DNA of 64,000 nucleotides from positions 2,526 through 66,525 of the forward strand of contig CANRFY010000007.1 of the NCBI GenBank assembly GCA_947630015.1, written 5' to 3'. How positions within the stretch are numbered: the stretch's first letter is position 1; each line of letters begins with the position of its first letter. The notes under the pieces were generated by a model. That model made no database searches, was not told where the DNA came from, and saw nothing but the letters and a program-made list of their open reading frames with translations. The DNA is from an uncultured Clostridia bacterium. Lineage in GTDB: Bacteria > Bacillota > Clostridia > Oscillospirales > CAG-272. Position numbers and translations under genes: made by a program. Below are positions 1-64,000 of this stretch, one piece after another.

Positions 1-1
1 G

Positions 2-391
2 ATGCGCGCCGTCGTCCCGATCGTACTCTTATACGGCGCATACGTGCTTCTGTTCGGGCATCTGTCCCCGGGCGGCGGATTCTCGGGCGGAGCCGTGATC
101 GGCGCGGCGCTCATCATGATCGCGTCCGCGTATGGCGAGGACGTATCGGGAAGGATACTGACCGAGCGCGTATTCAAAACGGTGACGACGTGCGCGTTGT
201 CGTTTTACTGTCTCGGCAAAAGCTACACGTTTTATACGGGCGCGAACGGTCTGCACAGCGTGATCGGAAACGGCACGCCGGGCAACATTTTGAGCGCGGG
301 ACTCATAATGCCGCTCAATGTCGCCGTCGGCATGGTGGTCGCGTGTACGATATACGGAATGTACAGGATGATAGGGCAAAGGAGGTTTTGA
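2..391 (+). CDS. Mrp/Mnh-type antiporter subunit B-like membrane protein (N-terminus may lie upstream of window)
   Basis: Frame open to window start; hydrophobic 129-aa product with HLSPGGGFSGGAV motif as in MnhB/MrpB-type subunits; directly precedes C- and D-like subunits. Confidence 0.65.
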   Translation: MRAVVPIVLLYGAYVLLFGHLSPGGGFSGGAVIGAALIMIASAYGEDVSGRILTERVFKTVTTCALSFYCLGKSYTFYTGANGLHSVIGNGTPGNILSAGLIMPLNVAVGMVVACTIYGMYRMIGQRRF

Positions 392-395
392 AACG

Positions 396-773
396 ATGGA
401 GAATCTGTTTCGCAATTACGAGGAAGCCGTCGCGCTCATACTGTTTTCGATCGGATTTATGACGCTGCTGTTCCATAAAAATCTCCTGCGCAAGCTGATA
501 GGGATGAACATAATGGATTCGGGCGTATATCTGTTTCTCGCGTCGATGGGATACATATACGGCCGCCGCGCCCCGATCGTGGAAAACGGCGATCTAAGCG
601 CGGAGCGCTATATAAATCCCGTTCCCGCGTCGCTCGTTCTGACAGGGATCGTCGTATCCGTCTCCGTGACGGCGGTGATGCTGTCGCTGTCGATAAGACT
701 GTACGAGCGGTATCACACGCTCGATCTCGACGTCATCTACGCCGCCGCGCGGAGCCGCAGAGAGCATAGATAA
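396..773 (+). CDS. Mrp/Mnh antiporter subunit C (NuoK-like)
   Basis: 125 aa, about three TM segments, LIGMNIMDSGVYLF region resembles MnhC/NuoK; 4-nt gap after subunit B ORF. Confidence 0.8.
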   Translation: MENLFRNYEEAVALILFSIGFMTLLFHKNLLRKLIGMNIMDSGVYLFLASMGYIYGRRAPIVENGDLSAERYINPVPASLVLTGIVVSVSVTAVMLSLSIRLYERYHTLDLDVIYAAARSRREHR

Positions 774-818
774 GGGCGGGACGGTCGAGAAACTTTCCCC
801 GATATAAGGATAATTTTT

Positions 819-2339
819 ATGGAGTTTATCAGAAATTTCCCGTTTTTTTCGGTGGCGGTGTTTCTGTTTTCCGCGGTCATATGCTCGGTATTAAAGCCGA
901 GGGCGGCGCGGATCTGGACGACGGCCGCCGAGGCGGTCGTCTTGGCGTTTTCGCTGTCGGTGCTTATATATACGACGTCGGGCGACACGTTCTTCCGCTA
1001 TAATATGGGCCATTTCGACGCGCCGTGGAGCAATCAGCTCCGCGCCGGACCCGTCGAGGCGCTCGCGGCGACGTCGTTTTCATATGTGCTTTTGATGTCG
1101 CACATAGGCGGGATCAGATACGCGAAGGCCGATATCGAGCCGAAAAAGCAGTCCGCGTACTGCACGCTTCTGAATCTCGTCGGCGCGGCGCTGATGGCGC
1201 TTTCGTACACGAACGATCTGTTCACGGGGTACGTATTCCTTGAAATACTGACGCTTTCGTCGTGTGGCGTACTCGTCATAAGACGCGCGGGCAGAACGGC
1301 GCTCGCGGCGACGCGCTACATGGTGATAAATCTGCTCGGCTCGGGGCTTTTCCTGCTCGGGACGTGCCTTTTCTACGGGATCACGGGCCATCTTTTGATG
1401 GAATACATCCGCGACGGAGTCGCGACGCTCGAGGTGACGGGCGACTACGCGGTCCCGCTGACGGTGACGATCGGACTCGTATGCGCGGGACTTGCGATCA
1501 AATCGGGGCTGTTCCCGTTCCATACGTGGATGCCGGACACATACGGCACGGCGACGCCGACATCGTCGGCGGTGCTGTCCGGAATCGTGTCGAAGGGGTA
1601 CATATTCCTTTTGATAAAGATCATATACCGCGTCGTCGGCGTCGACAGCGCGGCGATGACGTCGGCGCGCCATATCCTGTACGTGTTCGGCATAGCGGGC
1701 ATAATAATGGGATCGATATGGGCGATGCAGTCCGCGCATCTGAACCGCATGATAGCGTATTCGTCGGCGGCGCAGATCGGATACGTTTTCGTCGGGATCG
1801 GCCTCGGCGGACAGGCGGGCTTCACGGCGGCGCTGTTCCAGATCATAGCGCACGGACTGTGCAAGCCGCTTCTGTTCCTCTCCGGCGCGAGACTGTCCGA
1901 GGCGTCCGGCGACAGCACCGAATTTGCCGATCTGCAAGGCGCCGCGCACCGGAATAAGCCGGCGGGACTTGCGTTTGCGGTCGGCGCGCTTTCGATGGTC
2001 GGCATCCCTACGCTGGCGGGATTTGCCGTCAAGCTGTTTTTCGCCGCTGCCGCCGTCGAGCATGGACTTCTCGTCGATATCGCGACGCTGACGGCGCTCG
2101 CGTTAAGCACGCTTTTGAACGCGCTCTACTTCGTCCGCACCGTGATCAGGATATACACCCCGTCGGGAAACGCGCCGACAAACGGCGCGTTCGCGCCGAC
2201 AGACGGCGAGTCCGCGCGGACGCGCGATCCGGGGCTGATCGCCGCCGCAGTCGGACTGACGGCGGGGATACTGCTGCTCGGACTTATGCCCGGGGTCGTA
2301 TCGGGGATCATATCGCGCGGACTTGCGCTTTTCGCATAA
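819..2339 (+). CDS. MrpD/NuoM-N-like proton-conducting antiporter subunit, paralog 1
   Basis: 506-aa polytopic protein; GLFPFHTWMPDTYGTATPTSSAVLSG matches the conserved W-x-P motif region of NuoL/M/N-MrpA/D subunits. Confidence 0.85.
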   Translation: MEFIRNFPFFSVAVFLFSAVICSVLKPRAARIWTTAAEAVVLAFSLSVLIYTTSGDTFFRYNMGHFDAPWSNQLRAGPVEALAATSFSYVLLMSHIGGIRYAKADIEPKKQSAYCTLLNLVGAALMALSYTNDLFTGYVFLEILTLSSCGVLVIRRAGRTALAATRYMVINLLGSGLFLLGTCLFYGITGHLLMEYIRDGVATLEVTGDYAVPLTVTIGLVCAGLAIKSGLFPFHTWMPDTYGTATPTSSAVLSGIVSKGYIFLLIKIIYRVVGVDSAAMTSARHILYVFGIAGIIMGSIWAMQSAHLNRMIAYSSAAQIGYVFVGIGLGGQAGFTAALFQIIAHGLCKPLLFLSGARLSEASGDSTEFADLQGAAHRNKPAGLAFAVGALSMVGIPTLAGFAVKLFFAAAAVEHGLLVDIATLTALALSTLLNALYFVRTVIRIYTPSGNAPTNGAFAPTDGESARTRDPGLIAAAVGLTAGILLLGLMPGVVSGIISRGLALFA

Positions 2340-2374
2340 ACGCGATATCTTTGAAATGGGGATTTAGGTGACGT

Positions 2375-3817
2375 ATGATATACATGATTCTGACAATACT
2401 TCTGCCGGCGGCGGCGGGAGCGGCGCTGCCGCTTCTTCATCTGCGGCACCGCGCGCGGTGCGCGTATGTGACGACCGCGACGGCGGCTGTGTGCGCGCTT
2501 GCGGCATCGTCGATCGCGGCGTCTTACGGCGACGGCGCGCGCGTGCTGTTTTCGATCGCGTCCGGACTCGATATCGCCGTCGCCGCCGACGGGATATCGG
2601 CGGTGTTCGCGCCGCTGTTCGCGCTCTGCTGGCTTATCGTCGCCGTTTACGCGTTTATGTATGTGAAGCATGAGGGACGCGACGACAGATTTTTTGCATT
2701 TTTCCTTTTGTCGCTCGGCGCGATGATGGCGCTGGCGTTTTCGGCGAATCTTGTGACGATGTATCTGTCGTTTGAATTTGCGACGCTTTGCTCGATGCCG
2801 CTCGTGCTTCATACGGGGACGAAGGAGGCGACGGCGGCCGCCGTCAAGTATCTGTTCTATTCGATCGCGGGCGCGTTTATGGGACTGTTCGGCATCGTGG
2901 TGCTGTTCGGCAAAACGGGGCCTGCAATGTTCGCGCTCGGCGGCGTTTTGGACGGGGAGGCGTCGGGGGGACTTATCGCCTGGGCGATAATGCTCTCGAT
3001 ACTCGGCTTCGGCACGAAGGCCGGTATGTACCCTATGCACGGATGGCTGCCGACGGCGCATCCGGCGGCTCCGGCTCCGGCGTCGGCGCTGCTGTCGGGC
3101 ATTATAGCGAAGGCGGGCGTGCTTGCCGTCATAAGAGTCGTATTTTACACGGTCGGCGAGGACGCGATACGCGGCACATGGGTGCAGACTGCATGGACGG
3201 CGCTCGCCGCCCTCACGGTGCTTGTCGGCTCGATGATGGCGTATCGCGAGGATATACTGAAAAAGCGGCTCGCGTATTCGACGGTGTCGAACATCTCGTA
3301 CATAATGCTCGGGCTGTCGACGCTGACAATGACGGGCTTCTATGGCGCGATACTCCATGTTATCGCGCACGCGTTCGCGAAATGCGCGCTGTTCTTATGC
3401 GCGGGATCGATCATATATAAGACGGAGCGAACGCGCGTATCGGAGCTTTCCGGCATAGGACGCCGTATGCCCGTGACGATGGCGGCGTTTACGGCGGCGT
3501 CGCTGTCGCTCATCGGCATACCGCCGTTTCTGGGATTTTCGTCGAAGTGGTATCTGTGCCTCGGCGGACTTGACGCCGGAGGCGCATATGCCGCCGCCGT
3601 CCCGATCGTACTCATAATATCGGCGCTTTTGACGGCGGGATATCTGCTGCCGCCTGTGATCTCGGGCTTTTTCCCGGGCGGGGACGGACGTCTGCCGAAA
3701 GCGCGGGACGAGGCTCCCGCCTCGATGACGTCGGCGTGCGTGATGTTTTCTGCGCTGTCGCTGATCGCGGGCATCGCGGGAGGCGCGCTCATGGACGTTT
3801 TAAAAACGCTTTTCTGA
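2375..3817 (+). CDS. MrpD/NuoM-like antiporter subunit, paralog 2
   Basis: 480 aa; GMYPMHGWLPTAHPAAPAPASALLSGIIAKAG motif; polytopic. Confidence 0.85.
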   Translation: MIYMILTILLPAAAGAALPLLHLRHRARCAYVTTATAAVCALAASSIAASYGDGARVLFSIASGLDIAVAADGISAVFAPLFALCWLIVAVYAFMYVKHEGRDDRFFAFFLLSLGAMMALAFSANLVTMYLSFEFATLCSMPLVLHTGTKEATAAAVKYLFYSIAGAFMGLFGIVVLFGKTGPAMFALGGVLDGEASGGLIAWAIMLSILGFGTKAGMYPMHGWLPTAHPAAPAPASALLSGIIAKAGVLAVIRVVFYTVGEDAIRGTWVQTAWTALAALTVLVGSMMAYREDILKKRLAYSTVSNISYIMLGLSTLTMTGFYGAILHVIAHAFAKCALFLCAGSIIYKTERTRVSELSGIGRRMPVTMAAFTAASLSLIGIPPFLGFSSKWYLCLGGLDAGGAYAAAVPIVLIISALLTAGYLLPPVISGFFPGGDGRLPKARDEAPASMTSACVMFSALSLIAGIAGGALMDVLKTLF

Positions 3818-3823
3818 ACCGAT

Positions 3824-5269
3824 ATGAACGAATTTCGTCTGCTTTTACCGATACTGATACCGATCGCGGGAGCCGTCGCGATCTGGTTTCTGCGCGGCGG
3901 CCTCATATGGCGCTCGGCGGTGATCGAAGCTGTCGTTTTGCTAAACGCCGCCGCGTCGTGGCAGCTGATCTTTTATCGGCCTGATGCGCCGCTGCCGCTG
4001 TTTTCGTTCAGCGAATCGTTTTTGCTGACGCTTCGCCTCGACGGACTCGGGAGCTTTTTCCTCGGGATGGCGTCGACGCTCTGGATATTCGTCTCGATCT
4101 ACGCGTTTTCGTACATGAAGGACGAGGCGCATCAGAGGATGTTCTTCTCGTTTTTCGTCATGTCGCTCGCGGCGACGGACGGGATCGCGCTGTCGGGGAA
4201 TCTCATAACGCTCTATTTCTTCTATGAAATGCTGACCGTCGTGACGATCCCGCTCGTCATGCACGGCTGCGGCCGCGAGGATATGCGTGCGGGCTACATA
4301 TACGCGGCGTATCAGCTCGGCGGAGCCGCTTTCGCGTTCGTCGGGATCGTGTATCTGACGATGAACTTCGGCGGTGGCGCGTTCGTACTCGGCGGCTACA
4401 TAGACGGCGGCTCCCCGACGCTGCCGCTCGTATGGCTCGTGATGCTGCTCGGATTCGGCGTCAAGGCGTGCATTTTCCCGTTCTATAAATGGCTGCCGAC
4501 GGCGTCGGTCGCCCCGACGCCCGTAACGGCGCTGCTTCACGCGGCCGCCGTCGTGAAGGCGGGCATATTCGCGATCGTGCGCCTTTCGTACTTCAGCTTC
4601 TCGCCCGATTCGATCTCCAAAACGGACGCAGCGGACGTGGGATTTATGCTCGCGTGCTTCACCGCCGTTTTCGCCGCCGTGATGGCGGTCAGGGAGGGCC
4701 ATTTCAAGCGCCGGCTCGCGTATTCGACGGTGAGCAATCTTTCCTATATCCTGATCGGGGTTTTGTCGTTCACGCCGGCGGGACTGGCGGCGGGGCTGTG
4801 CCATATGCTGTTCCACGCGATCATAAAAATGAACGGATTTCTGTCGTGCGGCTCGTTTATGAAGATGAGCGGCAAATCGACGATATACGAGCTTGACGGG
4901 ATGGGGAAACGGATGCCGGCGACGTTTGCGTGCTTCACCGTATCGGCGCTCGCGTTGTCGGGAGTACCGCTGACGAACGGATTCGTCTCAAAATGGATGC
5001 TCTTGTCGTCGATGCCGAAGATGGGGAGCGGCGCGCTCGCCGCCGTCGGTATGGGAGCGCTGCTTATAAGCTCGCTTTTGTGCGCCGTATACATGATGAC
5101 GCCCGCGATCAGGGCGTGGTTTTTGCGCGGCGGCGGGAATGAAAGCTGCGAGGCCCCGCTCGGGATGACGGCGCCGATGGCGGCGTTTGCCGCCGCAAGC
5201 GTGGCGCTCGGCATATTCTCGCAGCCGATAGTGAACCTCTGCGTCGATATCGCGACGGGGGCGTTCTGA
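3824..5269 (+). CDS. MrpD/NuoM-like antiporter subunit, paralog 3
   Basis: 481 aa; IFPFYKWLPTASVAPTPVTALLHAAAVVKAG motif; polytopic. Confidence 0.85.
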   Translation: MNEFRLLLPILIPIAGAVAIWFLRGGLIWRSAVIEAVVLLNAAASWQLIFYRPDAPLPLFSFSESFLLTLRLDGLGSFFLGMASTLWIFVSIYAFSYMKDEAHQRMFFSFFVMSLAATDGIALSGNLITLYFFYEMLTVVTIPLVMHGCGREDMRAGYIYAAYQLGGAAFAFVGIVYLTMNFGGGAFVLGGYIDGGSPTLPLVWLVMLLGFGVKACIFPFYKWLPTASVAPTPVTALLHAAAVVKAGIFAIVRLSYFSFSPDSISKTDAADVGFMLACFTAVFAAVMAVREGHFKRRLAYSTVSNLSYILIGVLSFTPAGLAAGLCHMLFHAIIKMNGFLSCGSFMKMSGKSTIYELDGMGKRMPATFACFTVSALALSGVPLTNGFVSKWMLLSSMPKMGSGALAAVGMGALLISSLLCAVYMMTPAIRAWFLRGGGNESCEAPLGMTAPMAAFAAASVALGIFSQPIVNLCVDIATGAF

Positions 5270-5317
5270 CGCAGGTACGGATATGACTCTGATTAAAGCT
5301 TTTTTGGGAGGCGCGAT

Positions 5318-7270
5318 ATGACGTTTACATTGTCGGGCGCGCTTTTGACGCTGCTCGTGTTTCTGCCGATCGCATCCGCGCCCGTGTGCGCGTATGCGGC
5401 GCGCGGGAACAGGCGCGGATTTTATGCCGTATCGGCCGTATGCGCTGTCGAATGCGCGGCCGCCGTGGGAGCGGCGGCTATGGCGGGATCGGCGAATATA
5501 TTCGGGCTGTCGTTTGAATCGGGCGGATTTCACGGCTTATACGCCGTCGTCGCGGCGTATGCGTTTCTCACCTCGGCTGTGTTTTCGGTCGAATATTTCG
5601 CGCATTATAAAAATCACGCGCGGTACGCGTTTTTCTATATGCTGACGTTCGGGGCCGTCGAGGGCGTGTTCCTCTCGGTCGATCTCGGCACGACGTTCGT
5701 CTTTTTCGAGATCGTATCGTTTGCGTCGTTTGTGTGGGTGCTGCACGACGAAAGCGACGGCGCGATATCGGCGGCGAAAACGTATCTTGCCGTGGCCGTA
5801 TTCGGCGGGATGGCGCTTTTGGGCGGCCTGCTCCTTCTTTATTCAAAATACGGGACGCTGTCGCTTACGGACCCCGCGCCGTCGGACGCGCTTCCGTATC
5901 TGACCGGCTCGCTTCTGCTCGTCGGATTCGGCGCGAAGGCCGGTATGTTCCCGCTTCACATATGGCTGCCGAAGGCGCATCCCGTCGCGCCCGCGCCCGC
6001 AAGCGCGATATTGTCGGGAGTTTTGACTAAGATCGGCGTCTACGGCATCATCGCCGTGACGGTGAGATTTTATTCCGGCGACGCCGCGTGGGGAGCCGCG
6101 CTCATGACGATCGGATGCATAACGCTTCTGCTCGGAGCGTTCCTCGCGCTTTTATCCGCCGATATAAAACGTACCTTGGCCTGCTCGTCGATGTCGCAGA
6201 TCGGATTCATCATGACAGGTATCGCGGCCGTTTCGATACTCGGCGAGGGCGGCGCGATGGCGGCGGCGGGAGTCGTCCTATATATGCTGAATCACACGAT
6301 GATGAAGCTCATACTGTTCTCGATCGCGGGCGTCGTGCATATGGATCTGCACAAGCTCGATCTGAATTCGATACGCGGCTGGGGCCGCGGCAGGTGGGGG
6401 ATGGCGGCGCTGTTCGCATGGGGAGGCGCAGGTCTTGCCGGCGTCCCGGGTACGTGCGGATATATCGCAAAAACGCTGATACACGAGGCGATCACGGAGA
6501 GCGCGGAGTCGGTCCCGCTTGCGGGCGTCGTCGAATGGCTGTTCCTTTTCGGCGGCGGCTGCACGCTTGCATATATGATAAAGCTGTTCGTTGTGCTGTT
6601 CGTCGAGAAGCCGGAAATCGCGCATGAAAAGCGCCGCGCTGGCGCGTTTACGGCTGCGGCGCTCACGATGGCGGCGCTTCCGACGGCGGCTGCCGGCGTC
6701 CCCGCGCTCGCGGGCAGGATTGCGTCGCTCGGGTGGGAATTTGCCGGAGCGCCTGCGGGATCACGCTTTCACGATGTGGGATTTTTCCGTTGGGGGTGCC
6801 TGTCGGGAGCCGTCATAACGGCGTCGATAGGGATCGCGGTCTATTTCCTGTTCGTGAGGACCGTGACGCGGAAGCGCGGCGAATATCGCGATCCGCTGCC
6901 CGCATGGGCCGATCTGGAGCGATCCGTATACGTTCCCGCGATAAAAGCGCTGACGCGCGCCGGCGGCGCTGTGGCGCGGCTGTTCGGCGAAAACGTTGTT
7001 ACGTCGCGCGTCTGCAAGTACGGATTTGCGGCGGCGAAGACAGTATGCGCGGCCGCATCCTCGGCGCTTGACGCCGCCGTATATGCTCTGCGCAGCACCG
7101 TGCTGCGCGCCTCTGACGGGAAAAACGTCCGTCGTCCGAAACGCAGATTCCCGATCCTGCACGCCATTTACCGCGAGCGCCGCACCGACAATTTCTCGTA
7201 TTCGCTGATCATAACCGCGCTCGGCGTCTGCGTGATTCTCATTTTCATATTCATCGCGCCATATGTGTGA
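5318..7270 (+). CDS. MrpA/NuoL-like antiporter subunit with C-terminal extension
   Basis: 650 aa; GMFPLHIWLPKAHPVAPAPASAILSG motif plus about 150-aa extension ending in a TM anchor, like the NuoL/MrpA lateral helix. Confidence 0.8.
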   Translation: MTFTLSGALLTLLVFLPIASAPVCAYAARGNRRGFYAVSAVCAVECAAAVGAAAMAGSANIFGLSFESGGFHGLYAVVAAYAFLTSAVFSVEYFAHYKNHARYAFFYMLTFGAVEGVFLSVDLGTTFVFFEIVSFASFVWVLHDESDGAISAAKTYLAVAVFGGMALLGGLLLLYSKYGTLSLTDPAPSDALPYLTGSLLLVGFGAKAGMFPLHIWLPKAHPVAPAPASAILSGVLTKIGVYGIIAVTVRFYSGDAAWGAALMTIGCITLLLGAFLALLSADIKRTLACSSMSQIGFIMTGIAAVSILGEGGAMAAAGVVLYMLNHTMMKLILFSIAGVVHMDLHKLDLNSIRGWGRGRWGMAALFAWGGAGLAGVPGTCGYIAKTLIHEAITESAESVPLAGVVEWLFLFGGGCTLAYMIKLFVVLFVEKPEIAHEKRRAGAFTAAALTMAALPTAAAGVPALAGRIASLGWEFAGAPAGSRFHDVGFFRWGCLSGAVITASIGIAVYFLFVRTVTRKRGEYRDPLPAWADLERSVYVPAIKALTRAGGAVARLFGENVVTSRVCKYGFAAAKTVCAAASSALDAAVYALRSTVLRASDGKNVRRPKRRFPILHAIYRERRTDNFSYSLIITALGVCVILIFIFIAPYV

Positions 7271-7287
7271 CGCGGAGGGGGCAAAGG

Positions 7288-8030
7288 CGGAGCCTTTGCG
7301 AGCCACGCTATCCCTCAGTTATAACTTTTGCAAAGTTAAAAACCGTTAAGGGTCTCTTTGCCGGCCGGCAAAGAGACGCGAGAGCAAAGGTTGAGCCTTT
7401 GCAATCCTATCTTTTACTTTTCACAAACTTTTTCAAAGTTTTTAAATTTTGTTAAGGGCCTCTTTCTCGCAAGAAAGAGGCCCTTAACGATCCCGAAAGA
7501 GGCTCCCGTGTGGCGTCGACGTTATTCAATCGGCGGAAAGAGGGGTTTGGGGCGTAAAACCGCGATATTATTTCATCAAACGCATCCGTGCCTCCGCGCG
7601 GCGGGTCGAGAGCGATGTTATTCTGTCTTGGTCAATTGATTACTGACAGCGTCAGATTTCGCTCGTGTCGTGCGAACAAATGGGATTCACAACGAGATAC
7701 GAGACGGTTCGCACCGGTTGGCGCGCAGTGTCGTGCATCCGTGAGGGTTTATTTCAGGGCGAACGCGATATCGTCCCTGCTAACAGCTCCCACGCGGACT
7801 TATTCGACTGCGCCGCCGAAATTTCGCGATCGATCCGACGCTGGCAGCGACGGACATCGCACGCGCGTGGTGCGCGTAGGTGAGGCTGGAAAGCCTACGG
7901 CACAGGGGGTGATGTGCGGCGAGAGAGGGAGCGCACCGCGATGAGCTGTTCGCGCACACCTTCAGCGCGTTGTTCTTTTCTTGAGGAGTGTGGGGAAGAA
8001 CTTTTTCTTTAGTGCGAAGAAATCCTCCTC
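7288..8030 (+). repeat. Mosaic intergenic repeat copy R1 (alpha-long, beta, gamma1, delta); degenerate tail to about 8190
   Basis: Hairpin H1 7352-7377, hairpin H2 7451-7488, beta core 7489-7767, gamma1 7768-7932; aligns by eye with the six other loci. Confidence 0.9.
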
Positions 8031-8175
8031 CGCAACAACTCTATCCTCACAAAATAACTTTACAAAATCTCACCCCTGACTAAAACTATCCTCTAAAATT
8101 TGGCAACAATAACAAGGAGCCGTTCCCGTATCCATTACAAAAACTATCGTTGCGGCCTCCCCTCTATTGTCCCCC

Positions 8176-8204
8176 TTGACAAGCGGCTAATTATGTGCTA
8201 TCAT
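8176..8204 (+). promoter_or_regulatory. Candidate sigma-A promoter of rnj (TTGACA-N17-TGcTATCAT), giving a ~185-nt leader
   Basis: Exact -35 TTGACA 8176-8181, 17-nt spacer, extended -10 TGC-TATCAT 8196-8204. Confidence 0.45.
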
Positions 8205-8391
8205 TATCATGGTTGATTACGTACTAAACGCGAACTGACGCGTTTACATATATCCCGCGCGCTTAAAATCCCCTGCGCGCACCACTTGACCCCTGTTATT
8301 GCGGGAGGAACCGACGCGGCGCCCCACCGGCGGCGTTTGCGCTTTCCTCTCTTTTCCGCGTGCCTGCGGCATATCATAAGAAAGGAACTAT

Positions 8392-10074
8392 ATGGCAAGA
8401 AAGAAGAAAACAAAATTAGGCAAGGTAAGAGTCGCCGCCCTCGGCGGCATTGACGAGATCGGAAAAAATCTGTACGTCATCGAATATGAATCCGACATCA
8501 TCGTTGTTGACTGCGGGCTGGGATTTCCCGATGAGGAAATGCCCGGCGTTGATCTTGTGATCCCCGATATCACATACCTTGAAAAGAATGCGGATCGCGT
8601 GCGCGGCATCTATATCACGCACGGACACGAGGATCATATCGGCGCGCTGCCTTATGTGCTGCGCACCCTCCATGTCCCCGTCTACGGGACCCGCCTCACG
8701 CTCGGCATCCTCGAAAGCAAGCTCGCCGAGCATAAGCTCGACTATAAGCCGGAGCTGAACTGCGTCGCCGCCGGCGACGTCATCGCGGCTGGCGAACTCA
8801 CCGTCGAGTTCATCCGCGTCAATCACAGCATCGCGGACGCGTGCGCGCTCGCGATCAAAACGCCGCTCGGGTACATCATCCATACCGGCGACTTCAAATT
8901 TGATCTGTCCCCCATCGACGGCGAGGTCATGGATGTAAAACGTCTCGCCGAGATCGGCGCGGAGGGAGTCCTGCTTCTGATGTGCGACTCCACCAACGCC
9001 GAACGTCCCGGATATACGCCGTCCGAACGCACCGTCGGGACGTCGTTTGATCATATTTTCGCATCGCACACGATGCAGCGCATCATAATCGCGACATTCT
9101 CCTCTAACGTGCATCGCGTTCAGCAGGTCATAGATTGCAGCATCCGTCACGGACGCAAGGTCGCGATCACGGGACGCAGTATGCTGACCGTTGTCGGCGC
9201 GGCCGAACGGCTCGGATACATGGATTTCCCGAAGGGCGCCATCATCGATATAAACGATATCAAAAAATACCCCGACAGCCGCGTCACCATCATCACGACT
9301 GGCTCGCAGGGCGAGCCTATGTCGGCGCTGTCGCGTATGGCGTTCGGCGATCATTCGAGCGTCACGGTCGGGAAAAACGACATCGTCGTCATCTCCGCAA
9401 ACGCGATCCCGGGCAACGAAAAGCTTGTCGGAAAGACTGTAAACGAGCTTTATCGCTGCGGCGCCGAGGTCTATAACGACACCTCGACGCAGATTCACGT
9501 CTCCGGCCACGCGTGCCAGGAGGACCTCAAATTCATGCACGCGCTCACAAAGCCGCGCTATTTTATGCCGATCCACGGCGAACGCCGTCATTTAATGGAG
9601 CATCGAAAGCTCGCCATCTTCATGGGAGAAGCGCCGGAAAACATCTTTGTTCCCGAGACCGGCAAGGTGCTTGAGATCGACGAGGCCGGAGCGAGATGGG
9701 CGGGGACCGTCCCGTCGGGACGTCTTCTCGTCGACGGCACCGGCGTCGGAGACGTCGGCTCCGTTGTGCTGCGCGACAGAATTCTTTTGTCTCAGGACGG
9801 ATTGATAGTCGTATCGGCGGCGATCGATCCTTTGGCGCGCGACATTGTGACGCCGCCCGACATTTACACGCGCGGATTCATTTATGTAAAGGAATCCGAG
9901 GATCTGATGGAGGAAATGCGCGCCGTATCGCTCGATGCGCTGGAGCGCGCCGTGACAGATTATAAGGCGGACATTTCGGACATCAAGAACGAGGTTCGGG
10001 ACTCGCTCTCCAAATTCATATCGAAGCGGGTGAAACGCCGCCCGATAATATTGCCGATCATTTTGGAGGTATAA
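8392..10074 (+). CDS. rnj: Ribonuclease J
   Basis: 560 aa; N-terminal KVRVAALGGIDEIGKN, metallo-beta-lactamase HGHEDHIG motif, beta-CASP layout; ATG preceded by AAAGGAA. Confidence 0.95.
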   Translation: MARKKKTKLGKVRVAALGGIDEIGKNLYVIEYESDIIVVDCGLGFPDEEMPGVDLVIPDITYLEKNADRVRGIYITHGHEDHIGALPYVLRTLHVPVYGTRLTLGILESKLAEHKLDYKPELNCVAAGDVIAAGELTVEFIRVNHSIADACALAIKTPLGYIIHTGDFKFDLSPIDGEVMDVKRLAEIGAEGVLLLMCDSTNAERPGYTPSERTVGTSFDHIFASHTMQRIIIATFSSNVHRVQQVIDCSIRHGRKVAITGRSMLTVVGAAERLGYMDFPKGAIIDINDIKKYPDSRVTIITTGSQGEPMSALSRMAFGDHSSVTVGKNDIVVISANAIPGNEKLVGKTVNELYRCGAEVYNDTSTQIHVSGHACQEDLKFMHALTKPRYFMPIHGERRHLMEHRKLAIFMGEAPENIFVPETGKVLEIDEAGARWAGTVPSGRLLVDGTGVGDVGSVVLRDRILLSQDGLIVVSAAIDPLARDIVTPPDIYTRGFIYVKESEDLMEEMRAVSLDALERAVTDYKADISDIKNEVRDSLSKFISKRVKRRPIILPIILEV

Positions 10075-10132
10075 CTGAGACGCCTCCGGCGTTCGGCGAA
10101 ATTCAAATCCATACGTAAGAGGAAGCAAAGCT

Positions 10133-10432
10133 ATGGTAAAGCACGTAATTTTATGGCGTCTGCGCCGTGATCACGACGAGGATGATCTGATGAAGAAGAT
10201 CGCGTTCTGTGAGGAGGGATTCGCGCGGCTTGTCGGCGTGATCCCCGGGCTTTTGTCCATCAAGCTCTACACGCGTCCGCTGCCGACGTCGAATTGTGAC
10301 TTGATGCTTGACGCGGTGTTTGAGAGCGAGGCGGCGTATTCCGTCTACAAATCAGCGCCGGAGCATATATCCGTGGCGAGCGTGATCCGTCCTCTTGTAG
10401 AGGACAGGATCTGTATGGACTGTGAGATGTAA
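10133..10432 (+). CDS. Dabb (stress-responsive alpha/beta-barrel) family protein
   Basis: 99 aa, MVKHVILW... pattern of Dabb domain; followed by canonical terminator. Confidence 0.7.
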   Translation: MVKHVILWRLRRDHDEDDLMKKIAFCEEGFARLVGVIPGLLSIKLYTRPLPTSNCDLMLDAVFESEAAYSVYKSAPEHISVASVIRPLVEDRICMDCEM

Positions 10433-10456
10433 AAAGGGGGCGCAAGCCCCCTTTTG
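10431..10456 (+). terminator. Rho-independent terminator after Dabb gene
   Basis: AAAAAGGGGGC-GCAA-GCCCCCTTTTG. Confidence 0.8.
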
Positions 10457-10469
10457 TGCTGCCCCTGCG

Positions 10470-11180
10470 GCTGCGACAAAGATTTTCTTTGGCGATGCGC
10501 CACTTCTAATCTAAAACTTTTGCAAAGTTAAAAAAGCGTTAAGGGTCTCTTTGCTGGCCGGCAAAGAGACGCGCGCGCAAAGGATTCTCCTTTGCAATCC
10601 TATCCATTCCTTTTCACAAACTTTTTCAAAGTTTTTAAATTTTGTTAAGGGCCTCTTTCTCGCAAGAAAGAGGCCCTTAACGATCCCGAAAGAGGCTCCC
10701 GTGTGGCGTCAATTCGGCTCAAGTCGGCGGAAAGAATCGCTTGGGGCGTAAACCGCGATTTTATTTTAGCAAACAGTTTCGTGCCTCCGCGCGGCGGGTC
10801 GAGATCGATGCGATCCTGTCTTGGTTAATAGATCACTGATATCGTCAGATTCCGCTTGTGTCGTGCGAACAGCTCCGATTCACAATGAGATACGCGACGG
10901 TTCGCACCGGTTGGCGCGCAATATCGTGCATCCGTGAGGGGTTATGTCAGTGCGAACGCGGGGTTGATTTTGCAAAAATTGTTAGGGCTACGCCGCGAAC
11001 GGATCGAGATCAAAGCGTCAGCGTCGTGGTTAATCGGTTGCTGAGATGGCCAGATCAACCTTGCTTAGTGCGAACAAACGGAACGCACAAAGGGTAACGC
11101 CAGTGTCGCTTTGGCTGGCGTAGGTGGAACAAGGCAACCAGCGATTGCTTACTTTTTGCCACGCAAACGGTAACACGTTT
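10470..11180 (+). repeat. Mosaic repeat copy R2 (alpha-long, beta, gamma2)
   Basis: H2 10644-10681; beta to 10960; gamma2 shared with 27211-27440 and (inverted) 61400-61615. Confidence 0.9.
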
Positions 11181-11231
11181 TTTGTGGACACAGTTTTCCT
11201 CAATATAAATTTTTACAGCAACCGTGACTCA

Positions 11232-11870
11232 ACCCCTCTCGTCGCACCTCATTCCCTGTGCCGTAGGCTTCCCAGCCTCACCTGCGCGCACCGTGCGCGT
11301 GCGATGTCCGTCGCTGCCAGCGTCGGATCGATTGCGACGTTTTGGCGGCGCAGTCGAATAAGTCCGCGTGGGAGCTGTTAGCTGTTAGTGGGATCGCGTT
11401 CGCCCTGACATAAACCCTCACGGAAGCACAAAACTGCACGCCAACCGGTGCAAACCGTCGCGTATCTCATTGTGAATCCCATTTGTTCGCACGACACGAG
11501 CGGAATCTGACGATACCGGCCTCACCCCGTTTGCGACGCTGACGCCTCGATCTCGACCCGCCGCGCGGAGGTACAAAGCTGTTTACCAAAATAATATCGC
11601 GGTTTACGCCCTAAACAATTCTTTCCGCCGATTGAATAACATCGACGCCACACGGGAGCCTCTTTCGGGATCGTTAAGGGCCTCTTTCTTGCGAGAAAGA
11701 GGCCCTTAACATTATTTAAAAACTTTGTAAAGTTTGCAGAAAAGGAAACGATATGATTGCAAAGGAAGCTCCTTTGCGCGGACGCCTCTTTGCCGGCCAG
11801 CAAAGAGGCCCTTAACTCTTTTTTAAACTTTGCAAAAGTTATAGCTTTAGACTGGCGCGAATCGCCTGAA
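11232..11870 (-). repeat. Mosaic repeat copy R3 (alpha-long, beta, gamma1), convergent with R2
   Basis: Reverse complement of the R1-type sequence; H2 11673-11710, H1 11784-11816. Confidence 0.9.
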
Positions 11871-11889
11871 CCCCGCCCCACGTCCCCTT

Positions 11890-12483
11890 TCACTTCAGTG
11901 AAAGATACTTGCTGTACGCCGCAGCGTAATTGACCCCGCTCCACACCGTCATCACGGTCATGAACGCGAGCGTCGCATACGAAAGAATGTGATATTCCGC
12001 AACGACGTCGACGAAGGGGGTGCTCCCGAACAGCACCGGCTCCAACAGCGCGGTTAGAATGAACGTGATCTGCGACACGGTCTTGACCTTGCCGAGCCAG
12101 TTTGCGGCCAGCGTCGTCGCCGACGCCTTCCCCGACACCACCATCCGGAGCGAGGTGATCCCAAGCTCGCGGAATATGACGATCAGCGTCGCCACAAGCA
12201 GAAACGGCTTCATGTACGAGAACGGATCGCAATACAGCATCGTGATCAGCGCGGCGAACACCATGAATTTGTCTGCGACGGGGTCCATAAGCTTGCCGAA
12301 ATCGGTGATAAGATCGTATTTGCGCGCGATCTTGCCGTCGAGCATATCGGTCAGCGACGTGATCCCGAACACGGCCGCCGCGATCAGATTCACATACGGA
12401 TACGGGATGCCGACCGTCATGACGACGACGAAAACAGGCACGAGCGCGACGCGCAGAAGCGTCAATTTATTCGGTAGATTCAT
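11890..12483 (-). CDS. pgsA: CDP-diacylglycerol--glycerol-3-phosphate 3-phosphatidyltransferase
   Basis: 197 aa; CDP-alcohol phosphatidyltransferase motif DMLDGKIARKYDLITDFGKLMDPVADK; downstream of rimO as in many Firmicutes. Confidence 0.92.
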   Translation of the reverse strand: MNLPNKLTLLRVALVPVFVVVMTVGIPYPYVNLIAAAVFGITSLTDMLDGKIARKYDLITDFGKLMDPVADKFMVFAALITMLYCDPFSYMKPFLLVATLIVIFRELGITSLRMVVSGKASATTLAANWLGKVKTVSQITFILTALLEPVLFGSTPFVDVVAEYHILSYATLAFMTVMTVWSGVNYAAAYSKYLSLK

Positions 12484-12532
12484 ATTGCTTTTTCCTTTCA
12501 GCAGAGAACGTCGGGAATCGATATCGAACCGT

Positions 12533-13861
12533 TTACGAAACGACCTCGCCGCGCAGATCGTAATCGAGCGTTTCGGTGATCTTCACGCGGATATGAGTCC
12601 CCGGCTCGGGGCGTTTTTTCTCGGGCAGAGTGAAATACACCATCCCGTCGACGTCGGGGGCGTCCCACTGTGTTCGGCCGTAGCACGAATCGGCGACGTA
12701 ATCGTAGCCCTCGTAGATGACGTCGAGGACTTTTCCGACGCGGCGCGCGTTTATCTTCGCCGAGATAGGCAGCTGCGCCGCCATGATCCTGTCGTAGCGA
12801 TCCTGTTTTACCTGCTCGTCGATCTGATCGGGGAAATCGTATGCGGGCGTTCCCTCCTCGCGGGAATATTTGAACGCACCGAATTTATCGAATTTCACCT
12901 CGTGGACGAACTCGAGCAGCTCGTCAAATTCGGCCTCGGTCTCGCCCGGGAAGCCGACGATCGCAGTCGTGCGGATCGCGATATTCGGTATTCCGCTGCG
13001 GAGCCTGTTGACCGCGTCGCGGACGCAGGCGGCGCCGCCGTGGCGGTTCATGCGGGAAAGCACGGTATCGGCGACGTGCTGGATCGGCAGGTCGATGTAT
13101 TTGACGACTCGCGGATTGTCGCGTATTTCGCGGATCAGCTCGTCGGTGATCTTATCGGGATAGCAGTACATGATGCGGAGCCACGGGATCGAGGTCTCCT
13201 CCGTTATCCTGTGCAAAAGCTCGGCGAGCTTGTATTCACCGTACAGATCGATCCCGTAACGCGTCGTGTCCTGTGCGACGAGGATGAGTTCGCCGACTCC
13301 GAGGGAGTCGAGCGATTTTGCCTCCTCGATAATATCCTCCATCGTGCGGGAGCGGTGGCGGCCGCGTATGTACGGTATCGCGCAGTAGGAGCAGCGATTG
13401 TCGCAACCCTCCGCGATCTTGAGATACGCGAACGCGTCCGTCGTTACGACGCGTTCGCCGCCGAGCGGCGCCGAATCGCGGTCGCCGTATGCGGCGAATT
13501 TGCCGCCGGCCTCGACGGCGCGAACCGCGTCCACGATCTCATGCACCGAACCGACGCCGAGAACGGCGTCGACCTCCGGCATCTCCTTCATGATCTCGTC
13601 GCGGTAACGCTCCGGCAGACATCCCGTCACTATTATGCCGCGCAGACCGCGGTTCTCCTTGAGCCACGCCACGTCGAGAATGCTGTCGATGGCCTCCCGC
13701 CGCGCTTCCTCTAAAAACGCGCACGTGTTCACGATCATGATGTCAGCCTCCGTGTCCTCCGGCGTGATCTCGTATCCCGCGTCGGTCAGAAGCTTTAACA
13801 TCACCTCTGTGTCCATCAAATTCTTCGCACATCCGAGAGATATGAAGCCAATTTTGGTCAT
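12533..13861 (-). CDS. rimO: Ribosomal protein S12 methylthiotransferase RimO
   Basis: 442 aa; KIGFISLGCAKN N-terminus, radical-SAM CDNRCSYC, C-terminal TRAM-like part. Confidence 0.88.
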   Translation of the reverse strand: MTKIGFISLGCAKNLMDTEVMLKLLTDAGYEITPEDTEADIMIVNTCAFLEEARREAIDSILDVAWLKENRGLRGIIVTGCLPERYRDEIMKEMPEVDAVLGVGSVHEIVDAVRAVEAGGKFAAYGDRDSAPLGGERVVTTDAFAYLKIAEGCDNRCSYCAIPYIRGRHRSRTMEDIIEEAKSLDSLGVGELILVAQDTTRYGIDLYGEYKLAELLHRITEETSIPWLRIMYCYPDKITDELIREIRDNPRVVKYIDLPIQHVADTVLSRMNRHGGAACVRDAVNRLRSGIPNIAIRTTAIVGFPGETEAEFDELLEFVHEVKFDKFGAFKYSREEGTPAYDFPDQIDEQVKQDRYDRIMAAQLPISAKINARRVGKVLDVIYEGYDYVADSCYGRTQWDAPDVDGMVYFTLPEKKRPEPGTHIRVKITETLDYDLRGEVVS

Positions 13862-13876
13862 TTTATTTTATTTTGA

Positions 13877-13935
13877 GAGGAACTTTTTGAAAAAAGTTCC
13901 CCTCAAACTCCCTTCAAAAACTTTTATTACAAGGG
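13877..13935 (-). repeat. Palindrome family P, copy P1 (immediately 5' of rimO ATG)
   Basis: GAGGAACTTTTTGAAAAAAGTTCCCCTC plus flank CCTTCAAAAACTTTTATTACAAGGG. Confidence 0.85.
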
Positions 13936-14337
13936 TTATTTTTAGATAAATCAAAAACATTTGCTGTCTTCAGGGATAGCTTAAGATAAACACGATTTGG
14001 TCCGCTTTTGGAAGGGAACATCTCCTCGCTTTGCTCGGAGCTGTCACACTTTTCGCGTAGCGGAAAGTGTCCTTTCTACAAAAAGGTTCCTCGCAAACAA
14101 AAAAGTTGCCTCAAGTAAAAGCTTTTTGCTGCTAATATATCAACTATAACAATTCAATCAAAAAATGTTTCTCTCTCGCAACCGTCCGCTCATTCCAATA
14201 TCGTTCTCATCCCTGCGCGCAGATGAAAACGATGCAAATCGTTTTCTCGACTTCGTCCGCGCTGTGAATCGACAGCTCCGCAAAGCCTGATCGCATATAT
14301 CCCCCGCATAACAATCGCCGTTTCCCTCACGCAAACG

Positions 14338-14601
14338 CTATTCCCCGTCGACGCGTCCGCCGCAGTACGGGCAGAACCGCCCCGACACGGGAAGCACTTT
14401 TCCGCAGTGCGGACATTTTCGTAACGCGAGCCTCATCGCCGCGCCCGCGATCAACGCCAAAAATCCCGCCGCCGCGATATAGGCGCAGACGGCGACGCCG
14501 TCGTAATTTCCGTCCGCGATCATAAGTCCCATCGCGAGCAGATCCGTGACAAGGACAAAAACGGCGGCCGCGATCGTTATAATCGCTGCTTTTTTCATCA
14601 T
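14338..14601 (-). CDS. Small membrane protein with C-terminal zinc ribbon
   Basis: 87 aa; two hydrophobic helices then CPHCG...CPYCGG; start overlaps recX stop (ATGA). Confidence 0.55.
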   Translation of the reverse strand: MMKKAAIITIAAAVFVLVTDLLAMGLMIADGNYDGVAVCAYIAAAGFLALIAGAAMRLALRKCPHCGKVLPVSGRFCPYCGGRVDGE

Positions 14602-15236
14602 TCCATCCCGTTTAATTTCAAGAGCGCGTGTCGTATGTCTTCGCCGCTGAAGCCCTGACGGAACAGATACGACATCATCCGCCTGCGCTCGTCAGGCTCC
14701 GTGCGCGGCGGGAACCCGCCGCGCCGCTCGATGGCGCTTGCGCATACGGCGGCGAAATCGATATCGCATTTCTCGTCGAACCATTCGTCGATATCTTCGC
14801 GCTCATAGCCGAGCGCGCACAGCTCGGCGGCGATGCGCCGCCGTCCGCGCAGCCGCTGATATGCAAGCGCGTGCGCGCGGCGCTCGATCTGTTCGCCCTC
14901 CGTGATAAGGCCGACGACATAGAGCTTCTCGGCGGCTTCCTCGGCGATATCGCGGGGGAATCCGCGTTCGCGGAGCTTTGCCGCAAGCTGCTTTTTCGAT
15001 TTATCCGAATACGACAAAAGGCGAAGTCCGGCGCGGTACGCGTCATAGACGCGCGCGGCGCGCTCTAATTTTTCCTCGTTTTCGTCGGTGATCACATATC
15101 CGATCCGCGCGCCGATCACCTCGATTATATGCGGCAGCACCGTATATTTGCGGCGAGCGCGCGTCTCGGGATCGACGACGGTGACGTCGGCGGTCAGCGG
15201 TCCGTATGTGATATCTTCTATGTATGAATTTATCAA
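14598..15236 (-). CDS. recX: Recombination regulator RecX
   Basis: 212 aa; RecX helical repeats (KSKKQLAAKLRERGFPRDIAEEAAEKL); 2-nt gap downstream of recA. Confidence 0.88.
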   Translation of the reverse strand: MINSYIEDITYGPLTADVTVVDPETRARRKYTVLPHIIEVIGARIGYVITDENEEKLERAARVYDAYRAGLRLLSYSDKSKKQLAAKLRERGFPRDIAEEAAEKLYVVGLITEGEQIERRAHALAYQRLRGRRRIAAELCALGYEREDIDEWFDEKCDIDFAAVCASAIERRGGFPPRTEPDERRRMMSYLFRQGFSGEDIRHALLKLNGME

Positions 15237-15238
15237 GC

Positions 15239-16354
15239 TCAGATCTCGCCCTCGCCGTCTATGTCGAGAAGTCTTATATCGAGATCGTCGTCAAGCTCGT
15301 CGGGATCGATGCCCTCCTCGTCGCTTTCGTCGGCAAGAAGCTTTTCCTTGACCTTTGCCTCGACCTCGGCGGCAAGCGCCTCGTCCGATTCAAATACCTT
15401 TCTCGCCGCGTCGCGTCCCTGCGCCAGTCTGTTGCCGTCGTAGGAGAACCACGACCCGCTCTTCTGGATCACACCGGCTTCGACGCCGAGATCGACAAGC
15501 TCGCTCGATTTCGAGATGCCGCGTCCGTACAGCATATCGAATTCCGCCGTCTTGAACGGCGGCGCGACCTTGTTTTTGACGACCTTGACGCGCGTTCTGC
15601 TGCCGATCACCTCGGAGCCGTTCTTGATCGCTTCGATCTTGCGCACGTCGAGACGCACCGACGCGTAAAATTTGAGCGCGCGGCCGCCCGTCGTCGTCTC
15701 GGGATTGCCGTACATGACATTGATCTTTTCGCGGAGCTGGTTTATAAATATTACGATGCAGTTCGTCTTGGAGATCGATCCCGACAACTTGCGGAGCGCC
15801 TGCGACATCAGTCTCGCCTGAAGTCCCACCGTCGCGCTTCCCATCTCGCCCTCTATCTCCTGCTGCGGAACGAGCGCCGCAACGGAGTCGATGACGATAA
15901 TATCGATCGCGCCGGATAAAACGAGCGCTTCCGTGATGGCGAGCGCCTGCTCGCCCGAATCTGGCTGCGATACGAGCAGCTGATCTATATCGACGCCGAG
16001 CGCCTTCGCATATACGGGATCGAGCGCGTGTTCCGCGTCGATGAAGGCGGCCTCGCCGCCCGCTTTCTGTACCTCCGCCACCGCGTGCAGCGCAAGCGTC
16101 GTTTTACCTGACGATTCGGGACCGTATATTTCGATGATGCGTCCCTTCGGATAACCGCCGATGCCGAGCGCAAGATCGAGCGTGATCGAGCCGGACGGCG
16201 ACGCCGATACGTTTAAATGCTGCGTCTCGCCCAGCTTCATTATCGAGCCGCTGCCGTAATCCTTCGTTATCTGTAAAAGCGCCGCTTCAAGCGCTTTCTG
16301 TTTGTCGTCGGCGGGCGCCGCTTTGACTGTCACCGTCTTCTTTGTCTTTGCCAT
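15239..16354 (-). CDS. recA: Recombinase RecA
   Basis: 371 aa; Walker [30 protein letters not shown], acidic C-tail; GAGG RBS. Confidence 0.98.
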
Positions 16355-16375
16355 TACAATACCTCATCATAAAAA

Positions 16376-16387
16376 GAACATTTGTTT
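16376..16387 (-). promoter_or_regulatory. LexA (Cheo/SOS) box-like site upstream of recA
   Basis: GAACATTTGTTT vs Firmicutes GAAC-N4-GTTC (one core mismatch), just downstream of candidate -10. Confidence 0.5.
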
Positions 16388-16392
16388 TCTAT

Positions 16393-16421
16393 ATTGTAAC
16401 AGATATGTGGGAATAAATCAA
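16393..16421 (-). promoter_or_regulatory. Candidate recA promoter TTGATT-N17-TACAAT
   Basis: Read on minus strand: TTGATT tattcccacatatctgt TACAAT. Confidence 0.45.
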
Positions 16422-16681
16422 TATCTTTTTGAAAAATTCTTGCCCATAAAAAATATGGGGAAAATTTGCCGATGCCGCGGCAAACTCCAAACCTCGCTCC
16501 GCTCGGCGATGCTCGCATTCAAATGCAAGTCAAATGTACCGCACCCCCGAATATACTGTTCAGTTTCCTCTTTCGCCTTTGCAAATCTATCGTTTCTCAG
16601 CGCAGACGAAGTCGAGCATCGAACGTCCCGCACCATCCTCACCCATGTGCAGAGATAATTATTGACAGTAAGACCATTTTT

Positions 16682-16753
16682 CATAAAAGTTTTTGAAAAA
16701 GAGGGGGGTCTGGGGGGAGAAAAAACTTTTTTCAAAAAGTTTTTCCTCCCCCC
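16682..16753 (+). repeat. Palindrome family P, copy P2 (terminator position after lipoprotein gene)
   Basis: flank CATAAAAGTTTTTGAAAAAGAGGGG plus GGGGGGAGAAAAAACTTTTTTCAAAAAGTTTTTCCTCCCCCC. Confidence 0.85.
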
Positions 16754-16768
16754 TATTAAATTCAAAAA

Positions 16769-17395
16769 CTAATACGTAGGAGAGTCGAGGCGCCAGCCGG
16801 AGGGTTCGAGGCGGACGGTGACGGTGACGGTGACGGCGGGGTCGTTTTCGGCGGGGAGCGAGGTGATCTCGGCTCTGATCAAATTTTTCGTGGTAGAGAC
16901 AATGCGGACGGAGTCGAAGTCATAGCCGCGCGGCGGGAATATATCCACGTCGTCCGCGATCCGCATCGTGAGTCTGTCGCCGTTTTCGATATAGCGGGCG
17001 TAGACGGCCTTTTCGCCGCTGCTGTAGCCCGTCAGAAACGTCCGGAACAGATAGCCGGCGTAATCGCTCGTGAATACCTCAAGCGTACCCTCGCGCAGCG
17101 CCGCCTCCGTCAAATACGGCGCGTCGTCCGCAACATACGCGTATAGGATCGCGTCCTCGTCGTCGCGTACCGGCATCCCTTCGCCGAAATATATATCGTT
17201 CAGCGGCAAGGACGCCTCCACAAGCTCCCGCACGATCTCCACCGCCTCATCCTCCGGCACCCCGCCCCCGCAGGACGTCAGGAGGAGGAGGATGGTCAGG
17301 AGCAGGGGGAAGAGTGGGGGAAAAACTTTTTGAAAAAAGTTTTTCCCCCACACCCCCTTTTCAAAAACTTTTATTACATTATTTTTATTATTCAT
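16769..17395 (-). CDS. Putative lipoprotein, unknown function
   Basis: Lipobox LLLTSC after hydrophobic stretch; chosen ATG 17395 overlaps the gyrA stop; the N-terminal region is encoded by palindrome P3, so the start is uncertain. Confidence 0.5.
   Translation of the reverse strand: MNNKNNVIKVFEKGVWGKNFFQKVFPPLFPLLLTILLLLTSCGGGVPEDEAVEIVRELVEASLPLNDIYFGEGMPVRDDEDAILYAYVADDAPYLTEAALREGTLEVFTSDYAGYLFRTFLTGYSSGEKAVYARYIENGDRLTMRIADDVDIFPPRGYDFDSVRIVSTTKNLIRAEITSLPAENDPAVTVTVTVRLEPSGWRLDSPTY
17326..17380 (-). repeat. Palindrome family P, copy P3 (inside 5' end of lipoprotein ORF, just 3' of gyrA)
   Basis: GGGGGAAAAACTTTTTGAAAAAAGTTTTTCCCCC plus flank CCCCCTTTTCAAAAACTTTTATTACATT. Confidence 0.85.
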
Positions 17396-19961
17396 AATCG
17401 TTTGCGTCGTCGATGCCCGTTTCCTCGACAATGTCGGCAATGTCGACATCGTCGACATCGTCGACATCGTCCTCGGCGTCCTCCTGCTCGGTCAGCTCGA
17501 CCTTCGCGACCTCGGCGTCCTCATCGCGTTCGACTATGGCGAAATTCGCCACCTTCGATTCGCCCGTCCGCATCACGATCACTCCCGACGCCGCGCGGCG
17601 GTATGTGCTGATGTCGTCGGCGCGCGTGCGGATCATGACGCCCGCATCCGTGATGAGCATGATGTCCTCATCCTCGCCGACCGACGCGATCCCGATAAGA
17701 GCGCCCGTGCGCGGCGTGATGTTGTGACAGAATATGCCGCGTCCGCCGCGGTTCTTGACCTCGAACAGATCGAATTCAGTGCGCTTGCCGAATCCGTTCT
17801 CGGTCACGGTCAGAAGCGTCTTTCCGTCCTCGACGACAGTCGCGCCGACGACGCGCTCGCCCTCGCGCAGACGGATTCCGCGCACGCCGTGCGCGGTCCT
17901 GCCCTGACTGCGGACGCGGCTCTCGCTGAATCTGACGGCGCGTCCCGACGAGGACGCGATTATGATGTCGCGTTCGCCGTCCGTGCAGCCGACGTAGAGA
18001 AGCTCGTCGCCCTCGTCGAGCGTGATGGCGCGCTTGCCGCCCTTGCGCTGATATTCAAATTCGGAAAGCGGCGTGCGCTTTACGGTGCCGTTTCTCGTCA
18101 CCATCGTGAGATAGCCGCTCTTGTAGCCGTCGCCGTCGGCGTCGTTGACGGCGACGAACGCGGTCACGTTCTCATTCGGCTCGATCTCGATAATGTTGGC
18201 GAGATTCGTGCCGCGCGACGTGCGTCCCGATTCGGGTATCTGATACGCGCGGCGCGTGAACACCTTGCCCGTATCGGTGAACATCAACAAGTCGCTGTGG
18301 CTGTCCGCCGCGATCACGCGCTCGATGAAGTCCTCCTCCTTCGTCGACATGGCGATAATGCCCTTGCCGCCGCGCTTCTGCGCGGAGTAGACGTCGGCGC
18401 GCTGGCGCTTGATGTAGCCCGCGTGGGTGACTGTGATGAGGCAGTTGTGGCGCTCGATCAAATCCTCGGTCAGAATCTCATCCTCGACCGGCACGATCTC
18501 GGTGCGTCTGTCGTCCGCGTATTTGTCGCGGATCGCCGTCATCTCGGTCTTGATGAGCGCTTTGAGCTTGTTTTCGTCGGCGAGGATGCCCTCGATGTAG
18601 TCGATCTCCTCGTAAAGCTTCGCGAGTCTGTCCTCGACCTTCTGGCGCTCGAGGCCGGTCAGTCTGCCGAGCGTCATATCCACGATCGCCTGCGCCTGAA
18701 TGTCGTCGAGGCCGAATCTGTCGCAGAGTGAAATCTTCGCGTCCGCGATCGAGGATGCGGCGCGGATGAGCTTCACGATCTCGTCGATGTAATCGAGCGC
18801 GATCTTGTAGCCCTCGTAGATATGTGCCTCGCGCTTCGCGCGCGCAAGATCGAACCGCAGACGACGCGTTACGACGTCCTCCTGGTGCCTGATGTACTCG
18901 ACGAGGATATCCTTGAGCGTACACGTCTTCGGCTCGCCGCCGACGAGCGCGACCATATTGACCGCGCACGTGTCCTGGAGCTGCGTATAGCGGAAAAGCT
19001 GATTGAGAAGCACCTGCGGATTTACGTCGCGGCGGTAATCGATCACGATCTTCATGCCGTGGCGTCCGGATTCGTCGCGGAGTCCCGTCATGCCGTCGAC
19101 GCGCTTTTCTTCCTTGAGCGCCCATATCGACTTTACAAGCTCGCTCTTATTGACGCCGAACGGAATCTCCGTCGCGGTGATGCGGTGATGCTCCTCGTCG
19201 ATCTCGCACCGCGAGCGGACGGTGATATGCCCGCGTCCCGTCGCATACGCCTCGTAAATCCCCGACGTGCCGTATATGATCGCGCCCGTCGGGAAATCGG
19301 GACCCTTCACGTACTGCATCAGCTCGCCCGTCGTCGCGTCGGGATGATCCATCAGATAAAGCGTGCCGTCTATCGTCTCGGCTAAATTGTGCGTCGGGAT
19401 GTTAGTCGCCATTCCGACCGCGATCCCCATGCTGCCGTTGACGAGCAGATTCGGGAAACGGGACGGCAAAACGACAGGCTCGTTCATCGTGTTGTCGTAG
19501 TTCGGCCTGAAATCGACGACATCCTTGCCGATGTCGGCGATCATTTCCTCCGCCAATTTCGCGAGCTTCGTTTCGGTGTAACGCATCGCGGCGGGCGGGT
19601 CGCCGTCGACGGTGCCGTAGTTGGAATCGCAGAATACGAGCGGGTAACGATACGAGAACGGCTGCGCCATCCTCATCAGCGCGAAATATATCGACGCGTC
19701 GCCGTGCGGGTGATAGTTTCCCATGACGGCGCCGACGATCTTCGCCGACTTCGGTATCGGCCGGTCATAGGTGAATTTCTCCTCGAACATCGAATATAAA
19801 ATTCGCCTCTGCACCGGCTTCATGCCGTCCCTGACGTCCGGCAAAGCCCTGCTCGTTATAACGCTCATCGAGTACGCAATAAAGGACTTCTTGACCTCCT
19901 CATGCATCTCGACGTCAATTATCTTCTGATCCGGAAAATCTACTCTCTCTTGTTCTTTCAT
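17388..19961 (-). CDS. gyrA: DNA gyrase subunit A
   Basis: 857 aa; SRALPDVRDGMKPVQRRILY, AAMRYTE active-site region, beta-pinwheel CTD, acidic tail. Confidence 0.98.
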   Translation of the reverse strand: MKEQERVDFPDQKIIDVEMHEEVKKSFIAYSMSVITSRALPDVRDGMKPVQRRILYSMFEEKFTYDRPIPKSAKIVGAVMGNYHPHGDASIYFALMRMAQPFSYRYPLVFCDSNYGTVDGDPPAAMRYTETKLAKLAEEMIADIGKDVVDFRPNYDNTMNEPVVLPSRFPNLLVNGSMGIAVGMATNIPTHNLAETIDGTLYLMDHPDATTGELMQYVKGPDFPTGAIIYGTSGIYEAYATGRGHITVRSRCEIDEEHHRITATEIPFGVNKSELVKSIWALKEEKRVDGMTGLRDESGRHGMKIVIDYRRDVNPQVLLNQLFRYTQLQDTCAVNMVALVGGEPKTCTLKDILVEYIRHQEDVVTRRLRFDLARAKREAHIYEGYKIALDYIDEIVKLIRAASSIADAKISLCDRFGLDDIQAQAIVDMTLGRLTGLERQKVEDRLAKLYEEIDYIEGILADENKLKALIKTEMTAIRDKYADDRRTEIVPVEDEILTEDLIERHNCLITVTHAGYIKRQRADVYSAQKRGGKGIIAMSTKEEDFIERVIAADSHSDLLMFTDTGKVFTRRAYQIPESGRTSRGTNLANIIEIEPNENVTAFVAVNDADGDGYKSGYLTMVTRNGTVKRTPLSEFEYQRKGGKRAITLDEGDELLYVGCTDGERDIIIASSSGRAVRFSESRVRSQGRTAHGVRGIRLREGERVVGATVVEDGKTLLTVTENGFGKRTEFDLFEVKNRGGRGIFCHNITPRTGALIGIASVGEDEDIMLITDAGVMIRTRADDISTYRRAASGVIVMRTGESKVANFAIVERDEDAEVAKVELTEQEDAEDDVDDVDDVDIADIVEETGIDDANDYE

Positions 19962-19969
19962 GTTATTTT

Positions 19970-20029
19970 CTGGGGAAACTTTTTGTAAAAAGTTTCCCCA
20001 GACCCCTTCAAAAACTTTCCTTACAAATT
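19970..20029 (-). repeat. Palindrome family P, copy P4 (immediately 5' of gyrA ATG)
   Basis: CTGGGGAAACTTTTTGTAAAAAGTTTCCCCAG plus flank ACCCCTTCAAAAACTTTCCTTACAAATT. Confidence 0.85.
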
Positions 20030-20064
20030 ATTTTATTTTGCTTTATTCAAATCGTTTCAAAAAC

Positions 20065-20131
20065 CTGTAATAAAAATTTTTGAAACGGGGGGCGCGGGGG
20101 GAGAAACTTTTTATAAAAAGTTTCTCCCCCC
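20065..20131 (+). repeat. Palindrome family P, copy P5 (terminator position after gyrB)
   Basis: flank CTGTAATAAAAATTTTTGAAACGGGGGG plus GGGGGGAGAAACTTTTTATAAAAAGTTTCTCCCCCC. Confidence 0.85.
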
Positions 20132-20142
20132 GCAAAAGAAAC

Positions 20143-22143
<2,001 letters not shown>

Positions 22144-22383
22144 TCACTGCATAAATCTGCCGAGCAGCGACGAGGATGAAAACTGCGACAGCGTTACCAT
22201 ATCGTCGCAGGTCAAAATAAAGCTTTTCGGCAGCTCGTATGACGTGCTGATTACGCGTCCCTCGCGCTGGGAACGCGCGAGAAATTCTTTCGTTTCGGCG
22301 GCGACCGTCGCGGAATCCATATCGAAGATGCCGATTATCTCCTCCGCGCGGAGCAGCCGTCCGTTTCCGGCGTGAATAAACAT
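22144..22383 (-). CDS. DUF370 / RemB(YaaB)-like protein
   Basis: MFIHAGNGRLLRAEEIIGIFDMD resembles B. subtilis RemB; sits between recF and gyrB; the longer track ORF (to 22494) overlaps recF and is rejected. Confidence 0.75.
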   Translation of the reverse strand: MFIHAGNGRLLRAEEIIGIFDMDSATVAAETKEFLARSQREGRVISTSYELPKSFILTCDDMVTLSQFSSSSLLGRFMQ

Positions 22384-22412
22384 GAAATCGATCCTTTCGG
22401 TAAAAGGCGCGG

Positions 22413-23528
22413 CTACGAGCCGCGCGTCCATGCGCCGTCCCGAACGCAGTAGCATAAGCCGTCCTTGATGCGGCGGCGGACCGAGGTGTCGCACGAGGTG
22501 ATGATGACCTGCCTGTCCTTTATCCCGCCGACGACGTAGGAGCGCCGCGCCGGATCAAGCTCCGATAAAATATCGTCGAGGAGGAACACGGGATATTCGC
22601 CCGTTTCGATTCGGGAATATTCGCCCTCCGACAGCTTCATCGTCAAAACGATGCTTCTCTGCTGTCCCTGCGACGCGAACAGCTTCGCCTCTCTGCCGTC
22701 AAGCTCGATGTCCATGTCGTCCTTGTGGATCCCGTACTGCGTCGAGCCGAGCAGAATTTCGCGTCCGACGTTTTCGGTGAGCTGACGCTTATAGATATCA
22801 AAGACGCGGCGCTCGTCGCCGTAATCGCCGCCGATCTTGGAGCTGCCGTGATAGCGGAGCGTGATCCGCTCGCGGCTGCCGGTCATATCGGAGTAAAGCT
22901 CGGAGGCGATATTCGACATACGCTCCGCGTACTGAGCCCTTACGACCGCGATCTTTGCGGCGTATTCGGCGAGCTGGAGGCTCCACGCCTCGAGCGTGTC
23001 AGGCACGCGGTCAGATTCGCCCTTCGCGCTTTTGAGCAGCGCGTTGCGCTGGAGAAGGATCGCGTTGTAGCGCTGGAGTGTGCGCATATAGACGGGACGC
23101 AGCTGCGAGATCGCGGCGTCGAGAAACGATCTGCGCTCCGACGGCGATCCCTTCACAATCGATAAATGCTCGGGCGAAAACAGCACGGCGCGGAAGTTTC
23201 CTATCAACTCCGACATCCTGTCGAGCCTGACGCCGTTTTTGTACGGCGTCTTGCGCCGTCCGCGGCACAGCTCGAACGAAAGCGTGCTGTCGTATCCGCC
23301 CGATCTGTACGAAAGCGTCATCGTGGAGGATTCGGCGCCGAACTTTATCAGCTCCTCCTCGACTCTTGCGCGGTGGCTCTTGCCCTGCGCGAACATATAG
23401 ACTCCTTCGATGATGTTTGTCTTTCCCTGCGCGTTTTTCCCGTACAGGATCGTGGTGCCGGACGAAAACTCGATCTTACCGGCCTCGATATTGCGGTAAT
23501 TGCGGTATTCGATTGACTTACAGATCAT
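22413..23528 (-). CDS. recF: DNA replication/repair protein RecF
   Basis: 371 aa; Walker A GKNAQGKTN, signature SQGQQRS, Walker B LLDDILSELD. Confidence 0.95.
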   Translation of the reverse strand: MICKSIEYRNYRNIEAGKIEFSSGTTILYGKNAQGKTNIIEGVYMFAQGKSHRARVEEELIKFGAESSTMTLSYRSGGYDSTLSFELCRGRRKTPYKNGVRLDRMSELIGNFRAVLFSPEHLSIVKGSPSERRSFLDAAISQLRPVYMRTLQRYNAILLQRNALLKSAKGESDRVPDTLEAWSLQLAEYAAKIAVVRAQYAERMSNIASELYSDMTGSRERITLRYHGSSKIGGDYGDERRVFDIYKRQLTENVGREILLGSTQYGIHKDDMDIELDGREAKLFASQGQQRSIVLTMKLSEGEYSRIETGEYPVFLLDDILSELDPARRSYVVGGIKDRQVIITSCDTSVRRRIKDGLCYCVRDGAWTRGS

Positions 23529-23583
23529 TCACAATAAATCCGGCTTTTTTGTATTTTCAGAGCGGACAGATTTCCTCCCGCGT

Positions 23584-24744
23584 TTATTCCTTCATTCTGA
23601 CCGGCATCACGAAAAACAGGAAGCTGCCCTCGTCCTCGGGACGGCTGTCGGAATCGCTGTCGGTGATAGATACGCCCATGAGAGGCGAGATAAGCTCGAT
23701 CTTGACCGTATCCGCGTCAGCGGCGCGCACGGCGTCCAAAAGGAATCTGCAATTGAAGCCGATACGGATGTCGGCGCCCGTCTTTTCAATCGGAATTTCG
23801 TCGTAGACGGAGCCGGATACGCTGTCGGCGGTGATGACGAGTCTGTCGCCGTCGAAGGTGCAGGCGACGTGGCCGCGGCTCGCGCTCGATTTTTCCTCGA
23901 TCATGAGCGAGGCGCGCTCGAGGGACGCGCACAGAAGCGCGCGGTCGATATTGACGGTCGTTTCGTGCGACGTCGGGATGATGCGGTCGTAGTCGATGTA
24001 TTCGCCGTCGATGAGGCGCGAGAAGAATATGATATTCCCGATCGTGAATATGACGTGGCGGCGCGTCAGCGATACGGAGACGGTGTCCTCGGTGTCGGAG
24101 AGCAGCTTTCCAAGCTCGGCGAGCATTTTGCCCGGAACGTTGAAGCCGACCCCGTCGATCGTGTCGATGCCGCGCACATTGTCGGGAACGCGGCTCGAGG
24201 TGCATTTCGACAGCCTGTTCCCGTCGCAGGATACGACCGTCATGCCGCCCTCGTTAATGCGGAAATACGCGCCCGTGAATATGGGACGCTGATCCTTCTG
24301 CGCGACGGCGAACGACGTCTGCGCGATGAATTTCTTCAAAAGATGCTGTGGCAGCTCAAATCCGCGTTCGCCCGACAGCGTCGGGAGCGACGGGAAATCG
24401 GAACCGGGCAAGGCGTGAAGCTCAAAGCTCGACCTTCCGCTCTCGATCTTGACGTTCATCTTCTCGCTTACGGTGACGGTGATCTCCTCGCTCGGCATCA
24501 TTCTTATTATGGAATAGAATTTCTGCGCGTTTATGATATAGCTGCCGCCCTCGCGAACCTCGGCCTCGACGGAGGTGCGGATGCCCTTTTCATTGTCGTA
24601 TGCCGTAATGACGCATTCTCCCGTCCCCTCCTCGGCGTTGAAGAGAAGACCGTCGATCGCGGTAAGCGTGTTTTTATTGGATGTTGCGTTCATCGCCGGC
24701 GTTACGGCCGCGATAAGAGGCGTTTTTTCAAATATAAGCTTCAT
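23584..24744 (-). CDS. dnaN: DNA polymerase III beta sliding clamp
   Basis: 386 aa; three-domain clamp pattern; position between dnaA and recF. Confidence 0.93.
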   Translation of the reverse strand: MKLIFEKTPLIAAVTPAMNATSNKNTLTAIDGLLFNAEEGTGECVITAYDNEKGIRTSVEAEVREGGSYIINAQKFYSIIRMMPSEEITVTVSEKMNVKIESGRSSFELHALPGSDFPSLPTLSGERGFELPQHLLKKFIAQTSFAVAQKDQRPIFTGAYFRINEGGMTVVSCDGNRLSKCTSSRVPDNVRGIDTIDGVGFNVPGKMLAELGKLLSDTEDTVSVSLTRRHVIFTIGNIIFFSRLIDGEYIDYDRIIPTSHETTVNIDRALLCASLERASLMIEEKSSASRGHVACTFDGDRLVITADSVSGSVYDEIPIEKTGADIRIGFNCRFLLDAVRAADADTVKIELISPLMGVSITDSDSDSRPEDEGSFLFFVMPVRMKE

Positions 24745-25248
24745 TTCGTTGTCTGCCTTTCTTATTAAATCATAATTTCAAAGTCGAACGTGATCAGCAT
24801 TTTTTCGGTATGTGGAAAAAAAGATAAAATCTCCGCTCGCGAATACATATATATAAATATATTTTAGAATAGTAGAAGTAGAAGAAGTAGGGGATGTGGA
24901 AATGTGGGAAAACGTGAAAAATATCGGTATTGTCGGGTGTATCGGGGTTTTTTATGCGGTCTTTGGCTGTTTTTTTTCGGTGGCTTTTTTGTGGAAAACG
25001 GACGGGAAAATTGGGCGCGATTGTGTATAAATTCCTGTGATCTTTGCGGATGAGGCCGTTTTTTTCGTTTTCAACAGCGGTCGGGAGCCGCTTTTCAAAC
25101 GATTTAAACGGCTGCCGGTTTGGCGCGCAGTCTGTAAAATCGGAGTCGGGACGGGGGAGAGTCCGTGTTTACATGGCGCGTTTTCCACAGGGTTTTCCAC
25201 AGCTTGTTGAAAATATGCGTTTGCCGAATAGAATTTTTACATACGCCG
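24745..25248. promoter_or_regulatory. oriC-like dnaA-dnaN spacer with DnaA-box cluster
   Basis: TGTGGAAAA 24811, TGTGGAAAT 24895, TGTGGGAAA 24903, TGTGGAAAA 24990, TGTGTATAA 25022, TTTTCCACA 25181 and 25193 (TTWTNCACA-type boxes). Confidence 0.7.
24844..24912. promoter_or_regulatory. Candidate unwinding module: AT-rich tract, DnaA-trio run, GC cluster, two DnaA boxes
   Basis: TACATATATATAAATATATTTTAGAA then TAG TAG AAG TAG AAG AAG TAG (24870-24890), GGG, TGTGGAAAT-GTGGGAAA. Confidence 0.55.
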
Positions 25249-26613
25249 TTATATGTCGATCGAGTTGATGAGTTCGTTCATTTCGACGGCGAACGACGGA
25301 TTCGACTGAATCTCGCGCTCGATGAGGTTCGACGAGTATAGGATCGTGGAATGATCGCGGCCGAATACGTTTCCGATCGCTGGCAGCGACATATCGGTCC
25401 GCTTGCGCAGTATATAGATCGCGACGTGGCGCGCCCACACAAGCTCGCGGGTCCGTTTTTTGCCCTTCAGATCGGCCTCCTCAAAGCCGTATTTCGCCGA
25501 TACCTCGCGCAGCACCTTTGCGATCTTGACCGAAAGCGGAATTTCCTCCGATACGATGTCGGTAAGACTGCCGGCGGCAGTCTCGACCGTGATCTCCTTC
25601 TCGGTCAAAAGCGAGATCGCCTTGAGCCGTTTTAATGCTCCCTCGATCTGGCGGACGTTGCTCTTGAGCTTTTCGGCGAGATATGCGATCACGTCGGGTT
25701 CGAGGGTGATCCCGAGCGATTCGGATTTGTTTTTGATGATGGCGGCGCGCAGCTCGAGATCGGGAGGCTGCACGTCGGCAAGAAGTCCCCATTCAAACCG
25801 CGTCTTTAATCTGTCCTCGAGGACCTTGATCTCCTTCGGCGGTCGGTCGGAGGTCAAAATGATCTGCTTGTGGTTTTCATAAAGCGCGTTGAAGGTGTGG
25901 AAGAATTCCTCCTGCGTCGATTCCTTTCCGCCTATGAACTGGACGTCGTCGATGATGAGAACGTCCGTCGTTCTGTAATGCTCGCGGAAGGAGGCGGTGC
26001 TTTTTGTCGAGATCGCCTCGATTAACTCGTTTGTGAACTGTTCGCCCTTGACGTAGATGAGACTGATATAGGGATTGCGGCGCAGAAGCTCGTTCGTCAC
26101 CGCGTACATGAGATGCGTTTTACCGAGTCCGCTCGGCCCGTAAATGAAAAGGGGGTTATAGGCCTCGCCGGGGTTATTTGCGACGGCGGTACACGCGGCG
26201 TGCGCGAACTTATTCGAGCCGCCGACGATGAAATTGTCGAACGTGTATTCGTTGTGATATCCGAAGTCGTCGGTGCGGACGGCGACGTCGGAATCCAACT
26301 CCTCCAGCTCGCCGATGTAGGATTTGGACGTCTCCGCAGCCGCCTCGACGGGAAGCTCAAGGGTGAGGGTGACGTCGACGCTGCAGCCTAAAACGGCGGA
26401 CAGCGCGTCCGCGATCGTATCCTTATGGCGGTTCGATATTATGTTGTATTTCAGCTCGTTATTGCAGCTGACGACGGCGGTATGGGACGCGTCGTCGACG
26501 GAGACGAGCTTTAAAACTGGGATCCAGAGATCGTATGAGGCGGACGAGAACCGCTTGCCAAGCTCCTCTTTTGTAAGCTCCCAGATGTTGTTTATATCAC
26601 TCTGCTTCATCAT
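25249..26613 (-). CDS. dnaA: Chromosomal replication initiator DnaA
   Basis: AAA+ Walker A GPSGLGKTHL; C-terminal DnaA-box binding region (VWARHVAIYILR, DHSTILYS); track ORF extends to 26661 but MMKQSD at 26613 is the likely start. Confidence 0.95.
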   Translation of the reverse strand: MMKQSDINNIWELTKEELGKRFSSASYDLWIPVLKLVSVDDASHTAVVSCNNELKYNIISNRHKDTIADALSAVLGCSVDVTLTLELPVEAAAETSKSYIGELEELDSDVAVRTDDFGYHNEYTFDNFIVGGSNKFAHAACTAVANNPGEAYNPLFIYGPSGLGKTHLMYAVTNELLRRNPYISLIYVKGEQFTNELIEAISTKSTASFREHYRTTDVLIIDDVQFIGGKESTQEEFFHTFNALYENHKQIILTSDRPPKEIKVLEDRLKTRFEWGLLADVQPPDLELRAAIIKNKSESLGITLEPDVIAYLAEKLKSNVRQIEGALKRLKAISLLTEKEITVETAAGSLTDIVSEEIPLSVKIAKVLREVSAKYGFEEADLKGKKRTRELVWARHVAIYILRKRTDMSLPAIGNVFGRDHSTILYSSNLIEREIQSNPSFAVEMNELINSIDI

Positions 26614-26699
26614 TTTCGGGCTTTTTTCACATAACATTATATTATATATATTATACCACAAAATCGATAAAATTTCAAGAGCGTATTTAGGGATTGAGG

Positions 26700-27440
26700 A
26701 TTAAAACCTTTGTAAAGGTTTAAATGAAACTTTCTCTTTTGCGATTCTCGCTGTTCCTTATCGAAAACCTTTGAAAAGGTTAAAAATAGTTAAGGGTCTC
26801 TTTGCTGGCCGGCAAAGAGACGCGTGCGCAAAGGATTTTCCTTTGCGATCCTATCGTTTCCTTTTCTGCAAACTTTACAAAGTTTTTAAATTTTGTTAAG
26901 GGCCTCTTTCTCGCAAGAAAGAGGCCCTTAACGATCCCGAAAGAGGCTCCCGTGTGGCGTCGACGTTATTCAATCGGCGGAAAGAATTGTTTCGGGCGTA
27001 AACCGCGATATTATTTTGACAAACAGTTTCGTGCTTCCGCGCGGCGGGTCGAGAGCGAGTTTATTCTGTCTTGGTAAATCGATTCCTGACAGCGTAAGAT
27101 TCCGCTCGTGTCGTGCGAACAGCTCCGATTCACAAAGAGATACAAGACGGCTCGCACCGGTTGGCGCGCAATATCGTGCATCCGTGAGTGTTTATGTCAG
27201 TGCGATCGCGGGGTCACGTTGATAAAAACGTTAGGGCTGCATCGCGAACGGGTCGATATTAAAGCGTCAGCGTCGCAAACGGAATGTGGCTTGTATAGCC
27301 GGATTATCCTCGCGTGGTGCGAACAGCTCTGACGCACAAAGGGAAACGCCAATTTTGCTGGGTAGGCGTAGATGGAACAGGGCAACCAGCGATTGATTGC
27401 TTTTCGCCAAGCAAGTGGACAACAAACAATTACAAATTTC
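26700..27440 (+). repeat. Mosaic repeat copy R4 (alpha-long, beta, gamma2)
   Basis: H1 26789-26822, H2 26895-26932, beta to 27210. Confidence 0.9.
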
Positions 27441-27960
27441 TTGCCAAGAAAACGGGCGTTGTGTTTCTTTTCTTGAGGGTGTTTGAGGGAGGTTCTTTTC
27501 TTTCCCAAAGAAAAGAATCTCACCTCAAAATTAACGGTTCTTTTCTTTTTCAAAGAAAAGAAGCTCACCTCGTAAAAAAGTGGCGCTGGAATTTATATGC
27601 CTTATGGATTTTAGCGCGTCAATGAAAGCAAACGTCCCGCGAAGAGCTGTTCGCACACAGCGAACGCGCGTTGTTCTTTTGGAGAGGGGGTTCGGGGGAG
27701 GACCCTTTCTTTTGAAGAAAGGGTCCTCATCCACAACTGAATCTTTGCAAGAAATGGTCTTCATCCCACACCGGCTCTTTACAAGAAAAGGTCCTCATCC
27801 CAGACCGCATTATTGTGCGAAAAGTCCTCATTCCGATGCGATTTTTAACGAAACTCCTCATCCTGAAACTGTCTTTTAACGAAGAAATCCTCATCCCGAA
27901 TCGGCTTTTATGCGTAAAGAGAACCGCTGATATAATTTCAAATTTTTATAAGAGTTTAGA
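27441..27960 (+). repeat. Mosaic interior: small hairpins (TTCTTTTCTTT-N-AAAGAAAAGAA), delta module and periodic tail
   Basis: delta CCGCGAAGAGCTGTTCGCAC...GAGGACCCTTTCTTTTGAAGAAAGGGTCCTC at 27636-27735, also at 31750-31850 and 53541-53633. Confidence 0.8.
27715..27930 (+). repeat. Six-unit tandem array, period 30-34 nt, core TCCTCATCC
   Basis: Cores at 27724, 27758, 27792, 27825, 27855, 27888; each unit ends CTTT.CAA/TTTAAC + GAAA. Confidence 0.8.
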
Positions 27961-28075
27961 CAATGCATGGCGAGTATTGCAATGGAAAATTCTTTACTCA
28001 CGCGCCTCTTTGCCGGCCAGCAAAGAGACCCTTAACTCTTTTTTAACTTTGCAAAAGTTATAGCTGAGATATGGC
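27960..28075 (-). repeat. Solo inverted alpha fragment (H1 plus outer palindrome)
   Basis: H1 28004-28036, AACTTTGCAAAAGTT 28045-28059. Confidence 0.85.
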
Positions 28076-28095
28076 GAGAATCGCGAAGGAATCCC

Positions 28096-28314
28096 CTATC
28101 GGCGATACTCGAGCAGATCGCCGGGCTGGCAGTCGAGGACCTCGCAGAGCTTCGTCAACGTCGAAACCCTGATCGCCTTCGCCTTCCCATTTTTGAGAAT
28201 AGAAATATTCGCCATCGTTATACCGACTCTGTCGGAAAGCTCCGTTACCGACATTTTGCGCTTCGCGAGCATGACGTCGATATTGAAAATAAGTTCGCCT
28301 GACGGTTCGTTCAT
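28096..28314 (-). CDS. YozG-like XRE-family HTH transcriptional regulator
   Basis: 72 aa; MSVTELSDRVGITMANISILKNGKAKAIRVSTL HTH. Confidence 0.85.
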   Translation of the reverse strand: MNEPSGELIFNIDVMLAKRKMSVTELSDRVGITMANISILKNGKAKAIRVSTLTKLCEVLDCQPGDLLEYRR

Positions 28315-28790
28315 ATTGTAAGCTCACTTTCCTCCTCGAGCGCGGCGGCTTTATAGACGAGATGCGACAGCACGGACGCCACGACGGCGACTGCGGCCGC
28401 GGCAAAAACCGCGAACATCGAGGCCAAAACTATGCTCGGATGGCTCTTTCCGAGGATGAGGAAAACGACGTTTCCCGCAAAGAAGTAGACGCCGTCGACG
28501 GCGGCCGCGATCGCGATATACTTCAAATACCGCGCGTTCGATACGGAAAACGATCTGTCGCGGCCTATATTGACCGCCACCATCCACGCAAACGCGAATC
28601 CGACCGCGCACGGCAGCGCCGTCCCGCTCACGAACGCGAGCCACGGCGCGTACCATCCGCCGAACTCGGGATACTGATCCAGAATGACGCGGCCGATCTC
28701 CGGCACGATGTAGGCGTATACGACGACGCCGCACAAGAGCAGCCCCGTTAAGATCAGTTTCAGACTTAATGCAAGCGTTGATTGTTTCAT
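28311..28790 (-). CDS. DUF2975-like membrane protein
   Basis: About four TM helices; ATG 28790 with GGAGG RBS; 4-nt overlap with the HTH gene, a commonly seen pairing. Confidence 0.7.
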   Translation of the reverse strand: MKQSTLALSLKLILTGLLLCGVVVYAYIVPEIGRVILDQYPEFGGWYAPWLAFVSGTALPCAVGFAFAWMVAVNIGRDRSFSVSNARYLKYIAIAAAVDGVYFFAGNVVFLILGKSHPSIVLASMFAVFAAAAVAVVASVLSHLVYKAAALEEESELTI

Positions 28791-28847
28791 AATAAACACC
28801 TCCTTCGATGCTTCAACTATACCACAGTCGGCATCGAATGTCAAGTG

Positions 28848-29522
28848 TTATTTATCGAAAATCGATAATTTTTCGCCGCCGAATATAATCTTGTATAAAT
28901 CGGCGAAATCGCGAGCGCACGCAAACGGCGCGCACCAGTCCCCGTTCGCGCCGGCAGAGGACGCGCCTGTGGCGCGTACACCTATTGCAAAAGCGCCGAG
29001 CGCCGCCGCCGCGGACAGATTTCTCATCCTGTCGTCCGCGAACGCGCAATCGCCTATATCGACGCCGATCCTCTCCGCCGCGAGGCGGAAGAATCTCTCG
29101 TCCGGCTTCTTTTTCCCGACCTCGCCGCTGACGCAGACGGCGTCGAAATATTTTGAAAGCTCGAATTTTTCCCGCAGATAGCGGCTCCAGCCCGCGCAGT
29201 CGTTCGACAAAAGCGCCAGCTTTACGCCGCGCGCGCGGCACGCGTCAGCGAACGAGTAAAAGCCTTTATTTATCCGCAGCGTTTCGAGGTATTCCCGCTC
29301 CGTCCGCTCGGGGTCCGAAAACCCGAGCCGCCGCCAGATTTCGAGCGAATCTATCCGCCCGATCTCGGACTCGAACCACGGCTTGTATATCTGCTCCGAG
29401 GTCAGCTCCGGCTTTCTTCTCTGCACGAACGGGACGAAATCGTCCCCCGTCTGCTCTATCACAACGCCGTACATATCGAGTATCACGCCGCCGACGGCGA
29501 GCTTTCCCGCGCTCTTTGTCAT
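28848..29522 (-). CDS. HAD-superfamily hydrolase
   Basis: VILDMYGVV (motif I-like), LLSND, KKPDERFF, ADD; ATG 29522 has AAGGAGG RBS (track ORF begins at upstream GTG). Confidence 0.8.
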   Translation of the reverse strand: MTKSAGKLAVGGVILDMYGVVIEQTGDDFVPFVQRRKPELTSEQIYKPWFESEIGRIDSLEIWRRLGFSDPERTEREYLETLRINKGFYSFADACRARGVKLALLSNDCAGWSRYLREKFELSKYFDAVCVSGEVGKKKPDERFFRLAAERIGVDIGDCAFADDRMRNLSAAAALGAFAIGVRATGASSAGANGDWCAPFACARDFADLYKIIFGGEKLSIFDK

Positions 29523-29706
29523 CCCGTTCGCCTCCTTATCGTTCACACCTTTATTTTATCATACAAAACGGGCGGCCGCAACCCTCTGTCGGCCGAATCG
29601 GCGGTACTATATTCCGATATATTAACAGAATGTAAATTTTTGACCGCGGCGCTTGAAAAAACCGCGGCCGTTTGATATACTTGATGTAATATCGGAGAGG
29701 TAAAAA

Positions 29707-31050
29707 ATGAAAAAATTCGCAAAAGCATCGCTTGCGCTCTGCGCGCTTTTATTAACGGCCGCCGCCGCTTTATTTTTGAATTCGTGCGAGGGCGGCACAT
29801 ACGGCGTCAGATTCGAGGTATACGACGATCACGCCGCCGTCGTCAAATATGTCGGGGAATCCGCGAACGTGAGGATCGACGCCGAATACAAGGGCGTCCC
29901 CGTGACCGAGGTCGCCGACAACGCGTTCCTTGACGAATTCGTTTCGTCCGTTTCGCTGCCGGATACGGTGACGAGGATCGGGAACGGCGCGTTTACAGGC
30001 TCGAAGAATTTGAAATCTGTCTCGCTCGGCTCGGGCGTCACAGAGATCGGGGAAAGCGCGTTTTCGGGCTGTTCGTCGCTTGAAACGCTTTCGGTGCCGG
30101 AGGGTGCGGTCAAAATCGGCGATAACGCATTCTACAACTGCACCTCGCTCGGTTCGATCTCGCTTCCGTCGACGCTGACCGATATCGGGCAGGGCGCGTT
30201 CCACGGCTGCTCGTCGCTTTCATCAGTCACGCTGCCGGACGCGATCAAATCGATCCCGTCGGGGCTGTTCTGGGGATGCACGTCGCTTGCGTCCGCAAGC
30301 GCCTCCGGCGTTTTTGAGATCGGGCAGGGCGCGTTCTCCGACTGCCGCTCGCTTGTCGAGTTTTCCATTCCCGACGCGGTCACCACGATCGGCACCGCCG
30401 CGTTCATGAACTGCTCGTCGCTCGAGGCCGTCGTCATCCCCTCGGGGATATCGGCGATATCTGATCAGCTCTTCTACGGCTGCTCCACGCTTGCGCGCTG
30501 CCGTCTTCCCGACACGATCGTTTCGATCGGGCGCGAAGCGTTCATGAACTGCACGTCGCTTTCCGACATATCGCTGCCGAAATCGCTGTCCTCGCTCGGC
30601 GAGAGCGCGTTTTACGGATGCCAGTCGCTGCGGACGATCGAGATACCGACGGGGATCACGTCGATACCGAAGACAGCGTTCACGGATTGCAGATCGCTTA
30701 CGAGCGTCAAATTCCACGACGCCGTCGAAAAGATCGGATCGTCCGCGTTCGCGCGCTGCTCGTCGCTCTCCGAGCTTGTGATCCCCGAGTCGGTGACGAG
30801 TCTCACGATCGACGTTTTCGCGAAATGCTCGAGTTTGAAGTCCGTCACGTTCGGCGAAAACATCACCTCGATCACGCTGTCGACGTTTGAAGGGTGCGGC
30901 AATTTTCTCGTCCGCGTTCTCGACGGGTCGTATGCTCAATACTGGGCGGAGTCGCTCGGGAAGCCGACGGAGGTTTACGGCGTTGCGAAAAACGCGTACA
31001 CGCCGCCGGATGTGCCGGAATTTGCGCCGCACACCGGCGAGGAGGAATAG
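29707..31050 (+). CDS. BspA-type leucine-rich-repeat surface lipoprotein
   Basis: Signal peptide plus lipobox LFLNSC; about 14 repeats of IP..V..IG..AF..C.SL..V.LP. Confidence 0.85.
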   Translation: MKKFAKASLALCALLLTAAAALFLNSCEGGTYGVRFEVYDDHAAVVKYVGESANVRIDAEYKGVPVTEVADNAFLDEFVSSVSLPDTVTRIGNGAFTGSKNLKSVSLGSGVTEIGESAFSGCSSLETLSVPEGAVKIGDNAFYNCTSLGSISLPSTLTDIGQGAFHGCSSLSSVTLPDAIKSIPSGLFWGCTSLASASASGVFEIGQGAFSDCRSLVEFSIPDAVTTIGTAAFMNCSSLEAVVIPSGISAISDQLFYGCSTLARCRLPDTIVSIGREAFMNCTSLSDISLPKSLSSLGESAFYGCQSLRTIEIPTGITSIPKTAFTDCRSLTSVKFHDAVEKIGSSAFARCSSLSELVIPESVTSLTIDVFAKCSSLKSVTFGENITSITLSTFEGCGNFLVRVLDGSYAQYWAESLGKPTEVYGVAKNAYTPPDVPEFAPHTGEEE

Positions 31051-31074
31051 GATTTTCCTTTTGAAAAAGGGGGA

Positions 31075-31945
31075 AAAGGGATGGGGAAGGTTTCTCCTTG
31101 GCGATTCTATCCATTACTCATCTAAAACTTTTACAAAGTTAAGAAAGAGTTAAGGGTCTCTTTGCTGGCCGGCAAAGAGACCCTTAACAATCCGAGAAAA
31201 CGGCGTGCCGGTGGCGTCGATTCCGCTCCAGTCGGCGGCAGGGGCGTTTCGGGCGTAGACCGCGATATTATTTCGTCAAGCGCGTCCGTTCCTCCGCGCG
31301 GCGCGTCGAGATCGAGGCGTCAGCGTCGCAAACGGAATGAGACTGGTATCGTTAGATTTCGCTCGTTTCGTGCGAACAAATGGGATTCACAACGAGATAC
31401 GAGACGGTTCGCACCGGTTGGCGCGCAATATCGTGCATCTGTGAGGGTTTATGTCAGTGCGAACGCGATATCGCCAACAGCTAACAGCTCCCACGCGGAC
31501 TGATTTGACTGCGCCGAATGAAATGTCGCGACCGATCCGACGCTGGCAGCGACGGGCATCGCACGCGCGTTGTGCGCGTAGGTGAGGCTGTAAAGCCTAC
31601 GGCACGGTGGGTGAGGTGCGGCGAGAGAGGGAGTGATTTGTGGTAGGTGTAAAAACTTATGCCAAAGAAAATTGCGCCCACCGAAGTGAGCGCATTGTTT
31701 TTAGATATCTGATTTGTTTGCGCGTTGATGGCACTTGCGCGATAAAAACAAACGCTCCGCGAAGAGCTGTTCGCACCCAGCAAACGCGCGTTGTTCTTTT
31801 GGAGAGGGGGTATGGGGGAGGACCTTTTCTTTTAAGAAAGGGTCCTCATCCCTAACCGCATCTTTGCAAGAAAAGATTCACATTTCAGACAATCAATTTT
31901 CGCAAAAAGCACTTATCTATGGCTGTCTTCAAAAATTCAAGTAAC
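31075..31945 (+). repeat. Mosaic repeat copy R5 (alpha-short, beta, gamma1, J, delta, tail)
   Basis: Single 40-nt perfect hairpin 31149-31188; beta to 31467; gamma1 to 31632. Confidence 0.9.
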
Positions 31946-32003
31946 GAAGCATTTTTGATGAATGGAAAATACAGATAATATTCCTTCCTTACCGGAACAA
32001 CAA

Positions 32004-32023
32004 CCGGAGGCTGTCGCCTCCGG
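32004..32023 (-). terminator. Terminator-like hairpin after MORN gene
   Basis: CCGGAGGC-tgtc-GCCTCCGG with T-rich flanks on both strands. Confidence 0.5.
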
Positions 32024-32027
32024 TTTA

Positions 32028-32837
32028 TTATTCCTCTACCCTTACGATCTCGCCGTTGATGAAATGCCCCGTATATGACCGGCCGTCAGGCCACGAATAC
32101 GTCCCCTCGCCGTTCATCAGATTGTTCGCGAACTGACCCGTGTACGACTCGCCGTTCACCCATTTGTACGTCCCGATCCCCGATCTGACGTCGGCCTCGA
32201 ATTCCCCGTCATAGACGTCGCCGTTCACGTAAACGTAAACGCCGCGCCCATGCTTGAGATCGTCCACATAATCGCCCTCGTATGAGCTGCCGTCAGCCCA
32301 TTTGTAGCTGCCGTGTCCGTTTTTGCGGTCGGACGCAAAGCCGCCCTCATAGACGCTCCCGTCCGCCCATGTATATTTGCCCGTCCCGCTCTTCTCGCCG
32401 GCGCGGAATCCGCCCTCGTAGACGTCGCCGTTCGCATAGGAATATTTCCCCTGCCCCGAAATGACGCCAGCCTCGAACTGACCCTCGTAGACGTCGCCGT
32501 TGGCAAGATGAAGCACTCCGTATCCGTCGCGCTGAAGATCGGATAGACCGCCGTCATAGACGTCGCCGTTTGAATATGATATGCGCCCCGTCTTTGCGTC
32601 CACCGTCGCCGTCATGCCGTTTGCATAGACGAGCTGGCCGCGGTACGGCTTGCCAGATTTGTCGACAATGCCGAAAAATTTGTCGACGCCGCCGGATTCT
32701 GTCGCGGACGGGACGCGGATATAACGCACGCCGTAGGCGTAGAGCGCGCCGATCACAACGCCGACGGCGGCTGCCGCCGCGACGATGATGATGAGCAGCA
32801 CTATAATAGGTTTGAATCTCGAATTCTTGATTGCCAT
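32028..32837 (-). CDS. MORN-repeat protein with N-terminal TM anchor
   Basis: Repeated Y.G.F..G...G.G.Y.. units (YANGDVYEGGFRAGEKSGTGKYTW); ATG 32837 with AAGGAG RBS; longer track ORF rejected. Confidence 0.85.
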   Translation of the reverse strand: MAIKNSRFKPIIVLLIIIVAAAAAVGVVIGALYAYGVRYIRVPSATESGGVDKFFGIVDKSGKPYRGQLVYANGMTATVDAKTGRISYSNGDVYDGGLSDLQRDGYGVLHLANGDVYEGQFEAGVISGQGKYSYANGDVYEGGFRAGEKSGTGKYTWADGSVYEGGFASDRKNGHGSYKWADGSSYEGDYVDDLKHGRGVYVYVNGDVYDGEFEADVRSGIGTYKWVNGESYTGQFANNLMNGEGTYSWPDGRSYTGHFINGEIVRVEE

Positions 32838-32860
32838 TATATGGGATTCTCCTTTGGGCG

Positions 32861-33418
32861 TTATCTGCCCGTTGAAAGAAGCGTGATGAAATTGTCCACG
32901 AGCGTTATAAGCTCGGGGATCACGACGAGAGCGGCGAACGCCGCGACTGCGAAGATGAGAACGCAGGTCCCGAGCGCGATAAGATCGGTCCCGCGCCTCG
33001 CATATCGAACCTCGGCGCCGTATTTCTTTTCCTCGGGGATGTAGAACCGCGCGTAAGAAAAATCGATGTCCTCGCGGCGGTTCTTCCAGCCGCGCGTATC
33101 GACGGGAAGCTCGTCCTCGTCGCGGACGCGCGTCACATAGCGGCGCAGCACAGTGTCGGAGCGGAGTGCGTTTTTGATAACCCAATCCTTCCCGTAGCCG
33201 AGATCGACGAGCGTTTTCGCATCCTTCTCCGAAAGACAACCCTGCGCCAGAACGTCCTTCACAAAGCCGCCGATAACGCGCTTATTGTAGACCGCCATAA
33301 GCGCCGCCAGCACAAACCCGATGAACATCGCCCATACGATGAGCTTCACCGAGATGAACGGATTATACAGCTCAAAATTGTTATACAGCGCGAGCATTGT
33401 GAGAAAACGTCCTTTCAT
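32861..33418 (-). CDS. Membrane protein, unknown function
   Basis: 185 aa, TM helices at both ends, charged central domain. Confidence 0.55.
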   Translation of the reverse strand: MKGRFLTMLALYNNFELYNPFISVKLIVWAMFIGFVLAALMAVYNKRVIGGFVKDVLAQGCLSEKDAKTLVDLGYGKDWVIKNALRSDTVLRRYVTRVRDEDELPVDTRGWKNRREDIDFSYARFYIPEEKKYGAEVRYARRGTDLIALGTCVLIFAVAAFAALVVIPELITLVDNFITLLSTGR

Positions 33419-33430
33419 TAAGAATAAATG

Positions 33431-34717
33431 TTACTTCTTCGGATATATCGCATCACAATCCATATACTTGCGAAGCGGTTCAGGGATCGCGACGCTGCCG
33501 TCTGCGCGCAGATTGTTCTCCAAAAGCGCGATCAGCATACGCGGCGGAGCCGCGACCGTATTGTTCAGCGTATGCGGCAGATACGTCTTGCCGTCCGCGC
33601 CCTTGACGCGGATCTTGAGCCGCCTTGCCTGCGCGTCGCCTAAATTCGAGCAGGAGCAAACCTCGAAATACTTTCGCTGACGCGGACTCCATGCCTCGAT
33701 ATCGCACGATTTCACCTTAAGATCGGCAAGATCGCCCGAGCAGCACTCGAGCTGGCGCACGGGAATATCCATCGAGCGGAACAGCTCGACCGAATATCTC
33801 CACATCCGCTCGTACCACTCCATCGATTCCTCCGGCTTGCAGACGACGATCATCTCCTGCTTCTCGAACTGGTGGATGCGGTAAACGCCGCGCTCCTCGA
33901 GTCCGTGCGCGCCCTTCTCCTTGCGGAAGCACGGCGAATAGCTCGTCAGCGTGTACGGAAGCTCCGCTTCCGGCACGATCTGATCGATGAAACGGCCTAT
34001 CATTGAATGCTCGCTCGTCCCGATCAGATAAAGGTCCTCGCCTTCGATCTTGTACATCATCGCGTCCATCTCGGCAAAGCTCATGACGCCGGAAACGACG
34101 CGGCCGCGGATCATGAACGGCGGCACGCAGTACGTGAAGCCCTTCTTGATCATGAATTCGCGCGCATACGTCAAAACGGACGAATGAAGCCGAGCGATGT
34201 CGCCCATCAGATAATAAAATCCGTTGCCCGCGACGCGGTGCGCGGCGTCCAGATCGATGCCGCAGAACGATTCCATGATGTCGGTGTGATACGGTACCTC
34301 GAAATCCGGTACGACAGGCTCGCCGAAGCGCTCAACCTCGACGTTTTCGCTATCGTCGCGGCCGATCGGCACCGATTTGTCGATTATGTTCGGCAGACGC
34401 ATCAAAATCGCCGTCATTTTTTCCTCGGCTTCGTCCGCCAGCTTTGATTCTTCCTCAAGCTTTGCAGCGAATGCCGCGACCTGCTTTTTCGCTTCCTCCG
34501 CTTCCTCGCGCTTGCCCTGTCCCATAAGCGCGCCGATCTGTTTCGATATGCGGTTGCGATCAGCCTGCAATTGCTCGCGCGCGCCGATGTGGGCGCGGCG
34601 CTCGCTGTCGAGCGCGATCACCTCGTCCACGAGCGGCAGCTTTTCATCCTGAAATTTGTTTTTGATGTTCTGTTTTACAACGTCGGGATTTTCCCGCACA
34701 AATTTTATGTCAAGCAT
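33431..34717 (-). CDS. serS: Seryl-tRNA synthetase
   Basis: 428 aa; N-terminal coiled-coil MLDIKFVRENP, class II motifs (FRKEKGAHG, GDLADLK..DIEAW, LNNTVAAPPRMLIALLEN). Confidence 0.97.
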   Translation of the reverse strand: MLDIKFVRENPDVVKQNIKNKFQDEKLPLVDEVIALDSERRAHIGAREQLQADRNRISKQIGALMGQGKREEAEEAKKQVAAFAAKLEEESKLADEAEEKMTAILMRLPNIIDKSVPIGRDDSENVEVERFGEPVVPDFEVPYHTDIMESFCGIDLDAAHRVAGNGFYYLMGDIARLHSSVLTYAREFMIKKGFTYCVPPFMIRGRVVSGVMSFAEMDAMMYKIEGEDLYLIGTSEHSMIGRFIDQIVPEAELPYTLTSYSPCFRKEKGAHGLEERGVYRIHQFEKQEMIVVCKPEESMEWYERMWRYSVELFRSMDIPVRQLECCSGDLADLKVKSCDIEAWSPRQRKYFEVCSCSNLGDAQARRLKIRVKGADGKTYLPHTLNNTVAAPPRMLIALLENNLRADGSVAIPEPLRKYMDCDAIYPKK

Positions 34718-34887
34718 AACGTTCTCCTATAAATGAAAATGATGAAAATGTATGATCTGCGGCATTCTCCACACAGTGCGATTGTTTAAATAATATCTGT
34801 GATAGAGGTGTCCGCACCCCGCGCTGATACTTTTTCCCCGCTCGAACGCGCGATGCAGAGATGAACACACTTGCCAATTAACCCATG

Positions 34888-34962
34888 TCATAAAAGTTTT
34901 GAGGGGTTCTTAGGGGGACTTTTGTAAAAGTCCCCCTAAGCGGGGTGCGGGGCAGCGCCCCG
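34888..34962 (+). repeat. Palindrome family P, copy P6 plus adjacent GC hairpin (after parB, before serS)
   Basis: flank GTCATAAAAGTTTTGAGGGG, CTTAGGGGGACTTTTGTAAAAGTCCCCCTAAG, then CGGGGC-agc-GCCCCG. Confidence 0.8.
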
Positions 34963-34967
34963 TATTA

Positions 34968-35867
34968 TTAAATATTATCAATTGCGTCGCCGCAGAGGAA
35001 GCGGAGAAGCGATTCGAGGTCCTTGTTGTCCTCGTAGCCGAGGGAGATATACTTTTGTTTGCCGCGCGATTTGATCAAAACGGGCCTGCCGAGCGCCTCG
35101 CGCGCTTTGTCCTCGAGGACGCGCACATAATCCACATCGACGCGGGAATCGGACGCGTTCATGTCCTGTTCGGCGTTAGCATCGCGCGCCGACGCTCTGT
35201 TCATCGATTTCGCCGCAGTTTCAGCCGTGCGCACCGACATCCCCTCGCCGATTATGCGATCGGCTAAAATCGGGATGTTGAGGCGATCCGACAGAGAGAG
35301 AAGCGCGCGCGCGTGTCCCGCCGTGATCTCCCCAGACCGCAGAAACGGCACCACCGAAGGCGGAAGATCGAGCAGCCGCAGCGAATTTGCAACCGACGAA
35401 CGCGATTTTCCTATCCTCGACGACAATTCCTCCTGCGTGAGACCGAACCGATCAATGAGCGCCGCATACGCTTCCGCTTCTTCATATGCGTTTAAATCCT
35501 CACGCTGCACATTTTCCACAAGCGATATCTCCGCCGTCGACATTTCATCGGCGTCAAGCACGATCGCGGGAATCTCGGAAAGCCCCGCAAGGCGCGCCGC
35601 GCGCCATCTGCGTTCGCCGGCGATTATGACGTATGCGTCCGGCGCTGTTTCGGATACGAGGATCGGTTGAAGCACTCCGTGCGCCGAGATCGATTCCGAA
35701 AGCTGGCGCAGCGATTCTTCGTCAAATGTTTTGCGCGGCTGATCAGTCCTCGGCTCGACGGACGATATCGGCAGCTTGTAAACGCGATCGGCGGATAAAA
35801 GATCGCTGCCGGATGTGTTGTCGATGAAAATTTCGTCAAGACCGCGCCCGAGAGGTTCTCTTTTCAA
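34968..35867 (-). CDS. parB: Chromosome partitioning protein ParB/Spo0J
   Basis: 299 aa; LGRGLDEIF, GVLQPILV, IIAGERRWRAA; TTG start. Confidence 0.93.
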   Translation of the reverse strand: MKREPLGRGLDEIFIDNTSGSDLLSADRVYKLPISSVEPRTDQPRKTFDEESLRQLSESISAHGVLQPILVSETAPDAYVIIAGERRWRAARLAGLSEIPAIVLDADEMSTAEISLVENVQREDLNAYEEAEAYAALIDRFGLTQEELSSRIGKSRSSVANSLRLLDLPPSVVPFLRSGEITAGHARALLSLSDRLNIPILADRIIGEGMSVRTAETAAKSMNRASARDANAEQDMNASDSRVDVDYVRVLEDKAREALGRPVLIKSRGKQKYISLGYEDNKDLESLLRFLCGDAIDNI

Positions 35868-35978
35868 ATCATGACCGGGGGATATTTGCGAAAAAGCCCT
35901 CCCCCGGCACCCCCTTTCGAGGCTTTCCCGCGTAAATCTTACATATTATATATAGCGACATATATAGCGACCCGCGCG

Positions 35979-36740
35979 TCAGATGCGCGCGAGGATTTCA
36001 TCCGCGACGTCGAAGTAGCACTGCGATCCCTTCGAGTTTTTATCGTGGTACATGATCGGCATTCCGTAGCTCGGCGCCTCGCTCAATTTCACGTTTCGCG
36101 GGATCGGCGTCCGGAACAGCTTGTCCGAATAGTATTTTTTCAGCTCGCCGACGACCTGCATCGTGAGATTCAGCCTCGGATTGTACATTGTGAGCAGGAT
36201 GCCGGTGATCTCGAGCCGTCTGTTGTAGAGCTGCTTGATCTTGCGGATCGTGAGCATCAGCTGTGACAGCCCCTCGAGCGCGTAATATTCGCACTGCATC
36301 GGGATTATGACGCCGTTAGATGCGGTCAGGGAGTTGATCGTCAATATCCCGAGCGAGGGCGGGCAGTCGATGATGACGACGTCGTAATCGTTCGCGATCG
36401 GAGAGAGCGCGCGGGTCAGCCGCGACTGGCGCTCCGGCATATCGACGAGATCGAATTCGGCGGCGGCGAGATTGATATTTGCGGGAAGCACGGAAAGATT
36501 CTCGTACTTCGTCTCGATCACGGCCTCGCGAGCCTCGCACTGACCGAGCAGCGCTTCATACATAGTATGTCTCAGTTCGCGCTTTCCGATACCGACGCCG
36601 CTCGTCGTATTTCCCTGCGGGTCCATATCGATGAGCAGCACGCGCTTGCCGCGCGCGGCGATCGCGGCGGATACGTTGACGGCTGAGGTCGTTTTGCCGA
36701 CGCCGCCCTTCTGATTTGCAAAAGTGATAATGTAAGCCAT
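35979..36740 (-). CDS. parA: Chromosome partitioning ATPase ParA/Soj
   Basis: MAYIITFANQKGGVGKTT deviant Walker A; ATG 36740 with GGAGG RBS. Confidence 0.95.
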   Translation of the reverse strand: MAYIITFANQKGGVGKTTSAVNVSAAIAARGKRVLLIDMDPQGNTTSGVGIGKRELRHTMYEALLGQCEAREAVIETKYENLSVLPANINLAAAEFDLVDMPERQSRLTRALSPIANDYDVVIIDCPPSLGILTINSLTASNGVIIPMQCEYYALEGLSQLMLTIRKIKQLYNRRLEITGILLTMYNPRLNLTMQVVGELKKYYSDKLFRTPIPRNVKLSEAPSYGMPIMYHDKNSKGSQCYFDVADEILARI

Positions 36741-36798
36741 GTTGTCCTCCGCGAGCGTTGATATACATATTATAGCATATCTCGCGGAGATGTCAAGA

Positions 36799-36814
36799 CG
36801 TTTAACGTGAAACA
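36799..36814. promoter_or_regulatory. parS-like site 1
   Basis: CGTTTAACGTGAAACA vs TGTTNCACGTGAAACA. Confidence 0.55.
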
Positions 36815-36826
36815 TTGGCGCGCGAA

Positions 36827-36842
36827 TGTTTAACGTGAAACA
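36827..36842. promoter_or_regulatory. parS-like site 2
   Basis: TGTTTAACGTGAAACA, one mismatch to the palindromic parS consensus. Confidence 0.65.
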
Positions 36843-36849
36843 ATCGACG

Positions 36850-37659
36850 CTATCCGATCTCGATCGTCATCTTTACTTTGCCAGCCGAGGATTCGTCGCG
36901 ATCGATCAGAACGGGAACGCCTGCTCCGCGGATTATGTCGGCGGCGCGCTCGACGGAGTTGTAGAACAGGCGCAGGTCCTTGATCGCATATTTAACGCGC
37001 GGCTTTGCGCTCGACGCCGATTTCGATAACAAACCGTCTACATATCGCTCAGTCGCGGATACGTTCAGCGCGTATGCGATCACATGGCGCAGCGCGGCGA
37101 GCCTGTCGGCCTCGCCGCGTATGCGCAACAGCGCCCGCGCGTGCCGCTCGGTGAGGGAATGTTCGAGCATGAGTCCGCGTTCCGCGTCGGAGAAGCGCAG
37201 AAGCCGCAGCTTGTTCGCGATGTAGGATTGACTCACCGACAGCTTTTCCGCCGCCTCCTCCTGCGTTATGTCGTAAATCGAGATGAGGGATGCGATTGCG
37301 TCAGCCTGTTCAAAGATGTTCAAGTCCTGTCGCTGTAAGTTTTCGATAATCGCAAGCTCCGCCGATTGTTCCTCGTCTGTGTCTATCACGATCGCGGGGA
37401 TCGAGATGAAGCCCGCGTCGCACGCGGCGCGGTAGCGCCGCTCGCCAGCGACGATTTCGTATGGAGCGCCGCCGGACGCGGACGCGCGCACGGAGATGGG
37501 CTGGAGAATGCCGTAGCGGATGATGCTGTCGCGAAGCGTGCGCAGCTGATCGCGATCAAAATCGCGGCGCGGCTGGCGCGGATTCGGCGCGATATCGCCG
37601 ACGGGGATGTCGACGACGGCGCGTCCCCGACGCGCCGTATCAATTTCGGTAATGATCAT
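36850..37659 (-). CDS. ParB-like protein in the Noc position
   Basis: 269 aa; ILQPISVR, IVAGERRYRAA, HTH SVSQSYIANKLRLL; upstream of parA-parB as noc is in Firmicutes. Confidence 0.8.
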   Translation of the reverse strand: MIITEIDTARRGRAVVDIPVGDIAPNPRQPRRDFDRDQLRTLRDSIIRYGILQPISVRASASGGAPYEIVAGERRYRAACDAGFISIPAIVIDTDEEQSAELAIIENLQRQDLNIFEQADAIASLISIYDITQEEAAEKLSVSQSYIANKLRLLRFSDAERGLMLEHSLTERHARALLRIRGEADRLAALRHVIAYALNVSATERYVDGLLSKSASSAKPRVKYAIKDLRLFYNSVERAADIIRGAGVPVLIDRDESSAGKVKMTIEIG

Positions 37660-37849
37660 GGTTTTTGTCCTTTCGCTTTGTCTGTACGGTCATCATACAC
37701 CGCCGCGCGGGGAAAATCGTGGCGAGTCCGCAGCGTGAGAAATAATTTGTTTTGGCCTGCGGTGCGGATAAAGCGAGTCTTTTTGGGGAAAAGGGGGAGT
37801 TGCGCTCCCCTTGCCCCACGGTTGTAACTTTTGTAAAAGTTGGGAAAAG

Positions 37850-38690
37850 AGATTCCTTGGCGATTCACGATGCTGTTTATATAAAAGTTTTGCAAAAGTT
37901 AAGAAAAGTGTTAAGGGTCTCTTTGCTGGCCGGCAAAGAGACGCACGCGCAAAGGATGAACCTTTGCAATCCTATCTTTTACTTTTCACAAACTTTTTCA
38001 AAGTTTTTAAATTATGTTAAGGGCCTCTTTCTCGCAAGAAAGAGGCCCTTAACGATCCCGAAAGAGGCTCCCGTGTGGCGTCAATTCGGCTCCAGTCTGC
38101 GGAAAGAAGGGGTTGGGGCGTAAACCGCGATTTAAATTTAGTAAGCGCGATCGTGCCTCCGCGCGTCGGGTCGAGAGCGAGGCGATTCTGTCTTGGTTAA
38201 TCGTTTACTGACATCGTCAGATTTCGCTCGTGTCGTGCGAACAGCTCCGATTCACAAAGAGATACGAGACGGCTCGCACCGGTTGGCACGCAGTTTTGTG
38301 CATCCGTGAGTGTTTATGTCAGGGCAAACGCGATTTTATTTTTTGCTAACAGCTCCCACGCGGACTTATTTGACTGCGCCGCCTGAAATGGCGCAGTAAA
38401 TCTGACGCTGGCAGCGTCGGACATCGCACGAGTTCGGTGCGCGCAGGTGAGGCTGGGAAGCCTACGGCACAGGGGTGAGGTGCGTCGATAGAGGGGAAGA
38501 TTGGCAAATTTTGTATAAACTCATTTTAAAGAAAACTGCGTCGAACAAAGTGAGCGCATTGTTTTTCGTGGATATCAAAGTTGTTCGCGCGTTGATGGCA
38601 CTCAGGCGAAAGAATAACCATACCGCGAAGAACTATTCGCACTCAGCGTCAGCGCGGTATTCTTTTATTTCCTTTTCCGCCATACAAATC
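37850..38690 (+). repeat. Mosaic repeat copy R6 (alpha-long, beta, gamma1, J, delta-like)
   Basis: H1 37910-37942, H2 38016-38053, beta to 38332, gamma1 to 38495. Confidence 0.9.
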
Positions 38691-38731
38691 ACATATCTCT
38701 CCCCCATGTCAAGCATTATTTTATCCGCGCC

Positions 38732-38760
38732 TTGACAAACATCCGCCCCCATCGTATAAT
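38732..38760 (+). promoter_or_regulatory. Consensus sigma-A promoter for tcdA-ttcA
   Basis: TTGACA (38732-38737) - 17 nt - TATAAT (38755-38760). Confidence 0.65.
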
Positions 38761-38797
38761 ATTTCAGTATAAATCCCATCTCGATCGGGGACGAACC

Positions 38798-39523
38798 GTG
38801 TACAAAGAGCAATTTTCACGCACTGAAATAATGTTCGGCAGCGAGGCGATGGCGCGCCTTGCGGCGGCGCGCGTCGCCGTTTTCGGCATAGGCGGCGTCG
38901 GCGGCTACGCGGTCGAGGCTCTCGTCCGCTCCGGAATCGGCGCCGTCGATCTTATCGACAACGATGTCGTCTGCGAATCGAATCTCAACCGCCAGATCAT
39001 CGCGACGCACAAAACGATCGGCCAATATAAGGTCGACGCTGCCGCCGACCGTATCCGCGATATAAATCCCGACGTCAGGATCCGCACGTATAAGACGTTC
39101 TACACGCCCGAAACGTCGGGGGAATTCGACTTTTCCGAGTACGACTACATCGTCGACGCCATCGATACGGTGTCGGGGAAAATCGAATTAGCCGTGAACG
39201 CGGACAGGGCCGGCGTCCCCATCATAAGCTCGATGGGCGCCGGAAACAAGCTCGATCCCACGTCGTTTACAGTCGCGGATATTTACGAAACGTCCGTATG
39301 TCCGCTCGCGCGCGTCATGCGCCATGAGCTTAAGCTGCGCGGCGTCCGCCGTCTCCGCGTCGTCTATTCAAAGGAGCCGCCGATAAAGGCCGCCGTCGAC
39401 GACGACGCCCACGGCCGTCACGCCCCGGGCAGCAACGCGTTCGTTCCGTCCGCGGTCGGCCTCATAATCGCAGGCGAGGTCGTATGCGCGATCGCGGGAC
39501 TGCGCAAAGCGAGGGAATCATGA
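38798..39523 (+). CDS. tcdA: tRNA threonylcarbamoyladenosine dehydratase (ThiF-family, TcdA-like)
   Basis: QFSRTE..FG.EAM..L, VAVFGIGGVGGY Rossmann motif, NLNRQI; GTG 38798 chosen because the track TTG 38732 is the -35 of a promoter. Confidence 0.8.
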   Translation: MYKEQFSRTEIMFGSEAMARLAAARVAVFGIGGVGGYAVEALVRSGIGAVDLIDNDVVCESNLNRQIIATHKTIGQYKVDAAADRIRDINPDVRIRTYKTFYTPETSGEFDFSEYDYIVDAIDTVSGKIELAVNADRAGVPIISSMGAGNKLDPTSFTVADIYETSVCPLARVMRHELKLRGVRRLRVVYSKEPPIKAAVDDDAHGRHAPGSNAFVPSAVGLIIAGEVVCAIAGLRKARES

Positions 39524-40362
39524 AGGGCGAGCTTTTGCCGTATCAGGCGATAGAAAGAAGCATAACAAAACAGTTCCGGCATGAAATTTGGAATCCGTTC
39601 ATCGCCGCCGTCAAGCGCTACGAGCTTATAAGCGAGGGCGATGCGATCGCGGCCTGCATATCGGGCGGCAAGGATTCGATGCTGATGGCGAAGCTGCTTT
39701 TGATGCTGCAAAGGATCAGCGAGGTGAAATTCGACGTCGTCTGCCTCGTCATGGACCCGGGCTACAGCCCCGCCAACCGCCAAAAGATCGAGGACAACGC
39801 CAAAACGATGAATCTGCCGATCACGGTGTTCGAGACCGACGTCTTCGACGTCGCGAACAGTCAGGATAAATCGCCCTGTTATCTGTGCGCGCGGATGCGG
39901 CGCGGCCATCTGTACGCCGAGGCGCAGCGCCTCGGCTGCAATAAGATCGCGCTCGGCCATCACTTCAACGACGTGATCGAGACCACGATGCTCGGGATGC
40001 TGTACGGCTCTCAGCTGCAAGCGATGATCCCGAAGCTGCACAGCCAAAATTTCGCCGGAATGGAGCTGATCCGCCCCCTCTACTGCGTCCGTGAGGACGA
40101 TATCATCGAATGGGCGCGGTACTGCGGCCTCGATTTTATCAGATGCGCCTGCCGTTTCACTGAGAAAAACGGCGACGGCGTCGGCGATTCAAAGCGGATG
40201 CTCGTAAAACGGCTCTTATCGGAGCTGAAAAAAGACAATCCCGTCGTCGAGACGAGCGTTTTCAACAGCATCCACGCCGTCAGCCTCGATACGTTCCCCG
40301 CATATAAAACGGACGGCGAGCTTCATTCGTTCCTCGAACGGTACGGGAAAAATCAAAAATAA
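39520..40362 (+). CDS. ttcA: PP-loop ATPase, tRNA 2-thiocytidine synthase TtcA-like
   Basis: SGGKDS PP-loop, CYLCARMRRG, ALGHHFNDVIET; ATG overlaps tcdA stop (ATGA). Confidence 0.82.
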   Translation: MKGELLPYQAIERSITKQFRHEIWNPFIAAVKRYELISEGDAIAACISGGKDSMLMAKLLLMLQRISEVKFDVVCLVMDPGYSPANRQKIEDNAKTMNLPITVFETDVFDVANSQDKSPCYLCARMRRGHLYAEAQRLGCNKIALGHHFNDVIETTMLGMLYGSQLQAMIPKLHSQNFAGMELIRPLYCVREDDIIEWARYCGLDFIRCACRFTEKNGDGVGDSKRMLVKRLLSELKKDNPVVETSVFNSIHAVSLDTFPAYKTDGELHSFLERYGKNQK

Positions 40363-40365
40363 ACG

Positions 40366-40404
40366 AAAATCCGCCCCCGAAGACGCGTCTCGGAGGCGGA
40401 TTTT
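40366..40404. terminator. Bidirectional terminator between ttcA (+) and the FHA/kinase operon (-)
   Basis: AAAATCCGCC...GGCGGATTTT long hairpin with A/T runs on both sides. Confidence 0.7.
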
Positions 40405-40417
40405 GTATAGAATTTTT

Positions 40418-42052
40418 TCAGAATCTGAGTCTGAACGCCACAGAACCCATCGAAATCTCGTCGCCGCTGCGCAGACGGTTCGGCGCGTAAATGCGCATAC
40501 CGCCAAGCCTCGTCCCGTCCGGCGTGCCGAAATCCTCGATGTAGACGATCTGATCCTTTACGAATATGCGCGCGTGTACGGGCGCAACGTCGGGATTCTT
40601 CCATACGATGTCGCACTTCGGCTTGCTTCCGATCGTGAGTTCTTCGTCAAGATAAAGCGTCCTCGGTCCCGCATAGCTGCCCGCGATCACGTCGAGCTTC
40701 ATATAGATGCCCTTGCCCGCGGCAGCCGCGCCTCCGGCGCGCTTTTTATTCTTTTTGCCAGCTCTCGCAACCGCGATCACGGCGATTATGAGCAGCACGG
40801 CAACGACGCCGACGATCACCCATATAAGCACTTTATCGCCGAAGAACTTCGAGAAAAAGCTCTCCGATCCGCCCGTCTCGGCGTCGGTCTCCGCCTCCGC
40901 CGTGAAGCCGTCGGTGCCGGCGTCTGTACCGGCGTCTGTGCCGATCTCGGTCTCGCGTCCGCCGTCAGTGTCCGGCGCATCCGTCGCGGGTTCGTCGGTC
41001 GCGGGTTCATCCGTCGCCGCAGGTTCCTCGGTGCTGTCGGGTTCCTCGGTGTCGACCGTATCGATCGGATCAGCCGTATCGGCTGTATCGGAGCCCTCCG
41101 ATTCCGTATCGATCGGACGCGATGTGATCAGCATCGGAACGCCGCTCAAAACAGACGTTTTGAGCGTCACATCGCCGCCGTCCCCGTCCTTGCCCGCGAA
41201 TTCGAGCTGCACCGACTTCGTGCCTGTCAACTCGCCCGCGCCCTTGAAGCAGGCTGCGTAAAGTCCGTTCACGTACTGCGCAAGATCATGGCCTGCCTTG
41301 GCCGCCGTCATCTCAGCATTGATGAACATCCTCATGCCGTTCACGTCGTCGAGCGCCTTGAACGCGTCGCCGCCCCATTCAGCGCCAACGCAGAGCGTAT
41401 GCGCGATCACGTCGGGATGCGATGCGATCGCATCCTCGAGCGCGCTTTTCGCGCTTTTATCTATCGTCGGCACGCGGCCGTCCGAGATTATGACGAGATT
41501 GACGGCCTCGCCGTCCCTCTCGACGCCTCGCAGATACTCGTATGCCTCGACGATGCCGCCGAATACGCCCACGGCGGATTCCTCATATTTGACATTCTTT
41601 ACCGCGTTCGAGACAGCCTTTTTCCCGACGAGGCCCTCGGCCTCGATCTTTAGTCCGTTCGCGCACGTCGCGACGGCAAAGACCGCGTCCTCGGAGTCTT
41701 TCGCCAGCTCCTCCGCGAACGTCTCGGCGCTGCGCTTCACGCCCGCCATTGTCGCCGACGTATCGATAAGGATCAGATACGCCGCCGGCGTATCGCTTTC
41801 CCCGACCGTCGTAAGAGGCGACGACGCGCCCGATTTGCCGGATATTATCGACGCGCTCTCGAACGTAACGCCGCCGACAGCGCTCGCATCCGCGAATGTG
41901 TAGATGTCGGCGCCCTCGCCGTATGCGGAAACTAATTTGACGCCCGCGTTGATTCCGTCGGCGGTTATGCCGTCGCCGGCGGCGAACGCCGGCATCGCGA
42001 TGCAGATCGCGAGCATTATCGACACGACGATAAACGCTGTTTTTTTGTTCAT
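40418..42052 (-). CDS. Signal peptide - vWA-like ectodomain - TM - cytoplasmic FHA domain protein
   Basis: MNKKTAFIVVSIMLAICIAMPAFA signal; LILIDTSATM MIDAS-like; acidic T/D/E-rich linker; TM VLIWVIVGVVAVLLIIAVIAV; C-terminal FHA (LTIGSKPKCDIVW...VHARIF...IEDFGTPDGTRLGG). Confidence 0.8.
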   Translation of the reverse strand: MNKKTAFIVVSIMLAICIAMPAFAAGDGITADGINAGVKLVSAYGEGADIYTFADASAVGGVTFESASIISGKSGASSPLTTVGESDTPAAYLILIDTSATMAGVKRSAETFAEELAKDSEDAVFAVATCANGLKIEAEGLVGKKAVSNAVKNVKYEESAVGVFGGIVEAYEYLRGVERDGEAVNLVIISDGRVPTIDKSAKSALEDAIASHPDVIAHTLCVGAEWGGDAFKALDDVNGMRMFINAEMTAAKAGHDLAQYVNGLYAACFKGAGELTGTKSVQLEFAGKDGDGGDVTLKTSVLSGVPMLITSRPIDTESEGSDTADTADPIDTVDTEEPDSTEEPAATDEPATDEPATDAPDTDGGRETEIGTDAGTDAGTDGFTAEAETDAETGGSESFFSKFFGDKVLIWVIVGVVAVLLIIAVIAVARAGKKNKKRAGGAAAAGKGIYMKLDVIAGSYAGPRTLYLDEELTIGSKPKCDIVWKNPDVAPVHARIFVKDQIVYIEDFGTPDGTRLGGMRIYAPNRLRSGDEISMGSVAFRLRF

Positions 42053-42074
42053 TGATCCGTCCTCCCACAGTCCG

Positions 42075-42809
42075 TCATCTGACGATGACGGTCATTAGCG
42101 AAAGATTGTCGTTTCCGCGTCCGATGCGCGAGATCACGCGGAGCAGCAGATGCTCCGCCCAGTCGCGCGCGTCGATCGATTTCAACAGATCGAGCGGCAC
42201 TTCGTCGTCGAACAGGTATTCCCAAACGCCGTCGGAGCAGAGCAGAAACGCGTCGCCGGACATAAGCGGCTCCGGCGAGCCGCCGATATCGGGCTGATTG
42301 CGGTCAGCGCCGCCGAGCGTGCGCAGAAGATACGACTGATCCTCGTCCTGTCCGATCTGATGGCGCGTTATCTCGCCCGCCTGATACTTCTTGTACGCGA
42401 CGGAATGATCGTCCGTGACGCTCAGTATAGCGCCGTCGCGCAGATAGTAGAGGCGCGAATCGCCCACGTTGGCCCATGTCGCGCGATCGCCGTCAACGGC
42501 GAGGACGACGACGGTGCTTTTCATCGTGGCGCGGCGCTCCGTCTGGAGCTTCATGACCTCGGTATTCGCAAGCGCGATCTTATCGCGCAGCCATTCCGCG
42601 CGGTCGCCGCATTCAGTCTCGCGTTCCCATTCGGACGCAAGCGTTTCCGCGACGCAGGACGACGCAACCTCTCCGAGCTGATGGCCGCCGAGTCCGTCGG
42701 CGACGACGAATATACCGGAGCCGTCGCGGAGCCTGCACGCGACCGAATCCTCATTCTGCTCTCTGTCGCCGGCGTTTGTGTAGTAAAATACGTCTAATAT
42801 CATAGGCAT
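42075..42809 (-). CDS. PP2C-family Ser/Thr phosphatase (1)
   Basis: 244 aa; REQNEDS, VADGLGGH, CSDGV motifs. Confidence 0.9.
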   Translation of the reverse strand: MPMILDVFYYTNAGDREQNEDSVACRLRDGSGIFVVADGLGGHQLGEVASSCVAETLASEWERETECGDRAEWLRDKIALANTEVMKLQTERRATMKSTVVVLAVDGDRATWANVGDSRLYYLRDGAILSVTDDHSVAYKKYQAGEITRHQIGQDEDQSYLLRTLGGADRNQPDIGGSPEPLMSGDAFLLCSDGVWEYLFDDEVPLDLLKSIDARDWAEHLLLRVISRIGRGNDNLSLMTVIVR

Positions 42810-44203
42810 TACGAAAGCTCGACACGCATCATGTTGGCGCGGTCGCCGAGATAGAAGCTGTCGCCGGATTTAAGTCTGTACGCCATGCCCGCCACGAGCT
42901 TTGTGCCGTTCACGAGATACGTTCCGTATGTGGAGCGCAGATCGGTAAGCACGAATTCGCCCGTCGCGCGGTCATAGCTTACGGAGCAGTGACGCGTGCT
43001 GACGCCCGGGGTGCCGTCGCGGAACACGATCTGGCACGTCGCCTTGTCGCGTCCGATCAAAAGCTGCGCGCCCGTGATCGCGACTCTCATGCCGCCGTGC
43101 TGTTCGGACAGCGAACGCACCGACGGCGTCTGTGCCGGCGACGGCACACCCGCGCCGACGGCTGCGGGACCTGCTGCCGGCGTCTGAGCCGGCGTCTGGC
43201 CCTTCTTTATAAGCAGCACTACGACAACGCCTATAACGACGACGACAAGAACGCCGATGAGGACGATCGCGGCCGTGCTGATATTGAATGTGCTGGTTGT
43301 GGGTTTGACATCGATCTTCAGATCTTCAAGAATGTCCAAAACATACTCAATTTCTATCGAATACTGAGTCTTGGAGTCGCCCGACGACGAATCGGGACTC
43401 ATTGTCCAAGTATTGACGCCGACGACTCTGCCTTTTTCGTCTATAAGCGGTCCGCCCGAGTTGCCGTGGTTGATCGTCGCCGTATGCTGGATAACTCTGA
43501 CGTCGGTATCGTCGGCCGCTACCGTCGTATGAAGCGACACGATACCGCTTGTGACCGTTACCTTTTCAACGCTTGCCGCATACTCCTTGCCGGAGAAATT
43601 GCCGAGCGTCGCATCGTCTGTCGTTCCTGGGAATCCGAGCGCGTATACGGTGTCGCCCGATTCGATCTCCTCGTCCTCGGGGAGAAGCGGGAGTGCGACT
43701 CTGCCCTCCATCGGCTCCGCCGCTCTCAGAACGGCGAGGTCGGCCTCGTCCTCATCCGCCTCGTAAAGCACGCGGCACGGGATCGCGCGGCTCTTGTCAA
43801 GCTCGCCGTTGGAATCCATTGCGAAATCGTCCTTGAGCAGATAGATGCTCGTTACGCGTCCTTGGAACACGTAGTATTCGCCGTTGATCTCCTGCAATGA
43901 CGCGGTGTCTCTTTCAATTACGTGTCTGTTCGTAACGAACACGTCTGTCTCGCCGCCCGTATTGCCGACGCCGAACGCGGTGCCTGTCGACGTCATGTAG
44001 CCCGTGCCGTAATACGACAGATCGTCCGAGGCCACATCATATTTATAAACATCGCAATCGTCATAAATAGCCAAAACTCTCGCAACGCCGTTTCTCGATT
44101 CAGCCGCGATATTGTTGCCGCTCTTCCCCGTCGACGCGCATCCGGATAAAGCCAGCGCGAGTATCATCGCGATAAGTATCGCGCATACTGTTCTTTTTTT
44201 CAT
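42809..44203 (-). CDS. Lipoprotein signal - trypsin-like (S1C) protease ectodomain - TM - FHA domain protein
   Basis: LALSGCAS lipobox; TNRHV and GNSGGPLIDEKGRVVGVNT protease motifs; TM AAIVLIGVLVVVVIGVVVVLLI; C-terminal FHA (LLIGRDKATCQIVF...STRHCSV...DLRSTYGTYLNG-like). Confidence 0.82.
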   Translation of the reverse strand: MKKRTVCAILIAMILALALSGCASTGKSGNNIAAESRNGVARVLAIYDDCDVYKYDVASDDLSYYGTGYMTSTGTAFGVGNTGGETDVFVTNRHVIERDTASLQEINGEYYVFQGRVTSIYLLKDDFAMDSNGELDKSRAIPCRVLYEADEDEADLAVLRAAEPMEGRVALPLLPEDEEIESGDTVYALGFPGTTDDATLGNFSGKEYAASVEKVTVTSGIVSLHTTVAADDTDVRVIQHTATINHGNSGGPLIDEKGRVVGVNTWTMSPDSSSGDSKTQYSIEIEYVLDILEDLKIDVKPTTSTFNISTAAIVLIGVLVVVVIGVVVVLLIKKGQTPAQTPAAGPAAVGAGVPSPAQTPSVRSLSEQHGGMRVAITGAQLLIGRDKATCQIVFRDGTPGVSTRHCSVSYDRATGEFVLTDLRSTYGTYLVNGTKLVAGMAYRLKSGDSFYLGDRANMMRVELS

Positions 44204-44238
44204 TTTCTTTTTCCTGCTTTCCGTTAATTTAAAGTGGA

Positions 44239-45057
44239 TCAATAGCCGCAGTATATACACAGCGCCGTGTAGTTGTCCTGATGCTTCCTGCCCTGACGTC
44301 TGATCTCCTCGTCGATGGCGGCGCACGCCTCCGTCGGCGTCGCGCGCCCGAGATAATCGAGCATCTGGCCGTCGGTCAGAACGCCGCCGACGCCGTCCGA
44401 GCAGATCAGGAGCGCATCGTTCTCGCGGAGCGGGAACGGCGAACGGAGATAATCGACCTCATTCATCCCGTCCATCCCCAAAAACTGCGTCAGCGCGGCC
44501 TTTTCGGGATTGCTCTCGGCCGGCTCGGGGTCCATGCTTCCGTCGCGGATCGCTTCGAGGTAGAGCTGGTTTCTGTATGTATGCTCGCGGTTGAGGCGGT
44601 ACAAGTGTCCCTCGCGCTTCAACAAAATGAAGCTGTCCCCGACGCTGGCGAAATAGAGCCGTTCGCGGAATATGATGCACGCGACGACGGTGCTGCCGCC
44701 GTCTCCGCCGAGACGGGAAAGCACCTGCGCGCTCGCCTTTACGACGGCGCGGCGGAGCTGTTCCGCTATATCGCCGTCGCGGTCGAACTCGGCAAATTCT
44801 CCGCGCAGACATGAAATCGCGGTCTCGCTTGCGATCTTACCGTCCTTCATGCCTCCCATTCCGTCCGCGACGACGGCGAAGAGACCCTTATTCTTCATTT
44901 CGGTCACGTCGAGCGCGTTTACGATCAGAAACGAATCCTCCTGTCTTGCGCGCGCGCCGATCCCCTGAAGATTTGCGGCCTGATAGCTCAGGAGCCGAGG
45001 CGTCGGCGTGTTCGGCGCCGTATCCTCTGCCGGTTCCTTATGGGAGAATGGCCACAT
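44239..45057 (-). CDS. PP2C-family Ser/Thr phosphatase (2)
   Basis: 272 aa; RARQEDS, VADGMGGM, CSDGV motifs. Confidence 0.9.
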   Translation of the reverse strand: MWPFSHKEPAEDTAPNTPTPRLLSYQAANLQGIGARARQEDSFLIVNALDVTEMKNKGLFAVVADGMGGMKDGKIASETAISCLRGEFAEFDRDGDIAEQLRRAVVKASAQVLSRLGGDGGSTVVACIIFRERLYFASVGDSFILLKREGHLYRLNREHTYRNQLYLEAIRDGSMDPEPAESNPEKAALTQFLGMDGMNEVDYLRSPFPLRENDALLICSDGVGGVLTDGQMLDYLGRATPTEACAAIDEEIRRQGRKHQDNYTALCIYCGY

Positions 45058-45063
45058 ATCGTT

Positions 45064-45711
45064 TTACTCCTCTTTCGGCGCAGGCACAAGGCCGTCCGCC
45101 CATGTGAATCTCGGGCAGCAGAGCGGAACGAATACGAATTTGCTCTCGCCGAATTCGACGCAGTCATACGCGTCGAGCTTTCTCGGGATATAGACGGGTT
45201 CGTCGTTTACGTAGATGTTGTTCGTGCTGTCGGCGGGGATAAGCGTGAAATTGTTGTGGCGCGAATCATACGCGATGCGCGCGTGGCGGTCGCGGGATAT
45301 CGTCTTATCGCCCTCGATGCGGATGTCCATGCCCTCTCCGCGTCCGACCGTGTTCTGCTTATCGTAGAGATGATAATCTCTGCCCTTGTCGGGGCCGTCG
45401 ATGCAGACGAGCCATCCCGTAACGGGTTCGAGGTTCGTCTTTTTGCGGGATACGCTGACGGTCTTGTTGTCGTCGTCCTGACGCTTTCTGTATCCGGCCG
45501 GAGCGACGGTCGCGCCGGGTTCTACGCTTGCGAATGCGTCCGGAGCAGGCTGTCCGATCGGATCGGGCGAGCCGCCGCCCATATTGCCGAGGGGAGTCGT
45601 TTTGCCCGGGCCGTCAAATGAGATCGCGTTTCCGCCTCCGTTGCAGTAGGGGCAGGACGGATAAAGATCCGAGTCGTAGAGATGATCGTTTGCGCATTTT
45701 GTGAGTGCCAT
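45064..45711 (-). CDS. Zinc-ribbon - FHA domain protein
   Basis: N-terminal C....H...CPYC ribbon; C-terminal FHA (NTVGRGEGMDIRI..ISRDRHARI...NNIYVNDEP). Confidence 0.85.
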   Translation of the reverse strand: MALTKCANDHLYDSDLYPSCPYCNGGGNAISFDGPGKTTPLGNMGGGSPDPIGQPAPDAFASVEPGATVAPAGYRKRQDDDNKTVSVSRKKTNLEPVTGWLVCIDGPDKGRDYHLYDKQNTVGRGEGMDIRIEGDKTISRDRHARIAYDSRHNNFTLIPADSTNNIYVNDEPVYIPRKLDAYDCVEFGESKFVFVPLCCPRFTWADGLVPAPKEE

Positions 45712-45760
45712 GATGTTCCTCCTGAATTGTGTTTTATATATTTTTTCAGAGATAGCGTTA

Positions 45761-47125
45761 TTATGTGATCGTTACCTCGATCACGTTTGCGGGGCCGCCG
45801 ACGAATATCCTGTCGCCGGAATGTATCTTAAGCTCCGCGCCCGGTTTAACCTTGTACGTGCCGTTCAGCATCGTGCCGTATGTGGAGTTCAGATCCTTTA
45901 CGGTCCATGTGCCGTAATTATACTGGATGCTGCAATGGTGACGGCTGACGCCGGCAGCCTCCGGCGGGAATTTTACGTCGCATTCGTCGTCTCGGCCGAT
46001 CATGATCGCCTTGCCCGTCGAGGTCGTGAACGCCGTGGACTGGATGCCGCCCATGACGCATCTGACGCTTATGTTCTTTCCCCTCGGCGACGACGCGCGC
46101 GACGACGCATAATATACGGGCTGCGCCGGCGTCGGCGGCGTATATGCCATAGGCGTTACCGGCGGCGCGCCGACTGTGGCGATCTGGTGCAGGCACATCC
46201 GCGTGATCCAGAGCGTAATGATCCACAGTATGACGATGATCCCCGTATATTTGAACAGCTCAAGCGTAAAATCGTCGAACAGCGGCGTGTTCCAGAGAAA
46301 ATGGAGCGCGTTCGACGCCGCGAAGGTCAATATGAACGGGATATTGAAGAAGCTCTCGAGACCGAATTTGTTGTTTTTCATGTTAAGCGCTATCGCCGCC
46401 GCATACGGAGCGCAGTAAAGCGTATGTCCGCCGAGGGCGAAAACTCCTCTCATTATCTGATTCGTTATCATGCTGTCGATCGTCGGCATCGCGATCGCGT
46501 ACTGCACCGACTCGAACGCGCCGAAGCCCGCGCCGACGGCGGCTCCGATCACGAGTCCCGTAATGCCGTAGATGCGGCGCTTCTGCTTGAAGATCGCGAT
46601 CAGGATGATCGCCGCGATCAATTTCGCCGGTTCTTCCCTGAGCGGAGCGAAGCTCGCCGGCAGCTCATCCGGCACGACGAGCATCATGATCGCCGTCATC
46701 GCCAGCGAGATGAGCGCGCCGAGGATGAACATCCCGAACACCTCAAATATCGAGATGTTGCGCGGGATATTGAGTTCCCAGAAGAACACGAGCAGTATGA
46801 TCGGCATAACGAGCGGCGGGATTATCGACGCCATGTAAAGCAGCGCCAAAAGCTGGCCGTCGATCGCGAATATCGAGATAAGGAATATGGCGTAGATGAG
46901 AAGGACAAGAACGATTCCGCCCTTCAGCATCGGGTAAAACAGCCACGGCTTGCGCCATTTTTGCAGCATCGTCTCCTCCGACGCGGTGTCGAGCGACGTG
47001 CCTGCCAAAAGCGCGTAATCGAAATCGGTGCGCGAATGCTTCACCCTGCATTCGGAGAACACGTCGCGCCATGTTATCAGCGACGCGTCCTGCCGCGCCT
47101 TGTAGAAAAATGTCCTGTTGCTCAT
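45761..47125 (-). CDS. PrsW-like intramembrane protease fused to C-terminal FHA domain
   Basis: Polytopic; REEPAKL and GFGAFES motifs as in PrsW proteases; C-terminal FHA (IMIGRDDECDVKF..VSRHHCSI...DLNSTYGTMLNG). Confidence 0.75.
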   Translation of the reverse strand: MSNRTFFYKARQDASLITWRDVFSECRVKHSRTDFDYALLAGTSLDTASEETMLQKWRKPWLFYPMLKGGIVLVLLIYAIFLISIFAIDGQLLALLYMASIIPPLVMPIILLVFFWELNIPRNISIFEVFGMFILGALISLAMTAIMMLVVPDELPASFAPLREEPAKLIAAIILIAIFKQKRRIYGITGLVIGAAVGAGFGAFESVQYAIAMPTIDSMITNQIMRGVFALGGHTLYCAPYAAAIALNMKNNKFGLESFFNIPFILTFAASNALHFLWNTPLFDDFTLELFKYTGIIVILWIITLWITRMCLHQIATVGAPPVTPMAYTPPTPAQPVYYASSRASSPRGKNISVRCVMGGIQSTAFTTSTGKAIMIGRDDECDVKFPPEAAGVSRHHCSIQYNYGTWTVKDLNSTYGTMLNGTYKVKPGAELKIHSGDRIFVGGPANVIEVTIT

Positions 47126-48576
47126 AACGGCTCGCCCCGCTCCGTGACGGCCGCATACAGCGGCGCGTCCCGCGCCGCGTCAGCCTCCGCATATATGGCG
47201 GGCGCATCGTCCGCCGCGTCCGGCAGCGTCAAATTCGGCGCCGCCGTTTTCAGCGCGAAGCTGATGAGGAATATGAAGAATCCGAGCATCAAAAGCGCGG
47301 CCGCGGCGCACGCGACGACAAGTATCACCTTTTCGGTGCTGTTCAGCATCTGCGGACGCGGCATATTGTTCTGCCACATCATCTGATTCATCTGATTCAT
47401 CGGCTGCTGCTGATTCATTTGATTCATTTGATTCATCTGCTGCTGCTGATTCATCTGATTCATCGGCTGCTGCTGATTCATCTGATTCATCTGATTTATT
47501 TGCGGGTTCATCTGCTGTCCCGACGTCGGATTTATCTGCGCGGGCGGCGTTTGATTTGCCGCCTGTCCCGACGTCTGACCGATCCGCTGTCCCGCTCCGT
47601 TCGACGGCGCGGGCATATCGAGCGCCCTGCGGAACGCCCCCATCGTGGCGAATCTGCCGCTCACATTGACGTTCAGTCCCTGAAGCAGCGCCGCTTCCTT
47701 TGCGGGCGGTATTTCGACTCCGAGTCCGCTCGGCGGGACGAGCTTGTCGTTATCCATCCTCTCGATCGATTCCGGCGGCTTCACTCCCGTTATCGCGTAA
47801 TAATAGCTTGCGGCGAGCGAGTACACGTCCGTGTACGGCCCCTGCTTTCCGTGCCTTGAATACTGCTCCTTCGGAGCGAATCCGTGCTTGAGTACGATGT
47901 CGAGACTGCAGCTCTTATCGCCGAGGCTGTATCTCGCCGCGCCGAAATCGAGCAGCTTGACGCCGCCGCTCTTTGTGATGAAAATGTTGTCCGGCGTGAC
48001 GTCGCGGTGGATGATCCCCTCGGCGTGGACGGCGTCGAGCGCGTCCATTATCGGCAGAAGAACGCGTTCCGCGTCCCGCCATCCGATCTTTCCGCCGTGA
48101 TCGCGAATGTATTTCTGGAAGCTCTCGCCCTCGACGTAATCCATGACGAAATACGCGGTGCCGTTTTCCTCGAAATAGCTGTGTATGCGGACGATATTGT
48201 CGTTGCCGATGAATTTTGCGAGCGTTTCCGCTTCCTTTAGGAAGCATTCCTTCCCGTACTCGAAATTATCTCTGCGTTCGCCGACGTAGGACGTCACCTC
48301 GTGAGTCCCCGTCCGCGTCGCGAATTCGTCGGGGAGATACTCCTTGACCGCCATTATGCCGTCCGTCTTGTAGTCCTTGGCCACATACGTTATGCCGAAG
48401 CCGCCCTGACCGAGTACGCGGCCGAGTATGTAGCGTCCGTTCAAAACGGAGCCGTGCGGAAGCGCGAGCGGATATTCCTCCGCCGCCCCCGACGGATCGT
48501 AGCCGCAGTACGGGCAGGCGCCGCCCTCCTCCGCCTTTTCGCGAAAGCAGTTATAACAAATCAGTTTCTCGTTCAT
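47122..48576 (-). CDS. Ser/Thr protein kinase 1 (N-terminal Zn ribbon, Q/N/M-rich linker, C-terminal TM)
   Basis: CYNCF...CPYCGY; GQGGFGITY, AVKEY, HRDVTPDNI, DFGAAR; stop overlaps PrsW-FHA start (ATGA). Confidence 0.93.
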   Translation of the reverse strand: MNEKLICYNCFREKAEEGGACPYCGYDPSGAAEEYPLALPHGSVLNGRYILGRVLGQGGFGITYVAKDYKTDGIMAVKEYLPDEFATRTGTHEVTSYVGERRDNFEYGKECFLKEAETLAKFIGNDNIVRIHSYFEENGTAYFVMDYVEGESFQKYIRDHGGKIGWRDAERVLLPIMDALDAVHAEGIIHRDVTPDNIFITKSGGVKLLDFGAARYSLGDKSCSLDIVLKHGFAPKEQYSRHGKQGPYTDVYSLAASYYYAITGVKPPESIERMDNDKLVPPSGLGVEIPPAKEAALLQGLNVNVSGRFATMGAFRRALDMPAPSNGAGQRIGQTSGQAANQTPPAQINPTSGQQMNPQINQMNQMNQQQPMNQMNQQQQMNQMNQMNQQQPMNQMNQMMWQNNMPRPQMLNSTEKVILVVACAAAALLMLGFFIFLISFALKTAAPNLTLPDAADDAPAIYAEADAARDAPLYAAVTERGEPL

Positions 48577-48612
48577 ACGACATCCCTCAAGCTGTATGAT
48601 TTGCGATCGACA

Positions 48613-50991
48613 TCATATCTGCGACTGATCGGCGAGCCTTATTACCTCGGTATCGATGAGCGCCCTTCCGTAGATTCGGTACTCGTCGAGCTGACCCGTG
48701 AAATATTCGCCGCTTTCCCACGGCGCGTATCCGATAAACACGACGCTGTTGTCGCCTAAGATATCGTGCATCGTATGGTTCGCGTCGGTCACCTCCATAT
48801 TCCACTGGAGTACCCCGTTAAAATAGAATTTAAGTCTGTTCGTCTTGCTGTTGAACGAGAACGCGACATGGTGCCATTCGGGTTCGCGTCCGAATTTCGT
48901 AACGGTGTTCACCATCCACGTATAACGGCGCTGAAAGTCTGAATACTCGCAGTTGTAGTATTCGGCGTTTACCGTCGTTTCGGTTTCCAATATGCCTATA
49001 TAGCGCTCATGTTCATATATGGGGACGAGGACCTCGGCGTCCATTCCGCCGCCGACGCGCGGACCCGCGAAAAATTCCCATTTCGACGCTGCCGCGGGAG
49101 TTGTCTTAGCCCAGTACGACACAGTGAACGAATCGAGTCCCGACATAAGCGGCGAGCCGTCGGCCTTGCTGATCTCGAGCCAGAACCGGTTATTGGGGGT
49201 TCGGACGAAGTCAAGCGCGCCGTTCTTCACGCCGTCGGCTGCGAATGTCGGCGTACCGTTTACGGTCTTGACCGAAACGCCGTCGTATGAAAGACCGCTC
49301 TCCGCGTCATCGAACGTAAGCCTCATAAGAAGTCCGTCCGGCACGATAACTGTCTCGGGCGCATCCGTGCCGGCGGCCGTATTGCCGTCGGTTTCATCGC
49401 CGGTCTGCGCACCGCCGCGCGTCATTGCGACGACGACGGCAGCGACCGTGATCCCGCATACGAGAAGCGCCGCCGCGAGTATAATTATCAACGTGGCTTT
49501 GCCCTTTTTGCGCGGCTTTTCGGCGCTTGCGGCCTTTTCCGCTTTTGCGGCTTTTTTAGCCTCTGCGGCTTTTTTAGCTTCTGCGGCCTTTTTAGCCTCC
49601 GCGGCCTTTTTAGCTTCTGCGGCTTTTTTAGCCTCTGCGGCCTTTTTGGCTTCCGCAGCCTTTTTAGCTTCTGCGGCCTTTTTAGCCTCTGCGGCCTTTT
49701 TAGATTCCGCAGCCTTTTCCGCTTCTGCGAATTTTTCCGTTTCTGCGGGTTTATCTTCCTGATCGAATCCGAATTCGCGCGCGCGGACGAGTACCGTATG
49801 CCCGTCGCCGCCCTCATATCCCGCGACCGTCGGCGTAATCTCTTCCTTCTGCGGCTCCGGCTGCTGTTCCTGCTGCTGTTCAGGCTGCGTCTTTACGCGC
49901 GGCAGCTTGTGCGTCGGCGGCTCCGGCAGAGGCGCCGCCTCCTGCTGTTTCAGCTTGCGCTGCGTCTCCGGCGGCGGATCCACCATCATCGGCGGCGGGG
50001 TAACCGTCTCGGGCGTCTCGGGCGGTCTTTCGCCCGTCAGCGCCGCGTGGAAATCCGTCATGCGGCTGAATCTTTCCGCGGGCTGGACGCTCAGACCCTT
50101 GAGGATCGCGTCCTCGACGTTTTCGGGTATATCTATGCCGAGATTGCTCGGCGGGATAAGATCGTCCTCATCCATTCTTTCGACGGAATCCGGCGGCTTT
50201 TTGCCCGTGATCGCGTAGTAGAACGACGCCGCGACCGAGTACACGTCCGTGAACGGCCCCTGCCGCCCGTGTCTCGTGTACTGTTCCTTCGGCGCGAATC
50301 CGTGCTTAAGCACGATATCGAGACTGCGGCTCCTGTCGCCGAGGCTGTATCTTGCCGCGCCGAAATCGAGCAGCTTGACCTCGCCGTCGTCGGTTATTAT
50401 TATGTTGTCGGGCGTAACGTCGCGGTGGATGATCCCCTTTGAATGGACGGCGTCGAGCGCGTCCATGATCGGGATCAGGATGCGTTCTGCATCCTGCCAG
50501 CTTATCTTCCCGCCGGAGTCGGCGATGTACTTTTCAAAGCTGACGCCCTCGACGTAATCCATGACGAAGTACGCGGTGCCGTTTTCCTCAAAATAGCAGT
50601 GTACGCGAACTATATTCGGATTGCCTATGAACTGTGCGAGCGTCTCCGCTTCCTCGAGAAAGCACTTTTTTCCGTACTCGAAATTCTCGCCGCGCTTCCC
50701 GGGATGCGCCAGCACCGTCAACGGTCCCGAGCGCGTCGCGACGGCGTCGGGAAGAAATTCCTTTATCGCGACAAGCTGGCCCGTTTTCCATTCCTGCGCA
50801 ACGTATGTGATGCCGAATCCGCCCTGGCCGAGTACGCGGCCGAGAATGTACCGCCCGTTCAGTATTGTTCCGTGCGGCAGCGCGACGGGATATTCCTCGC
50901 GCTCGTGAGTCGGATCATAGCCGCAGAGCCGGCAGACGTCCTCGCCGGCCGGTAAAGCGTGAAAGCAATTATAGCAAATTCCGCTGCTCAT
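48613..50991 (-). CDS. Ser/Thr protein kinase 2 (Zn ribbon, KKAAEA repeats, TM, LamG-like ectodomain)
   Basis: CYNCF...CRLCGY; kinase motifs as above; C-terminal ...LDEYRIYGRALIDTEV typical of LamG/ConA-like jelly-roll domains. Confidence 0.9.
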   Translation of the reverse strand: MSSGICYNCFHALPAGEDVCRLCGYDPTHEREEYPVALPHGTILNGRYILGRVLGQGGFGITYVAQEWKTGQLVAIKEFLPDAVATRSGPLTVLAHPGKRGENFEYGKKCFLEEAETLAQFIGNPNIVRVHCYFEENGTAYFVMDYVEGVSFEKYIADSGGKISWQDAERILIPIMDALDAVHSKGIIHRDVTPDNIIITDDGEVKLLDFGAARYSLGDRSRSLDIVLKHGFAPKEQYTRHGRQGPFTDVYSVAASFYYAITGKKPPDSVERMDEDDLIPPSNLGIDIPENVEDAILKGLSVQPAERFSRMTDFHAALTGERPPETPETVTPPPMMVDPPPETQRKLKQQEAAPLPEPPTHKLPRVKTQPEQQQEQQPEPQKEEITPTVAGYEGGDGHTVLVRAREFGFDQEDKPAETEKFAEAEKAAESKKAAEAKKAAEAKKAAEAKKAAEAKKAAEAKKAAEAKKAAEAKKAAEAKKAAKAEKAASAEKPRKKGKATLIIILAAALLVCGITVAAVVVAMTRGGAQTGDETDGNTAAGTDAPETVIVPDGLLMRLTFDDAESGLSYDGVSVKTVNGTPTFAADGVKNGALDFVRTPNNRFWLEISKADGSPLMSGLDSFTVSYWAKTTPAAASKWEFFAGPRVGGGMDAEVLVPIYEHERYIGILETETTVNAEYYNCEYSDFQRRYTWMVNTVTKFGREPEWHHVAFSFNSKTNRLKFYFNGVLQWNMEVTDANHTMHDILGDNSVVFIGYAPWESGEYFTGQLDEYRIYGRALIDTEVIRLADQSQI
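49545..49715 (-). repeat. In-frame 18-nt tandem repeat encoding (KKAAEA)n in kinase 2
   Basis: GCGGCCTTTTTAGCYTCT units repeated about 8-9 times. Confidence 0.9.
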
Positions 50992-51033
50992 TTCTGTCCC
51001 TCGGATATGATTTTTCGTATATGTGTCAAGGCG

Positions 51034-53310
51034 TTAGTCCTTCGTCATTATGTTGCGCCAAGATTCAACGTAGCACTGACCGTAATGATTATAGCCGACC
51101 GCGACGACGGAGCCGTCTTCACGCACTCCCACGGTATGAAGCAACCCCGCAGAGACAGCGACAAGATGACTCCATTCGGATCCGTCTACCTCGGATCTGC
51201 CGAATTTGGTGCTGTCATCGCCGACTGACACAGCCGTTCCGTCAGCTTTAAGTCCGACCGTATGGAAAGCATGAGCCGAGATCATCACGATGTCGCGCCA
51301 ATCTCCGACATCGCATTGACCGTTAGAGTTGTTTCCGACGGCTACGACGGTTCCGTCGAGCTTAAGCCCGAGCGTAAAGTTTTCGCTGGCTACGATCTGT
51401 ACGATATCATGCCAATCCTCGACGTTGCACTGGCCGTAATCATTATTTCCAACCGCGACGCACGTTCCGTCTCTGAGCAGCGCGACCGTGTGGTTAAATC
51501 CCGCTGAAATCGCGATAACATCGCTCCAGCCGCCCACATTAAGATCGCCGTTAATGCCTCCGCCGACAGCGACAACTGTCCCGTCGCTTCTGAGTCCGAC
51601 CGTATGCACATTTCCTACGTCGATGGAAATTATATTGCTCCAGTCCCCAACGTTGCACTGGCCGTATTCATTATCACCTACAGCTACGCACGTTCCGTCC
51701 TCGCGCAGTCCGACCGAAAACGCGTGACAGCCGTTATCGTCGTTATAATAACCTCCGGCCGCGACCGAGATAATGTTCGTCCATCCGCCCACATCGCATT
51801 CGTTCGTTTCGTTGCATCCCGTCGCCATGACAGTGCCGTCATTTTTGATCGCGAGCGTATGCATCGGCCCTGCGGAAATTGTATTTGTGAGGTAATACCC
51901 CACCTCATAAACGACCGAACCGCTTGACGGCGGCTCCGTCTCGGGCGGATTCGTTACAGGCGGTTCCGTCTCGGGCGGGTTTGTTACAGGCGTTTCCGTT
52001 CCCTCGTTCGGCCCCGACGGAATGATCACGCCGCCGATCCTATCGGTGTCGTCGTCGTCATTGCCGTGGTTGTATCCGTCCGTGTCGTCTCTGTATGACG
52101 GCACGTAGGGTTCGTCGTCCTGCATCAGGCTTGAGACGCCGACCGCGATCAGAACCGCGATCGCAACGACGCCTGCCAATATCGCGGGGATGAGCCATTT
52201 CGGCATCTTTTTCTTCGGCTGCTGCACCGGCGGAATGAACGGCGGCAGAATGCCCTGTCCCGATCCGTATGGCGTCGTCTGCGTCGTCTGCGTGTACGGC
52301 GGCTGCACGCCCTGCGAGCCGGACATATTCTGCACGGGAGGTGCGAGAAGAGCTGCCTTGAACGCCGCCATGCGCTGGAAGCGTCCCGATTCGTTGACGC
52401 TCAGTCCCTGAAGGATCGCGGCCTCGACGTTTTTCGGTATATCGGGGCAGTATGCGCTCGGCGGGACGAGTCTGTCGTCCTCCATGCGTTCGATCGATTC
52501 CGGCGGCTTTTTGCCCGTCACGGCGTAATAGAACGTCGCCGCGAGCGCGTAAACATCGGTGAACGGCCCCTGTCTGCCGTGCTGTTTATACTGCTCCTTC
52601 GGCGCGAAGCCATGCTTCAGCACGATATCGAGACTGCAGCTTCTGTCGCCGATGCTGTATCTTGCCGCGCCGAAATCGATCAGCTTTACGCTGCCATTCG
52701 ACGTTATCATTATATTATCGGGCGTGACGTCGCGATGTATGATGCCCTCGGCATGGACGGCGTCGAGCGCGTCCATGACGGGGAACAGGAAATTCTCCGC
52801 CTCGCGCCAGCCGATCTTTCCGCCCTTGCTCTCGATATAACGCTGAAGGCTGACGCCCTCGACGTATTCCATCGCGAAATAGCCCGTCCCGTTTTCCTCG
52901 AAATAGCTTTTGACATGGACTATATTCGGATGCGAGTTGAATTTGGAGAGCATCTGAGCTTCCTTAAGGAAGCAGTCCTTCCCGTATGTAAAGTTCTCGG
53001 CGCGTTCGCCCGTATATGGGGTGATCTGGCATCCGCCCGTTCTCGATGCGAGAGAGTCGGGCATATATTCCTTTATGGCGATGAGGGATTTTGTTTTCCA
53101 TTCCTGCGCCACATATGTGATGCCGAATCCGCCCTGGCCGAGTACACGGCCCGTTATGTAGCGTCCGTTTAAAACGGAGCCGAGGGGCAATGCCGCAGGG
53201 AACAGTCCTTCATCGCGCGCCGGATCATATCCGCAGTGCGGGCAGGCTCCGGATTCCGGTTTTTCGCGAAAGCAGTTATAGCACAAGCTGGCGTTCATAT
53301 ATTTCCTCAT
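51034..53310 (-). CDS. Ser/Thr protein kinase 3 (Zn ribbon, TM, RCC1-like repeat ectodomain)
   Basis: CYNCF...CPHCGY; kinase motifs; about 7 repeats of HTVGL..DGTVVAVG.N..GQC.V..W..I. Confidence 0.9.
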   Translation of the reverse strand: MRKYMNASLCYNCFREKPESGACPHCGYDPARDEGLFPAALPLGSVLNGRYITGRVLGQGGFGITYVAQEWKTKSLIAIKEYMPDSLASRTGGCQITPYTGERAENFTYGKDCFLKEAQMLSKFNSHPNIVHVKSYFEENGTGYFAMEYVEGVSLQRYIESKGGKIGWREAENFLFPVMDALDAVHAEGIIHRDVTPDNIMITSNGSVKLIDFGAARYSIGDRSCSLDIVLKHGFAPKEQYKQHGRQGPFTDVYALAATFYYAVTGKKPPESIERMEDDRLVPPSAYCPDIPKNVEAAILQGLSVNESGRFQRMAAFKAALLAPPVQNMSGSQGVQPPYTQTTQTTPYGSGQGILPPFIPPVQQPKKKMPKWLIPAILAGVVAIAVLIAVGVSSLMQDDEPYVPSYRDDTDGYNHGNDDDDTDRIGGVIIPSGPNEGTETPVTNPPETEPPVTNPPETEPPSSGSVVYEVGYYLTNTISAGPMHTLAIKNDGTVMATGCNETNECDVGGWTNIISVAAGGYYNDDNGCHAFSVGLREDGTCVAVGDNEYGQCNVGDWSNIISIDVGNVHTVGLRSDGTVVAVGGGINGDLNVGGWSDVIAISAGFNHTVALLRDGTCVAVGNNDYGQCNVEDWHDIVQIVASENFTLGLKLDGTVVAVGNNSNGQCDVGDWRDIVMISAHAFHTVGLKADGTAVSVGDDSTKFGRSEVDGSEWSHLVAVSAGLLHTVGVREDGSVVAVGYNHYGQCYVESWRNIMTKD

Positions 53311-53352
53311 TCTTTGTCAAGAAGTTACAGACATTCTATTGTATTATACACC

Positions 53353-53382
53353 TTGCGGCATGGAGAAATCAATAGTAAATGT
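53353..53382 (-). promoter_or_regulatory. Candidate promoter of kinase/phosphatase/FHA operon (TTGATT-N18-TATAAT)
   Basis: Read on minus strand about 45 nt upstream of kinase 3 ATG, which has a GAGGA RBS. Confidence 0.45.
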
Positions 53383-53536
53383 GATTTTGGTTAATTTTTT
53401 TGTAATAGTTTGTCATTTGAAAGATGAGGAGGGGGAAGGCGAGGCTATTTTCTTTAAAAAGAAAACAACCTCACCTTGCAAAAAGGTGGGGGTTGAAAGT
53501 CTATGGCAGGGGATGTTAGTGCGTCGGTCGAAGCAA

Positions 53537-53640
53537 CCGCCCCGCGAAGAGCTGTTCGCACACAGCTTCAGCGCGTTGTTCTTTTGGAGAGGGTGTTTGG
53601 GGGAGGACCCTTTCTTTTGAAGAAAGGGTCCTCAGCCCAA
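53537..53640 (+). repeat. Solo delta module
   Basis: CCGCGAAGAGCTGTTCGCACACAGC...hairpin 53603-53633. Confidence 0.85.
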
Positions 53641-53895
53641 TCAGCCTCTTTTCCGCGAAAAGAGGCCCTTAACATAATTTAAAAACTTTATAAAGTTTAA
53701 AGAAAAGTAAACGATAGAATCGCAAAGGAAAATTCTTTGCCCTCGCACCTCTTTGCCGGCCGGCAAAGAGACCCTTAACTCATTTTAACTTTTGCAAAAG
53801 TTTTAGATGCGGAAAGGCAAGTACCGCGAAGGAAAAACTTTGCTTCAACCTTTTCTAAAGTTTGCAAAAAGGAAAGGATAGAACCCCCCCATGAA
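53640..53895 (-). repeat. Solo inverted alpha-long module plus a second alpha fragment
   Basis: H2 remnant 53645-53673, H1 53748-53780, palindrome 53787-53802, fragment 53825-53890. Confidence 0.85.
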
Positions 53896-53921
53896 TCACC
53901 TTAACACCATTCCGCCCCTTT

Positions 53922-54773
53922 TCAAATGTTAGCTTGACCCCTCGTCTCAATCGCCTCGACGGCGCGTCTGACGCCGCGGCCGAACTCGTCGATGATGCCG
54001 CAAATGAAATCTGCGGCGGGAAGCGACGGATCGTCGAGCAGCGGCATCATGTCGACGGCATAGATTACGCGATCGGTGTCGTCGACGCGGTGCGATGCGC
54101 CGAACGTGGCGTGGGCGCGCCTGCGCCCGATCACGGCGAGATCGTAGCCTTTCCCGCCCGCGATCTGGGAATCGAACGCGCGCAAAAGCTCTGCTTCAAG
54201 CTCCGGCGAGCCGCCGACGTCGAAGCTTATCTTATATTCGTCGGGGAGCCAGTCTAAATCGCGCCAGACCTCGCAGCCGTAAAAATGCTCGGGACGCCAG
54301 CCGTCGCGGCAGACGCGGCGGAGCGCCGCGACGGTGCGCAGACAGGCGGCGAGATGAGTTTCGTGGCGGTCGGCGGGATTGTGCGTATAAACGACGCGCG
54401 GACGCGCGCGCATGAGGATATCGGCAAGCTTGTCGACAGCGTCCGTGTCGGCGGGGTCCTTTATCTTTGCGGACGGGAAACCGAGCATGGCGAGCGCGCC
54501 GTAACCGCCGATGCGCGCGGCCTCCATCTGCTCGAGACGGCGTATCCCTATCATCTCCGCGTCCGTGCATGACGCGTACCTGCCCGCGCGCGGACTGCCC
54601 GCGCCGTCGGTCAGAACGACCGCGCAGAAGGAGAGCGAATCATCGCGCCGGCAGCGAAGGATCCCGTCGTAGGCCATGAATTCGATATCGTCCTCGTGCG
54701 CCGATATGGCAAGATGCGTGATTTTTGAAAGCGCAGCGTCCTCGCTCTCGCCGCTCGGAATGTAAATCTCCAT
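53922..54773 (-). CDS. PIG-L/LmbE-family deacetylase
   Basis: AISAHEDDIEF motif; ATG 54773 with GGAGG RBS, overlaps upstream stop (TAATG); longer track ORF rejected. Confidence 0.75.
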   Translation of the reverse strand: MEIYIPSGESEDAALSKITHLAISAHEDDIEFMAYDGILRCRRDDSLSFCAVVLTDGAGSPRAGRYASCTDAEMIGIRRLEQMEAARIGGYGALAMLGFPSAKIKDPADTDAVDKLADILMRARPRVVYTHNPADRHETHLAACLRTVAALRRVCRDGWRPEHFYGCEVWRDLDWLPDEYKISFDVGGSPELEAELLRAFDSQIAGGKGYDLAVIGRRRAHATFGASHRVDDTDRVIYAVDMMPLLDDPSLPAADFICGIIDEFGRGVRRAVEAIETRGQANI

Positions 54774-56092
54774 TACGGTATCTCCTCCTTTGCAGGGTCG
54801 ATCGGCAGAACGGAATTCGACCGCCGCGCCTGCTCGGCGCGGAACACGGTCTTGTGGCTCATCATCGAATCGGCGAGCGTCGCGCATGAAACAGACGGCG
54901 AGCCGCCGCGTATATAGTCGACGAAATCGAGTACGAGATGCTCGTCGCCGCCTCCGTGGCCGCCGGAGGCGCCTATCATGTCGCCGCCGACGGAAAGATC
55001 GTATGCGCGCTCGCAAAAGCCCGCTTTTGTGTGCGGAGACATCGTCCGGATCACATAGCGCGAATCCTCAAACGTCCCCTTAAGCTCGCCCTTTGTGCCG
55101 ACGATGTGGATGTTGCGTTCCGATTTCGCGCTTCCGCCTATCATCGAAAACGTGCCGAGCGCGCCTGATGAGAACCGTATCATCACGGATTGACGGTCGA
55201 CGTTGCCGCCTCTGTCAAAATCCCAGACGCAGCGCCCGTACTGATTGTCCGTCATAAGCGAACGCACCTTGTCCTCATACGTCGGCTCGCCCGCGCCCTC
55301 GAGCGGCTTCCACACGTACTGCGTCCACCGCACCGCGTCAAGATAATTCGCGCGCGAGGAGAATATGCACTCCTCCTCGAGCGGACAGTCGCAGAGGCAG
55401 CGCGTCCCCGCGCCGGCGGGCTTTCGCTCCGCGCCGAATCTGTAGTCGCCGCCAAAGCTTGAAACGTACAAAGGCGCGTCCCCGCGCAAAAGCCAGAGCA
55501 TGATGTCGATATCGTGACATGATTTCGCGAGCAGCATCGGCGCGCCGCAAAGCGCCTCCGAGCGCCATTTGCCGCGCACATACGATACGGCGAGATGGTG
55601 ATAGTTGACGTGTTCGCACATCTCGATCGTGATAATATCGCCGAGTATGCCCGAATCGACATGATCGCGGATCGCGCGGTAAAAATCCGTGTACCGCAGC
55701 ACATGGCAGACGACGACGCGGCGGCGGGTGCGCGCGGCGGCGTCGAGAAGCGCGTTCATCTCACCCTCGTTGACGGCGAACGGCTTTTCGAGCAGAAGAT
55801 CGTATCCCGCGTCCAGTATCGGGATCGAAGTTTTTACGTGCAGACTGTCCATCGTGCCGTTTATTGCGGCGTCGGCGAATTTCGGACGCGAGATGAAATC
55901 CCCGACGCTTTCAAAGCAGAATTCGTCAGGGACGCGGTAGCGTTCGGCCATTATGCCGCGCCTTACGGGATCGGGATCGACGACGCCGACGATTTTGAGC
56001 TTGTCGGGATGGGTGAGCGATACGCGCGAATACACGTCGGCTCTGTTGCCCGCGCCTACAAGCACGACGGATACAGGCTCCGAGGCTGTCAT
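54773..56092 (-). CDS. Gfo/Idh/MocA-family oxidoreductase
   Basis: VVLVGAGNRADVY Rossmann N-terminus, LLEKPFAV motif. Confidence 0.85.
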   Translation of the reverse strand: MTASEPVSVVLVGAGNRADVYSRVSLTHPDKLKIVGVVDPDPVRRGIMAERYRVPDEFCFESVGDFISRPKFADAAINGTMDSLHVKTSIPILDAGYDLLLEKPFAVNEGEMNALLDAAARTRRRVVVCHVLRYTDFYRAIRDHVDSGILGDIITIEMCEHVNYHHLAVSYVRGKWRSEALCGAPMLLAKSCHDIDIMLWLLRGDAPLYVSSFGGDYRFGAERKPAGAGTRCLCDCPLEEECIFSSRANYLDAVRWTQYVWKPLEGAGEPTYEDKVRSLMTDNQYGRCVWDFDRGGNVDRQSVMIRFSSGALGTFSMIGGSAKSERNIHIVGTKGELKGTFEDSRYVIRTMSPHTKAGFCERAYDLSVGGDMIGASGGHGGGDEHLVLDFVDYIRGGSPSVSCATLADSMMSHKTVFRAEQARRSNSVLPIDPAKEEIP

Positions 56093-56113
56093 ATCAAAAA
56101 TCCTCCGGCGGAG

Positions 56114-56809
56114 TTATTTGTCAAGCTCGCGTTCGCGTTCCTGGCGCTCCTCGAGCGCCTCGCGCATTATGTCGAGCGCGTCCCACGGCAGCGCGCCCTC
56201 CACGACGGCGGCCTCGACCTGCGAATCGATATAGTACGAGGCGTAGGGGAGAAGCACGCGGATGAAGTGATAGTCAAGCTCTCCGTCGAGGATGCGCTGG
56301 AGGATCGCGGACTTCGATCTGTCGTCGAGAAGCGGCACGAATTTACCGAGAAGCTCCTCGTCGAGCTTGTCGGGCGACGACTGCTCGAGCAGCGCTATTA
56401 CGCTTTTGTCGTTGAGATATTCCGCCAGCTTCACGACATACGATATATCGATGCCGTGCGCGGAGAAATTGGAGACGAGCTTTTCAAGCACGCTCGGGCG
56501 CAAAAGCGGAGCGACGCCCGCTATATCCTCGATCCTTGCGGGCGAGGCGTCGCCGCCCTCCGCGACGCGCGCCAGAATATCGAGTTCGCCAGGCGTCGGC
56601 TCGCCGGCGTTCAAAAGCTCCTCTGACGACACGCCGAGCGCGCCCGCAGCCTTGGAAACGACCGACATATCGGGGAAGCTTTCGCCGCGCTCCCAGCGCG
56701 TGATATCGCCGACCGTAACGCCGATAGAATCGGCGAGCGCGGCCGCCGTCATGTCGGCGTTTTTGCGCAGACGGCACAGATTTGCGCCGAATTTGATCGT
56801 ATCGAACAT
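56114..56809 (-). CDS. XRE-family HTH domain protein with C-terminal helical domain
   Basis: LCRLRKNADMTAAALADSIGVTVGDITRWERGESFP. Confidence 0.75.
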   Translation of the reverse strand: MFDTIKFGANLCRLRKNADMTAAALADSIGVTVGDITRWERGESFPDMSVVSKAAGALGVSSEELLNAGEPTPGELDILARVAEGGDASPARIEDIAGVAPLLRPSVLEKLVSNFSAHGIDISYVVKLAEYLNDKSVIALLEQSSPDKLDEELLGKFVPLLDDRSKSAILQRILDGELDYHFIRVLLPYASYYIDSQVEAAVVEGALPWDALDIMREALEERQERERELDK

Positions 56810-56992
56810 ATTGACACCTCCGACCTTCGGGGTTTGCAGTATTTATACATATATTCTATCACGCCGCCGTGCAAATGTCCAGCGCCGCCGCCGTTCCGCG
56901 GCGTACATTTTTTCCGAAAATGCGCGCGCCGCTTGCAATTCTCCCCGCCGTCGTGATATACTGTTATGGCAAACACAAACGGAGGGAATCGT

Positions 56993-57952
56993 ATGTATCT
57001 TATCGGAGTCGATCTCGGCGGGACGAAAACCGCCGTCGGCGTCGTCGACGGGCGCGGCGAAATAATCGCGAAGGCGAGCGCGCCGACGGGCGCGCACGAT
57101 CCCGAATCGATAGCGGAGAATATGGCGCGCGTGGCGCGCTTTGCGATGGGCGAGGCGGGGATCGGCTCCGACCGCATCGCGGGTATCGGCGTCGGCGTCC
57201 CGGGGACCGTATCGCGGGAAACGGGAATGCTCGAATACGCAAACAATCTCGAAATGGAAAACGTGATGCTGGCGGACTACATCCGCCCGCACACGAAGAT
57301 CGAGCATATAGTGCTTGTGAACGACGCGAACGCGGCCGCGTTCGCGGAATATAAGCTCGGCGCGGGCGCGGGCGCGCGCACGATGGTGATGATAACGCTC
57401 GGCACCGGCATCGGCGCTGGCATCGTCGCGGACGGCGAGCTTTACGAGGGCGTCAATTACGCCGCGGGCGAGCTTGGTCATACGACGATAAAATTCGACG
57501 GCGAAAAATGCGCGTGCGGACGGCGCGGCTGCTATGAGCTGTACGCGTCGACGTCGGCGCTGATAAGGGCGGCGAGAGCGGAGATGAAAAAATCGTCCGA
57601 CTCGCTTTTATGGGATATGTGCGGCGGCGACGAGGCCGCCGTGAACGGGATGCTGTTCTTCGACGCGGTCAGAGCCGGCGACGCAGCGGCGCGCCGCGTC
57701 CTTGACGCATACGTGGACTGCGTCGCCGTCGGCGTCCTCGACGTGGTGAATATGTACGAACCGGAGCTGATCTGCATCGGAGGCGGCATCAGCCGCGAGC
57801 ATGAGCTTTTGATAAAGCCGCTGCGCGAGCGCGTCACGGCCGAGAATTATTCGCGGCTGTCGCGCGTCACGACGCGCATCGAGGCGGCGCGCCTCGGCAA
57901 CGACGCCGGCATAATAGGCGCGGCGCTGCTCGCCGAAAAACACGCGAGGTGA
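56993..57952 (+). CDS. ROK-family sugar kinase
   Basis: MYLIGVDLGGTK, GELGH, C.CG..GC zinc motif; ATG 56993 with GGAGGG RBS. Confidence 0.88.
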   Translation: MYLIGVDLGGTKTAVGVVDGRGEIIAKASAPTGAHDPESIAENMARVARFAMGEAGIGSDRIAGIGVGVPGTVSRETGMLEYANNLEMENVMLADYIRPHTKIEHIVLVNDANAAAFAEYKLGAGAGARTMVMITLGTGIGAGIVADGELYEGVNYAAGELGHTTIKFDGEKCACGRRGCYELYASTSALIRAARAEMKKSSDSLLWDMCGGDEAAVNGMLFFDAVRAGDAAARRVLDAYVDCVAVGVLDVVNMYEPELICIGGGISREHELLIKPLRERVTAENYSRLSRVTTRIEAARLGNDAGIIGAALLAEKHAR

Positions 57953-57956
57953 CATC

Positions 57957-60647
57957 GTGGACTGCGAGCTTTTGCCGCTTTGGGGGCCGTATTCAAAAAA
58001 ATACATGGGCGTCAGCCGTCCCTTATACGATTCGCCGATAACGGGCGCGCGCTTCGACTGCGTCGTTCATCCGGCTGAGGCGAACATGAATCAGCCCGCG
58101 CCGAACGTAACGTTCCCGTCGTCGTGGCATATGTGGGACGCGGCGGCCGATCTGTCGTACTATTCGTACAGGGTCGAGATGGAGTGGCGCGACCGCCTTT
58201 ACGCCGACGTCGCGTTCTGCCGCGCGGACGATCATACGTGCCTGATACGAACCGAATATCACAACGACACCGATCTTGACCGAAACTGCGTACTCAATTA
58301 TTATCTCGCGATCGAGTATCCGCGAAAGCGGATCGTCGATATCGTATGCGGGGGCGGATATGCGGCGGAGAGCTTCGCCGACCGCGTATCGATGAAGTAC
58401 GCGCACCCGCGTCCGTGGGAGCATTTAATGCCGGACGGACTGCACAGAGGCGAATTCCTCGACGAGAATTTCTGCGGCGGGCGCGGCTTCGGCGAGCGCG
58501 CCAAAATGCCCGATTATGTGCCGCGCAGGCGGTTCGGCGAGGACGCGGGCGACACGGTGACGGTAAAATTTGACGCGGACGGAACGTTTGACGCCCTGAC
58601 GGTGCGGTACCGCACGACGTCGGAGGCGGACGGCATATTTGATATGACGATCGAATGCGGCGGCGCGCCGCAGACCTCGGCGCTCACGCTGCCCGCGTCG
58701 GCCGCTCTCACGACGGCGGCGACATTGATAACGCCCGTGTCGGGCGCGGCGACGTTGACGTTGACGTCGCGCGGTGGCGGCGGCGTCGAGCTGGACGCGG
58801 CGGTTCTGCACCGTTCCGGCGACGCCGTATCGTTTTCGGCGCGCGAGCCGGAATTTAAGCCTCTGTTGACAGAAACGGAGAACGGCGACGTCCTCGCGTA
58901 TGCGGATGTCGGCGAGCGGATCGGATTTTCGCTTTTGACCGATTCTTACCGCGTGAGGCGGCTCGAATCGGGGACGATAGAGGACGCGCTGCCGTCGAGA
59001 CTGTCGCAGGCGGACCCGTCGTTTGACCGCCTGCGTGAGACGTTCTCCAAATCGTTCGAGCGCAAAAGGAGCGACGCGGGATTTTACAGGAACTACATCG
59101 TTCATTCGATCTTCATCGGCGCGCGATCGAGACACGTCGAATATGCGCTCGTATGCGACGGCGAGCCGCGATCCCTCACACGAGATGAGGCTGAGGCGAT
59201 CTATGAGCGCGCCCGCGAGGGCGCGTGCAAAATGGGATACAACGCCGACGGGGAGCCGTATGAATTCGGCGCGCGAATGATGAATACGGCGCTGCTCACG
59301 AACGTGGTCTATCCCGTTTACAGGCACGGCGAATATGTAAAGCACCACACGCCCGGCAAGCGGTGGGACAGCTTTTATACGTGGGATTCGGGCTTCATCG
59401 GCCTCGGCCTTTTGGAAACGGACAGGCGCCTTGCGCGCTATGTGCTGGAAATGTATCTGTCCGAACCCGATAACGACGATTTCGCGTTTCTGATGCACGG
59501 CTCGCCGGTGCCGGTGCAAATATATCTCTTCCTCGAGCTTTTGCAGCGCGAAAACGACAAATCGGCGCTTGCGGCGCTTTATCCGCGCGCAAGGCGTATG
59601 TACCGATATCTTGCCGGTCTTGACGAAGGCTCCGCGACGGATATGTTTAAAAGCGGCCTTTGCAGCACGTTTACATACTTTTACAATTGCAGCGGGATGG
59701 ACGATCTGCCGCCGCAGGTGAAAATGCACGCGGAGGGGATGGAGGACAGGTGCGCGCCGGCGCTGACGACGTCGCAGATAATAAGGGCGGCGAAGATACT
59801 GCGCATGGTCTCACTCGAACTCGGCTTCAACGCGGACGCGGACGAATACGACCGCGACATAAAAAAGCGCGCGGACGCGCTTTTGCGGTATGCGTGGGAC
59901 GGGGAGAGCGGATACTTCGGCTACGTCGTCCACGACTGCGGCGGCGAGCCTGTCGGGATATACAGGACAGAGTCGGGGGAGAATCTGTCGCGCGGCATGG
60001 ACGGCGTTTATCCGCTCGTCGCGGGCATATGCACACGCGAGCAGGAGACGCGCATCCTCTCGCACATTTTCTCCGAGCGCGAGATGTGGTCGCGAGTCGG
60101 CGTGAGCGCCGTCGATATGTCCGCGAGCTATTACGTCGACGACGGCTACTGGAACGGGAATGTGTGGTTCTCGCATCAGTGGTTTTTGTGGAAGACGATG
60201 CTCGATCTCGGACGCGGCGAGCTTGCGTATAAGATCGCGAAGCGCGCCCTCGACTGCTGGTCGAGGGAGGTCGGCGCGACGTATTACACGTTCGAGATGC
60301 TGAATATTAAGACGGGGCGCGGCGGCTGGTACCATCATTTCGGCGGGCTGTCCTCGCCGATTTCGATTTGGGGCGCCGCGTACTTTCGCGCGGGGACGGT
60401 CACGTGCGGATTCGATATGTGGATATCGGAGCAGCATTATGACGCGGCGTGCGACGCGATTTTCGTGACGGCGACGAGCCACGCGCCGCGTCCGTCCACG
60501 GTGATTTTGACGCTTAAGCACGCGCGCGGCGCGCGCGTATACGTAAACGGTGAGCCGACGGAGCCGCAAATTCGCACGGACGGAGCTTTGGAGGTAACTG
60601 TTCCTGCTCACGCCCGCATGGTCAAAATCGAGGCCTCGGGCGCGTGA
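57957..60647 (+). CDS. Large glycoside-hydrolase-like protein, (alpha/alpha)6 barrel type (GH63/MGH1-like), family uncertain
   Basis: 896 aa; RWDSFYTWDSGFIGLGL and DGYWNGNVWFSHQWF segments resemble six-hairpin glycosidases; GTG start with GAGGTG RBS. Confidence 0.55.
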   Translation: MDCELLPLWGPYSKKYMGVSRPLYDSPITGARFDCVVHPAEANMNQPAPNVTFPSSWHMWDAAADLSYYSYRVEMEWRDRLYADVAFCRADDHTCLIRTEYHNDTDLDRNCVLNYYLAIEYPRKRIVDIVCGGGYAAESFADRVSMKYAHPRPWEHLMPDGLHRGEFLDENFCGGRGFGERAKMPDYVPRRRFGEDAGDTVTVKFDADGTFDALTVRYRTTSEADGIFDMTIECGGAPQTSALTLPASAALTTAATLITPVSGAATLTLTSRGGGGVELDAAVLHRSGDAVSFSAREPEFKPLLTETENGDVLAYADVGERIGFSLLTDSYRVRRLESGTIEDALPSRLSQADPSFDRLRETFSKSFERKRSDAGFYRNYIVHSIFIGARSRHVEYALVCDGEPRSLTRDEAEAIYERAREGACKMGYNADGEPYEFGARMMNTALLTNVVYPVYRHGEYVKHHTPGKRWDSFYTWDSGFIGLGLLETDRRLARYVLEMYLSEPDNDDFAFLMHGSPVPVQIYLFLELLQRENDKSALAALYPRARRMYRYLAGLDEGSATDMFKSGLCSTFTYFYNCSGMDDLPPQVKMHAEGMEDRCAPALTTSQIIRAAKILRMVSLELGFNADADEYDRDIKKRADALLRYAWDGESGYFGYVVHDCGGEPVGIYRTESGENLSRGMDGVYPLVAGICTREQETRILSHIFSEREMWSRVGVSAVDMSASYYVDDGYWNGNVWFSHQWFLWKTMLDLGRGELAYKIAKRALDCWSREVGATYYTFEMLNIKTGRGGWYHHFGGLSSPISIWGAAYFRAGTVTCGFDMWISEQHYDAACDAIFVTATSHAPRPSTVILTLKHARGARVYVNGEPTEPQIRTDGALEVTVPAHARMVKIEASGA

Positions 60648-60694
60648 TATGCGCCCGAGGCCCGCGCGGGCGGGGGTTTGATGCACACACCTGC

Positions 60695-61400
60695 GAAAGC
60701 TTTTGCAAAGTTAGAAAGGCGTTAGGGCGATTCCTTGGCGGTACGCGCCGGTCCTTATCTAAACTTTTGCAAAGGTTTTAGTTAAATTTTCTCTTTCGCG
60801 ATACTCCCCAGTCCTCATCTAACACTTTTTCAAAGTTTAAAAAGAGTTAAGGGTCTCTTTGCTGGCCGGCAAAGAGACCCTTAACAATCCCAGAAAACGG
60901 CGTGCCGGTGGCGTCGATACGGCTCCAGTCGGCGGAAAGAATTGTTTCGGGCGTAAACCGCGATCTTATTTTGGCAAACAGTTTCGTGCTTCCGCGCGGC
61001 GCGTCGAGATCGATGTTATTATGTCTTGGTTAATTGATTCCTGACAGTGTTAGATTCCGCTCGTGTCGTGCGAACAGATGGGATTCACAAAGAGATACGC
61101 GACGGTTTGTTCCGGTTGGCGCGCAGTTTCGTGCATCCGTGAGTGTTTGTGTCAGTGCGAACGCGATCTCGTCAACTGCAAACAGCTCCCACGCGGACTT
61201 ATTCGACTGCGCCGCCGAAACGTCGCGATCGATCCGACACTGGTAGCGACGGACATCGCACGCGCGTAGTGCGCGCAGGTGAGGCTGGAAAGCCTACGGC
61301 ACAGGGGATGAGGTGCATCGAGAGGGGGATGTGGCGCGGTTGCTGTAAAACTAATGTTGAGGCAAGTTGCGCGCACTCGCAAATAAGCGCGTTGCCGTTC
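60695..61400 (+). repeat. Mosaic repeat copy R8 (triplicated outer palindrome, alpha-short, beta, gamma1, J)
   Basis: Hairpin 60846-60885; beta to 61165; gamma1 to 61330. Confidence 0.9.
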
Positions 61401-61975
61401 GCGTGGCTATAAGCAATCATCCGCTGGTTGCCCTGCTCCATACACGCCCACCAAAGCAAAACTGGCGTTTCCCTTTGTGCGTTCAATTTGTTCACACTAC
61501 GCGAGGATTATTTGACCATCCATGCTACATTTCGTTTGCGACGCTGACGCCTTAATATCGACCGGTTCGCGTCGAAGTCCTATCGCTTTTGCCAACACAA
61601 CCCCGCGTTTGCCCTGACACAAACCCTCACGGATGCACGACACTGCACGCCAACCGGCACGAACCGTCTTGTATCTCTTTGTGAATTAGAGCTGTTCGCA
61701 CGACACGAGCGGAATCTGACGCTGTCAGCCTCATCCCGTTTGCGACGCTGACACATTGCTCTCGACCCGCCGCGCGGAGGCACGAAACTGTTTATCAGGA
61801 TTATATCGCGGTTTACGCCCCAAACAATTCTTTCCGCCGACTGGAGCCGAATTGACGCCACCGGCACGCCGTTTTCTCGGATTGTTAAGGGTCTCTTTGC
61901 CGGCCAGCAAAGAGACCCTTAACTCTTTTTTTAACTTTGCAAAAGTTACAGATGAGGAATGTATAGAATCGCGTA
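61400..61975 (-). repeat. Mosaic repeat copy R9 (alpha-short, beta, gamma2), convergent with R8
   Basis: Hairpin 61884-61923, palindrome 61933-61947. Confidence 0.9.
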
Positions 61976-61998
61976 AGAGAAAGTTACCCCTCAATTGC

Positions 61999-62751
61999 TC
62001 ACCTATCTTGGCGAAGCCCCGACTTCACGATCTGCGCGTACCGCCGCGGATACGCCGCCGGCGTCGCGGACGTCTTTTTCATTTCGGCGATCGAACGCGA
62101 AACCGTTTTGCCGCCGACGGGATCGCGAAGCTCGAACGCGGTGATCGCGACGCGGTCAAAGCCGAGCGCCGCAGGCAAAGCGCCGCATTCCGCGGCCTCG
62201 GATTCCGTTTGCGCGGCCGGTCCCTTCATCGCCAAAAGCGAACCGCCGACGCGGATGAATCCCGCCGCAAGCTCGCACAAAATGCGGAGCCGCGACACGG
62301 CACGCGCCGTCACAATGTCGAAGGATTCGCGATATTCGCGGAGCCGCGCAAGCTCCTCCGCCCTTCCCGATACGGCGGAGACGTTCGATAGTCCGAGCGC
62401 AAGCGCGGCGTCGTTGACGAACGATGCTTTTTTTGCCGTCGCGTCGAGCGCAAAAACGGCGATATCGGGGCGCAGGGCTGCGATCGGGATCGAGGGAAAG
62501 CCCGCGCCGCATCCGAGATCGAGAATGCGCGCGCCGGCCGGCAGATACGGGACGATCGCGAGCGAATCGATCAGATGCAGAAGCATAAAATCGCGCGTCT
62601 CCGTGATCGCGGTGAGATTGTATTTTTCGTTTTCGCGAAGGACCGCGCGCGCAAATTCGCACAGCGTATCGGCGGCGTCCCCGCCGATAGGAACGCCGTT
62701 TTCTTCGGCGAGCGCGACGAGCGCGGAACGGGAAAAATCAGATTCCTGCAT
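61999..62751 (-). CDS. rsmG: 16S rRNA (guanine527-N7)-methyltransferase RsmG (GidB)
   Basis: 250 aa; YNLTAI, HLIDSL, DLGCGAGFPSIPIA SAM motif. Confidence 0.92.
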   Translation of the reverse strand: MQESDFSRSALVALAEENGVPIGGDAADTLCEFARAVLRENEKYNLTAITETRDFMLLHLIDSLAIVPYLPAGARILDLGCGAGFPSIPIAALRPDIAVFALDATAKKASFVNDAALALGLSNVSAVSGRAEELARLREYRESFDIVTARAVSRLRILCELAAGFIRVGGSLLAMKGPAAQTESEAAECGALPAALGFDRVAITAFELRDPVGGKTVSRSIAEMKKTSATPAAYPRRYAQIVKSGLRQDR

Positions 62752-62755
62752 AGTT

Positions 62756-64000
62756 TTACGACAGATAGATCATCAAAACGGATACGTCGGCGGGTGTGAC
62801 GCCCGGGATGCGGGACGCTTCCCCGACCGAGATCGGACGGTGGGACGACAGCTTTTCGACGGCCTCGATCGACAAACCGCGGATCGCGGAGTAGTCGATG
62901 GCGTCGGGGAGGATCATATTCTCGCGCCTGCGCGCCTTTTCGACCTCGAGCATCTGCTTTTTTATATAGCCCTCGTATTTCACCGACGTCTCGACGGTGC
63001 GGACGACGGCGGGCGGCAGCTCGGGACGCTCCGCGTCGAGCGGAGAAAGCGCCGAATAATCGAGTTCGGGACGGCGCAGAAGCTCCGAAAGCCGCGCCCC
63101 CGCAGTTATGGGAGCCGATCCCTTTGAGATGAGATATTCGTTCGCGGATTCGGACGGCGAAACTCCCGTATGGTCGAGACGCGCGATCTCGTCCGCGATC
63201 TGTTTTTGCTTCAGTCTGAAATCTGCCATGCGCGGCTCGGGAATAAGACCGGCCTCATACGCGATACCCGTCAGCCGTTCGTCGGCGTTGTCCTGCCTCA
63301 TGCAGAGCCTGTATTCGGACCGCGACGTCATGATCCTGTACGGTTCGTTCGTTCCCTTTGTGACGAGATCGTCGATCATGATGCCGATATAGGAGCTGGA
63401 GCGCGGGATCAGAAGCGGCGGCCTCCCCATCGCGTACAGCGCCGCGTTCGCGCCGGCGACGACGCCTTGCGCGGCAGCTTCCTCATATCCCGACGTGCCG
63501 TTCGACTGACCCGCCGAATAAAGGCCGGCAATCCCGCGCACCGACAGCGTCGGCGTCAGCGCCGACGGCGAAATGCAGTCGTATTCGATCGCGTATGCGT
63601 GGCGCGTTATGTGCGCGCGGCCGAAGCCGTCAAGGGTGTGGAGCATCTCATACTGCACGTCGACCGGCATCGACGTCGAAAATCCGCCGATATAGAGTTC
63701 GTTTGAATTCTTCCCGATCGGCTCGACGAAAAGCTGATGGCGCTCCTTGTCGGCGAATCGGACGAGCTTATCCTCGATTGAGGGGCAATAGCGCGGGCCG
63801 CGCCCGCTTATATTGCCGGAATACATGGCGGAGCGCGTCAGATTGCGGCGGATGACGTCGTGCGTATCGGCGTTTGTGTAGACGGTGTGACACGGCGACT
63901 GCGGCACGCCGTCCATATATGATTCGGGCGTATAATATGAAAACGGGATCGGATGCTCCTCGCCGTCCTGCCTTTGCATACGCGAAAAATCGACGGTCGA
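62756..64000 (-). CDS. mnmG: tRNA uridine 5-carboxymethylaminomethyl modification enzyme MnmG (GidA), 3' part; 5' end beyond window
   Basis: Frame open to window end; GPRYCPSIEDK, QINGTSGYEEAAAQG-like (GQSNGTSGYEEAAAQG), C-terminal helical domain. Confidence 0.93.
   Translation of the reverse strand, partial: STVDFSRMQRQDGEEHPIPFSYYTPESYMDGVPQSPCHTVYTNADTHDVIRRNLTRSAMYSGNISGRGPRYCPSIEDKLVRFADKERHQLFVEPIGKNSNELYIGGFSTSMPVDVQYEMLHTLDGFGRAHITRHAYAIEYDCISPSALTPTLSVRGIAGLYSAGQSNGTSGYEEAAAQGVVAGANAALYAMGRPPLLIPRSSSYIGIMIDDLVTKGTNEPYRIMTSRSEYRLCMRQDNADERLTGIAYEAGLIPEPRMADFRLKQKQIADEIARLDHTGVSPSESANEYLISKGSAPITAGARLSELLRRPELDYSALSPLDAERPELPPAVVRTVETSVKYEGYIKKQMLEVEKARRRENMILPDAIDYSAIRGLSIEAVEKLSSHRPISVGEASRIPGVTPADVSVLMIYLS

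Follow-up and report, generated by a model that had tools for sequence, protein, structure and literature searches.

Mosaic hairpin repeats mark gene-block boundaries and synteny breaks in an uncultured gut Clostridia genome

In a stretch of 64,000 nucleotides (the window) from an uncultured Clostridia bacterium, the boundaries between functional gene blocks appeared to be occupied by repeat loci, raising the question of whether such repeats make these boundaries or mark them. The first-pass annotation of the window had offered three explanations: that the repeats are substrates for the rearrangements that scattered the origin-proximal genes, that they act as operon insulators or terminators, or that they accumulate wherever insertion is tolerated. 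The assembly (G000) comprises 2.39 Mb in 69 contigs, the window being part of contig 7. The genes of G000 were called with a simple codon-usage caller and the calls are crude; the labels already given to the flanking genes agreed with Pfam (Mrp, RNase J, Dabb, PgsA, DnaA, BspA-type LRR, MORN, ParA/ParB-Noc, ThiF/TcdA, PP-loop/TtcA, FHA, kinase, RsmG and MnmG). The comparisons covered 19 genomes of the genus, including G000, together with some 170 from elsewhere in the family and order. All compared genomes are draft MAGs, and related genomes are not independent samples.

Repeat finding assigned the seven intergenic loci of the window to a single modular, dispersed repeat family, free of open reading frames and present in both orientations. 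The gaps were cross-matched against the rest of the genome to delimit the repeat-covered intervals (Table 1), and each locus was matched by 45-64 other genome places. Every window gap above 600 nt, seven in all, contains the family, with 23-356 nt of unique spacer left per gap. The observation that large gaps nearly all hold a repeat is therefore correct as a count but partly circular, because the gaps are large through holding 0.4-1.4 kb of repeat. Locus density in the window (7 in 64 kb) is about three times that of the genome as a whole (89 in 2.39 Mb). Smaller hairpin repeat families were also seen inside conserved blocks, at 13862-14070, 16597-16754 and 34804-34967.

Table 1. Copies and fragments of the repeat family in the window, with the repeat-covered interval of each gap, module content and gene context
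Feature	Coordinates	Strand	Repeat-covered interval	Modules	Context
R1	7275..8039	+	7275-8039	two alpha units (small hairpin, palindrome, 38-nt head hairpin), then beta, gamma1, delta	between the last Mrp gene (stop at 7270) and rnj
R2	10433..11190	+	10433-11866	alpha, beta, gamma2	begins just past the Dabb terminator
R3	11233..11866	-	10433-11866	alpha, beta, gamma1	inverted partner of R2
R4	26700..27900	+	26700-28095	alpha, beta, gamma2, delta and 34-nt tandem epsilon array (27711-27807)	upstream of dnaA and divergent from it
Solo inverted alpha (head) unit	27940..28095	-	26700-28095	alpha	directly 3' of the stop of a 72-aa gene (28096-28314)
R5	31058..31909	+	31058-31909	alpha variant, beta, gamma1, delta, epsilon	convergent gap between the LRR gene and the MORN gene
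R6	37823..38666	+	37823-38666	alpha, beta, gamma1, delta	between noc/parB (divergent) and tcdA
Fragments	53441..53869	.	53441-53869	delta/epsilon tail piece (53511-53651, +); inverted alpha head (53659-53869, -)	alpha head 3' of the PIG-L gene stop codon
R8	60695..61330	+	60695-61985	alpha, beta, gamma1	after the glycoside hydrolase gene (stop at 60647)
R9	61340..61985	-	60695-61985	alpha, beta, gamma2	inverted partner of R8; head abuts the rsmG stop codon

Alignment of eight window copies revealed a modular build of one or two alpha units, a beta body of ~280 nt and then gamma1 or gamma2, with a delta tail after gamma and a 34-nt tandem epsilon array in some copies. The alpha unit contains a small hairpin (GCAAAGG-N5-CCTTTGC), the palindrome AACTTTNCAAAGTT and a perfect 38-nt head hairpin, for example GTTAAGGGCCTCTTTCTCGCAAGAAAGAGGCCCTTAAC; a TTCACA-17-TAAATT site is present in alpha2. 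As in the mosaics of REP/BIME families, these modules are combined differently from locus to locus. The core, present in three sister species, is a unit of ~250 nt made of the perfect 38-nt head hairpin and two conserved segments, and in G000 it has been expanded to 0.6-0.75 kb through internal module insertions. In the sister genomes G009 and G016 the element is a short form of ~250 nt that comprises the head hairpin, the first part of beta and gamma1, and its copies are usually paired head to head; G000 carries the short form together with a long form that has ~200 nt inserted. The elements are often preceded by one or two alpha hairpin units and often paired in inverted orientation. Six of the six paired loci are inverted pairs with arms of 250-600 nt, heads-out and heads-in arrangements are both found, and the paired copies are not mutually closest relatives. 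The head of R3 abuts the pgsA stop codon, so that the heads of the R2/R3 pair face outward. The mean pairwise identity of beta is 81% (~19% divergence), the nearest-neighbour copy being 91% identical, and the copies are old. Exact tracts common to different loci have a median length of 54 nt and a maximum of 116 nt; none reaches 127 nt.

With the window loci as BLAST queries, 89 loci were located in G000, amounting to 67.8 kb or 2.8% of the genome, of which 133 bp fall within called genes. Individual modules were found in 66 (beta), 44 (gamma1), 30 (gamma2), 54 (delta) and 69-88 (alpha/38-nt head hairpin) copies; the palindrome thus shows the high copy number and extragenic placement typical of REP/BIME families. 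Occupancy was highest at convergent junctions (33/237, 14%), lower at divergent junctions (10/228, 4.4%) and lowest at tandem junctions (29/1433, 2%). The family was present in 58 of the 117 gaps of at least 800 nt. Its spread is very uneven: contigs 2, 9 and 7 are the richest, with 14, 9 and 8 loci, and eight contigs totalling 768 kb, including those of 216 kb and 143 kb, have none. A rule that the element points with the upstream gene was considered on account of a 43:20 bias and rejected, since that bias is a necessary consequence of the family's enrichment in convergent gaps and the count in tandem gaps, at 14:10, shows no preference. The flanking genes were likewise not found to be accessory, the proportions with a G008 orthologue (45% versus 50%) not differing significantly.

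Among 41 relatives, the family was detected only in G009 and G016, both of the same genus as G000; 16 of the 18 congeners lack it, and it was not found in 150 further genomes of the family, representing 97 genera. The two carriers are the nearest relatives of G000 by gyrA identity (90% for G009 and 88% for G016, against at most 77% for all others), which restricts the family to a single small clade. Only 7 of the 48 gene ends (15%) that adjoin a repeat in the sister species also do so in G000. Since positions are mostly unshared, the family has moved or expanded separately in each species. Four of the 24 repeat junctions of the sister species are adjacent and empty in G000, so insertion without rearrangement does take place.

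Several origins were considered for the family. A coding origin was rejected: no open reading frame was common to more than 9 of the 66 copies and substitutions showed no 3-nt periodicity. Searches of Rfam gave 0 matches at the gathering score and only chance-level matches at E up to 1. Consensus folding of the 66 G000 copies, and of 21 short-form copies from three species, confined two-sided compensatory changes to the head hairpin; with no covariation elsewhere, a structured RNA body was rejected. A tRNA-derived SINE was dismissed, there being no tRNA genes in the window, and a phage or plasmid origin was dismissed for lack of any match in viral contigs or in phage and plasmid collections. 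An IS110 partner was also rejected, with no real copy in G000 and a genus-wide presence that does not track the repeat. Direct flank repeats of at least 13 nt outside the repeat sequence were limited to one case of 134 nt, the mosaic ends hiding any duplication shorter than 9 nt, and long target duplications, seen at this one locus only, were discarded as a feature of the family.

Like the REP/BIME elements of Enterobacteria and Pseudomonas, the family is high-copy, extragenic and lineage-specific, combines a palindromic hairpin with short motifs in mosaic order, and often lies just 3' of stop codons and between convergent genes. Unlike them, it has far larger units, with a core of 250 nt, elements of up to 750 nt and loci of up to 1.4 kb, and shares no sequence similarity. 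No RAYT/Y1 transposase was found in G000 beyond an IS200-like remnant on contig C50, an 81-aa C-terminal fragment interrupted by a DDE insertion sequence; this being a fragment only, a RAYT partner was rejected. NIMEs, built from dRS3 and RS units (PMC1797815), resemble the family in that conserved inverted-repeat motifs alternate with variable, swapped modules, in their proposed link to recombination of neighbouring genes and in their limitation to one genus. The family differs from NIMEs in lacking the dRS3 motif (ATTCCC-N8-GGGAAT, 0 matches in the window with one mismatch allowed), in having no hairpin-targeting phage recombinase known here, and in being linked to gene-order breaks, not allele exchange. 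The CREE/IS-like elements at gonococcal breakpoints are similarly non-autonomous and located at chromosomal breakpoints, and their inverted copies can mediate inversions (PMC3454330). CREE are bounded by defined terminal inverted repeats and duplicate a TA target; neither feature was found consistently in the family, and unlike at CREE the breakpoint ends in G000 are occupied independently (see below). Finally, MITEs and foldback non-autonomous transposons share with the family its non-coding nature, its tens of copies, its long inverted arms and its presence/absence polymorphism between sister species; unlike MITEs, the family has no autonomous parent, no multi-copy transposase having been found in G000, and it shows both types of pairing between copies that are not closest relatives. 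The family is a new, clade-restricted, mosaic, hairpin-based intergenic repeat of the same kind as BIMEs and NIMEs.

To relate the loci to gene order, gene blocks were delimited without reference to the repeats, as stretches collinear in four repeat-free congeners. Internal collinearity in these genomes was seen for each of the Mrp operon, rnj-Dabb, pgsA..dnaA (block A), MORN..noc (block C), a small HTH-type block and tcdA-ttcA, which are joined there otherwise than in G000. By our own reading of these comparisons, six of the six informative repeat junctions in the window were synteny breaks, compared with 5 of the 28 repeat-free junctions, the other 23 being conserved (Fisher p=3e-4). The claim that the repeat loci separate gene blocks was thereby borne out. 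A gene order shared with repeat-free relatives had been named as evidence that would tell against it; the order in the congeners was found to differ. Breaks without a repeat were present in the window at the boundary between ttcA and the FHA operon (40.4 kb) and within the sugar locus (56.1, 56.8-56.9 and 57.95 kb). The repeat-free genomes also differ among themselves, with the order C-X-A in G004 and A-X-C in G006 and G008, and noc adjoins rsmG in none of the four. Part of the scattering of origin-proximal genes is therefore older than the family. Four adjacencies common to three or four repeat-free genomes were broken in the G000 lineage (C2:46842 to C30:3267, C30:4731 to rnj, dnaA to C2:102528 and noc to C2:98512), and repeats are located at six of the eight new ends, in a window that was itself selected for repeats.

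The association was then evaluated genome-wide against repeat-free G008, for which the comparison covered 1.52 of ~2.0 Mb. Adjacency was kept in G008 at 1/18 repeat junctions compared to 117/225 repeat-free junctions with a gap of at least 100 nt (p=9.5e-5; p=0.004 when stratified by junction type). Restricting the test to repeat-bearing contigs gave 1/18 against 34/73 (p=0.001). In the reverse direction, 4 of the 24 repeat junctions of G009 and G016 were adjacent in G000, compared to 46 of 63 repeat-free neighbouring junctions (p=2e-6). The synteny comparison proposed with the original annotation thus placed breakpoints at repeats, and the agreement of the forward, within-contig and reverse tests indicates that the coincidence is real and goes beyond a regional effect.

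The broken adjacencies were also considered from the side of G008. Repeats were found at 43 of the 494 ends (~9%) of the 247 adjacencies broken in G000, compared to 2 of 926 for conserved adjacencies. Repeats at both products of a reciprocal exchange, the arrangement expected of a repeat-mediated hotspot, were no more frequent than independence predicts: two broken adjacencies were double-sided (1.75 expected) and 36 one-sided (36.5 expected). This independent occupancy of break ends speaks against a dominant role for reciprocal exchange between repeats. In a three-way comparison of G000, G006 and G008, 12 breaks were specific to G000 and 1 to G006 (p=0.08 once the 39% coverage of the G006 genome was corrected for), and 10 of the 12 had no repeat. 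The Q block (C2:102528-107040) has the inverse orientation in G009, where a repeat lies at the junction.

Our preferred reading, held with about even confidence, is that the loci are a lineage-specific, non-coding, mosaic interspersed repeat of REP/BIME/NIME type, selfish in character, which persists where no functional coupling is broken. Copies would spread through a copying process that is probably trans-acting or recombination-based, and would survive only where 0.3-1.4 kb of extra DNA disrupts no operon, promoter or shared regulatory region. Such tolerant sites would lie between independent transcription units, above all at convergent gene ends. Evolution would be equally free to break these junctions, and the repeats would end up at boundaries without creating them. 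Homology tracts and long inverted pairs may occasionally mediate rearrangements, which would not be the main relationship between repeats and boundaries. As copies are almost never tolerated between genes with conserved adjacency, every block boundary of the repeat-dense window carries one. Of the explanations originally offered, accumulation where insertion is tolerated is the best fit to the ranking of convergent over divergent over tandem junctions, the avoidance of genes and the independence of break ends. Tolerance alone predicts that some occupied convergent junctions would have conserved adjacency, and the absence of any (0/10, against a baseline of 12/39 or 31%; p about 0.02-0.09) counts against it.

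It is possible, though we hold it only tentatively, that the repeats made the boundaries, whether by homologous recombination among dispersed copies or by breaks at long inverted pairs. Observations in this direction are that 17 of the 18 repeat junctions are broken relative to G008, 16 of the 17 with flanks on different contigs, and that in the comparison with G000 breaks are seen at 20 of the 24 repeat junctions of the sister species, compared to 17 of the 63 neighbouring junctions; set against these, 91% of broken ends have no repeat, and reciprocal exchange predicts the double-sided occupancy that was not in excess. Adjacencies stable in repeat-free congeners have been broken here, mostly with repeats at the new ends, and the excess of G000-specific breaks over those of G006 is suggestive, but most of those breaks are without repeats and the same blocks have been rearranged among repeat-free congeners. 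The exact common tracts are of sufficient length for RecA-type recombination and all paired loci are inverted pairs; the copies, however, have diverged by 19% on average, and the 15% of repeat-flanked gene ends common to the sisters speaks against flank exchange at inherited repeats. The inverted Q block of G009 has a repeat at its joint. As precedents, a CREE-mediated inversion is described in gonococci (PMC3454330), and NIME arrays have been proposed as recombination substrates (PMC1797815). The suggestion that the repeats are recombination substrates thus stands as far as the strong coincidence with breakpoints is concerned, but a general causal role is unsupported, given the small share of broken ends with a repeat, their independent occupancy and the scattering that in part preceded the repeats. 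A contributing role in a subset of rearrangements is possible.

Selection of the repeats at operon ends as functional RNA or transcription elements, such as terminators, insulators or stabilisers of mRNA 3' ends, is improbable. REPs of E. coli are known to stabilise upstream mRNA. The head hairpins, with 17-bp stems, are located 10-100 nt 3' of the stop codons of many genes, and the stem is kept by two-sided changes both within and between species. In an intrinsic terminator a U-tract would follow the GC-rich hairpin on the transcribed strand, whereas the head hairpin has no U-tract in the sense direction of the element and is terminator-like, with a T-rich tail, on the antisense strand only. 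Terminator-like sites were not enriched over the shuffle expectation (4 against 7.3±2.7 and 16 against 18.1±4.2), and the orientation in tandem gaps is balanced (14:10). Dabb has its own canonical intrinsic terminator (10436-10462) ahead of R2, and a strong promoter-like site for rnj (8176-8204) is situated outside R1. Such a function would also leave 450-600 nt of additional body sequence unexplained, and the family is absent from most congeners. A terminator or insulator role, as suggested earlier, thus has no support in the sequence.

A more speculative reading, to which we give little credence, is that the head hairpins are recognition sites of a dedicated putative recombinase, the loci excising and re-inserting the intervening blocks as a chromosome-wide NIME- or integron-like shuffler in one small Clostridia clade. 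If true, this would explain why small blocks (rnj-Dabb, C30:3267-4731) are flanked by repeats on both sides, why adjacencies otherwise stable in four congeners are broken, and why the head hairpin is maintained by compensatory change.

That the breakpoints are false, produced by mis-joining of MAG contigs across repeats, is very improbable: every genome is a draft MAG, 12 of the 138 contig ends fall in repeats, one locus has the odd, perfect 134-nt flanking duplication and G016 has two gyrA versions, but copies differ, even nearest neighbours, exact inter-locus matches are short, the same pattern was obtained from three independent assemblies, and the blocks are internally collinear with four others.

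The positions of the repeats are a near-perfect predictor of gene-order change, ~94% of occupied junctions being synteny breaks compared with ~50% of comparable empty ones. The finding that both ends of a break are occupied independently separates repeats that mark breakpoints from repeats that make them. In practice, such repeats can be used in draft genomes as markers of the boundaries of transcription units and synteny blocks, and they also flag sites of MAG assembly breaks. The present family offers a quantified case from a clade of uncultured gut Clostridia.

The large, mosaic repeat family was unevenly spread over the genome holding the window (G000). Zero loci were found in 768 kb of the largest contigs (C1, C3, C5, C8, C10, C13, C14 and C16), and the family was concentrated on ~45% of the assembly, with C2, C7 (the contig of the window) and C9 standing in contrast to the empty contigs. 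The spread over these unordered contigs may correspond to one part of the chromosome, such as the origin-proximal half.

Other multi-copy sequences were present inside the conserved gene blocks. Past the stop codon of the gene at 34968-35867 is a smaller hairpin repeat, which sits within synteny block C (MORN to noc), the adjacency of which is kept in four congeners. The position of this repeat indicates that small hairpin repeats, in contrast to the large family, are tolerated in conserved blocks. The second multi-copy family, located inside the collinear pgsA to gyrA block, was also plentiful in the near relative G009, with many matches to window 13877-14071. The dnaA-dnaN spacer is one of few large gaps without multi-copy sequence; being large yet devoid of it, the spacer is a candidate for the oriC region.

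Coordinates of the features (window positions unless a contig is named)
Feature	Position	Description	Genome matches
Second multi-copy family	13862-14070		~18
Second multi-copy family	16597-16754		~4
dnaA-dnaN spacer	24745-25248	504 nt; candidate oriC region
Smaller hairpin repeat	34804-34967	CTTAGGGGGACTTTTGTAAAAGTCCCCCTAAG + flanks; distinct from the large family	~80
FHA/kinase operon, first of three successive genes	47122-48576
FHA/kinase operon, second gene	48613-50991
FHA/kinase operon, third gene	51034-53310	Ser/Thr kinase with RCC1 repeats
Direct duplication	G000 C33:6416-6549 and 7721-7854	134 nt, perfect; outside the window
Locus L011	G000 C50:5897-8650	IS200-like TnpA fragment, DDE (rve-type) transposase gene (323 aa) and relaxase-like ORF, adjoining

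Repetition of a coding kind was seen at 47600-53250, where stretches 70-79% identical and 2.3-2.4 kb apart (repeat families D4, D6 and D7) are common to the three successive genes of the FHA/kinase operon. These genes are a tandem paralogue array, which also has internal coding repeats of 9 and 18 nt.

On contig C33, the duplicated segment is the 3' end of a gene, including the stop codon, and its two copies flank a repeat locus of 1.17 kb. The right joint falls within a truncated gamma2-like unit, where the microhomology ACG is shared. Flanking duplication of this type was found at one of the 89 large-family loci, and could represent a template-switch or duplication event at the repeat, or else an assembly artefact.

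With regard to bin composition, locus L011 and contigs C40-C45, whose GC content is much lower (0.40-0.53), probably represent sequence of plasmid, integrative-element or foreign origin within the G000 bin. In the other near relative, G016, two versions of gyrA (contigs C65 and C60) were present, one 98% and the other 88% identical to the window gyrA, from which it appears that this bin may mix a strain of the window's species with G016's own species.

In the sister species G009, the filled site L205:2650-3000 contained a promoter-like unit in several copies, (T)GnTATAATAAA...ATGCCAAA and then a hairpin, preceding the repeat. These copies may point to additional mosaic modules particular to the sister species.

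Follow-up and report, generated by a model that had tools for sequence, protein, structure and literature searches.

A large ORF-less, modular repeat family near the replication origin of an uncultured gut Clostridia bacterium

The window analysed here, a stretch of 64,000 nucleotides, is the replication-origin region of an uncultured gut Clostridia/Eubacteriales bacterium and contains a family of large repeats, present at seven intergenic loci as eight full and two partial units. We consider this family to be a lineage-specific, ORF-less, modular, selfish and non-autonomous dispersed repeat of the BOX, BIME/REPIN and MITE kind, a reading to which we assign a probability of about one half. Its units are ~5–10 times larger and more complex than those elements. 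The family matches nothing described in the databases searched, and in our best reading it represents a new large and complex dispersed non-coding repeat.

Results

The repeat family and its genomic setting

In the window, dnaA (25249-26661, minus strand) is followed by dnaN-like and recF-like ORFs, assigned from position and size, and by gyrB and gyrA; noc-like parB, soj, spo0J, gidB and gidA are present as well, and two XRE-family HTH proteins are encoded. DnaA-box-like sites cluster in the dnaA-dnaN spacer (24811-25201) and canonical parS sites are found at 36799-36842. The closest DnaA proteins among 185,579 species-representative genomes reached only 47–60 % identity and came from animal-gut MAGs.

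Self-BLASTN and MAFFT aligned the loci with each other in direct as well as inverted orientation; the self-BLASTN alignments, of which there were dozens, span 350–1,170 nt at 74–88 % identity and have E-values down to 0. Thus the family of long, largely identical stretches in seven intergenic loci, as proposed in the initial annotation, is real, and the alignments extend beyond the 200 nt that had been set beforehand as a minimum. The loci total 7,223 nt or 11.3 % of the window, in good agreement with the one ninth estimated before. A MAFFT multiple alignment showed that the alpha hairpin and a beta core of ~280 nt are common to the eight full units, the core of the repeat unit being 70–90 % identical among copies. 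All modules named initially (alpha, beta, gamma1, gamma2, delta) were recovered, and their signature strings occurred far beyond chance: the palindrome AACTTTNNNAAAGTT was found 13 times (0.06 expected), always within the loci, GTGCGAAC 20 times in both orientations (4 expected, a fivefold enrichment), with 19 of the 20 within the loci, and a 29-nt beta pattern 8 times (0 expected). An assembly artefact is excluded by ENA and Logan contigs, obtained independently, which cross from unique flanking DNA into the repeats and are 99.9–100 % identical to the window.

Anatomy of the units

Units are laid out as an outer alpha module, the conserved ~280-nt beta core and a gamma1 or gamma2 tail, optionally accompanied by delta and zeta hairpins and a ~34-nt half-hairpin array (Table 1). 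Alpha consists of one to three tandem subunits of ~62 nt, or of ~103 nt if a hairpin is inserted, and each subunit holds one palindrome of 15–16 bp (AACTTTTGCAAAGTT); two to three palindromes per module are spaced by 58–64 nt or ~103 nt. Because the number of alpha subunits varies (1–3), there is no fixed outer end position, and the outermost homologous base differs among copies. The innermost subunit terminates in a perfect 17-bp hairpin (H2 in A, B_L, C and E), the tip of which occurs in three fully compensated versions, CTCTTTCT-CGCA-AGAAAGAG, CTCTTTGC-TGGCCG-GCAAAGAG and CTCTTTTC-GCGG-GAAAAGAG. The perfect GGGTC hairpin (H1) that had been ascribed to alpha was found as well, but it is complete only in D, G_L and G_R; A, B_L, C and E have a version with a truncated right arm.

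Within beta, GTGCGAAC/GTTCGCAC is present three times, along with a 40-nt cassette of which two unrelated versions exist among the units. Beta is followed by gamma1 in A, B_R, D, E and G_L. In B_L, C and G_R it is followed by gamma2, which duplicates a part of beta in diverged form. Delta, found in loci A, C, D, E and F, is composed of a GC stem, TTGTTCTTTT and the hairpin GAGGACCCTTTCTT…AAGAAAGGGTCCTC; zeta hairpins occur in C and F. The degenerate ~34-nt half-hairpin array (motif TCCTCATCC) comes after delta in A, C and D, and TRF assigned a period of 34, 2.9 copies and 81 % matches to its stretch at 27711-27807. As the conserved portion of this array spans only ~12 nt and no toxin or cas ORF adjoins, type III toxin-antitoxin and CRISPR assignments were rejected. 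That the GGAUGAGGA/UCCUCAUCC array might serve as a CsrA sponge or anti-SD sequence is only an idea.

Two of the loci, B and G, are composites in which a gamma2 unit faces a gamma1 unit. These two loci and C are each 1.31–1.40 kb long, with alpha modules in inverted orientation at their two ends (77–85 % identity over 160–470 nt), while the single units A, D and E measure 0.87–0.89 kb and have alpha at one end only.

Table 1. Coordinates of the repeat loci and their parts in the window
Feature	Position	Strand	Composition and remarks
Locus A	7288..8175	+	Single unit, 7290-7930
Locus A, alpha	7288-7488		Palindromes 7323-7337 and 7426-7440; truncated H1 7345-7377; promoter-like site 7420-7448; perfect H2 hairpin 7451-7488
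Locus A, remainder			Beta 7489-7767; gamma1 7768-7930; delta-like 7932-8010; degenerate array 8011-8170
Locus B	10457..11871		Two units face to face, alpha outward
Unit B_L	10477-11166	+	Alpha 10477-10681; beta 10682-10960; gamma2 10961-11166
Locus B, centre	11167-11232		
Unit B_R	11871-11233	-	Gamma1 11233-11394; beta 11395-11672; alpha 11673-11871
Locus C	26700..28093	+	Adjoins dnaA promoter; full unit 26700-27414
Locus C, unit			Alpha 26700-26932 (H2 26895-26932); beta 26933-27210; gamma2 27211-27414
Locus C, zeta hairpins	27489-27521, 27538-27570		
Locus C, delta	27622-27728		Forward terminator-like site 27657-27674; hairpin 27698-27728
Locus C, array	27711 to ~27900		Period ~34 nt
Locus C, inverted partial alpha	28093-27934	-	Alpha only
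Locus D	31060..31945	+	Single unit, 31087-31633
Locus D, alpha	31087-31188		Complete H1 31149-31188, terminator-like on the minus strand
Locus D, remainder of unit			Beta 31189-31467; gamma1 31468-31633
Locus D, hairpin	31673-31694		T-rich on both sides
Locus D, delta	31750-31835		Array-like tail to ~31945
Locus E	37820..38690	+	Single unit 37820-38495, between noc-like parB and thiF
Locus E, alpha	37820-38053		Promoter-like site 37985-38013; H2 38016-38053
Locus E, remainder			Beta 38054-38332; gamma1 38333-38495; delta-like 38620-38666
Locus F	53420..53895	-	Partial element without beta
Locus F, parts			Zeta hairpin ~53443-53475; delta 53531-53637; inverted dual alpha 53644-53895 (alpha-only partial unit)
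Locus G	60690..62000		Composite as in B, in opposite orientation
Unit G_L	60690-61329	+	Alpha 60690-60885 (H1 60846-60885); beta 60886-61165; gamma1 61166-61329
Unit G_R	62000-61401	-	Gamma2 61401-61603; beta 61604-61883; alpha 61884-62000 (H1 61884-61923)

Coding capacity and searches for known families

No long ORF is conserved across the units, and substitutions within them lack 3-nt periodicity, i.e. codon periodicity was not observed. In the small ORFs that are positionally conserved, amino acids change freely without coding-like conservation, and none resembles a small hydrophobic toxin peptide; on these grounds a type I toxin-antitoxin repeat (LDR, Hok/Sok-like) was rejected. The best-conserved small-ORF candidate (28 aa) has no SD-like sequence upstream, as found by direct reading. 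The longest unit translations gave no match to Pfam or PHROG at E<=0.1. Among the sizeable ORFs of the window that were scanned, all of which are housekeeping or signalling genes except two without a Pfam match, there was no transposase, integrase or RT, so that none is found beside the repeats, as stated initially, or anywhere else in the window. A tRNA/tmRNA scan detected no tRNA-like parts in the units.

The Rfam search, which had been suggested as a check, gave 0 matches at gathering thresholds, ROOL, GOLLD, OLE, HEARO, raiA, group II introns and ribozymes included, and the only in-locus matches at E<=1 scored 27 bits against a cutoff of 535 bits (Rev41) and comprised the hairpin alone. 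Likewise, blastn against 72,556 plasmids and 50,697 phage records detected no similarity, and a literature search for the repeat family by accession numbers and keywords found nothing. Hence the earlier description of the family as free of a conserved ORF, not tRNA-derived and not belonging to a described large ncRNA family holds.

An origin of the repeats as IS200/IS605-derived PATE, the orientation of which follows the direction of replication and flips at oriC, was rejected, since forward units lie on the + strand on both sides of the DnaA-box cluster (A and B_L to the left; C, D, E and G_L to the right). A role of locus C as oriC was rejected too, the DnaA boxes clustering in the dnaA-dnaN spacer instead.

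Placement and distribution of copies

Copies reside in intergenic DNA only, and their borders coincide with the promoters and terminators of neighbouring genes. Locus A ends at the -35 element of the rnj promoter (8176). A Dabb-domain gene lies downstream of rnj, and locus B starts directly behind its terminator. Locus C starts ~20 nt from the dnaA promoter, and locus E ends ahead of the 12/12 thiF promoter. In 8 of 10 cases, alpha is located directly downstream of a gene on the same strand (one-sided binomial p ~0.055).

Two highly conserved DNA patterns had 0 exact matches in GTDB species representatives, JGI metagenomes and IMG/VR, and nhmmer with the unit profile had no hit in the dnaA loci of 80 relatives (1.38 Mb in total). 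When frames open by chance were used as bait against 5.8 billion protein clusters, only four spurious ‘proteins’ were retrieved, representing four more copies. Three of these are on short ENA contigs (L085, L095 and L096) and are distinct, with other flanks or arrangements; the fourth (P0004) is on a 33.7-kb NCBI contig. In the congeners L097 and L098 (the latter from GCA_947631245.1), RNase J is 88–89 % and the rnj-Dabb DNA 77 % identical, and the 34 kb around rnj contained no family copy and no dispersed repeats. Both congeners have kept the rnj promoter, and synteny with the window breaks exactly where locus A meets its -35. As judged from these comparisons, the family is lineage-restricted and practically confined to the source organism.

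Recombination and differences between strains

The nearest neighbour of a given unit shifts segment by segment. In the four-gamete test, all four gametes were observed for 2,144 of 2,926 informative site pairs (73 %), and the Hudson-Kaplan Rm amounted to at least 32 over 339 columns, which gives a quantitative footing to the mosaic structure noted at the outset. A strain contig with 99 % identity (L002) diverges from the window at 10456 and, after the terminator of the Dabb gene, has a reverse-complemented array and delta where the window has the alpha module of B_L. On a second contig (L087, 98 % identical), the unit beside gidB is G_R-like through alpha and early beta, then within beta the cassette, motif and tail change to the gamma1 type; beside the locus G unit, this contig has proA/proB-like genes where the window has a glycoside hydrolase. 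At the level of sequence comparison, these data show that copies exchange segments by homologous recombination or gene conversion, and that the loci mark changes of gene order between close strains, as seen here at B and G. The strain differences seen can all be explained by homologous recombination alone.

Transcription signals

In A, B_L and E, a promoter scan revealed TTCACA-17-TAAATT immediately 5' of the 17-bp hairpin, and direct reading revealed the same promoter-like sequence in L085 (with an 18-nt spacer), L095 and L096. The site is weaker in B_R, C and F, and D, G_L and G_R have none. In D, G_L and G_R, the complete H1 hairpin is a canonical terminator-like structure, located on the reverse strand of the unit and facing outward, and delta contains a forward-facing terminator-like site. 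The units are therefore enclosed between terminator-like hairpins that face outward. In D, the hairpin that follows gamma1 (31694-31673) is better on the reverse strand, with a UUCG loop and a G·U pair. All units showed a G>C skew on the forward strand.

Units would accordingly be arranged as transcriptionally self-contained entities, with outward terminators at both ends and, in most of them, a sigma-70-like promoter 5' of the 17-bp hairpin. Given the terminator-like ends and the promoter-like site before this hairpin, the units are probably transcribed into a structured RNA of ~0.5 kb.

Conservation of hairpins and stems

Consensus folds were computed for seven units from the alpha hairpin to gamma1; the structure comparison comprised 7–11 sequences only, which are related by descent. 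The covariation term was favourable for the forward fold (-2.09) as compared with the reverse fold (+1.16), and the forward fold had 10 compensated pairs versus 6, three of the latter belonging to a shared hairpin. Double-change cells numbered 18, compared with 8.8 in shuffles, none of which reached this value (0/500), and the covariation score likewise exceeded that of the shuffles. Five compensated pairs fall into helix 13, the helix around gamma1. Here unit E has C-to-U changes that keep G·U pairs on the forward strand and would be A·C mismatches on the other. The loop of one gamma1 hairpin reads GGAA, GUAA or GGGA, each of which is a GNRA loop when taken on the forward strand. Variation avoided predicted pairs equally on both strands, the G·U/A·C tallies in consensus helices hardly differed (126/19 vs 106/26), and fold z-scores were modest on both strands. 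Altogether, the evidence for RNA structure is modest. Conservation of hairpins and stems is real and would act at the level of either RNA or single-stranded DNA, with a slight lean to the forward strand.

Discussion

Comparison with known repeats and RNAs

BOX elements of Streptococcus pneumoniae, organised as boxA-boxB(n)-boxC, are about 100–300 nt in length. Like these, the window family is ORF-less, strictly intergenic, modular, hairpin-rich and multi-copy, has a variable number of internal modules and the potential for co-transcription with neighbours, and lacks a cognate transposase of its own. Being ORF-less, modular, intergenic, multi-copy and hairpin-forming, the family resembles BOX as a functional analogy only: its units measure 0.6 kb and its loci 0.9–1.4 kb, a 280-nt non-palindromic core, alternative tails and promoter-like and terminator-like sites are added, the host lineage is different, and sequence kinship is implausible given the unit size. 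REPs are imperfect palindromes of 20–40 nt that are mobilised by RAYT in proteobacteria. With REP/BIME/REPIN the family shares mosaic palindromic units in both orientations, intergenic location, hairpins at the 3' ends of genes and service as recombination substrate; however, palindromes and hairpins form only the outer part of a 0.6-kb unit with a 280-nt non-palindromic core. Membership in this group was rejected, the unit not being a 20–40-nt palindrome and the window containing no Y1/RAYT gene.

Typical of MITEs are terminal inverted repeats at fixed positions, target-site duplications and a length that is usually below 300–400 bp. The Neisseria Correia elements and the Bacillus cereus bcr repeats are, like the window family, non-autonomous, dispersed and lineage-restricted, with transcription signals and intergenic sites, and the composites B, C and G have inverted terminal modules, whereas A, D and E have alpha at one end only. 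Unlike MITEs, the family is without recognisable duplications, has variable ends and is far longer. Large non-coding RNAs (ROOL, GOLLD, OLE, HEARO/omega RNA, raiA) are similar in being 0.3–0.8 kb long, hairpin-rich and found in Clostridia or gut bacteria, and HEARO, being carried by a mobile element, is multi-copy too. In contrast to the window family with its single lineage, those RNAs show conservation over a wide range of taxa; moreover, the window family has no covariance-model match and no IscB or TnpB gene adjoining.

The dnaA region of a Eubacteriales MAG (L012, JAZNHT010000027.1) contains ORF-poor repeats of its own, 0.4–0.7 kb in size, in nearly every intergenic gap, including those around dnaA, dnaN, gyrB and gyrA. 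These units have TIR-like ends (a GCAGGAGG…CCTCCTGC hairpin and ACCACCGCC), a 15-bp closing stem and hairpins with compensated changes. As in the window family, these are large ORF-poor intergenic repeats of the origin region unmatched in Rfam, and between the two families no sequence similarity was detectable. Because an unrelated family of the same style is present there, large structured intergenic repeats may, by analogy, be a recurring feature of the clade.

Nature of the repeats

The interpretation as a selfish repeat is based on the diverged copies, their intergenic placement, the absence from congeners, recombination and rearrangements, the inverted ends of the composites and the lack of coding capacity. 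Initial spread could have been brought about by a trans-acting enzyme encoded elsewhere that would recognise the alpha palindromes or hairpins or, alternatively, by recombination-driven duplication. Since the 64 kb and all fetched contigs were free of transposase and recombinase genes, mobility is something we infer. At the junctions of A, B, C, D, E and G no consistent direct repeat was seen as target-site duplication, a test that is weakened by the fuzzy boundaries. A recent burst did not take place, since copies differ by 10–30 %. A constraint beyond the needs of junk DNA is suggested by long invariant stretches in beta, by stems that are kept although their loops vary, and by some compensatory changes. 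This constraint, the variable outer ends and the one-sided alpha of A, D and E weigh against the selfish reading.

The main, though less probable, alternative is that the units are multi-copy genes for a structured ncRNA of ~0.5 kb with a cellular function, expressed from the forward strand and dispersed only secondarily. The RNA would start at the alpha promoter, carry the 17-bp hairpin as a protective 5' stem, extend through beta and gamma1 and end at hairpins with GC stem and U-tract. The forward bias of the covariation term and compensated pairs, the excess of double-change cells, helix 13 with its G·U pairs kept on one strand in unit E, the gamma1 loop that stays GNRA, the G>C skew, the position of alpha behind same-strand genes and the promoter-like sites 5' of H2 speak for it. 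However, the few related sequences available, pair-avoiding variation and pair tallies that barely separate the strands and the modest thermodynamic z-scores weigh against it; so do the reverse-strand location of H1 and of the UUCG-looped hairpin, which look most like terminators, the promoter-less units D, G_L and G_R, the missing Rfam match and the absence from congeners, which is unusual for a housekeeping RNA. Unlikely, in our estimation, is a further reading, in which the units encode a structured RNA of ~0.5 kb that belongs to a new class and furthers its own dispersal. It could, for example, be a guide or ribozyme-like RNA working with an enzyme from another locus, and the family would then be an RNA-centred mobile element without coding capacity of its own, comparable to omega RNAs, bridge RNAs and ORF-less group II introns, all of which need protein partners.

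The palindromes also lend themselves to an explanation at the DNA level. Phased by ~62 nt (six helical turns), restricted to the loci and accompanied by the enriched GTGCGAAC octamers in both orientations, they could form site arrays for a dimeric DNA-binding protein, for which a ParB/Noc-like or HTH protein organising or marking the origin-proximal chromosome would be a candidate. The window is the origin region, the noc-like, soj and spo0J genes lie beside locus E, and smaller repeats of ~80 nt with a similar palindrome exist elsewhere. Yet the canonical parS sites and the DnaA-box cluster are both separate from the repeats, a part of the copies, at least, sits at other genomic places with different flanks, nothing ties any protein to the sites, and the 280-nt non-palindromic core is left unexplained, which makes such a binding platform improbable. 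Identity of the alpha palindrome with parS or NBS was rejected, as AACTTTTGCAAAGTT differs in register from parS (TGTTNCACGTGAAACA) and no NBS-like site was found. Decay of a protein-coding mobile element, a prophage or a type I toxin-antitoxin repeat is the least credible origin and was largely refuted: although in 7 of 8 units one forward frame stays open through beta and is occasionally called by gene callers, the missing 3-nt periodicity, the freely changing amino acids of small ORFs unlike any hydrophobic toxin peptide, and the lack of Pfam, PHROG, phage and plasmid matches are at odds with it.

Significance of the repeat family

The scale of the family stands out, as units and composites of 0.6–1.4 kb are far beyond the usual size range of bacterial non-coding repeats. 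If the density of the origin region holds genome-wide, about one tenth of the chromosome would consist of a single ORF-less repeat family. The repeats adjoin key promoters (dnaA, rnj, thiF) and shape the genome as recombination substrates, marking gene-order differences between strains that are 98–99 % identical. Short-read contigs of the source organism generally end within the repeats or at their borders; therefore, such lineages are systematically fragmented and under-represented among MAGs. The unrelated family in the related MAG L012, which would be a second, independent example if the units were indeed RNAs promoting their own spread, suggests that the clade tolerates or exploits large structured repeats. 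This clade would thus be a good place to seek new mobilisation mechanisms or new large RNAs.

Rearrangement at repeats, and the rnj promoter

A 98 %-identical strain (contig L087) has one lone repeat unit after gidB; beyond this unit come proA/proB-like genes, which take the place of the glycoside hydrolase found on the window side (L087:1874-4800 versus window 57957-62000). At its distal end, the contig runs into alpha and delta, two modules of the large family, once more. The difference between L087 and the window is a strain-level rearrangement at repeats. The promoter of the RNase J gene (rnj) is conserved in the window and two congeners (contigs L097 and L098), and everything upstream of it differs between the window and these contigs.

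Features located in the window and in a related MAG
Feature	Sequence	Coordinates	Details
rnj promoter	window	8176-8204	TTGACA, 17 nt, TG-extended -10
Small intergenic repeat	window	13861-13942, 16683-16749, 17324-17405, 19956-20034	~80 nt
DnaA-box-like cluster	window	24811-25201	n = 5; dnaA-dnaN spacer
parS sites	window	36799-36842	n = 2; near-consensus (TGTTTAACGTGAAACA)
Signalling cluster	window	40418-53310	dense
Paralogous Ser/Thr kinases	window	47122-48576, 48613-50991, 51034-53310	three genes
In-frame tandem repeats	window	47379-47503, 49528-49736	signalling cluster
L012 repeat family	L012	925-2072, 4812-5503, 8809-9324, 13249-13715, 16195-16740, 19355-20026	

Other repeats

The small repeat of the window, which is distinct from the large family, has as its core the hairpin GGAAAAACTTTTT-GA-AAAAAGTTTTTCC, followed by TTCAAAAACTTTTAT; its palindrome is similar to the alpha palindrome. 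The sites of this repeat are also end points of short-read contigs (L004). L012 (JAZNHT010000027.1), from a related Eubacteriales MAG with 45 % DnaA identity, carries its own repeat family, ORF-poor units of 0.4–0.7 kb occupying the gaps around dnaA, dnaN, gyrB and gyrA. Both unit ends bear, in inverted orientation, the hairpin GCAGGAGG…CCTCCTGC and ACCACCGCC, and the closing stem measures 15 bp. These repeats showed no sequence similarity to the large family of the window and matched no Rfam family.

Signalling genes, partition sites and origin

Besides the three kinases, the signalling cluster encodes four FHA-domain proteins and two PP2C phosphatases. The kinases share 74–76 % DNA identity in their kinase domains and differ in their C-terminal domains (RCC1 repeats, Laminin_G_3). 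One parS site lies at the start of the soj/parA ORF and the other just upstream, between this ORF and noc-like parB. The DnaA-box-like sites, four copies of TTTTCCACA and one of TTATACACA, are separate from repeat locus C, which lies upstream of dnaA. This cluster is likely to be oriC.

What the first reader, a model, noticed from the sequence alone, without database searches (positions are those of the whole stretch)
7768..7932. Stems conserved, loops free to vary, and a GNRA tetraloop maintained: an RNA-structure signature inside the repeat
In the five gamma1 copies the hairpin AGGCT-NNNN-AGCCT (7883-7896 in R1) keeps its stem while the loop reads GGAA (R1, R8), GGGA (R3, R6) or GTAA (R5). 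All three are GNRA tetraloops. The neighbouring hairpin CGCAC-(7 nt)-GTGCG (7858-7876) keeps its stem while the loop varies (GCGCGTG, GCGCACG, GCGCGTT, GAGTTCG, GCGCGTA). Beta contains the 8-nt inverted pair GTGCGAAC (7670-7677) and GTTCGCAC (7707-7714), and delta carries GAGCTGTTCGCAC, which is complementary to the GTGCGAACAGCTC found in several beta copies. This pattern fits selection on a folded transcript, such as a structured ncRNA, a ribozyme or a guide-RNA-like scaffold, better than neutral decay of a dead element.
Basis: partly seen in the sequence, partly recalled or inferred. Interest (0 to 1): 0.75.

Follow-up and report, generated by a model that had tools for sequence, protein, structure and literature searches.

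The report
Hairpin module of mosaic intergenic repeat
The two small hairpins are real and their stems are kept pairable across copies, but they sit in one module of a species-specific, patchwork intergenic repeat (like pneumococcal BOX or E. coli BIME elements), and nothing shows a large folded RNA, ribozyme or guide scaffold.

Summary
All five gamma1 copies in the window, plus three more from public short contigs, keep CGCAC-N7-GTGCG and AGGCT-GNRA-AGCCT with variable loops (GGAA x5, GGGA x2, GTAA x1).

Gamma1 is one module of a mosaic repeat that fills seven intergenic regions, about 11% of this origin-proximal window of an uncultured Clostridia genome. I did not find the family anywhere outside this species. 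It was missing from syntenic loci of five relatives, from genome, metagenome, viral, plasmid and phage collections, and from Rfam.

Evidence for a hairpin constraint:
- Stem substitutions are almost all transitions: 15:2, against 34:43 in conserved flanks (p=0.001).
- Ten of them give G·U on the + strand.
- Loops are hypervariable.
- GNRA is retained (p about 0.007).

Evidence against a folded-RNA gene:
- There are no compensatory changes in 17-28 gamma1 pairs.
- Folding stability shows no excess (mean z -0.5 on +, -1.2 on -).
- Consensus folding is no better than shuffled alignments.
- The beta-delta complementarity does not covary.
- The alpha terminator points to the opposite strand.

Best reading: local stem-loops in a BOX/BIME-like mosaic repeat, probably acting in cis on co-transcribed RNA. 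Single-stranded-DNA hairpins remain possible. Interest is moderate to low.

The parts
7768..7932 (+). Gamma1 module, copy R1 (the finding).
   Evidence: Alignments A1, A2 and A4. The covariance model scores it 185.8 bits. An independent assembly, L007, is 99.94% identical over 7761-10996.
7835..7853 (+). Hairpin Pb: CCGACGCT-GGC-AGCGACGG, with an internal A·A mismatch.
   Evidence: Five of 7 pairs are invariant. One pair shows C-G to U·G in 2 copies. One copy has an A·C cell (R8).
7858..7874 (+). Hairpin H1: CGCAC-N7-GTGCG. Five of its seven loop positions vary.
   Evidence: The stem is paired in all cells of 8 copies. The only stem change is C to U, giving U·G, in L024.
7883..7896 (+). Hairpin H2: AGGCT-GNRA-AGCCT.
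   Evidence: Loops are GGAA x5, GGGA x2 and GTAA x1. The stem changes are A to G, giving G·U, in L010 and L024.
7782..7800 (+). Invariant unpaired 19-mer AACAGCTCCCACGCGGACT at the 5' side of gamma1.
   Evidence: Five of five exact matches in the window against 0.01 expected. It is invariant in 7 of 8 copies; L024 has one change. Matches elsewhere in public collections are chance hits only.
7489..7767 (+). Beta module of R1. It includes the CTGAC-AGC-GTCAG hairpin (7644-7656) and the GTGCGAAC / GTTCGCAC pair (7670-7677 / 7707-7714).
   Evidence: One internal segment exists in two alternative versions, type A and type B, which shows mosaicism.
7293..7488 (+). Alpha module of R1, long form. It holds the AACTTTTGCAAAGTT palindromes and two long hairpins (7345-7377 and 7451-7488).
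   Evidence: Compensatory T-A to C-G changes via T·G occur among alpha copies.
7933..7995 (+). Delta module of R1, with GAGCTGTTCGCGC followed by a T-run.
   Evidence: Repeat family D15; motif hits.
11233..11400 (-). Gamma1 copy R3. It is part of an inverted composite with R2 (10512-11232, +), between the convergent genes Dabb and pgsA.
   Evidence: 184.2 bits.
31480..31633 (+). Gamma1 copy R5 (loop GTAA), followed by a hairpin terminator at 31673-31694.
   Evidence: 176.9 bits.
38345..38495 (+). Gamma1 copy R6 (loop GGGA).
   Evidence: 171 bits.
61177..61329 (+). Gamma1 copy R8 (loop GGAA). It faces the inverted partial element R9 (61604-61960, -).
   Evidence: 181.4 bits.
53484..53530 (+). 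Truncated, decayed remnant of the gamma1 3' end. The loop is TGAA and one stem pair is broken.
   Evidence: 76% identity to 7878-8010; sequence.
31149..31188 (-). Short-form alpha hairpin: 17 bp plus a T-run. It is terminator-like on the element's minus strand.
   Evidence: The same feature occurs at 60846-60885(-) and 61884-61923(+).

Best explanation
Gamma1 is one module of a species-restricted, mosaic, hairpin-rich interspersed repeat. Its modules are alpha, beta, gamma1, epsilon, delta and 34-nt tandem units. The family has colonised the intergenic regions of this Clostridia genome, in the manner of BOX elements in pneumococcus or BIMEs in E. coli.

The three small gamma1 stem-loops (Pb, H1 and the GNRA-capped H2) are kept able to pair. 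The most likely reason is that the element is co-transcribed with neighbouring genes as long 3'-UTR or intergenic RNA. There the stem-loops would act locally in cis, as nuclease barriers, processing sites or protein-binding sites. They do not look like parts of one globally folded, trans-acting RNA.

- Shown: the family structure, its narrow distribution, and the wobble-only substitution pattern in stems.
- Inferred: that the element is transcribed, which strand is used, and the cis function.
For: **Family anatomy and distribution**
- There are seven composite loci covering 6,937 nt, 10.8% of the window.
- Modules combine in different ways. Alpha has long and short forms, beta has type A/B cassettes, and gamma1, epsilon and delta can each be present or absent.
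- Alpha is always the outermost module. In 8 of 10 cases it abuts the 3' end of a gene in the same orientation.
- The family is absent from about 70 kb of syntenic DNA in five relatives with 88-91% RNase J identity.
- It is also absent from the genome and metagenome scans, from plasmids, phages and viral contigs, and from Rfam.
- A strain contig that is 99% identical carries a different, inverted module right after the Dabb terminator.
- Short-read assemblies of this organism break at the repeats.

**Hairpin constraint**
- Stem substitutions are 15 transitions to 2 transversions, against 34:43 in conserved-context background (p=0.001).
- Ten of 15 give G·U on the + strand, where 25% is expected (p=8e-4).
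- 99.3% of cells are paired in Pb, H1 and H2 over 8 copies.
- The loops are hypervariable.
- GNRA is kept in 8 of 8 full copies and lost in the truncated remnant.
- Alpha hairpins show true compensatory changes.

**Not coding**
- There is no codon periodicity (35/47/42 variable columns by codon position, p=0.42).
- Single-base indels occur between copies, and there are no Pfam hits.

**Analogy**
- BOX, RUP and SPRITE are species-restricted and modular. They have extensive secondary structure, are co-transcribed, and were judged parasitic (PMC3049150).
Against: - There is no transcript evidence.
- The strand is ambiguous. GNRA and the 10:5 wobble bias favour the + strand, but that bias alone is not significant (p=0.30).
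- The alpha hairpin plus T-run is a terminator for the minus strand. Minus-strand folds are also slightly more stable.
- A predicted flanking helix, GCGAT/ATCGC, accumulates A·C mismatches on the + strand.
- Long invariant unpaired blocks, such as the 19-mer, are not explained by simple stem-loop function.
- Only 8 copies are available and they exchange segments, so the substitution events are not independent.
- No mobilising enzyme or target-site duplication was found.
Confidence: 0.5

Rival explanations
1. The constraint acts on DNA. The small inverted repeats and the recurrent GTGCGAAC motif would be recognised as single-stranded DNA hairpins or as duplex palindromes. The recogniser could be a transposase or recombinase, as with REP/REPIN elements and their RAYT enzyme or IS200/IS605 ends. 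It could also be a host DNA-binding protein. The stems would then be kept for that recognition while the spacers drift.
For: - GTGCGAAC occurs 19 times inside the repeats and once outside. There are four per element, in alternating orientation, which is the pattern of a binding-site array.
- H1 is itself two inverted GTGCG cores.
- Alpha modules form terminal inverted repeats around four of the seven loci.
- The elements show strain-level rearrangement and coincide with a synteny break.
- RNA folding stability shows no excess.
- A transition bias in stems is also expected for a single-stranded DNA hairpin that tolerates G·T.
- REP hairpins with conserved stems are bound as DNA by RAYTs (PMC3116915, PMC3479197).
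Against: - There is no transposase or recombinase gene in 64 kb.
- No target-site duplication is visible at the R2/R3 borders (sequence).
- Retention of GNRA has no obvious meaning in duplex DNA.
- The half-site changes in L024 are not symmetric.
- A·C mismatches, which destabilise DNA, make up only about a third of stem changes.
Confidence: 0.22
2. Beta-gamma1, with or without delta, would be a multi-copy, independently transcribed structured ncRNA of about 450-550 nt. It could be a ribozyme, a guide-like scaffold or a regulatory RNA. It would start at a promoter inside long-form alpha and end at the epsilon/delta terminator.
For: - A promoter-like site, TTCACA-17-TAAATT, sits just upstream of the second alpha hairpin in R1, R2 and R6.
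- A hairpin plus T-run follows gamma1 in R5, R6 and L011.
- The GNRA loop and the G·U-only changes in H1 and H2 fit an RNA.
- Large invariant unpaired blocks could be tertiary or binding motifs.
Against: - There are no compensatory pairs.
- Alifold finds no supporting covariation.
- Mean + strand z is -0.47 for gamma1 and +0.58 for beta.
- The alignment-shuffle z is -1.2.
- There is no Rfam relative.
- The promoter motif is absent from short-alpha copies that still carry gamma1 (R5, R8). It is altered in R3 and R4 (TCTGCA).
- The beta-delta pairing does not covary.
- The family is absent from relatives.
- There is no associated effector gene.
Confidence: 0.1
3. There is no functional constraint on the hairpins. 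The copies would be young and homogenised by gene conversion. The variable patches would be mutational hotspots or segregating cassette alleles, and the GNRA and wobble pattern would be coincidence noticed after the fact.
For: - Copies are clearly mosaic, with type A/B cassettes and shared polymorphisms in different combinations.
- The evidence rests on only 4-6 events in H2 and 15-18 in all stems.
- The hairpins were chosen after looking at the data.
- The single-sequence hairpin content is what chance gives.
Against: - The transition/transversion contrast between stems and equally conserved flanks (p=0.001-0.003) was not the criterion used to pick the hairpins.
- 135 of 136 cells are paired.
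- The truncated remnant has decayed in both loop and stem.
- Alpha hairpins show compensatory changes.
Confidence: 0.15

Closest known systems
BOX elements of Streptococcus pneumoniae (boxA-boxB(n)-boxC), with RUP and SPRITE
   Same: - Modular interspersed intergenic repeats with a variable number of modules.
- Extensive predicted secondary structure.
- Restricted to one species and its nearest kin.
- Co-transcribed with neighbouring genes and regarded as parasitic or non-autonomous (PMC3049150).
   Different: - There is no sequence similarity.
- The present elements are several-fold larger, 0.7-1.4 kb composites against roughly 100-600 nt.
- They have more module types and sit in a G+C-rich Clostridia genome.
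- Transcription has not been shown here.
BIMEs / REP elements of enterobacteria and pseudomonads, and REPINs with their RAYT transposases
   Same: - Mosaic combinations of palindromic units in alternating orientation, at the 3' ends of genes.
- Stems are conserved while loops vary.
- Proposed roles in mRNA stabilisation, termination and protein binding (PMC3116915, PMC3733652, PMC3184786).
   Different: - REPs are 20-40 nt, carry a GTAG or CGTC tag, and come with a RAYT gene. Neither the tag nor a RAYT is seen here.
- Here the small hairpins are embedded in long conserved non-palindromic sequence.
MITEs such as the Correia elements of Neisseria
   Same: - Non-coding, multi-copy and intergenic.
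- Inverted terminal modules (alpha(+)...alpha(-)) occur at four loci.
- The elements may carry promoters and terminators that affect neighbouring genes (PMC10969869).
   Different: - There are no defined short terminal inverted repeats with target-site duplications.
- Three loci have only one alpha.
- The element is far more heterogeneous than a MITE family.
GNRA-capped helices of large structured RNAs (group I and II introns, RNase P, and OLE, GOLLD or ROOL-type RNAs)
   Same: A 5-bp helix capped by GGAA, GGGA or GUAA, with G·U-tolerant stem changes on one strand.
   Different: - There is no Rfam hit, no covariation and no thermodynamic signal.
- No tetraloop receptor or multi-helix core was identified.
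- The element is multi-copy and confined to one species.

Membership tests
Any described RNA family (Rfam 15) | A covariance-model match at or near the family's gathering score. | tested here: not met
   There are no hits at gathering score in the 64 kb. At E<=10 only weak hairpin-type hits appear in alpha, and none in beta or gamma1.
Conserved structured ncRNA (generic) | Compensatory base-pair covariation above background. | tested here: not met
   No pairs have changes on both sides among 28 or 17 pairs. The alifold covariation term is +0.87. Power is low because there are only 8 copies at about 87% identity.
Conserved structured ncRNA (generic) | Folding energy clearly below shuffled controls, and a consensus fold better than shuffled alignments. 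| tested here: not met
   Mean z is -0.47 (+) and -1.16 (-) for gamma1, and +0.58 / -0.02 for beta. The alignment-shuffle z is -1.2 / -0.95.
Conserved structured ncRNA (generic) | Stem substitutions restricted to pair-preserving types, with free loops. | tested here: met
   Stem substitutions are 15 transitions to 2 transversions, against 34:43 in flanks (p=0.001). 99.3% of cells are paired. GNRA is kept in 8 of 8 copies.
Mosaic interspersed repeats (BIME/BOX kind) | Many intergenic copies built from a small set of modules in variable combination and orientation. | tested here: met
   There are seven loci and at least six module types. Alternative cassettes and both inverted and tandem arrangements occur.
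Mosaic interspersed repeats (BIME/BOX kind) | Narrow phylogenetic distribution and structural polymorphism between strains. | tested here: met
   The family is absent from five relatives' syntenic loci. Strain contig L008 differs at window position 10456.
Mosaic interspersed repeats (BIME/BOX kind) | Co-transcription with flanking genes. | not testable with these tools
   No expression data are available. The only indication is positional: alpha lies next to a gene's 3' end in 8 of 10 cases.
REP/REPIN-RAYT | A 20-40-nt palindrome with a GTAG/CGTC tag and an associated RAYT (Y1 HUH transposase) gene. | tested here: inconclusive
   There is no such tag on H1, H2 or the alpha hairpins. No transposase is in the window. 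The rest of the genome is not available.
MITE | Defined terminal inverted repeats plus a target-site duplication. | tested here: not met
   Alpha inverted pairs flank 4 of 7 loci. No direct repeat flanks the R2/R3 composite (sequence), and three loci have a single alpha.
Guide-RNA scaffolds (TnpB/IscB omega RNA, tracrRNA, IS110 bridge RNA) | An adjacent effector gene, and a match to the corresponding RNA model. | tested here: not met
   No TnpB, IscB, Cas or IS110 gene appears among the 40 ORFs scanned. There is no Rfam hit such as HEARO.
Protein-coding gene or pseudogene | A conserved reading frame, codon-position bias and homologues. | tested here: not met
   The frame is broken in half of the copies. 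Variable columns by codon position are 35/47/42 (p=0.42), and single-base indels occur. There are no Pfam hits. The only protein-database hits are the same repeat on tiny contigs.

The most novel reading that the evidence does not exclude
Beta-gamma1 is a lineage-specific, multi-copy structured RNA gene. It would be transcribed from the promoter-like site in long-form alpha and would begin with a protective 5' hairpin. Its GNRA-capped helix and invariant single-stranded blocks, such as AACAGCUCCCACGCGGACU with its UCCC core, would act in trans. It could serve as a regulatory or guide-like RNA, or as the RNA component of an undescribed mobile element that spreads without an adjacent protein gene.
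Probability: 0.1. Interest if true: 0.7.

Novelty: new member of a known kind. Interest (0 to 1): 0.35.

Why it matters
If the reading is right, this is a previously undescribed and unusually large and complex family of mosaic intergenic repeats in an uncultured gut-type Clostridia lineage.

- It occupies about a tenth of the origin-proximal region.
- It breaks short-read assemblies.
- It marks synteny breaks and differences between strains.

The family is useful in three ways: as a marker, as an explanation for the fragmented MAGs of this organism, and as a test case for how hairpin-bearing repeats are kept pairable.

It does not currently open a new class of RNA. The specific claim of an RNA-structure signature comes down to local stem-loops with wobble-tolerant stems.

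Tried and rejected
- **Known RNA family.** Rfam gave nothing for beta or gamma1, at gathering score or at E<=10. ARAGORN found no tRNA or tmRNA.
- **More copies from public data.**
  - Scans of genome contigs and metagenome contigs with the invariant 19-mer returned only chance hits, in Streptomyces and elsewhere. A viral scan with the H2 flank also returned only chance hits.
  - blastn against plasmids and phages found nothing.
  - Searching the protein database with spurious ORFs that gene callers place in the repeat recovered only four tiny ENA contigs. Three of them added gamma1 copies.
- **Orthologous copies in relatives.** Five loci around RNase J (88-91% identity) contain no module, by blastn with word size 7 or by covariance model.
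- **Coding hypothesis.** Rejected.
- **Long-range helices.** The alifold long-range pairs carry no covariation. The beta-delta and beta-tail-delta GTGCGAAC pairings do not covary within elements.
- **Strand assignment.** It could not be settled. GNRA and G·U favour the + strand, while the alpha terminator and z-scores favour the - strand.
- **Promoter for a stand-alone RNA.** The TTCACA-17-TAAATT site is present only in some long-alpha copies.
- **Mobile-element hallmarks.** No transposase is in the window and no target-site duplication was seen.

Full report
**Observation.**
CGCAC lies at 7858-7862, a 7-nt loop follows, and GTGCG lies at 7870-7874. AGGCT is at 7883-7887, GGAA at 7888-7891 and AGCCT at 7892-7896.

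Pattern searches and alignments find exactly five gamma1 copies in the window: 7768-7932(+), 11233-11400(-), 31480-31633(+), 38345-38495(+) and 61177-61329(+). The beta inverted pair at 7670-7677 / 7707-7714 is present. So is the delta reverse complement of beta's GTGCGAACAGCTC.

**What surrounds it.**
Gamma1 is one module of a composite dispersed repeat that fills seven intergenic regions:
- 7293-8036
- 10512-11860, two elements head to head
- 26700-28089
- 31087-31910
- 37820-38669
- 53440-53830
- 60690-61960, again head to head

Together these cover 6,937 nt, 10.8% of the window.

The modules are:
- **Alpha.** One to three tandem units, each with the palindrome AACTTTTGCAAAGTT, an A-run and a 17-bp hairpin GTTAAGGGYCTCTTT...AAAGAGRCCCTTAAC. 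It comes in long and short forms.
- **Beta.** It has two alternative internal cassettes, and sometimes a diverged second copy.
- **Gamma1.**
- **A hairpin-plus-T-run unit ('epsilon')** after gamma1.
- **Delta.**
- **34-nt tandem units.**

Alpha is always the outermost module. In 8 of 10 cases it lies next to the 3' end of a gene in the same orientation.

The window itself is the chromosomal origin region of a Clostridia genome. It carries dnaA, dnaN, recF, gyrB, gyrA, recA, parA, parB, gidB and gidA. RNase J relatives are annotated as Eubacteriales or Oscillospiraceae MAGs. None of the 40 ORFs scanned is a transposase, reverse transcriptase, Cas, TnpB or IscB.

**Distribution.**
The family appears confined to this species.
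- The invariant gamma1 19-mer gave only chance matches in 596 Gb of genomes and in JGI metagenomes.
- blastn against plasmids and phages found nothing, and a viral scan gave only chance matches.
- Five relatives with 88-91% RNase J identity have short, repeat-free intergenic regions at the syntenic locus, and none of their roughly 70 kb matches any module by blastn or covariance model. Those with enough upstream sequence on the contig carry a different gene upstream of RNase J.
- Contigs of the same organism from ENA short-read assemblies end at the repeats.
- One of them, 99% identical over rnj-Dabb, carries a different, inverted module immediately after the Dabb terminator.

I searched the protein database with the spurious ORFs that gene callers place in the repeat. 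This recovered four tiny contigs. Three of them (L010, L011, L024) add gamma1 copies, which brings the total to eight.

**Tests of the RNA-structure reading: negative results.**
- No predicted gamma1 pair shows a compensatory change. That is 0 of 28 pairs with seven copies and 0 of 17 with eight copies. Twelve of the 17 never vary, which says nothing either way.
- RNAalifold's covariation term over beta-gamma1 is +0.87 kcal/mol.
- Single-sequence folding is unremarkable. R1 gamma1 has z = -0.14 on the + strand and -2.30 on the - strand. Over eight copies the mean z is -0.47 / -1.16 for gamma1 and +0.58 / -0.02 for beta.
- Consensus folding energy is no better than for column-shuffled alignments, with z -1.2 on + and -0.95 on - for gamma1.
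- Rfam has nothing for beta or gamma1, even at E<=10.
- The beta-delta complementarity is not maintained within elements. R5 has ...AACAAATG in beta but GAGCTGTT... in delta. R6's delta has diverged independently.
- GTGCGAAC recurs four times per element in alternating orientation. It is found 19 times inside the repeats against once outside. This is the behaviour of a reiterated motif, not of a helix.

**Tests of the RNA-structure reading: positive results.**
I took five local hairpins defined only by perfect inverted repeats in the consensus: Pb, H1 and H2 in gamma1, and CTGAC/GTCAG and GTGCGAAC/GTTCGCAC in beta.
- Their 62 stem columns carry 15 transition and 2 transversion events. Equally conserved non-stem columns carry 34 and 43 (Fisher p=0.001). 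With three further beta copies the figures are 15:3 and p=0.003.
- Ten of the stem changes give G·U on the + strand and four or five give A·C. About 25% G·U would be expected from the measured substitution spectrum (p=8e-4). The + versus - asymmetry on its own is not significant (p=0.30).
- Loops carry 14 events in 17 columns.
- In H2, the four column-level changes are loop G to U at position 2, loop A to G at position 3, and two stem A to G changes. All are compatible with a GNRA-capped helix. The chance of that is about 0.007. This p-value is optimistic, because the hairpin was picked after the fact from roughly ten in the family.
- The truncated gamma1 remnant at 53484-53530 has UGAA and a G·G clash, which is what relaxed constraint looks like.
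- Alpha hairpins show real compensation. One pair appears as T-A, T·G, C-G and C·A among copies. A C-G to T-A double change is shared by two copies.
- The region is not coding. The frame is broken in half the copies, there is no codon periodicity, single-base indels occur, and there are no Pfam hits.

**Strand.**
The evidence conflicts.
- For the + strand: GNRA is meaningful only there, and the wobble bias leans that way.
- For the - strand: the short-form alpha hairpin followed by a T-run is an intrinsic-terminator-like site on the element's minus strand in R5, R8 and R9. It would stop transcripts that run from inside the element toward the neighbouring gene. The minus strand also folds slightly better.

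At convergent gene pairs (Dabb/pgsA and GH/gidB) both strands may well be transcribed as long overlapping 3' UTRs. That is inference.

**Interpretation.**
The best-supported account is that gamma1 is a module of a newly seen, species-restricted mosaic repeat family of the BOX/BIME kind. Its small stem-loops are kept pairable, most probably because they act locally in co-transcribed RNA (confidence 0.5).

Croucher et al. (PMC3049150) reached the same type of conclusion for BOX, RUP and SPRITE. Those elements are modular, species-restricted, structure-rich and co-transcribed, and were judged probably parasitic.

The rivals are:
- DNA-level recognition of hairpins or of the reiterated GTGCGAAC motif by a transposase or host protein, as with REP/RAYT (0.22; PMC3116915, PMC3479197).
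- A stand-alone structured ncRNA (0.10).
- No constraint at all (0.15).

There is a pairing constraint on the hairpins, but nothing supports a ribozyme, a guide-like scaffold or a globally folded RNA.

**Limits.**
- Only eight gamma1 copies are available.
- The copies exchange segments, so events are not independent.
- There are no expression data, and the rest of the genome is not available.

Noticed in passing
window 27711-27900 (also 31834-31909, 53620-53661; inverted in L008 2400-2650): Tandem 34-nt units with the core GGTCCTCATCC lie between the repeat's delta module and the next alpha, upstream of dnaA. The first unit contains TCATCCACA, which matches 8 of 9 bases of the DnaA-box consensus TTATCCACA. 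Whether these units belong to oriC or only to the repeat family is unknown.
   Followed up: partly
window 31149-31188(-), 60846-60885(-), 61884-61923(+): The short-form alpha hairpin (17 bp) followed by a T-run is terminator-like only on the element's minus strand. It therefore faces outward toward the adjacent gene's 3' end. At convergent gene pairs this would allow 3' UTRs of about 1 kb that overlap each other.
   Followed up: partly
window, all repeat loci (e.g. 7670, 7707, 7747, 7943): The 8-mer GTGCGAAC occurs 19 times inside the repeats (2.7 per kb) and once in the remaining 57 kb. There are four copies per element, in alternating orientation, which suggests a reiterated binding motif.
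   Followed up: partly
window 10456 vs L008 2337-2651: A strain contig is 99% identical over rnj-Dabb. Immediately after the Dabb terminator it switches to a different, inverted repeat module. This is structural polymorphism between strains at a repeat locus.
   Followed up: partly
window 5318-8391 vs L012, L013, L026, L027: Relatives carry an NTP-transferase gene and a 92-aa ORF upstream of RNase J. The window instead has an Mrp/Nuo-type antiporter gene followed by repeat R1. The synteny break coincides with the repeat.
   Followed up: no
window 47122-53310 (-), with 40418-47125: Three tandem paralogous Ser/Thr kinase genes share about 75-80% identical segments. They have different C-terminal domains (Laminin_G_3, RCC1) and internal coding tandem repeats of 9 nt (47379-47496) and 18 nt (49528-49736). 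They lie next to a cluster of FHA, PP2C, trypsin-like and PrsW genes.
   Followed up: no
window 7345-7488 and equivalents: Long-form alpha looks like short-form alpha with a second hairpin unit of about 113 nt nested inside the 3' arm of the first hairpin. The nested unit carries a promoter-like TTCACA-17-TAAATT just upstream of its hairpin.
   Followed up: partly
window 8205-8391: A leader of about 190 nt, G+C-rich and containing several inverted repeats, lies between the strong promoter (TTGACA-17-TATCAT with TG, 8176-8204) and the RNase J start codon. Only its last 60 nt or so are conserved in a relative (L025). It was not analysed.
   Followed up: no

What the first reader, a model, noticed from the sequence alone, without database searches (positions are those of the whole stretch)
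10470..11870. Foldback unit: the same 1.2-1.4 kb alpha-beta-gamma1-J-gamma2'-beta'-alpha' structure occurs at two loci in opposite orientation
At 10470-11870 a gamma2-type copy (+) converges on a gamma1-type copy (-). At 60695-61975 a gamma1-type copy (+) converges on a gamma2-type copy (-). The junction between the arms is itself conserved: GGTTGCTGTAAAA...TTGAGG...GCGTGGC...AAGCAATC...GCTGGTTGCC reads the same at 61330-61440 and, reverse-complemented, at 11130-11232. The pair is therefore one unit with inverted arms of about 330-450 nt (alpha+beta) and an asymmetric core of about 400 nt, inserted in either orientation. The single-arm copies at 7.3, 26.8, 31.1 and 37.9 kb look like truncated or recombined derivatives, and R5 and R6 retain part of J. 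Long inverted arms with no ORF are expected for a non-autonomous foldback transposon or for an RNA with a very long stem. Both are unusual in bacteria, where long palindromes are normally unstable.
Basis: seen in the sequence. Interest (0 to 1): 0.8.

Follow-up and report, generated by a model that had tools for sequence, protein, structure and literature searches.

The report
Tail-to-tail dimer of an intergenic repeat
The "foldback unit" is real: it is two variants of a non-coding repeat, about 0.7 kb each, joined tail to tail. The repeat fills many gene gaps around the replication origin of an uncultured gut Clostridia bacterium, behaves like recombining mosaic "junk" DNA rather than a proven transposon or RNA gene, and its function is unknown.

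Summary
Window 10585-11731 aligns with the reverse complement of 60827-61981 in one BLAST segment (78.9% over 1171 columns) that crosses the junction. Each unit has inverted arms of 384-476 nt (84% alike) around a centre of 434 or 438 nt.

The arms are copies of a modular repeat found in seven intergenic gaps of the window. Its modules are an end array (15-bp palindrome, A-run, 17-bp-stem hairpin), a common core of about 0.3 kb, one of two alternative extensions, and, in single copies, a tail with 34-nt iterons. The dimer joins a type-1 and a type-2 copy at one shared microhomology point, so it formed once and was then copied.

Module alleles are shuffled among copies. Arms of one dimer are no closer to each other than to other copies. 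A strain with 99%-identical flanking DNA has a different element end at one locus.

I found no open reading frame, target-site duplication, transposase, Rfam match or significant consensus RNA fold. I found no relative outside this species.

Best reading: a lineage-specific mosaic intergenic repeat family, reshuffled by recombination. The transposon and ncRNA readings remain possible.

The parts
10478..10681 (+). R10 left end array. Two tandem end modules (alpha, beta), each with a GCGAT box, a 15-bp palindrome (10515-10529, 10619-10633) and an A-run. Alpha has a half hairpin (10538-10570). Beta has the full 17-bp-stem hairpin (10644-10681).
10682..10960 (+). R10 left arm, common core shared by all arms. 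It carries allele a1 of the biallelic block.
10961..11166 (+). R10 type-2 extension, a partial duplicate of the core. It is homologous to 27211-27414 and to 61603-61401 on the minus strand.
   Evidence: (D9)
11167..11183 (.). R10 junction between the two converging copies.
11184..11394 (-). R10 type-1 extension, homologous to 31468-31681, 38333-38542 and 61166-61394.
11395..11672 (-). R10 right arm, common core, allele a2.
11673..11866 (-). R10 right end array, with the hairpin at 11673-11710 and the palindrome at 11826-11840. It ends 24 nt from the pgsA-like stop codon.
60690..60885 (+). R60 left end array of three modules, with palindromes at 60698-60712, 60762-60776 and 60823-60837. Only the innermost module has the full hairpin (60846-60885, type B).
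60886..61165 (+). R60 left arm, common core, allele a1.
61166..61394 (+). R60 type-1 extension.
61395..61400 (.). R60 junction.
61401..61603 (-). R60 type-2 extension.
61604..61883 (-). R60 right arm, common core, allele a2.
61884..61985 (-). R60 right end array of one type-B module, with the hairpin at 61884-61923 and the palindrome at 61933-61947. It ends 14 nt from the rsmG stop codon.
7290..8036 (+). Single copy R7: two end modules, core (a1), short type-1 extension and tail.
26700..28091 (+). R26, a double-ended unit just upstream of dnaA. It has end modules, core (a1), type-2 extension, two tail segments, six 34-nt TCCTCATCC iterons (27715-27900) and an inverted end module (27934-28091).
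31083..31909 (+). Single copy R31: one type-B end module, core (a2), type-1 extension, t1 hairpin (31673-31694), tail and two iterons.
37820..38682 (+). Single copy R37: about 2.5 end modules, core (a1), type-1 extension, t1 and partial tail.
53448..53890 (+). Short form R53: tail, one iteron and an inverted end array. It has no core.

Best explanation
The unit is a tail-to-tail (convergent) dimer subfamily of a species-restricted, non-coding, modular intergenic repeat family.

A basic copy has four parts:
- An end array of 1-3 modules. Each has a TCCTCATC/GCGAT box, a 15-bp palindrome AACTTTTGCAAAGTT, an A-run and a hairpin with a perfect 17-bp stem.
- A common core of about 0.3 kb.
- One of two alternative extensions of about 0.2 kb.
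- In single copies, a tail with hairpin/T-run sites and 34-nt iterons, which are end modules without the hairpin.

Shown: the dimer joins a type-1 and a type-2 copy at one and the same point, a microhomology of about 10-15 nt around GCGTGGCTATAAG, with the tails lost. Both loci share that point.

Inferred: the join happened once, and the dimer was then copied into a second gap between convergent genes.

Shown: copies exchange segments. Three biallelic modules occur in 6 of the 8 possible combinations.

Inferred: homologous recombination or gene conversion among dispersed copies, rather than cut-and-paste transposition, now shapes and spreads the family. It also keeps the central 116-nt core block about 90% alike.

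Inferred: the elements sit 5-47 nt behind stop codons, and on some copies their hairpin plus T-run faces outward. They therefore most likely act, if at all, as 3'-end or insulator structures. The long inverted symmetry is a by-product, not a selected stem.
For: Dimer and shared junction:
- One segment crosses the junction.
- The junction alignment shows type-1 homology (R31, R37) ending, and type-2 homology (R26) starting, within the same few bases in both dimers.

Modularity and allele shuffling:
- End type A or B, block a1 or a2, and extension 1 or 2 are combined in 6 of 8 ways.
- The central core block is 84-94% identical among all copies.

No selection for arm-arm pairing:
- R10p matches its partner R10m no better than it matches R37p (core block 1: 86% vs 88%; core block 2: 89% vs 89%; biallelic block: 36% vs 83%).
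- In both dimers the two arms carry different alleles of the 36-nt block.

Non-coding: no frame is open in all copies and substitutions show no 3-nt periodicity.

Hairpin under selection: 17 pairs are kept in all 8 full copies, with 3 pairs changed on both sides and none broken.

Position: 8 of 10 end arrays lie next to a stop codon. The gap is 5-47 nt, and both dimers lie between convergent genes.

Outward-facing terminator-like sites lie at 60885-60846 (minus strand), 61884-61923 (plus), 31188-31149 (minus) and 11673-11710 (plus).

Strain polymorphism at the R10 left end arises without any repeat at the switch point.

Further copies exist outside the window: L088, L098, P0002, P0003 and P0004.

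No relatives were found elsewhere:
- GTDB representative genomes, JGI metagenomes, IMG/VR, plasmids and phages gave nothing real.
- The 80 dnaA loci of other Clostridia gave no profile hit.
- Translated-ORF profiles against 5.8 and 1.84 billion proteins found only same-species fragments.
Against: - The mechanism of first spread to new intergenic sites is not shown. Recombination alone reshuffles copies but does not easily seed new loci.
- Three units have inverted end arrays of matching type at both ends (R10 A/A, R26 A/A, R60 B/B). A transposase recognising the ends would predict this.
- Strongly conserved blocks and local hairpins with variable loops could reflect a function I could not test, such as an RNA or a protein-binding site. 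One example is AGGCT-GGAA/GGGA/GTAA-AGCCT.
- Only 64 kb and a few fragments of one genome could be examined.
- Terminator-like geometry holds for only about 4 of 10 ends.
Confidence: 0.5

Rival explanations
1. True non-autonomous foldback or MITE-like transposon. The end arrays and iterons would be multiple binding sites for a transposase or recombinase encoded elsewhere in the genome, and this enzyme would move the whole unit, in either orientation, into gaps behind genes.
For: - End arrays are inverted at both ends of three units, with matching end type.
- The number of subterminal modules varies (1-3), and the 34-nt iterons are end modules without the hairpin.
- There are many loci in both orientations.
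- The element content at the same locus differs between strains 99% alike in the flanking DNA.
- The hairpin is perfectly conserved with compensatory changes, as expected for an enzyme recognition site.
Against: - There is no target-site duplication at R10, R26 or R60.
- The ends are fuzzy and have no common terminal bases.
- Four copies have only one end array.
- No transposase or recombinase lies in the 64 kb.
- The units are 1.2-1.4 kb, far above usual MITE size.
- The mosaic allele pattern is better explained by recombination.
Confidence: 0.2
2. Each arm is a gene for a structured non-coding RNA of about 0.55-0.7 kb, transcribed from the end array inward. The dimer would then be a pair of convergent RNA genes.
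For: - In a strand-symmetric helix search, G-U cells outnumber A-C cells 16 to 5 on the arm-forward strand.
- The type-1 extension can fold as a three-way junction, with a hairpin whose loop varies only among GNRA sequences (GGAA, GGGA, GUAA) and another whose stem is fixed while its loop varies.
- Single copies end in hairpin/T-run sites, t1 at 31673-31694 and the tail at 27657-27674.
- Sequence blocks are strongly conserved.
Against: - Consensus folds are no better than column shuffles, and no strand is favoured. With 8 and 5 copies the z-scores are -1.2 to -1.5 on both strands. With 10 and 7 copies they are: core forward -0.47, core reverse -1.04, extension forward -0.82, extension reverse -2.4.
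- Single-sequence z-scores are -1.16 and -0.18.
- No sigma-70-type promoter is conserved. A 9-of-12 match occurs only in some type-A ends, whereas real promoters nearby score 11-12 of 12.
- The extra copies L088 and L098 break pairs in the predicted hairpins.
- Rfam gives no match, even at E = 10.
Confidence: 0.2
3. Invertible switch. The 0.43-kb centre would flip by recombination between the inverted cores, and the two loci would simply show the two states.
For: In both dimers the left arm carries allele a1 and the right arm a2, while the centre is in opposite orientation. The best-conserved block lies exactly at the border of the centre.
Against: - With only two loci, the allele pattern has a 1-in-2 chance of arising at random.
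- Independent assemblies from other samples show the same single orientation at both loci (L093, L001, L087, L084).
- There is no promoter in the centre.
- There is no recombinase gene nearby.
- The flanking genes point toward the element, so nothing is positioned to be switched.
Confidence: 0.05
4. Assembly artefact: a false palindromic join of two repeat copies.
For: Short-read contigs of this organism usually break inside these repeats, and one (L088) appears to switch between copies.
Against: Two independent short-read assemblies from other samples cross the R10 and R60 junctions at 99.8-99.9% identity. The same junction occurs at two loci whose copies are 21% diverged.
Confidence: 0.02

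Closest known systems
Bacterial interspersed mosaic elements (BIMEs, clusters of REP palindromes) of enterobacteria and neisserial intergenic mosaic elements (NIMEs)
   Same: Both are extragenic and multi-copy. They are built from a small set of modules combined in different ways, carry palindromic hairpins, lie at 3' ends and between convergent genes, are linked to recombination, and have no ORF (review PMC3184786 for the known families; for this element).
   Different: The units here are much larger (0.4-1.4 kb, against tens to a few hundred bp). They contain a unique conserved core of 0.3 kb plus 0.2-kb extensions. The hairpin does not begin with the GTAG or CGTC tag described for REP super-families (PMC3733652). 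No RAYT gene could be looked for.
MITEs, and pneumococcal BOX, RUP and SPRITE repeats
   Same: Both are non-coding, intergenic and multi-copy, found in either orientation, have inverted ends, and some ends look like terminators. BOX is also modular (A, B, C boxes). The family names are listed in PMC10969869; the modular A, B, C structure of BOX is from my own knowledge.
   Different: The conserved structural features used to detect MITEs are TIRs and target-site duplications (PMC10969869). Here there is no duplication and no sharp TIR. The size is 1.2-1.4 kb, and no parent IS is known.
Eukaryotic Foldback (FB) transposons
   Same: Both have long inverted arms whose outer parts are tandem arrays of sub-repeats in variable number, an asymmetric non-coding centre, and copies at sites of rearrangement. 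The FB features are from my own knowledge; PMC4079207 gives an example.
   Different: FB elements make target-site duplications and belong to a eukaryotic transposase superfamily. Here no duplication and no transposase were found, and the arms are 16% diverged with allele differences.
Large bacterial non-coding RNAs (ROOL, GOLLD, OLE, HEARO)
   Same: The size class matches (about 0.6 kb), the sequence is non-coding with conserved blocks, and the host is a gut or rumen Firmicute.
   Different: No Rfam model matches. No significant conserved fold was found. The copy density (7 loci in 64 kb) and mosaic shuffling are those of a repeat family, not of a single-copy RNA gene.

Membership tests
MITE / IS-derived non-autonomous transposon | Target-site duplication flanking the element | tested here: not met
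   No direct repeat of 6 nt or more sits at the boundaries of R10, R26 or R60. The only shared 7-mer lies inside the neighbouring genes' terminator hairpins.
MITE / IS-derived non-autonomous transposon | Short, sharply defined terminal inverted repeats | tested here: not met
   The ends are arrays of 1-3 modules of about 105 nt, with degenerate outer modules and no common terminal bases.
MITE / IS-derived non-autonomous transposon | A related autonomous element with the same ends and a transposase | not testable with these tools
   None lies in the 64 kb. The rest of the genome is not available, and there are no similar ends in plasmid, phage, GTDB, JGI or IMG/VR data.
MITE / IS-derived non-autonomous transposon | Non-coding, multi-copy, intergenic | tested here: met
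REP / BIME | Extragenic palindromes of 20-40 bp that form stem-loops, single or clustered | tested here: met
   The 38-40-nt hairpin has 17 pairs kept in all 8 full copies, with 3 pairs changed on both sides. It has 24 half-site matches, all intergenic.
REP / BIME | GTAG or CGTC tetranucleotide at one end of the palindrome (PMC3733652), and an associated RAYT transposase | tested here: not met
   The hairpin starts GTTAAGGG. A RAYT gene could not be searched for outside the window, and none lies inside it.
Foldback transposon | Long inverted arms composed of tandem sub-repeats around a unique centre | tested here: inconclusive
   The arms are 384-476 nt, and their outer 100-200 nt are tandem modules. 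However, most of each arm is unique core, and the arms are 16% diverged.
Any Rfam RNA family (including group II introns, ROOL, GOLLD, OLE, T-box) | Covariance-model score at or above the family's gathering score | tested here: not met
   There are no matches in the whole window at gathering thresholds. Only hairpin-type chance matches appear at E up to 10. The best is FuFi-1 at 22.9 bits against a threshold of 59.6.
Inverton (site-specific invertible promoter) | Short inverted repeats flanking a promoter, with a recombinase gene nearby and both orientations present in a population | tested here: not met
   There is no promoter in the centre and no recombinase gene nearby. All independent assemblies show a single orientation. 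Population reads could not be tested.

The most novel reading that the evidence does not exclude
The family could be a new kind of bacterial mobile element: a foldback-type transposon whose long ends are arrays of hairpin-bearing modules recognised by an unknown enzyme. Alternatively its conserved 0.55-kb core could specify a new class of large multi-copy RNA that the element carries from gap to gap.
Probability: 0.15. Interest if true: 0.7.

Novelty: new variant of a known kind. Interest (0 to 1): 0.4.

Why it matters
If this reading is right, the bacterium devotes about 13% of its origin-proximal 64 kb to one private, non-coding repeat family (7 loci, about 8 kb in total). The family recombines, differs between near-identical strains, and breaks every short-read assembly of the organism.

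That makes it a useful natural case for several questions:
- How large mosaic repeats arise and persist in compact bacterial genomes.
- How inverted dimers of 0.4-kb arms are tolerated.
- How such repeats drive rearrangements.

It also has a practical side: genomes assembled from metagenomes of this lineage will be fragmented at these sites. It would matter much more if an enzyme or an RNA function were found behind it.

Tried and rejected
Known RNA families were rejected. Rfam gave nothing at gathering thresholds or at relaxed E-values, and ARAGORN found no tRNA.

Protein coding was rejected. No frame is open in all copies, substitutions show no codon periodicity, and the translations are R/S-rich junk.

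parS, Noc-binding sites and DnaA boxes were rejected as explanations for the palindromes. Real parS sites lie at 36799-36842, no Noc site was found, and the DnaA-box cluster lies at 24811-25201, all outside the elements.

The search for relatives elsewhere found nothing real:
- Two core patterns and the hairpin pattern, scanned in GTDB representatives, JGI metagenomes and IMG/VR, gave only one match (L083), which is a chance match.
- blastn against plasmids and phages gave nothing.
- An nhmmer profile against 80 dnaA loci of other Clostridia gave nothing.

The translated-ORF trick, against 5.8 billion and 1.84 billion proteins, found only fragments of the same family. P0004, from an NCBI contig of 33.7 kb, could not be fetched.

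The test for a globally structured RNA was not significant on either strand.

Motif-array search inside the core found only GTGCGAAC recurring, 2 occurrences per arm on average.

Contig L088, which seemed to show a different arrangement next to rsmG, is probably a path that switches between copies. Its genes are 99.95% identical to the window and the first 218 nt of its arm are 98.6% identical to R60m. It then continues into a copy not present in the window. I did not use it as evidence of rearrangement.
Full report
**Setting**

The window is the replication-origin region of an uncultured Clostridia bacterium.
- It carries dnaA (25249-26661, minus strand), dnaN, recF, gyrB, gyrA, recA and recX.
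- It also carries two ParB-family genes (one in the noc position) with parA, serS, rsmG and mnmG.
- A DnaA-box cluster lies at 24811-25201, between dnaA and dnaN. Two parS sites lie at 36799-36842.
- The best DnaA relatives among 185,579 species-representative genomes are gut MAGs labelled Clostridia or Eubacteriales, at 47-60% identity. The lineage is therefore poorly sampled.

**The observation**

BLAST of the long intergenic regions against the window gives a single segment, 10585-11731 against 61981-60827 on the minus strand. It is 78.9% identical over 1171 columns and runs through the centre. The composite architecture therefore really is present twice, in opposite orientation.
- In R10 the arms are 10491-10960 and 11866-11395 (84.2% over 476 columns), with a 434-nt spacer.
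- In R60 the arms are 60785-61165 and 61985-61604 (84.4% over 384 columns), with a 438-nt spacer.
- The longest exact complementary runs are 68 and 52 nt.

Contigs from independent short-read assemblies of the same organism cross both junctions (L093 and L001). This is not an assembly artefact.

**Anatomy of the family**

The same material fills seven long intergenic gaps: 7.3, 10.5-11.9, 26.7-28.1, 31.1, 37.8, 53.4 and 60.7-62.0 kb. Alignment of the eight arms and inspection of the ends show five kinds of module.

1. *End modules of about 105 nt, in tandem arrays of 1-3.*
   - Each has a TCCTCATC/GCGAT box, the 15-bp palindrome AACTTTTGCAAAGTT, an A-run and a hairpin GTTAAGGGNCTCTTT...AAAGAGNCCCTTAAC.
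   - The palindrome has 15 matches against 0.06 expected. The hairpin half-site has 24 matches against 0.14 expected.
   - The 17-pair stem is intact in all eight full copies. Three pairs are changed on both sides and none is broken.
2. *A common core of about 0.3 kb.*
3. *One of two alternative extensions.* Type 1 is found in R7, R31, R37, R60 plus-strand arm and R10 minus-strand arm. Type 2 is found in R10 plus-strand arm, R26 and R60 minus-strand arm, and is itself a partial duplicate of the core (family D9).
4. *In single copies only,* a bidirectional terminator-like hairpin t1 (31673-31694), and a tail with a T-run.
5. *34-nt iterons.* There are six at 27715-27900. They are end modules without the hairpin.

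R26 also has an inverted end module at its far side (27934-28091). R53 is a short form with tail, iteron and inverted end array but no core.

**What the dimer is**

Type-1 homology to the single copies R31 and R37 stops, and type-2 homology to R26 starts, within the same 10-15 nt around GCGTGGCTATAAG in both dimers.
- R60: type 1 ends at 61394 and type 2 begins at 61401.
- R10: type 2 ends at 11166 and type 1 begins at 11184.

The two dimers therefore descend from one joining event between a type-1 and a type-2 copy, at a short microhomology and with loss of the tails. The dimer as such was later copied to a second site. Both dimers lie between convergent genes: the Dabb-domain gene and the pgsA-like gene for R10, and the GH63-like gene and rsmG for R60.

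**Shuffling among copies**

Segment-by-segment identities show three biallelic modules.

| Module | First allele | Second allele |
|---|---|---|
| End type | A: R7p, R10p, R26p, R37p, R10m | B: R31p, R60p, R60m |
| 36-nt block | a1: R7p, R10p, R26p, R37p, R60p | a2: R31p, R10m, R60m |
| Extension | type 1: R7p, R31p, R37p, R60p, R10m | type 2: R10p, R26p, R60m |

Six of the eight possible combinations occur, so copies exchange segments. The 116-nt block between the 36-nt block and the extension is the best conserved, at 84-94% among all pairs.

The two arms of one dimer are not each other's closest relatives. In both dimers they carry different alleles of the 36-nt block. The long stem is therefore not maintained by selection, although a single strand spanning the unit would form about 420 inter-arm pairs.

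**Variation between strains and copies outside the window**

Contig L085 is 99.0% identical to window 8120-10456. Right after the unique terminator of the Dabb-domain gene it continues with a palindrome, five iterons and a tail in reverse orientation, instead of the type-2 arm. No repeat lies at the switch point, so this is a real polymorphism. In that strain the locus looks like a single type-1 copy with its tail.

Contig L088 is 99.95% identical to the window in its genes. It follows the R60 minus-strand arm for 218 nt and then switches into a copy that is not in the window, next to proA. I read this as a probable chimeric path.

L088, L098 and the spurious "proteins" P0002-P0004 nevertheless show further copies elsewhere in the genome. 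These include another short form and another R26-like form.

**Tests of the transposon reading**

- There is no target-site duplication at R10, R26 or R60.
- The ends have no sharp terminus.
- Four copies have a single end array.
- No transposase or recombinase lies in the 64 kb.

In favour of the reading, the end arrays at both ends of the three double-ended units are of the same type. In addition, arrays of repeated sites at element ends are what multi-site transposases use. The latter point is my own knowledge, not tested here.

**Tests of the RNA reading**

- Rfam gives nothing.
- Single sequences fold no better than shuffles (z = -1.16 and -0.18).
- With 8 core and 5 extension copies, consensus folds against column-shuffled alignments give z of -1.2 to -1.5 on both strands.
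- With two extra copies added, z is -0.47 (forward) and -1.04 (reverse) for the core, and -0.82 (forward) and -2.4 (reverse) for the extension. There is no consistent signal and no preferred strand.
- Some local features do look RNA-like: a G-U over A-C excess of 16 to 5, a hairpin with only GNRA loop variants, and another with a fixed stem and a free loop.
- The extra copies break several predicted pairs. No promoter is conserved, although real promoters nearby match the sigma-70 consensus at 11-12 of 12 positions.

I call this test inconclusive, leaning negative.

**Position and possible role**

Eight of ten end arrays abut a stop codon, with 5-47 nt between. For six of them there is no separate terminator in between.

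On the strand that leaves the element, the type-B hairpins are followed by a T-run. So is the inner hairpin of the right end of R10. This gives terminator-like sites at 60885-60846, 61884-61923, 31188-31149 and 11673-11710. The type-A outer hairpins have the T-run 9 nt from the stem and are poor terminators by the usual rule.

The most economical functional guess is a 3'-end or insulator structure, carried by an otherwise selfish repeat. This is inference.

**Distribution**

No relative was found outside this species. The searches covered 596 Gb of representative genomes, JGI metagenomes, IMG/VR, PLSDB plasmids, INPHARED phages and 80 dnaA loci of other Clostridia. Profiles of the translated spurious ORFs, run against 5.8 and 1.84 billion proteins, found only same-species fragments.

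**Comparison with known kinds**

The family works like the mosaic intergenic repeats of other bacteria: BIMEs/REP clusters, NIMEs and pneumococcal BOX. Like them it is modular, palindrome-bearing, recombining and placed at gene ends (PMC3184786). It differs in scale, with units of 0.4-1.4 kb that carry a unique 0.3-kb core, and in forming inverted dimers.

It fails two structural tests for MITEs, namely target-site duplications and sharp TIRs (PMC10969869). It also lacks the GTAG/CGTC tag of REP super-families (PMC3733652). It resembles eukaryotic Foldback elements in shape only.

**Verdict**

The best-supported reading is a lineage-specific mosaic intergenic repeat family whose "foldback unit" is a once-formed, then copied, tail-to-tail dimer (confidence 0.5). 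A trans-mobilised transposon and a large ncRNA each remain at about 0.2.

It is a new variant of a known kind and of moderate interest. It would be of high interest only if an enzyme or an RNA function were found.

Noticed in passing
window 24811-25201, 25249-26661 (minus strand) and 36799-36842: The window spans the chromosomal origin. Five TTTTCCACA/TTATACACA DnaA boxes lie between dnaA and dnaN, and two parS-like sites (TGTTTAACGTGAAACA) lie between the noc-like gene and parA.
   Followed up: partly
window 27715-27900; also 31834-31909 and 53620-53661; L085 2430-2610: This is an array of 34-nt iterons, each with TCCTCATCC plus a TCTTTGCAAGAAA-type palindrome, with six copies upstream of dnaA. 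Their reverse complement reads GGAUGAGGA, which is rich in GGA motifs of the kind CsrA-type proteins bind. Function is unknown.
   Followed up: partly
L085 2338-2651, against window 10457-10700: A strain 99.0% identical in the flanking genes (sample ERZ27249559) has a tail/iteron end in place of the type-2 arm, directly after the Dabb-domain gene terminator. This is a real structural polymorphism at the R10 locus.
   Followed up: partly
L088 1887-2460 and 4640-4800; L098; P0002-P0004: These are further family members outside the window. They include a type-1 arm next to proA, a short form (end module, iteron, tail) upstream of proB, a type-1 arm with four end modules, and an R26-like copy on an NCBI contig of 33.7 kb that could not be fetched.
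   Followed up: partly
L001, L002, L084-L097 (ENA and Logan contigs): Nearly every short-read contig of this organism ends inside one of these repeats, at coverage of about 3-4x. The family is therefore the main cause of fragmentation of its metagenome assemblies.
   Followed up: yes
window 47122-53310 (minus strand), with tandem repeats at 47347-47539 and 49481-49768: Three adjacent paralogous genes share Ser/Thr-kinase-like N-terminal parts (78-79% DNA identity) and carry in-frame 9-nt and 18-nt tandem repeats. They sit in a cluster of FHA, PP2C, PrsW and trypsin-like genes at 40.4-47.1 kb.
   Followed up: no
window 27927-27936, on to 28001-28045 (plus strand): An extended -10 box (TGATATAAT) with a weak -35 lies about 70 nt upstream of the outward-facing hairpin plus T-run of the R26 far end. 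It could give a transcript of about 100 nt.
   Followed up: no
window 26761-26930 (plus strand): A sub-threshold Rfam match to FuFi-1 RNA (22.9 bits against a gathering score of 59.6) spans the two end modules of R26. The alignment has many non-standard pairs and a large insertion, so it is probably a chance match.
   Followed up: yes
window 7670-61701 (19 sites inside the elements): The 8-mer GTGCGAAC and its complement occur 20 times in the window, against 4 expected. Nineteen of the sites are inside the elements, 2 per arm on average, in both orientations, which allows alternative pairings.
   Followed up: partly
window 29707-31050 and 32028-33239: A BspA-type leucine-rich-repeat protein gene and a MORN-repeat protein gene flank the R31 copy.
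   Followed up: no
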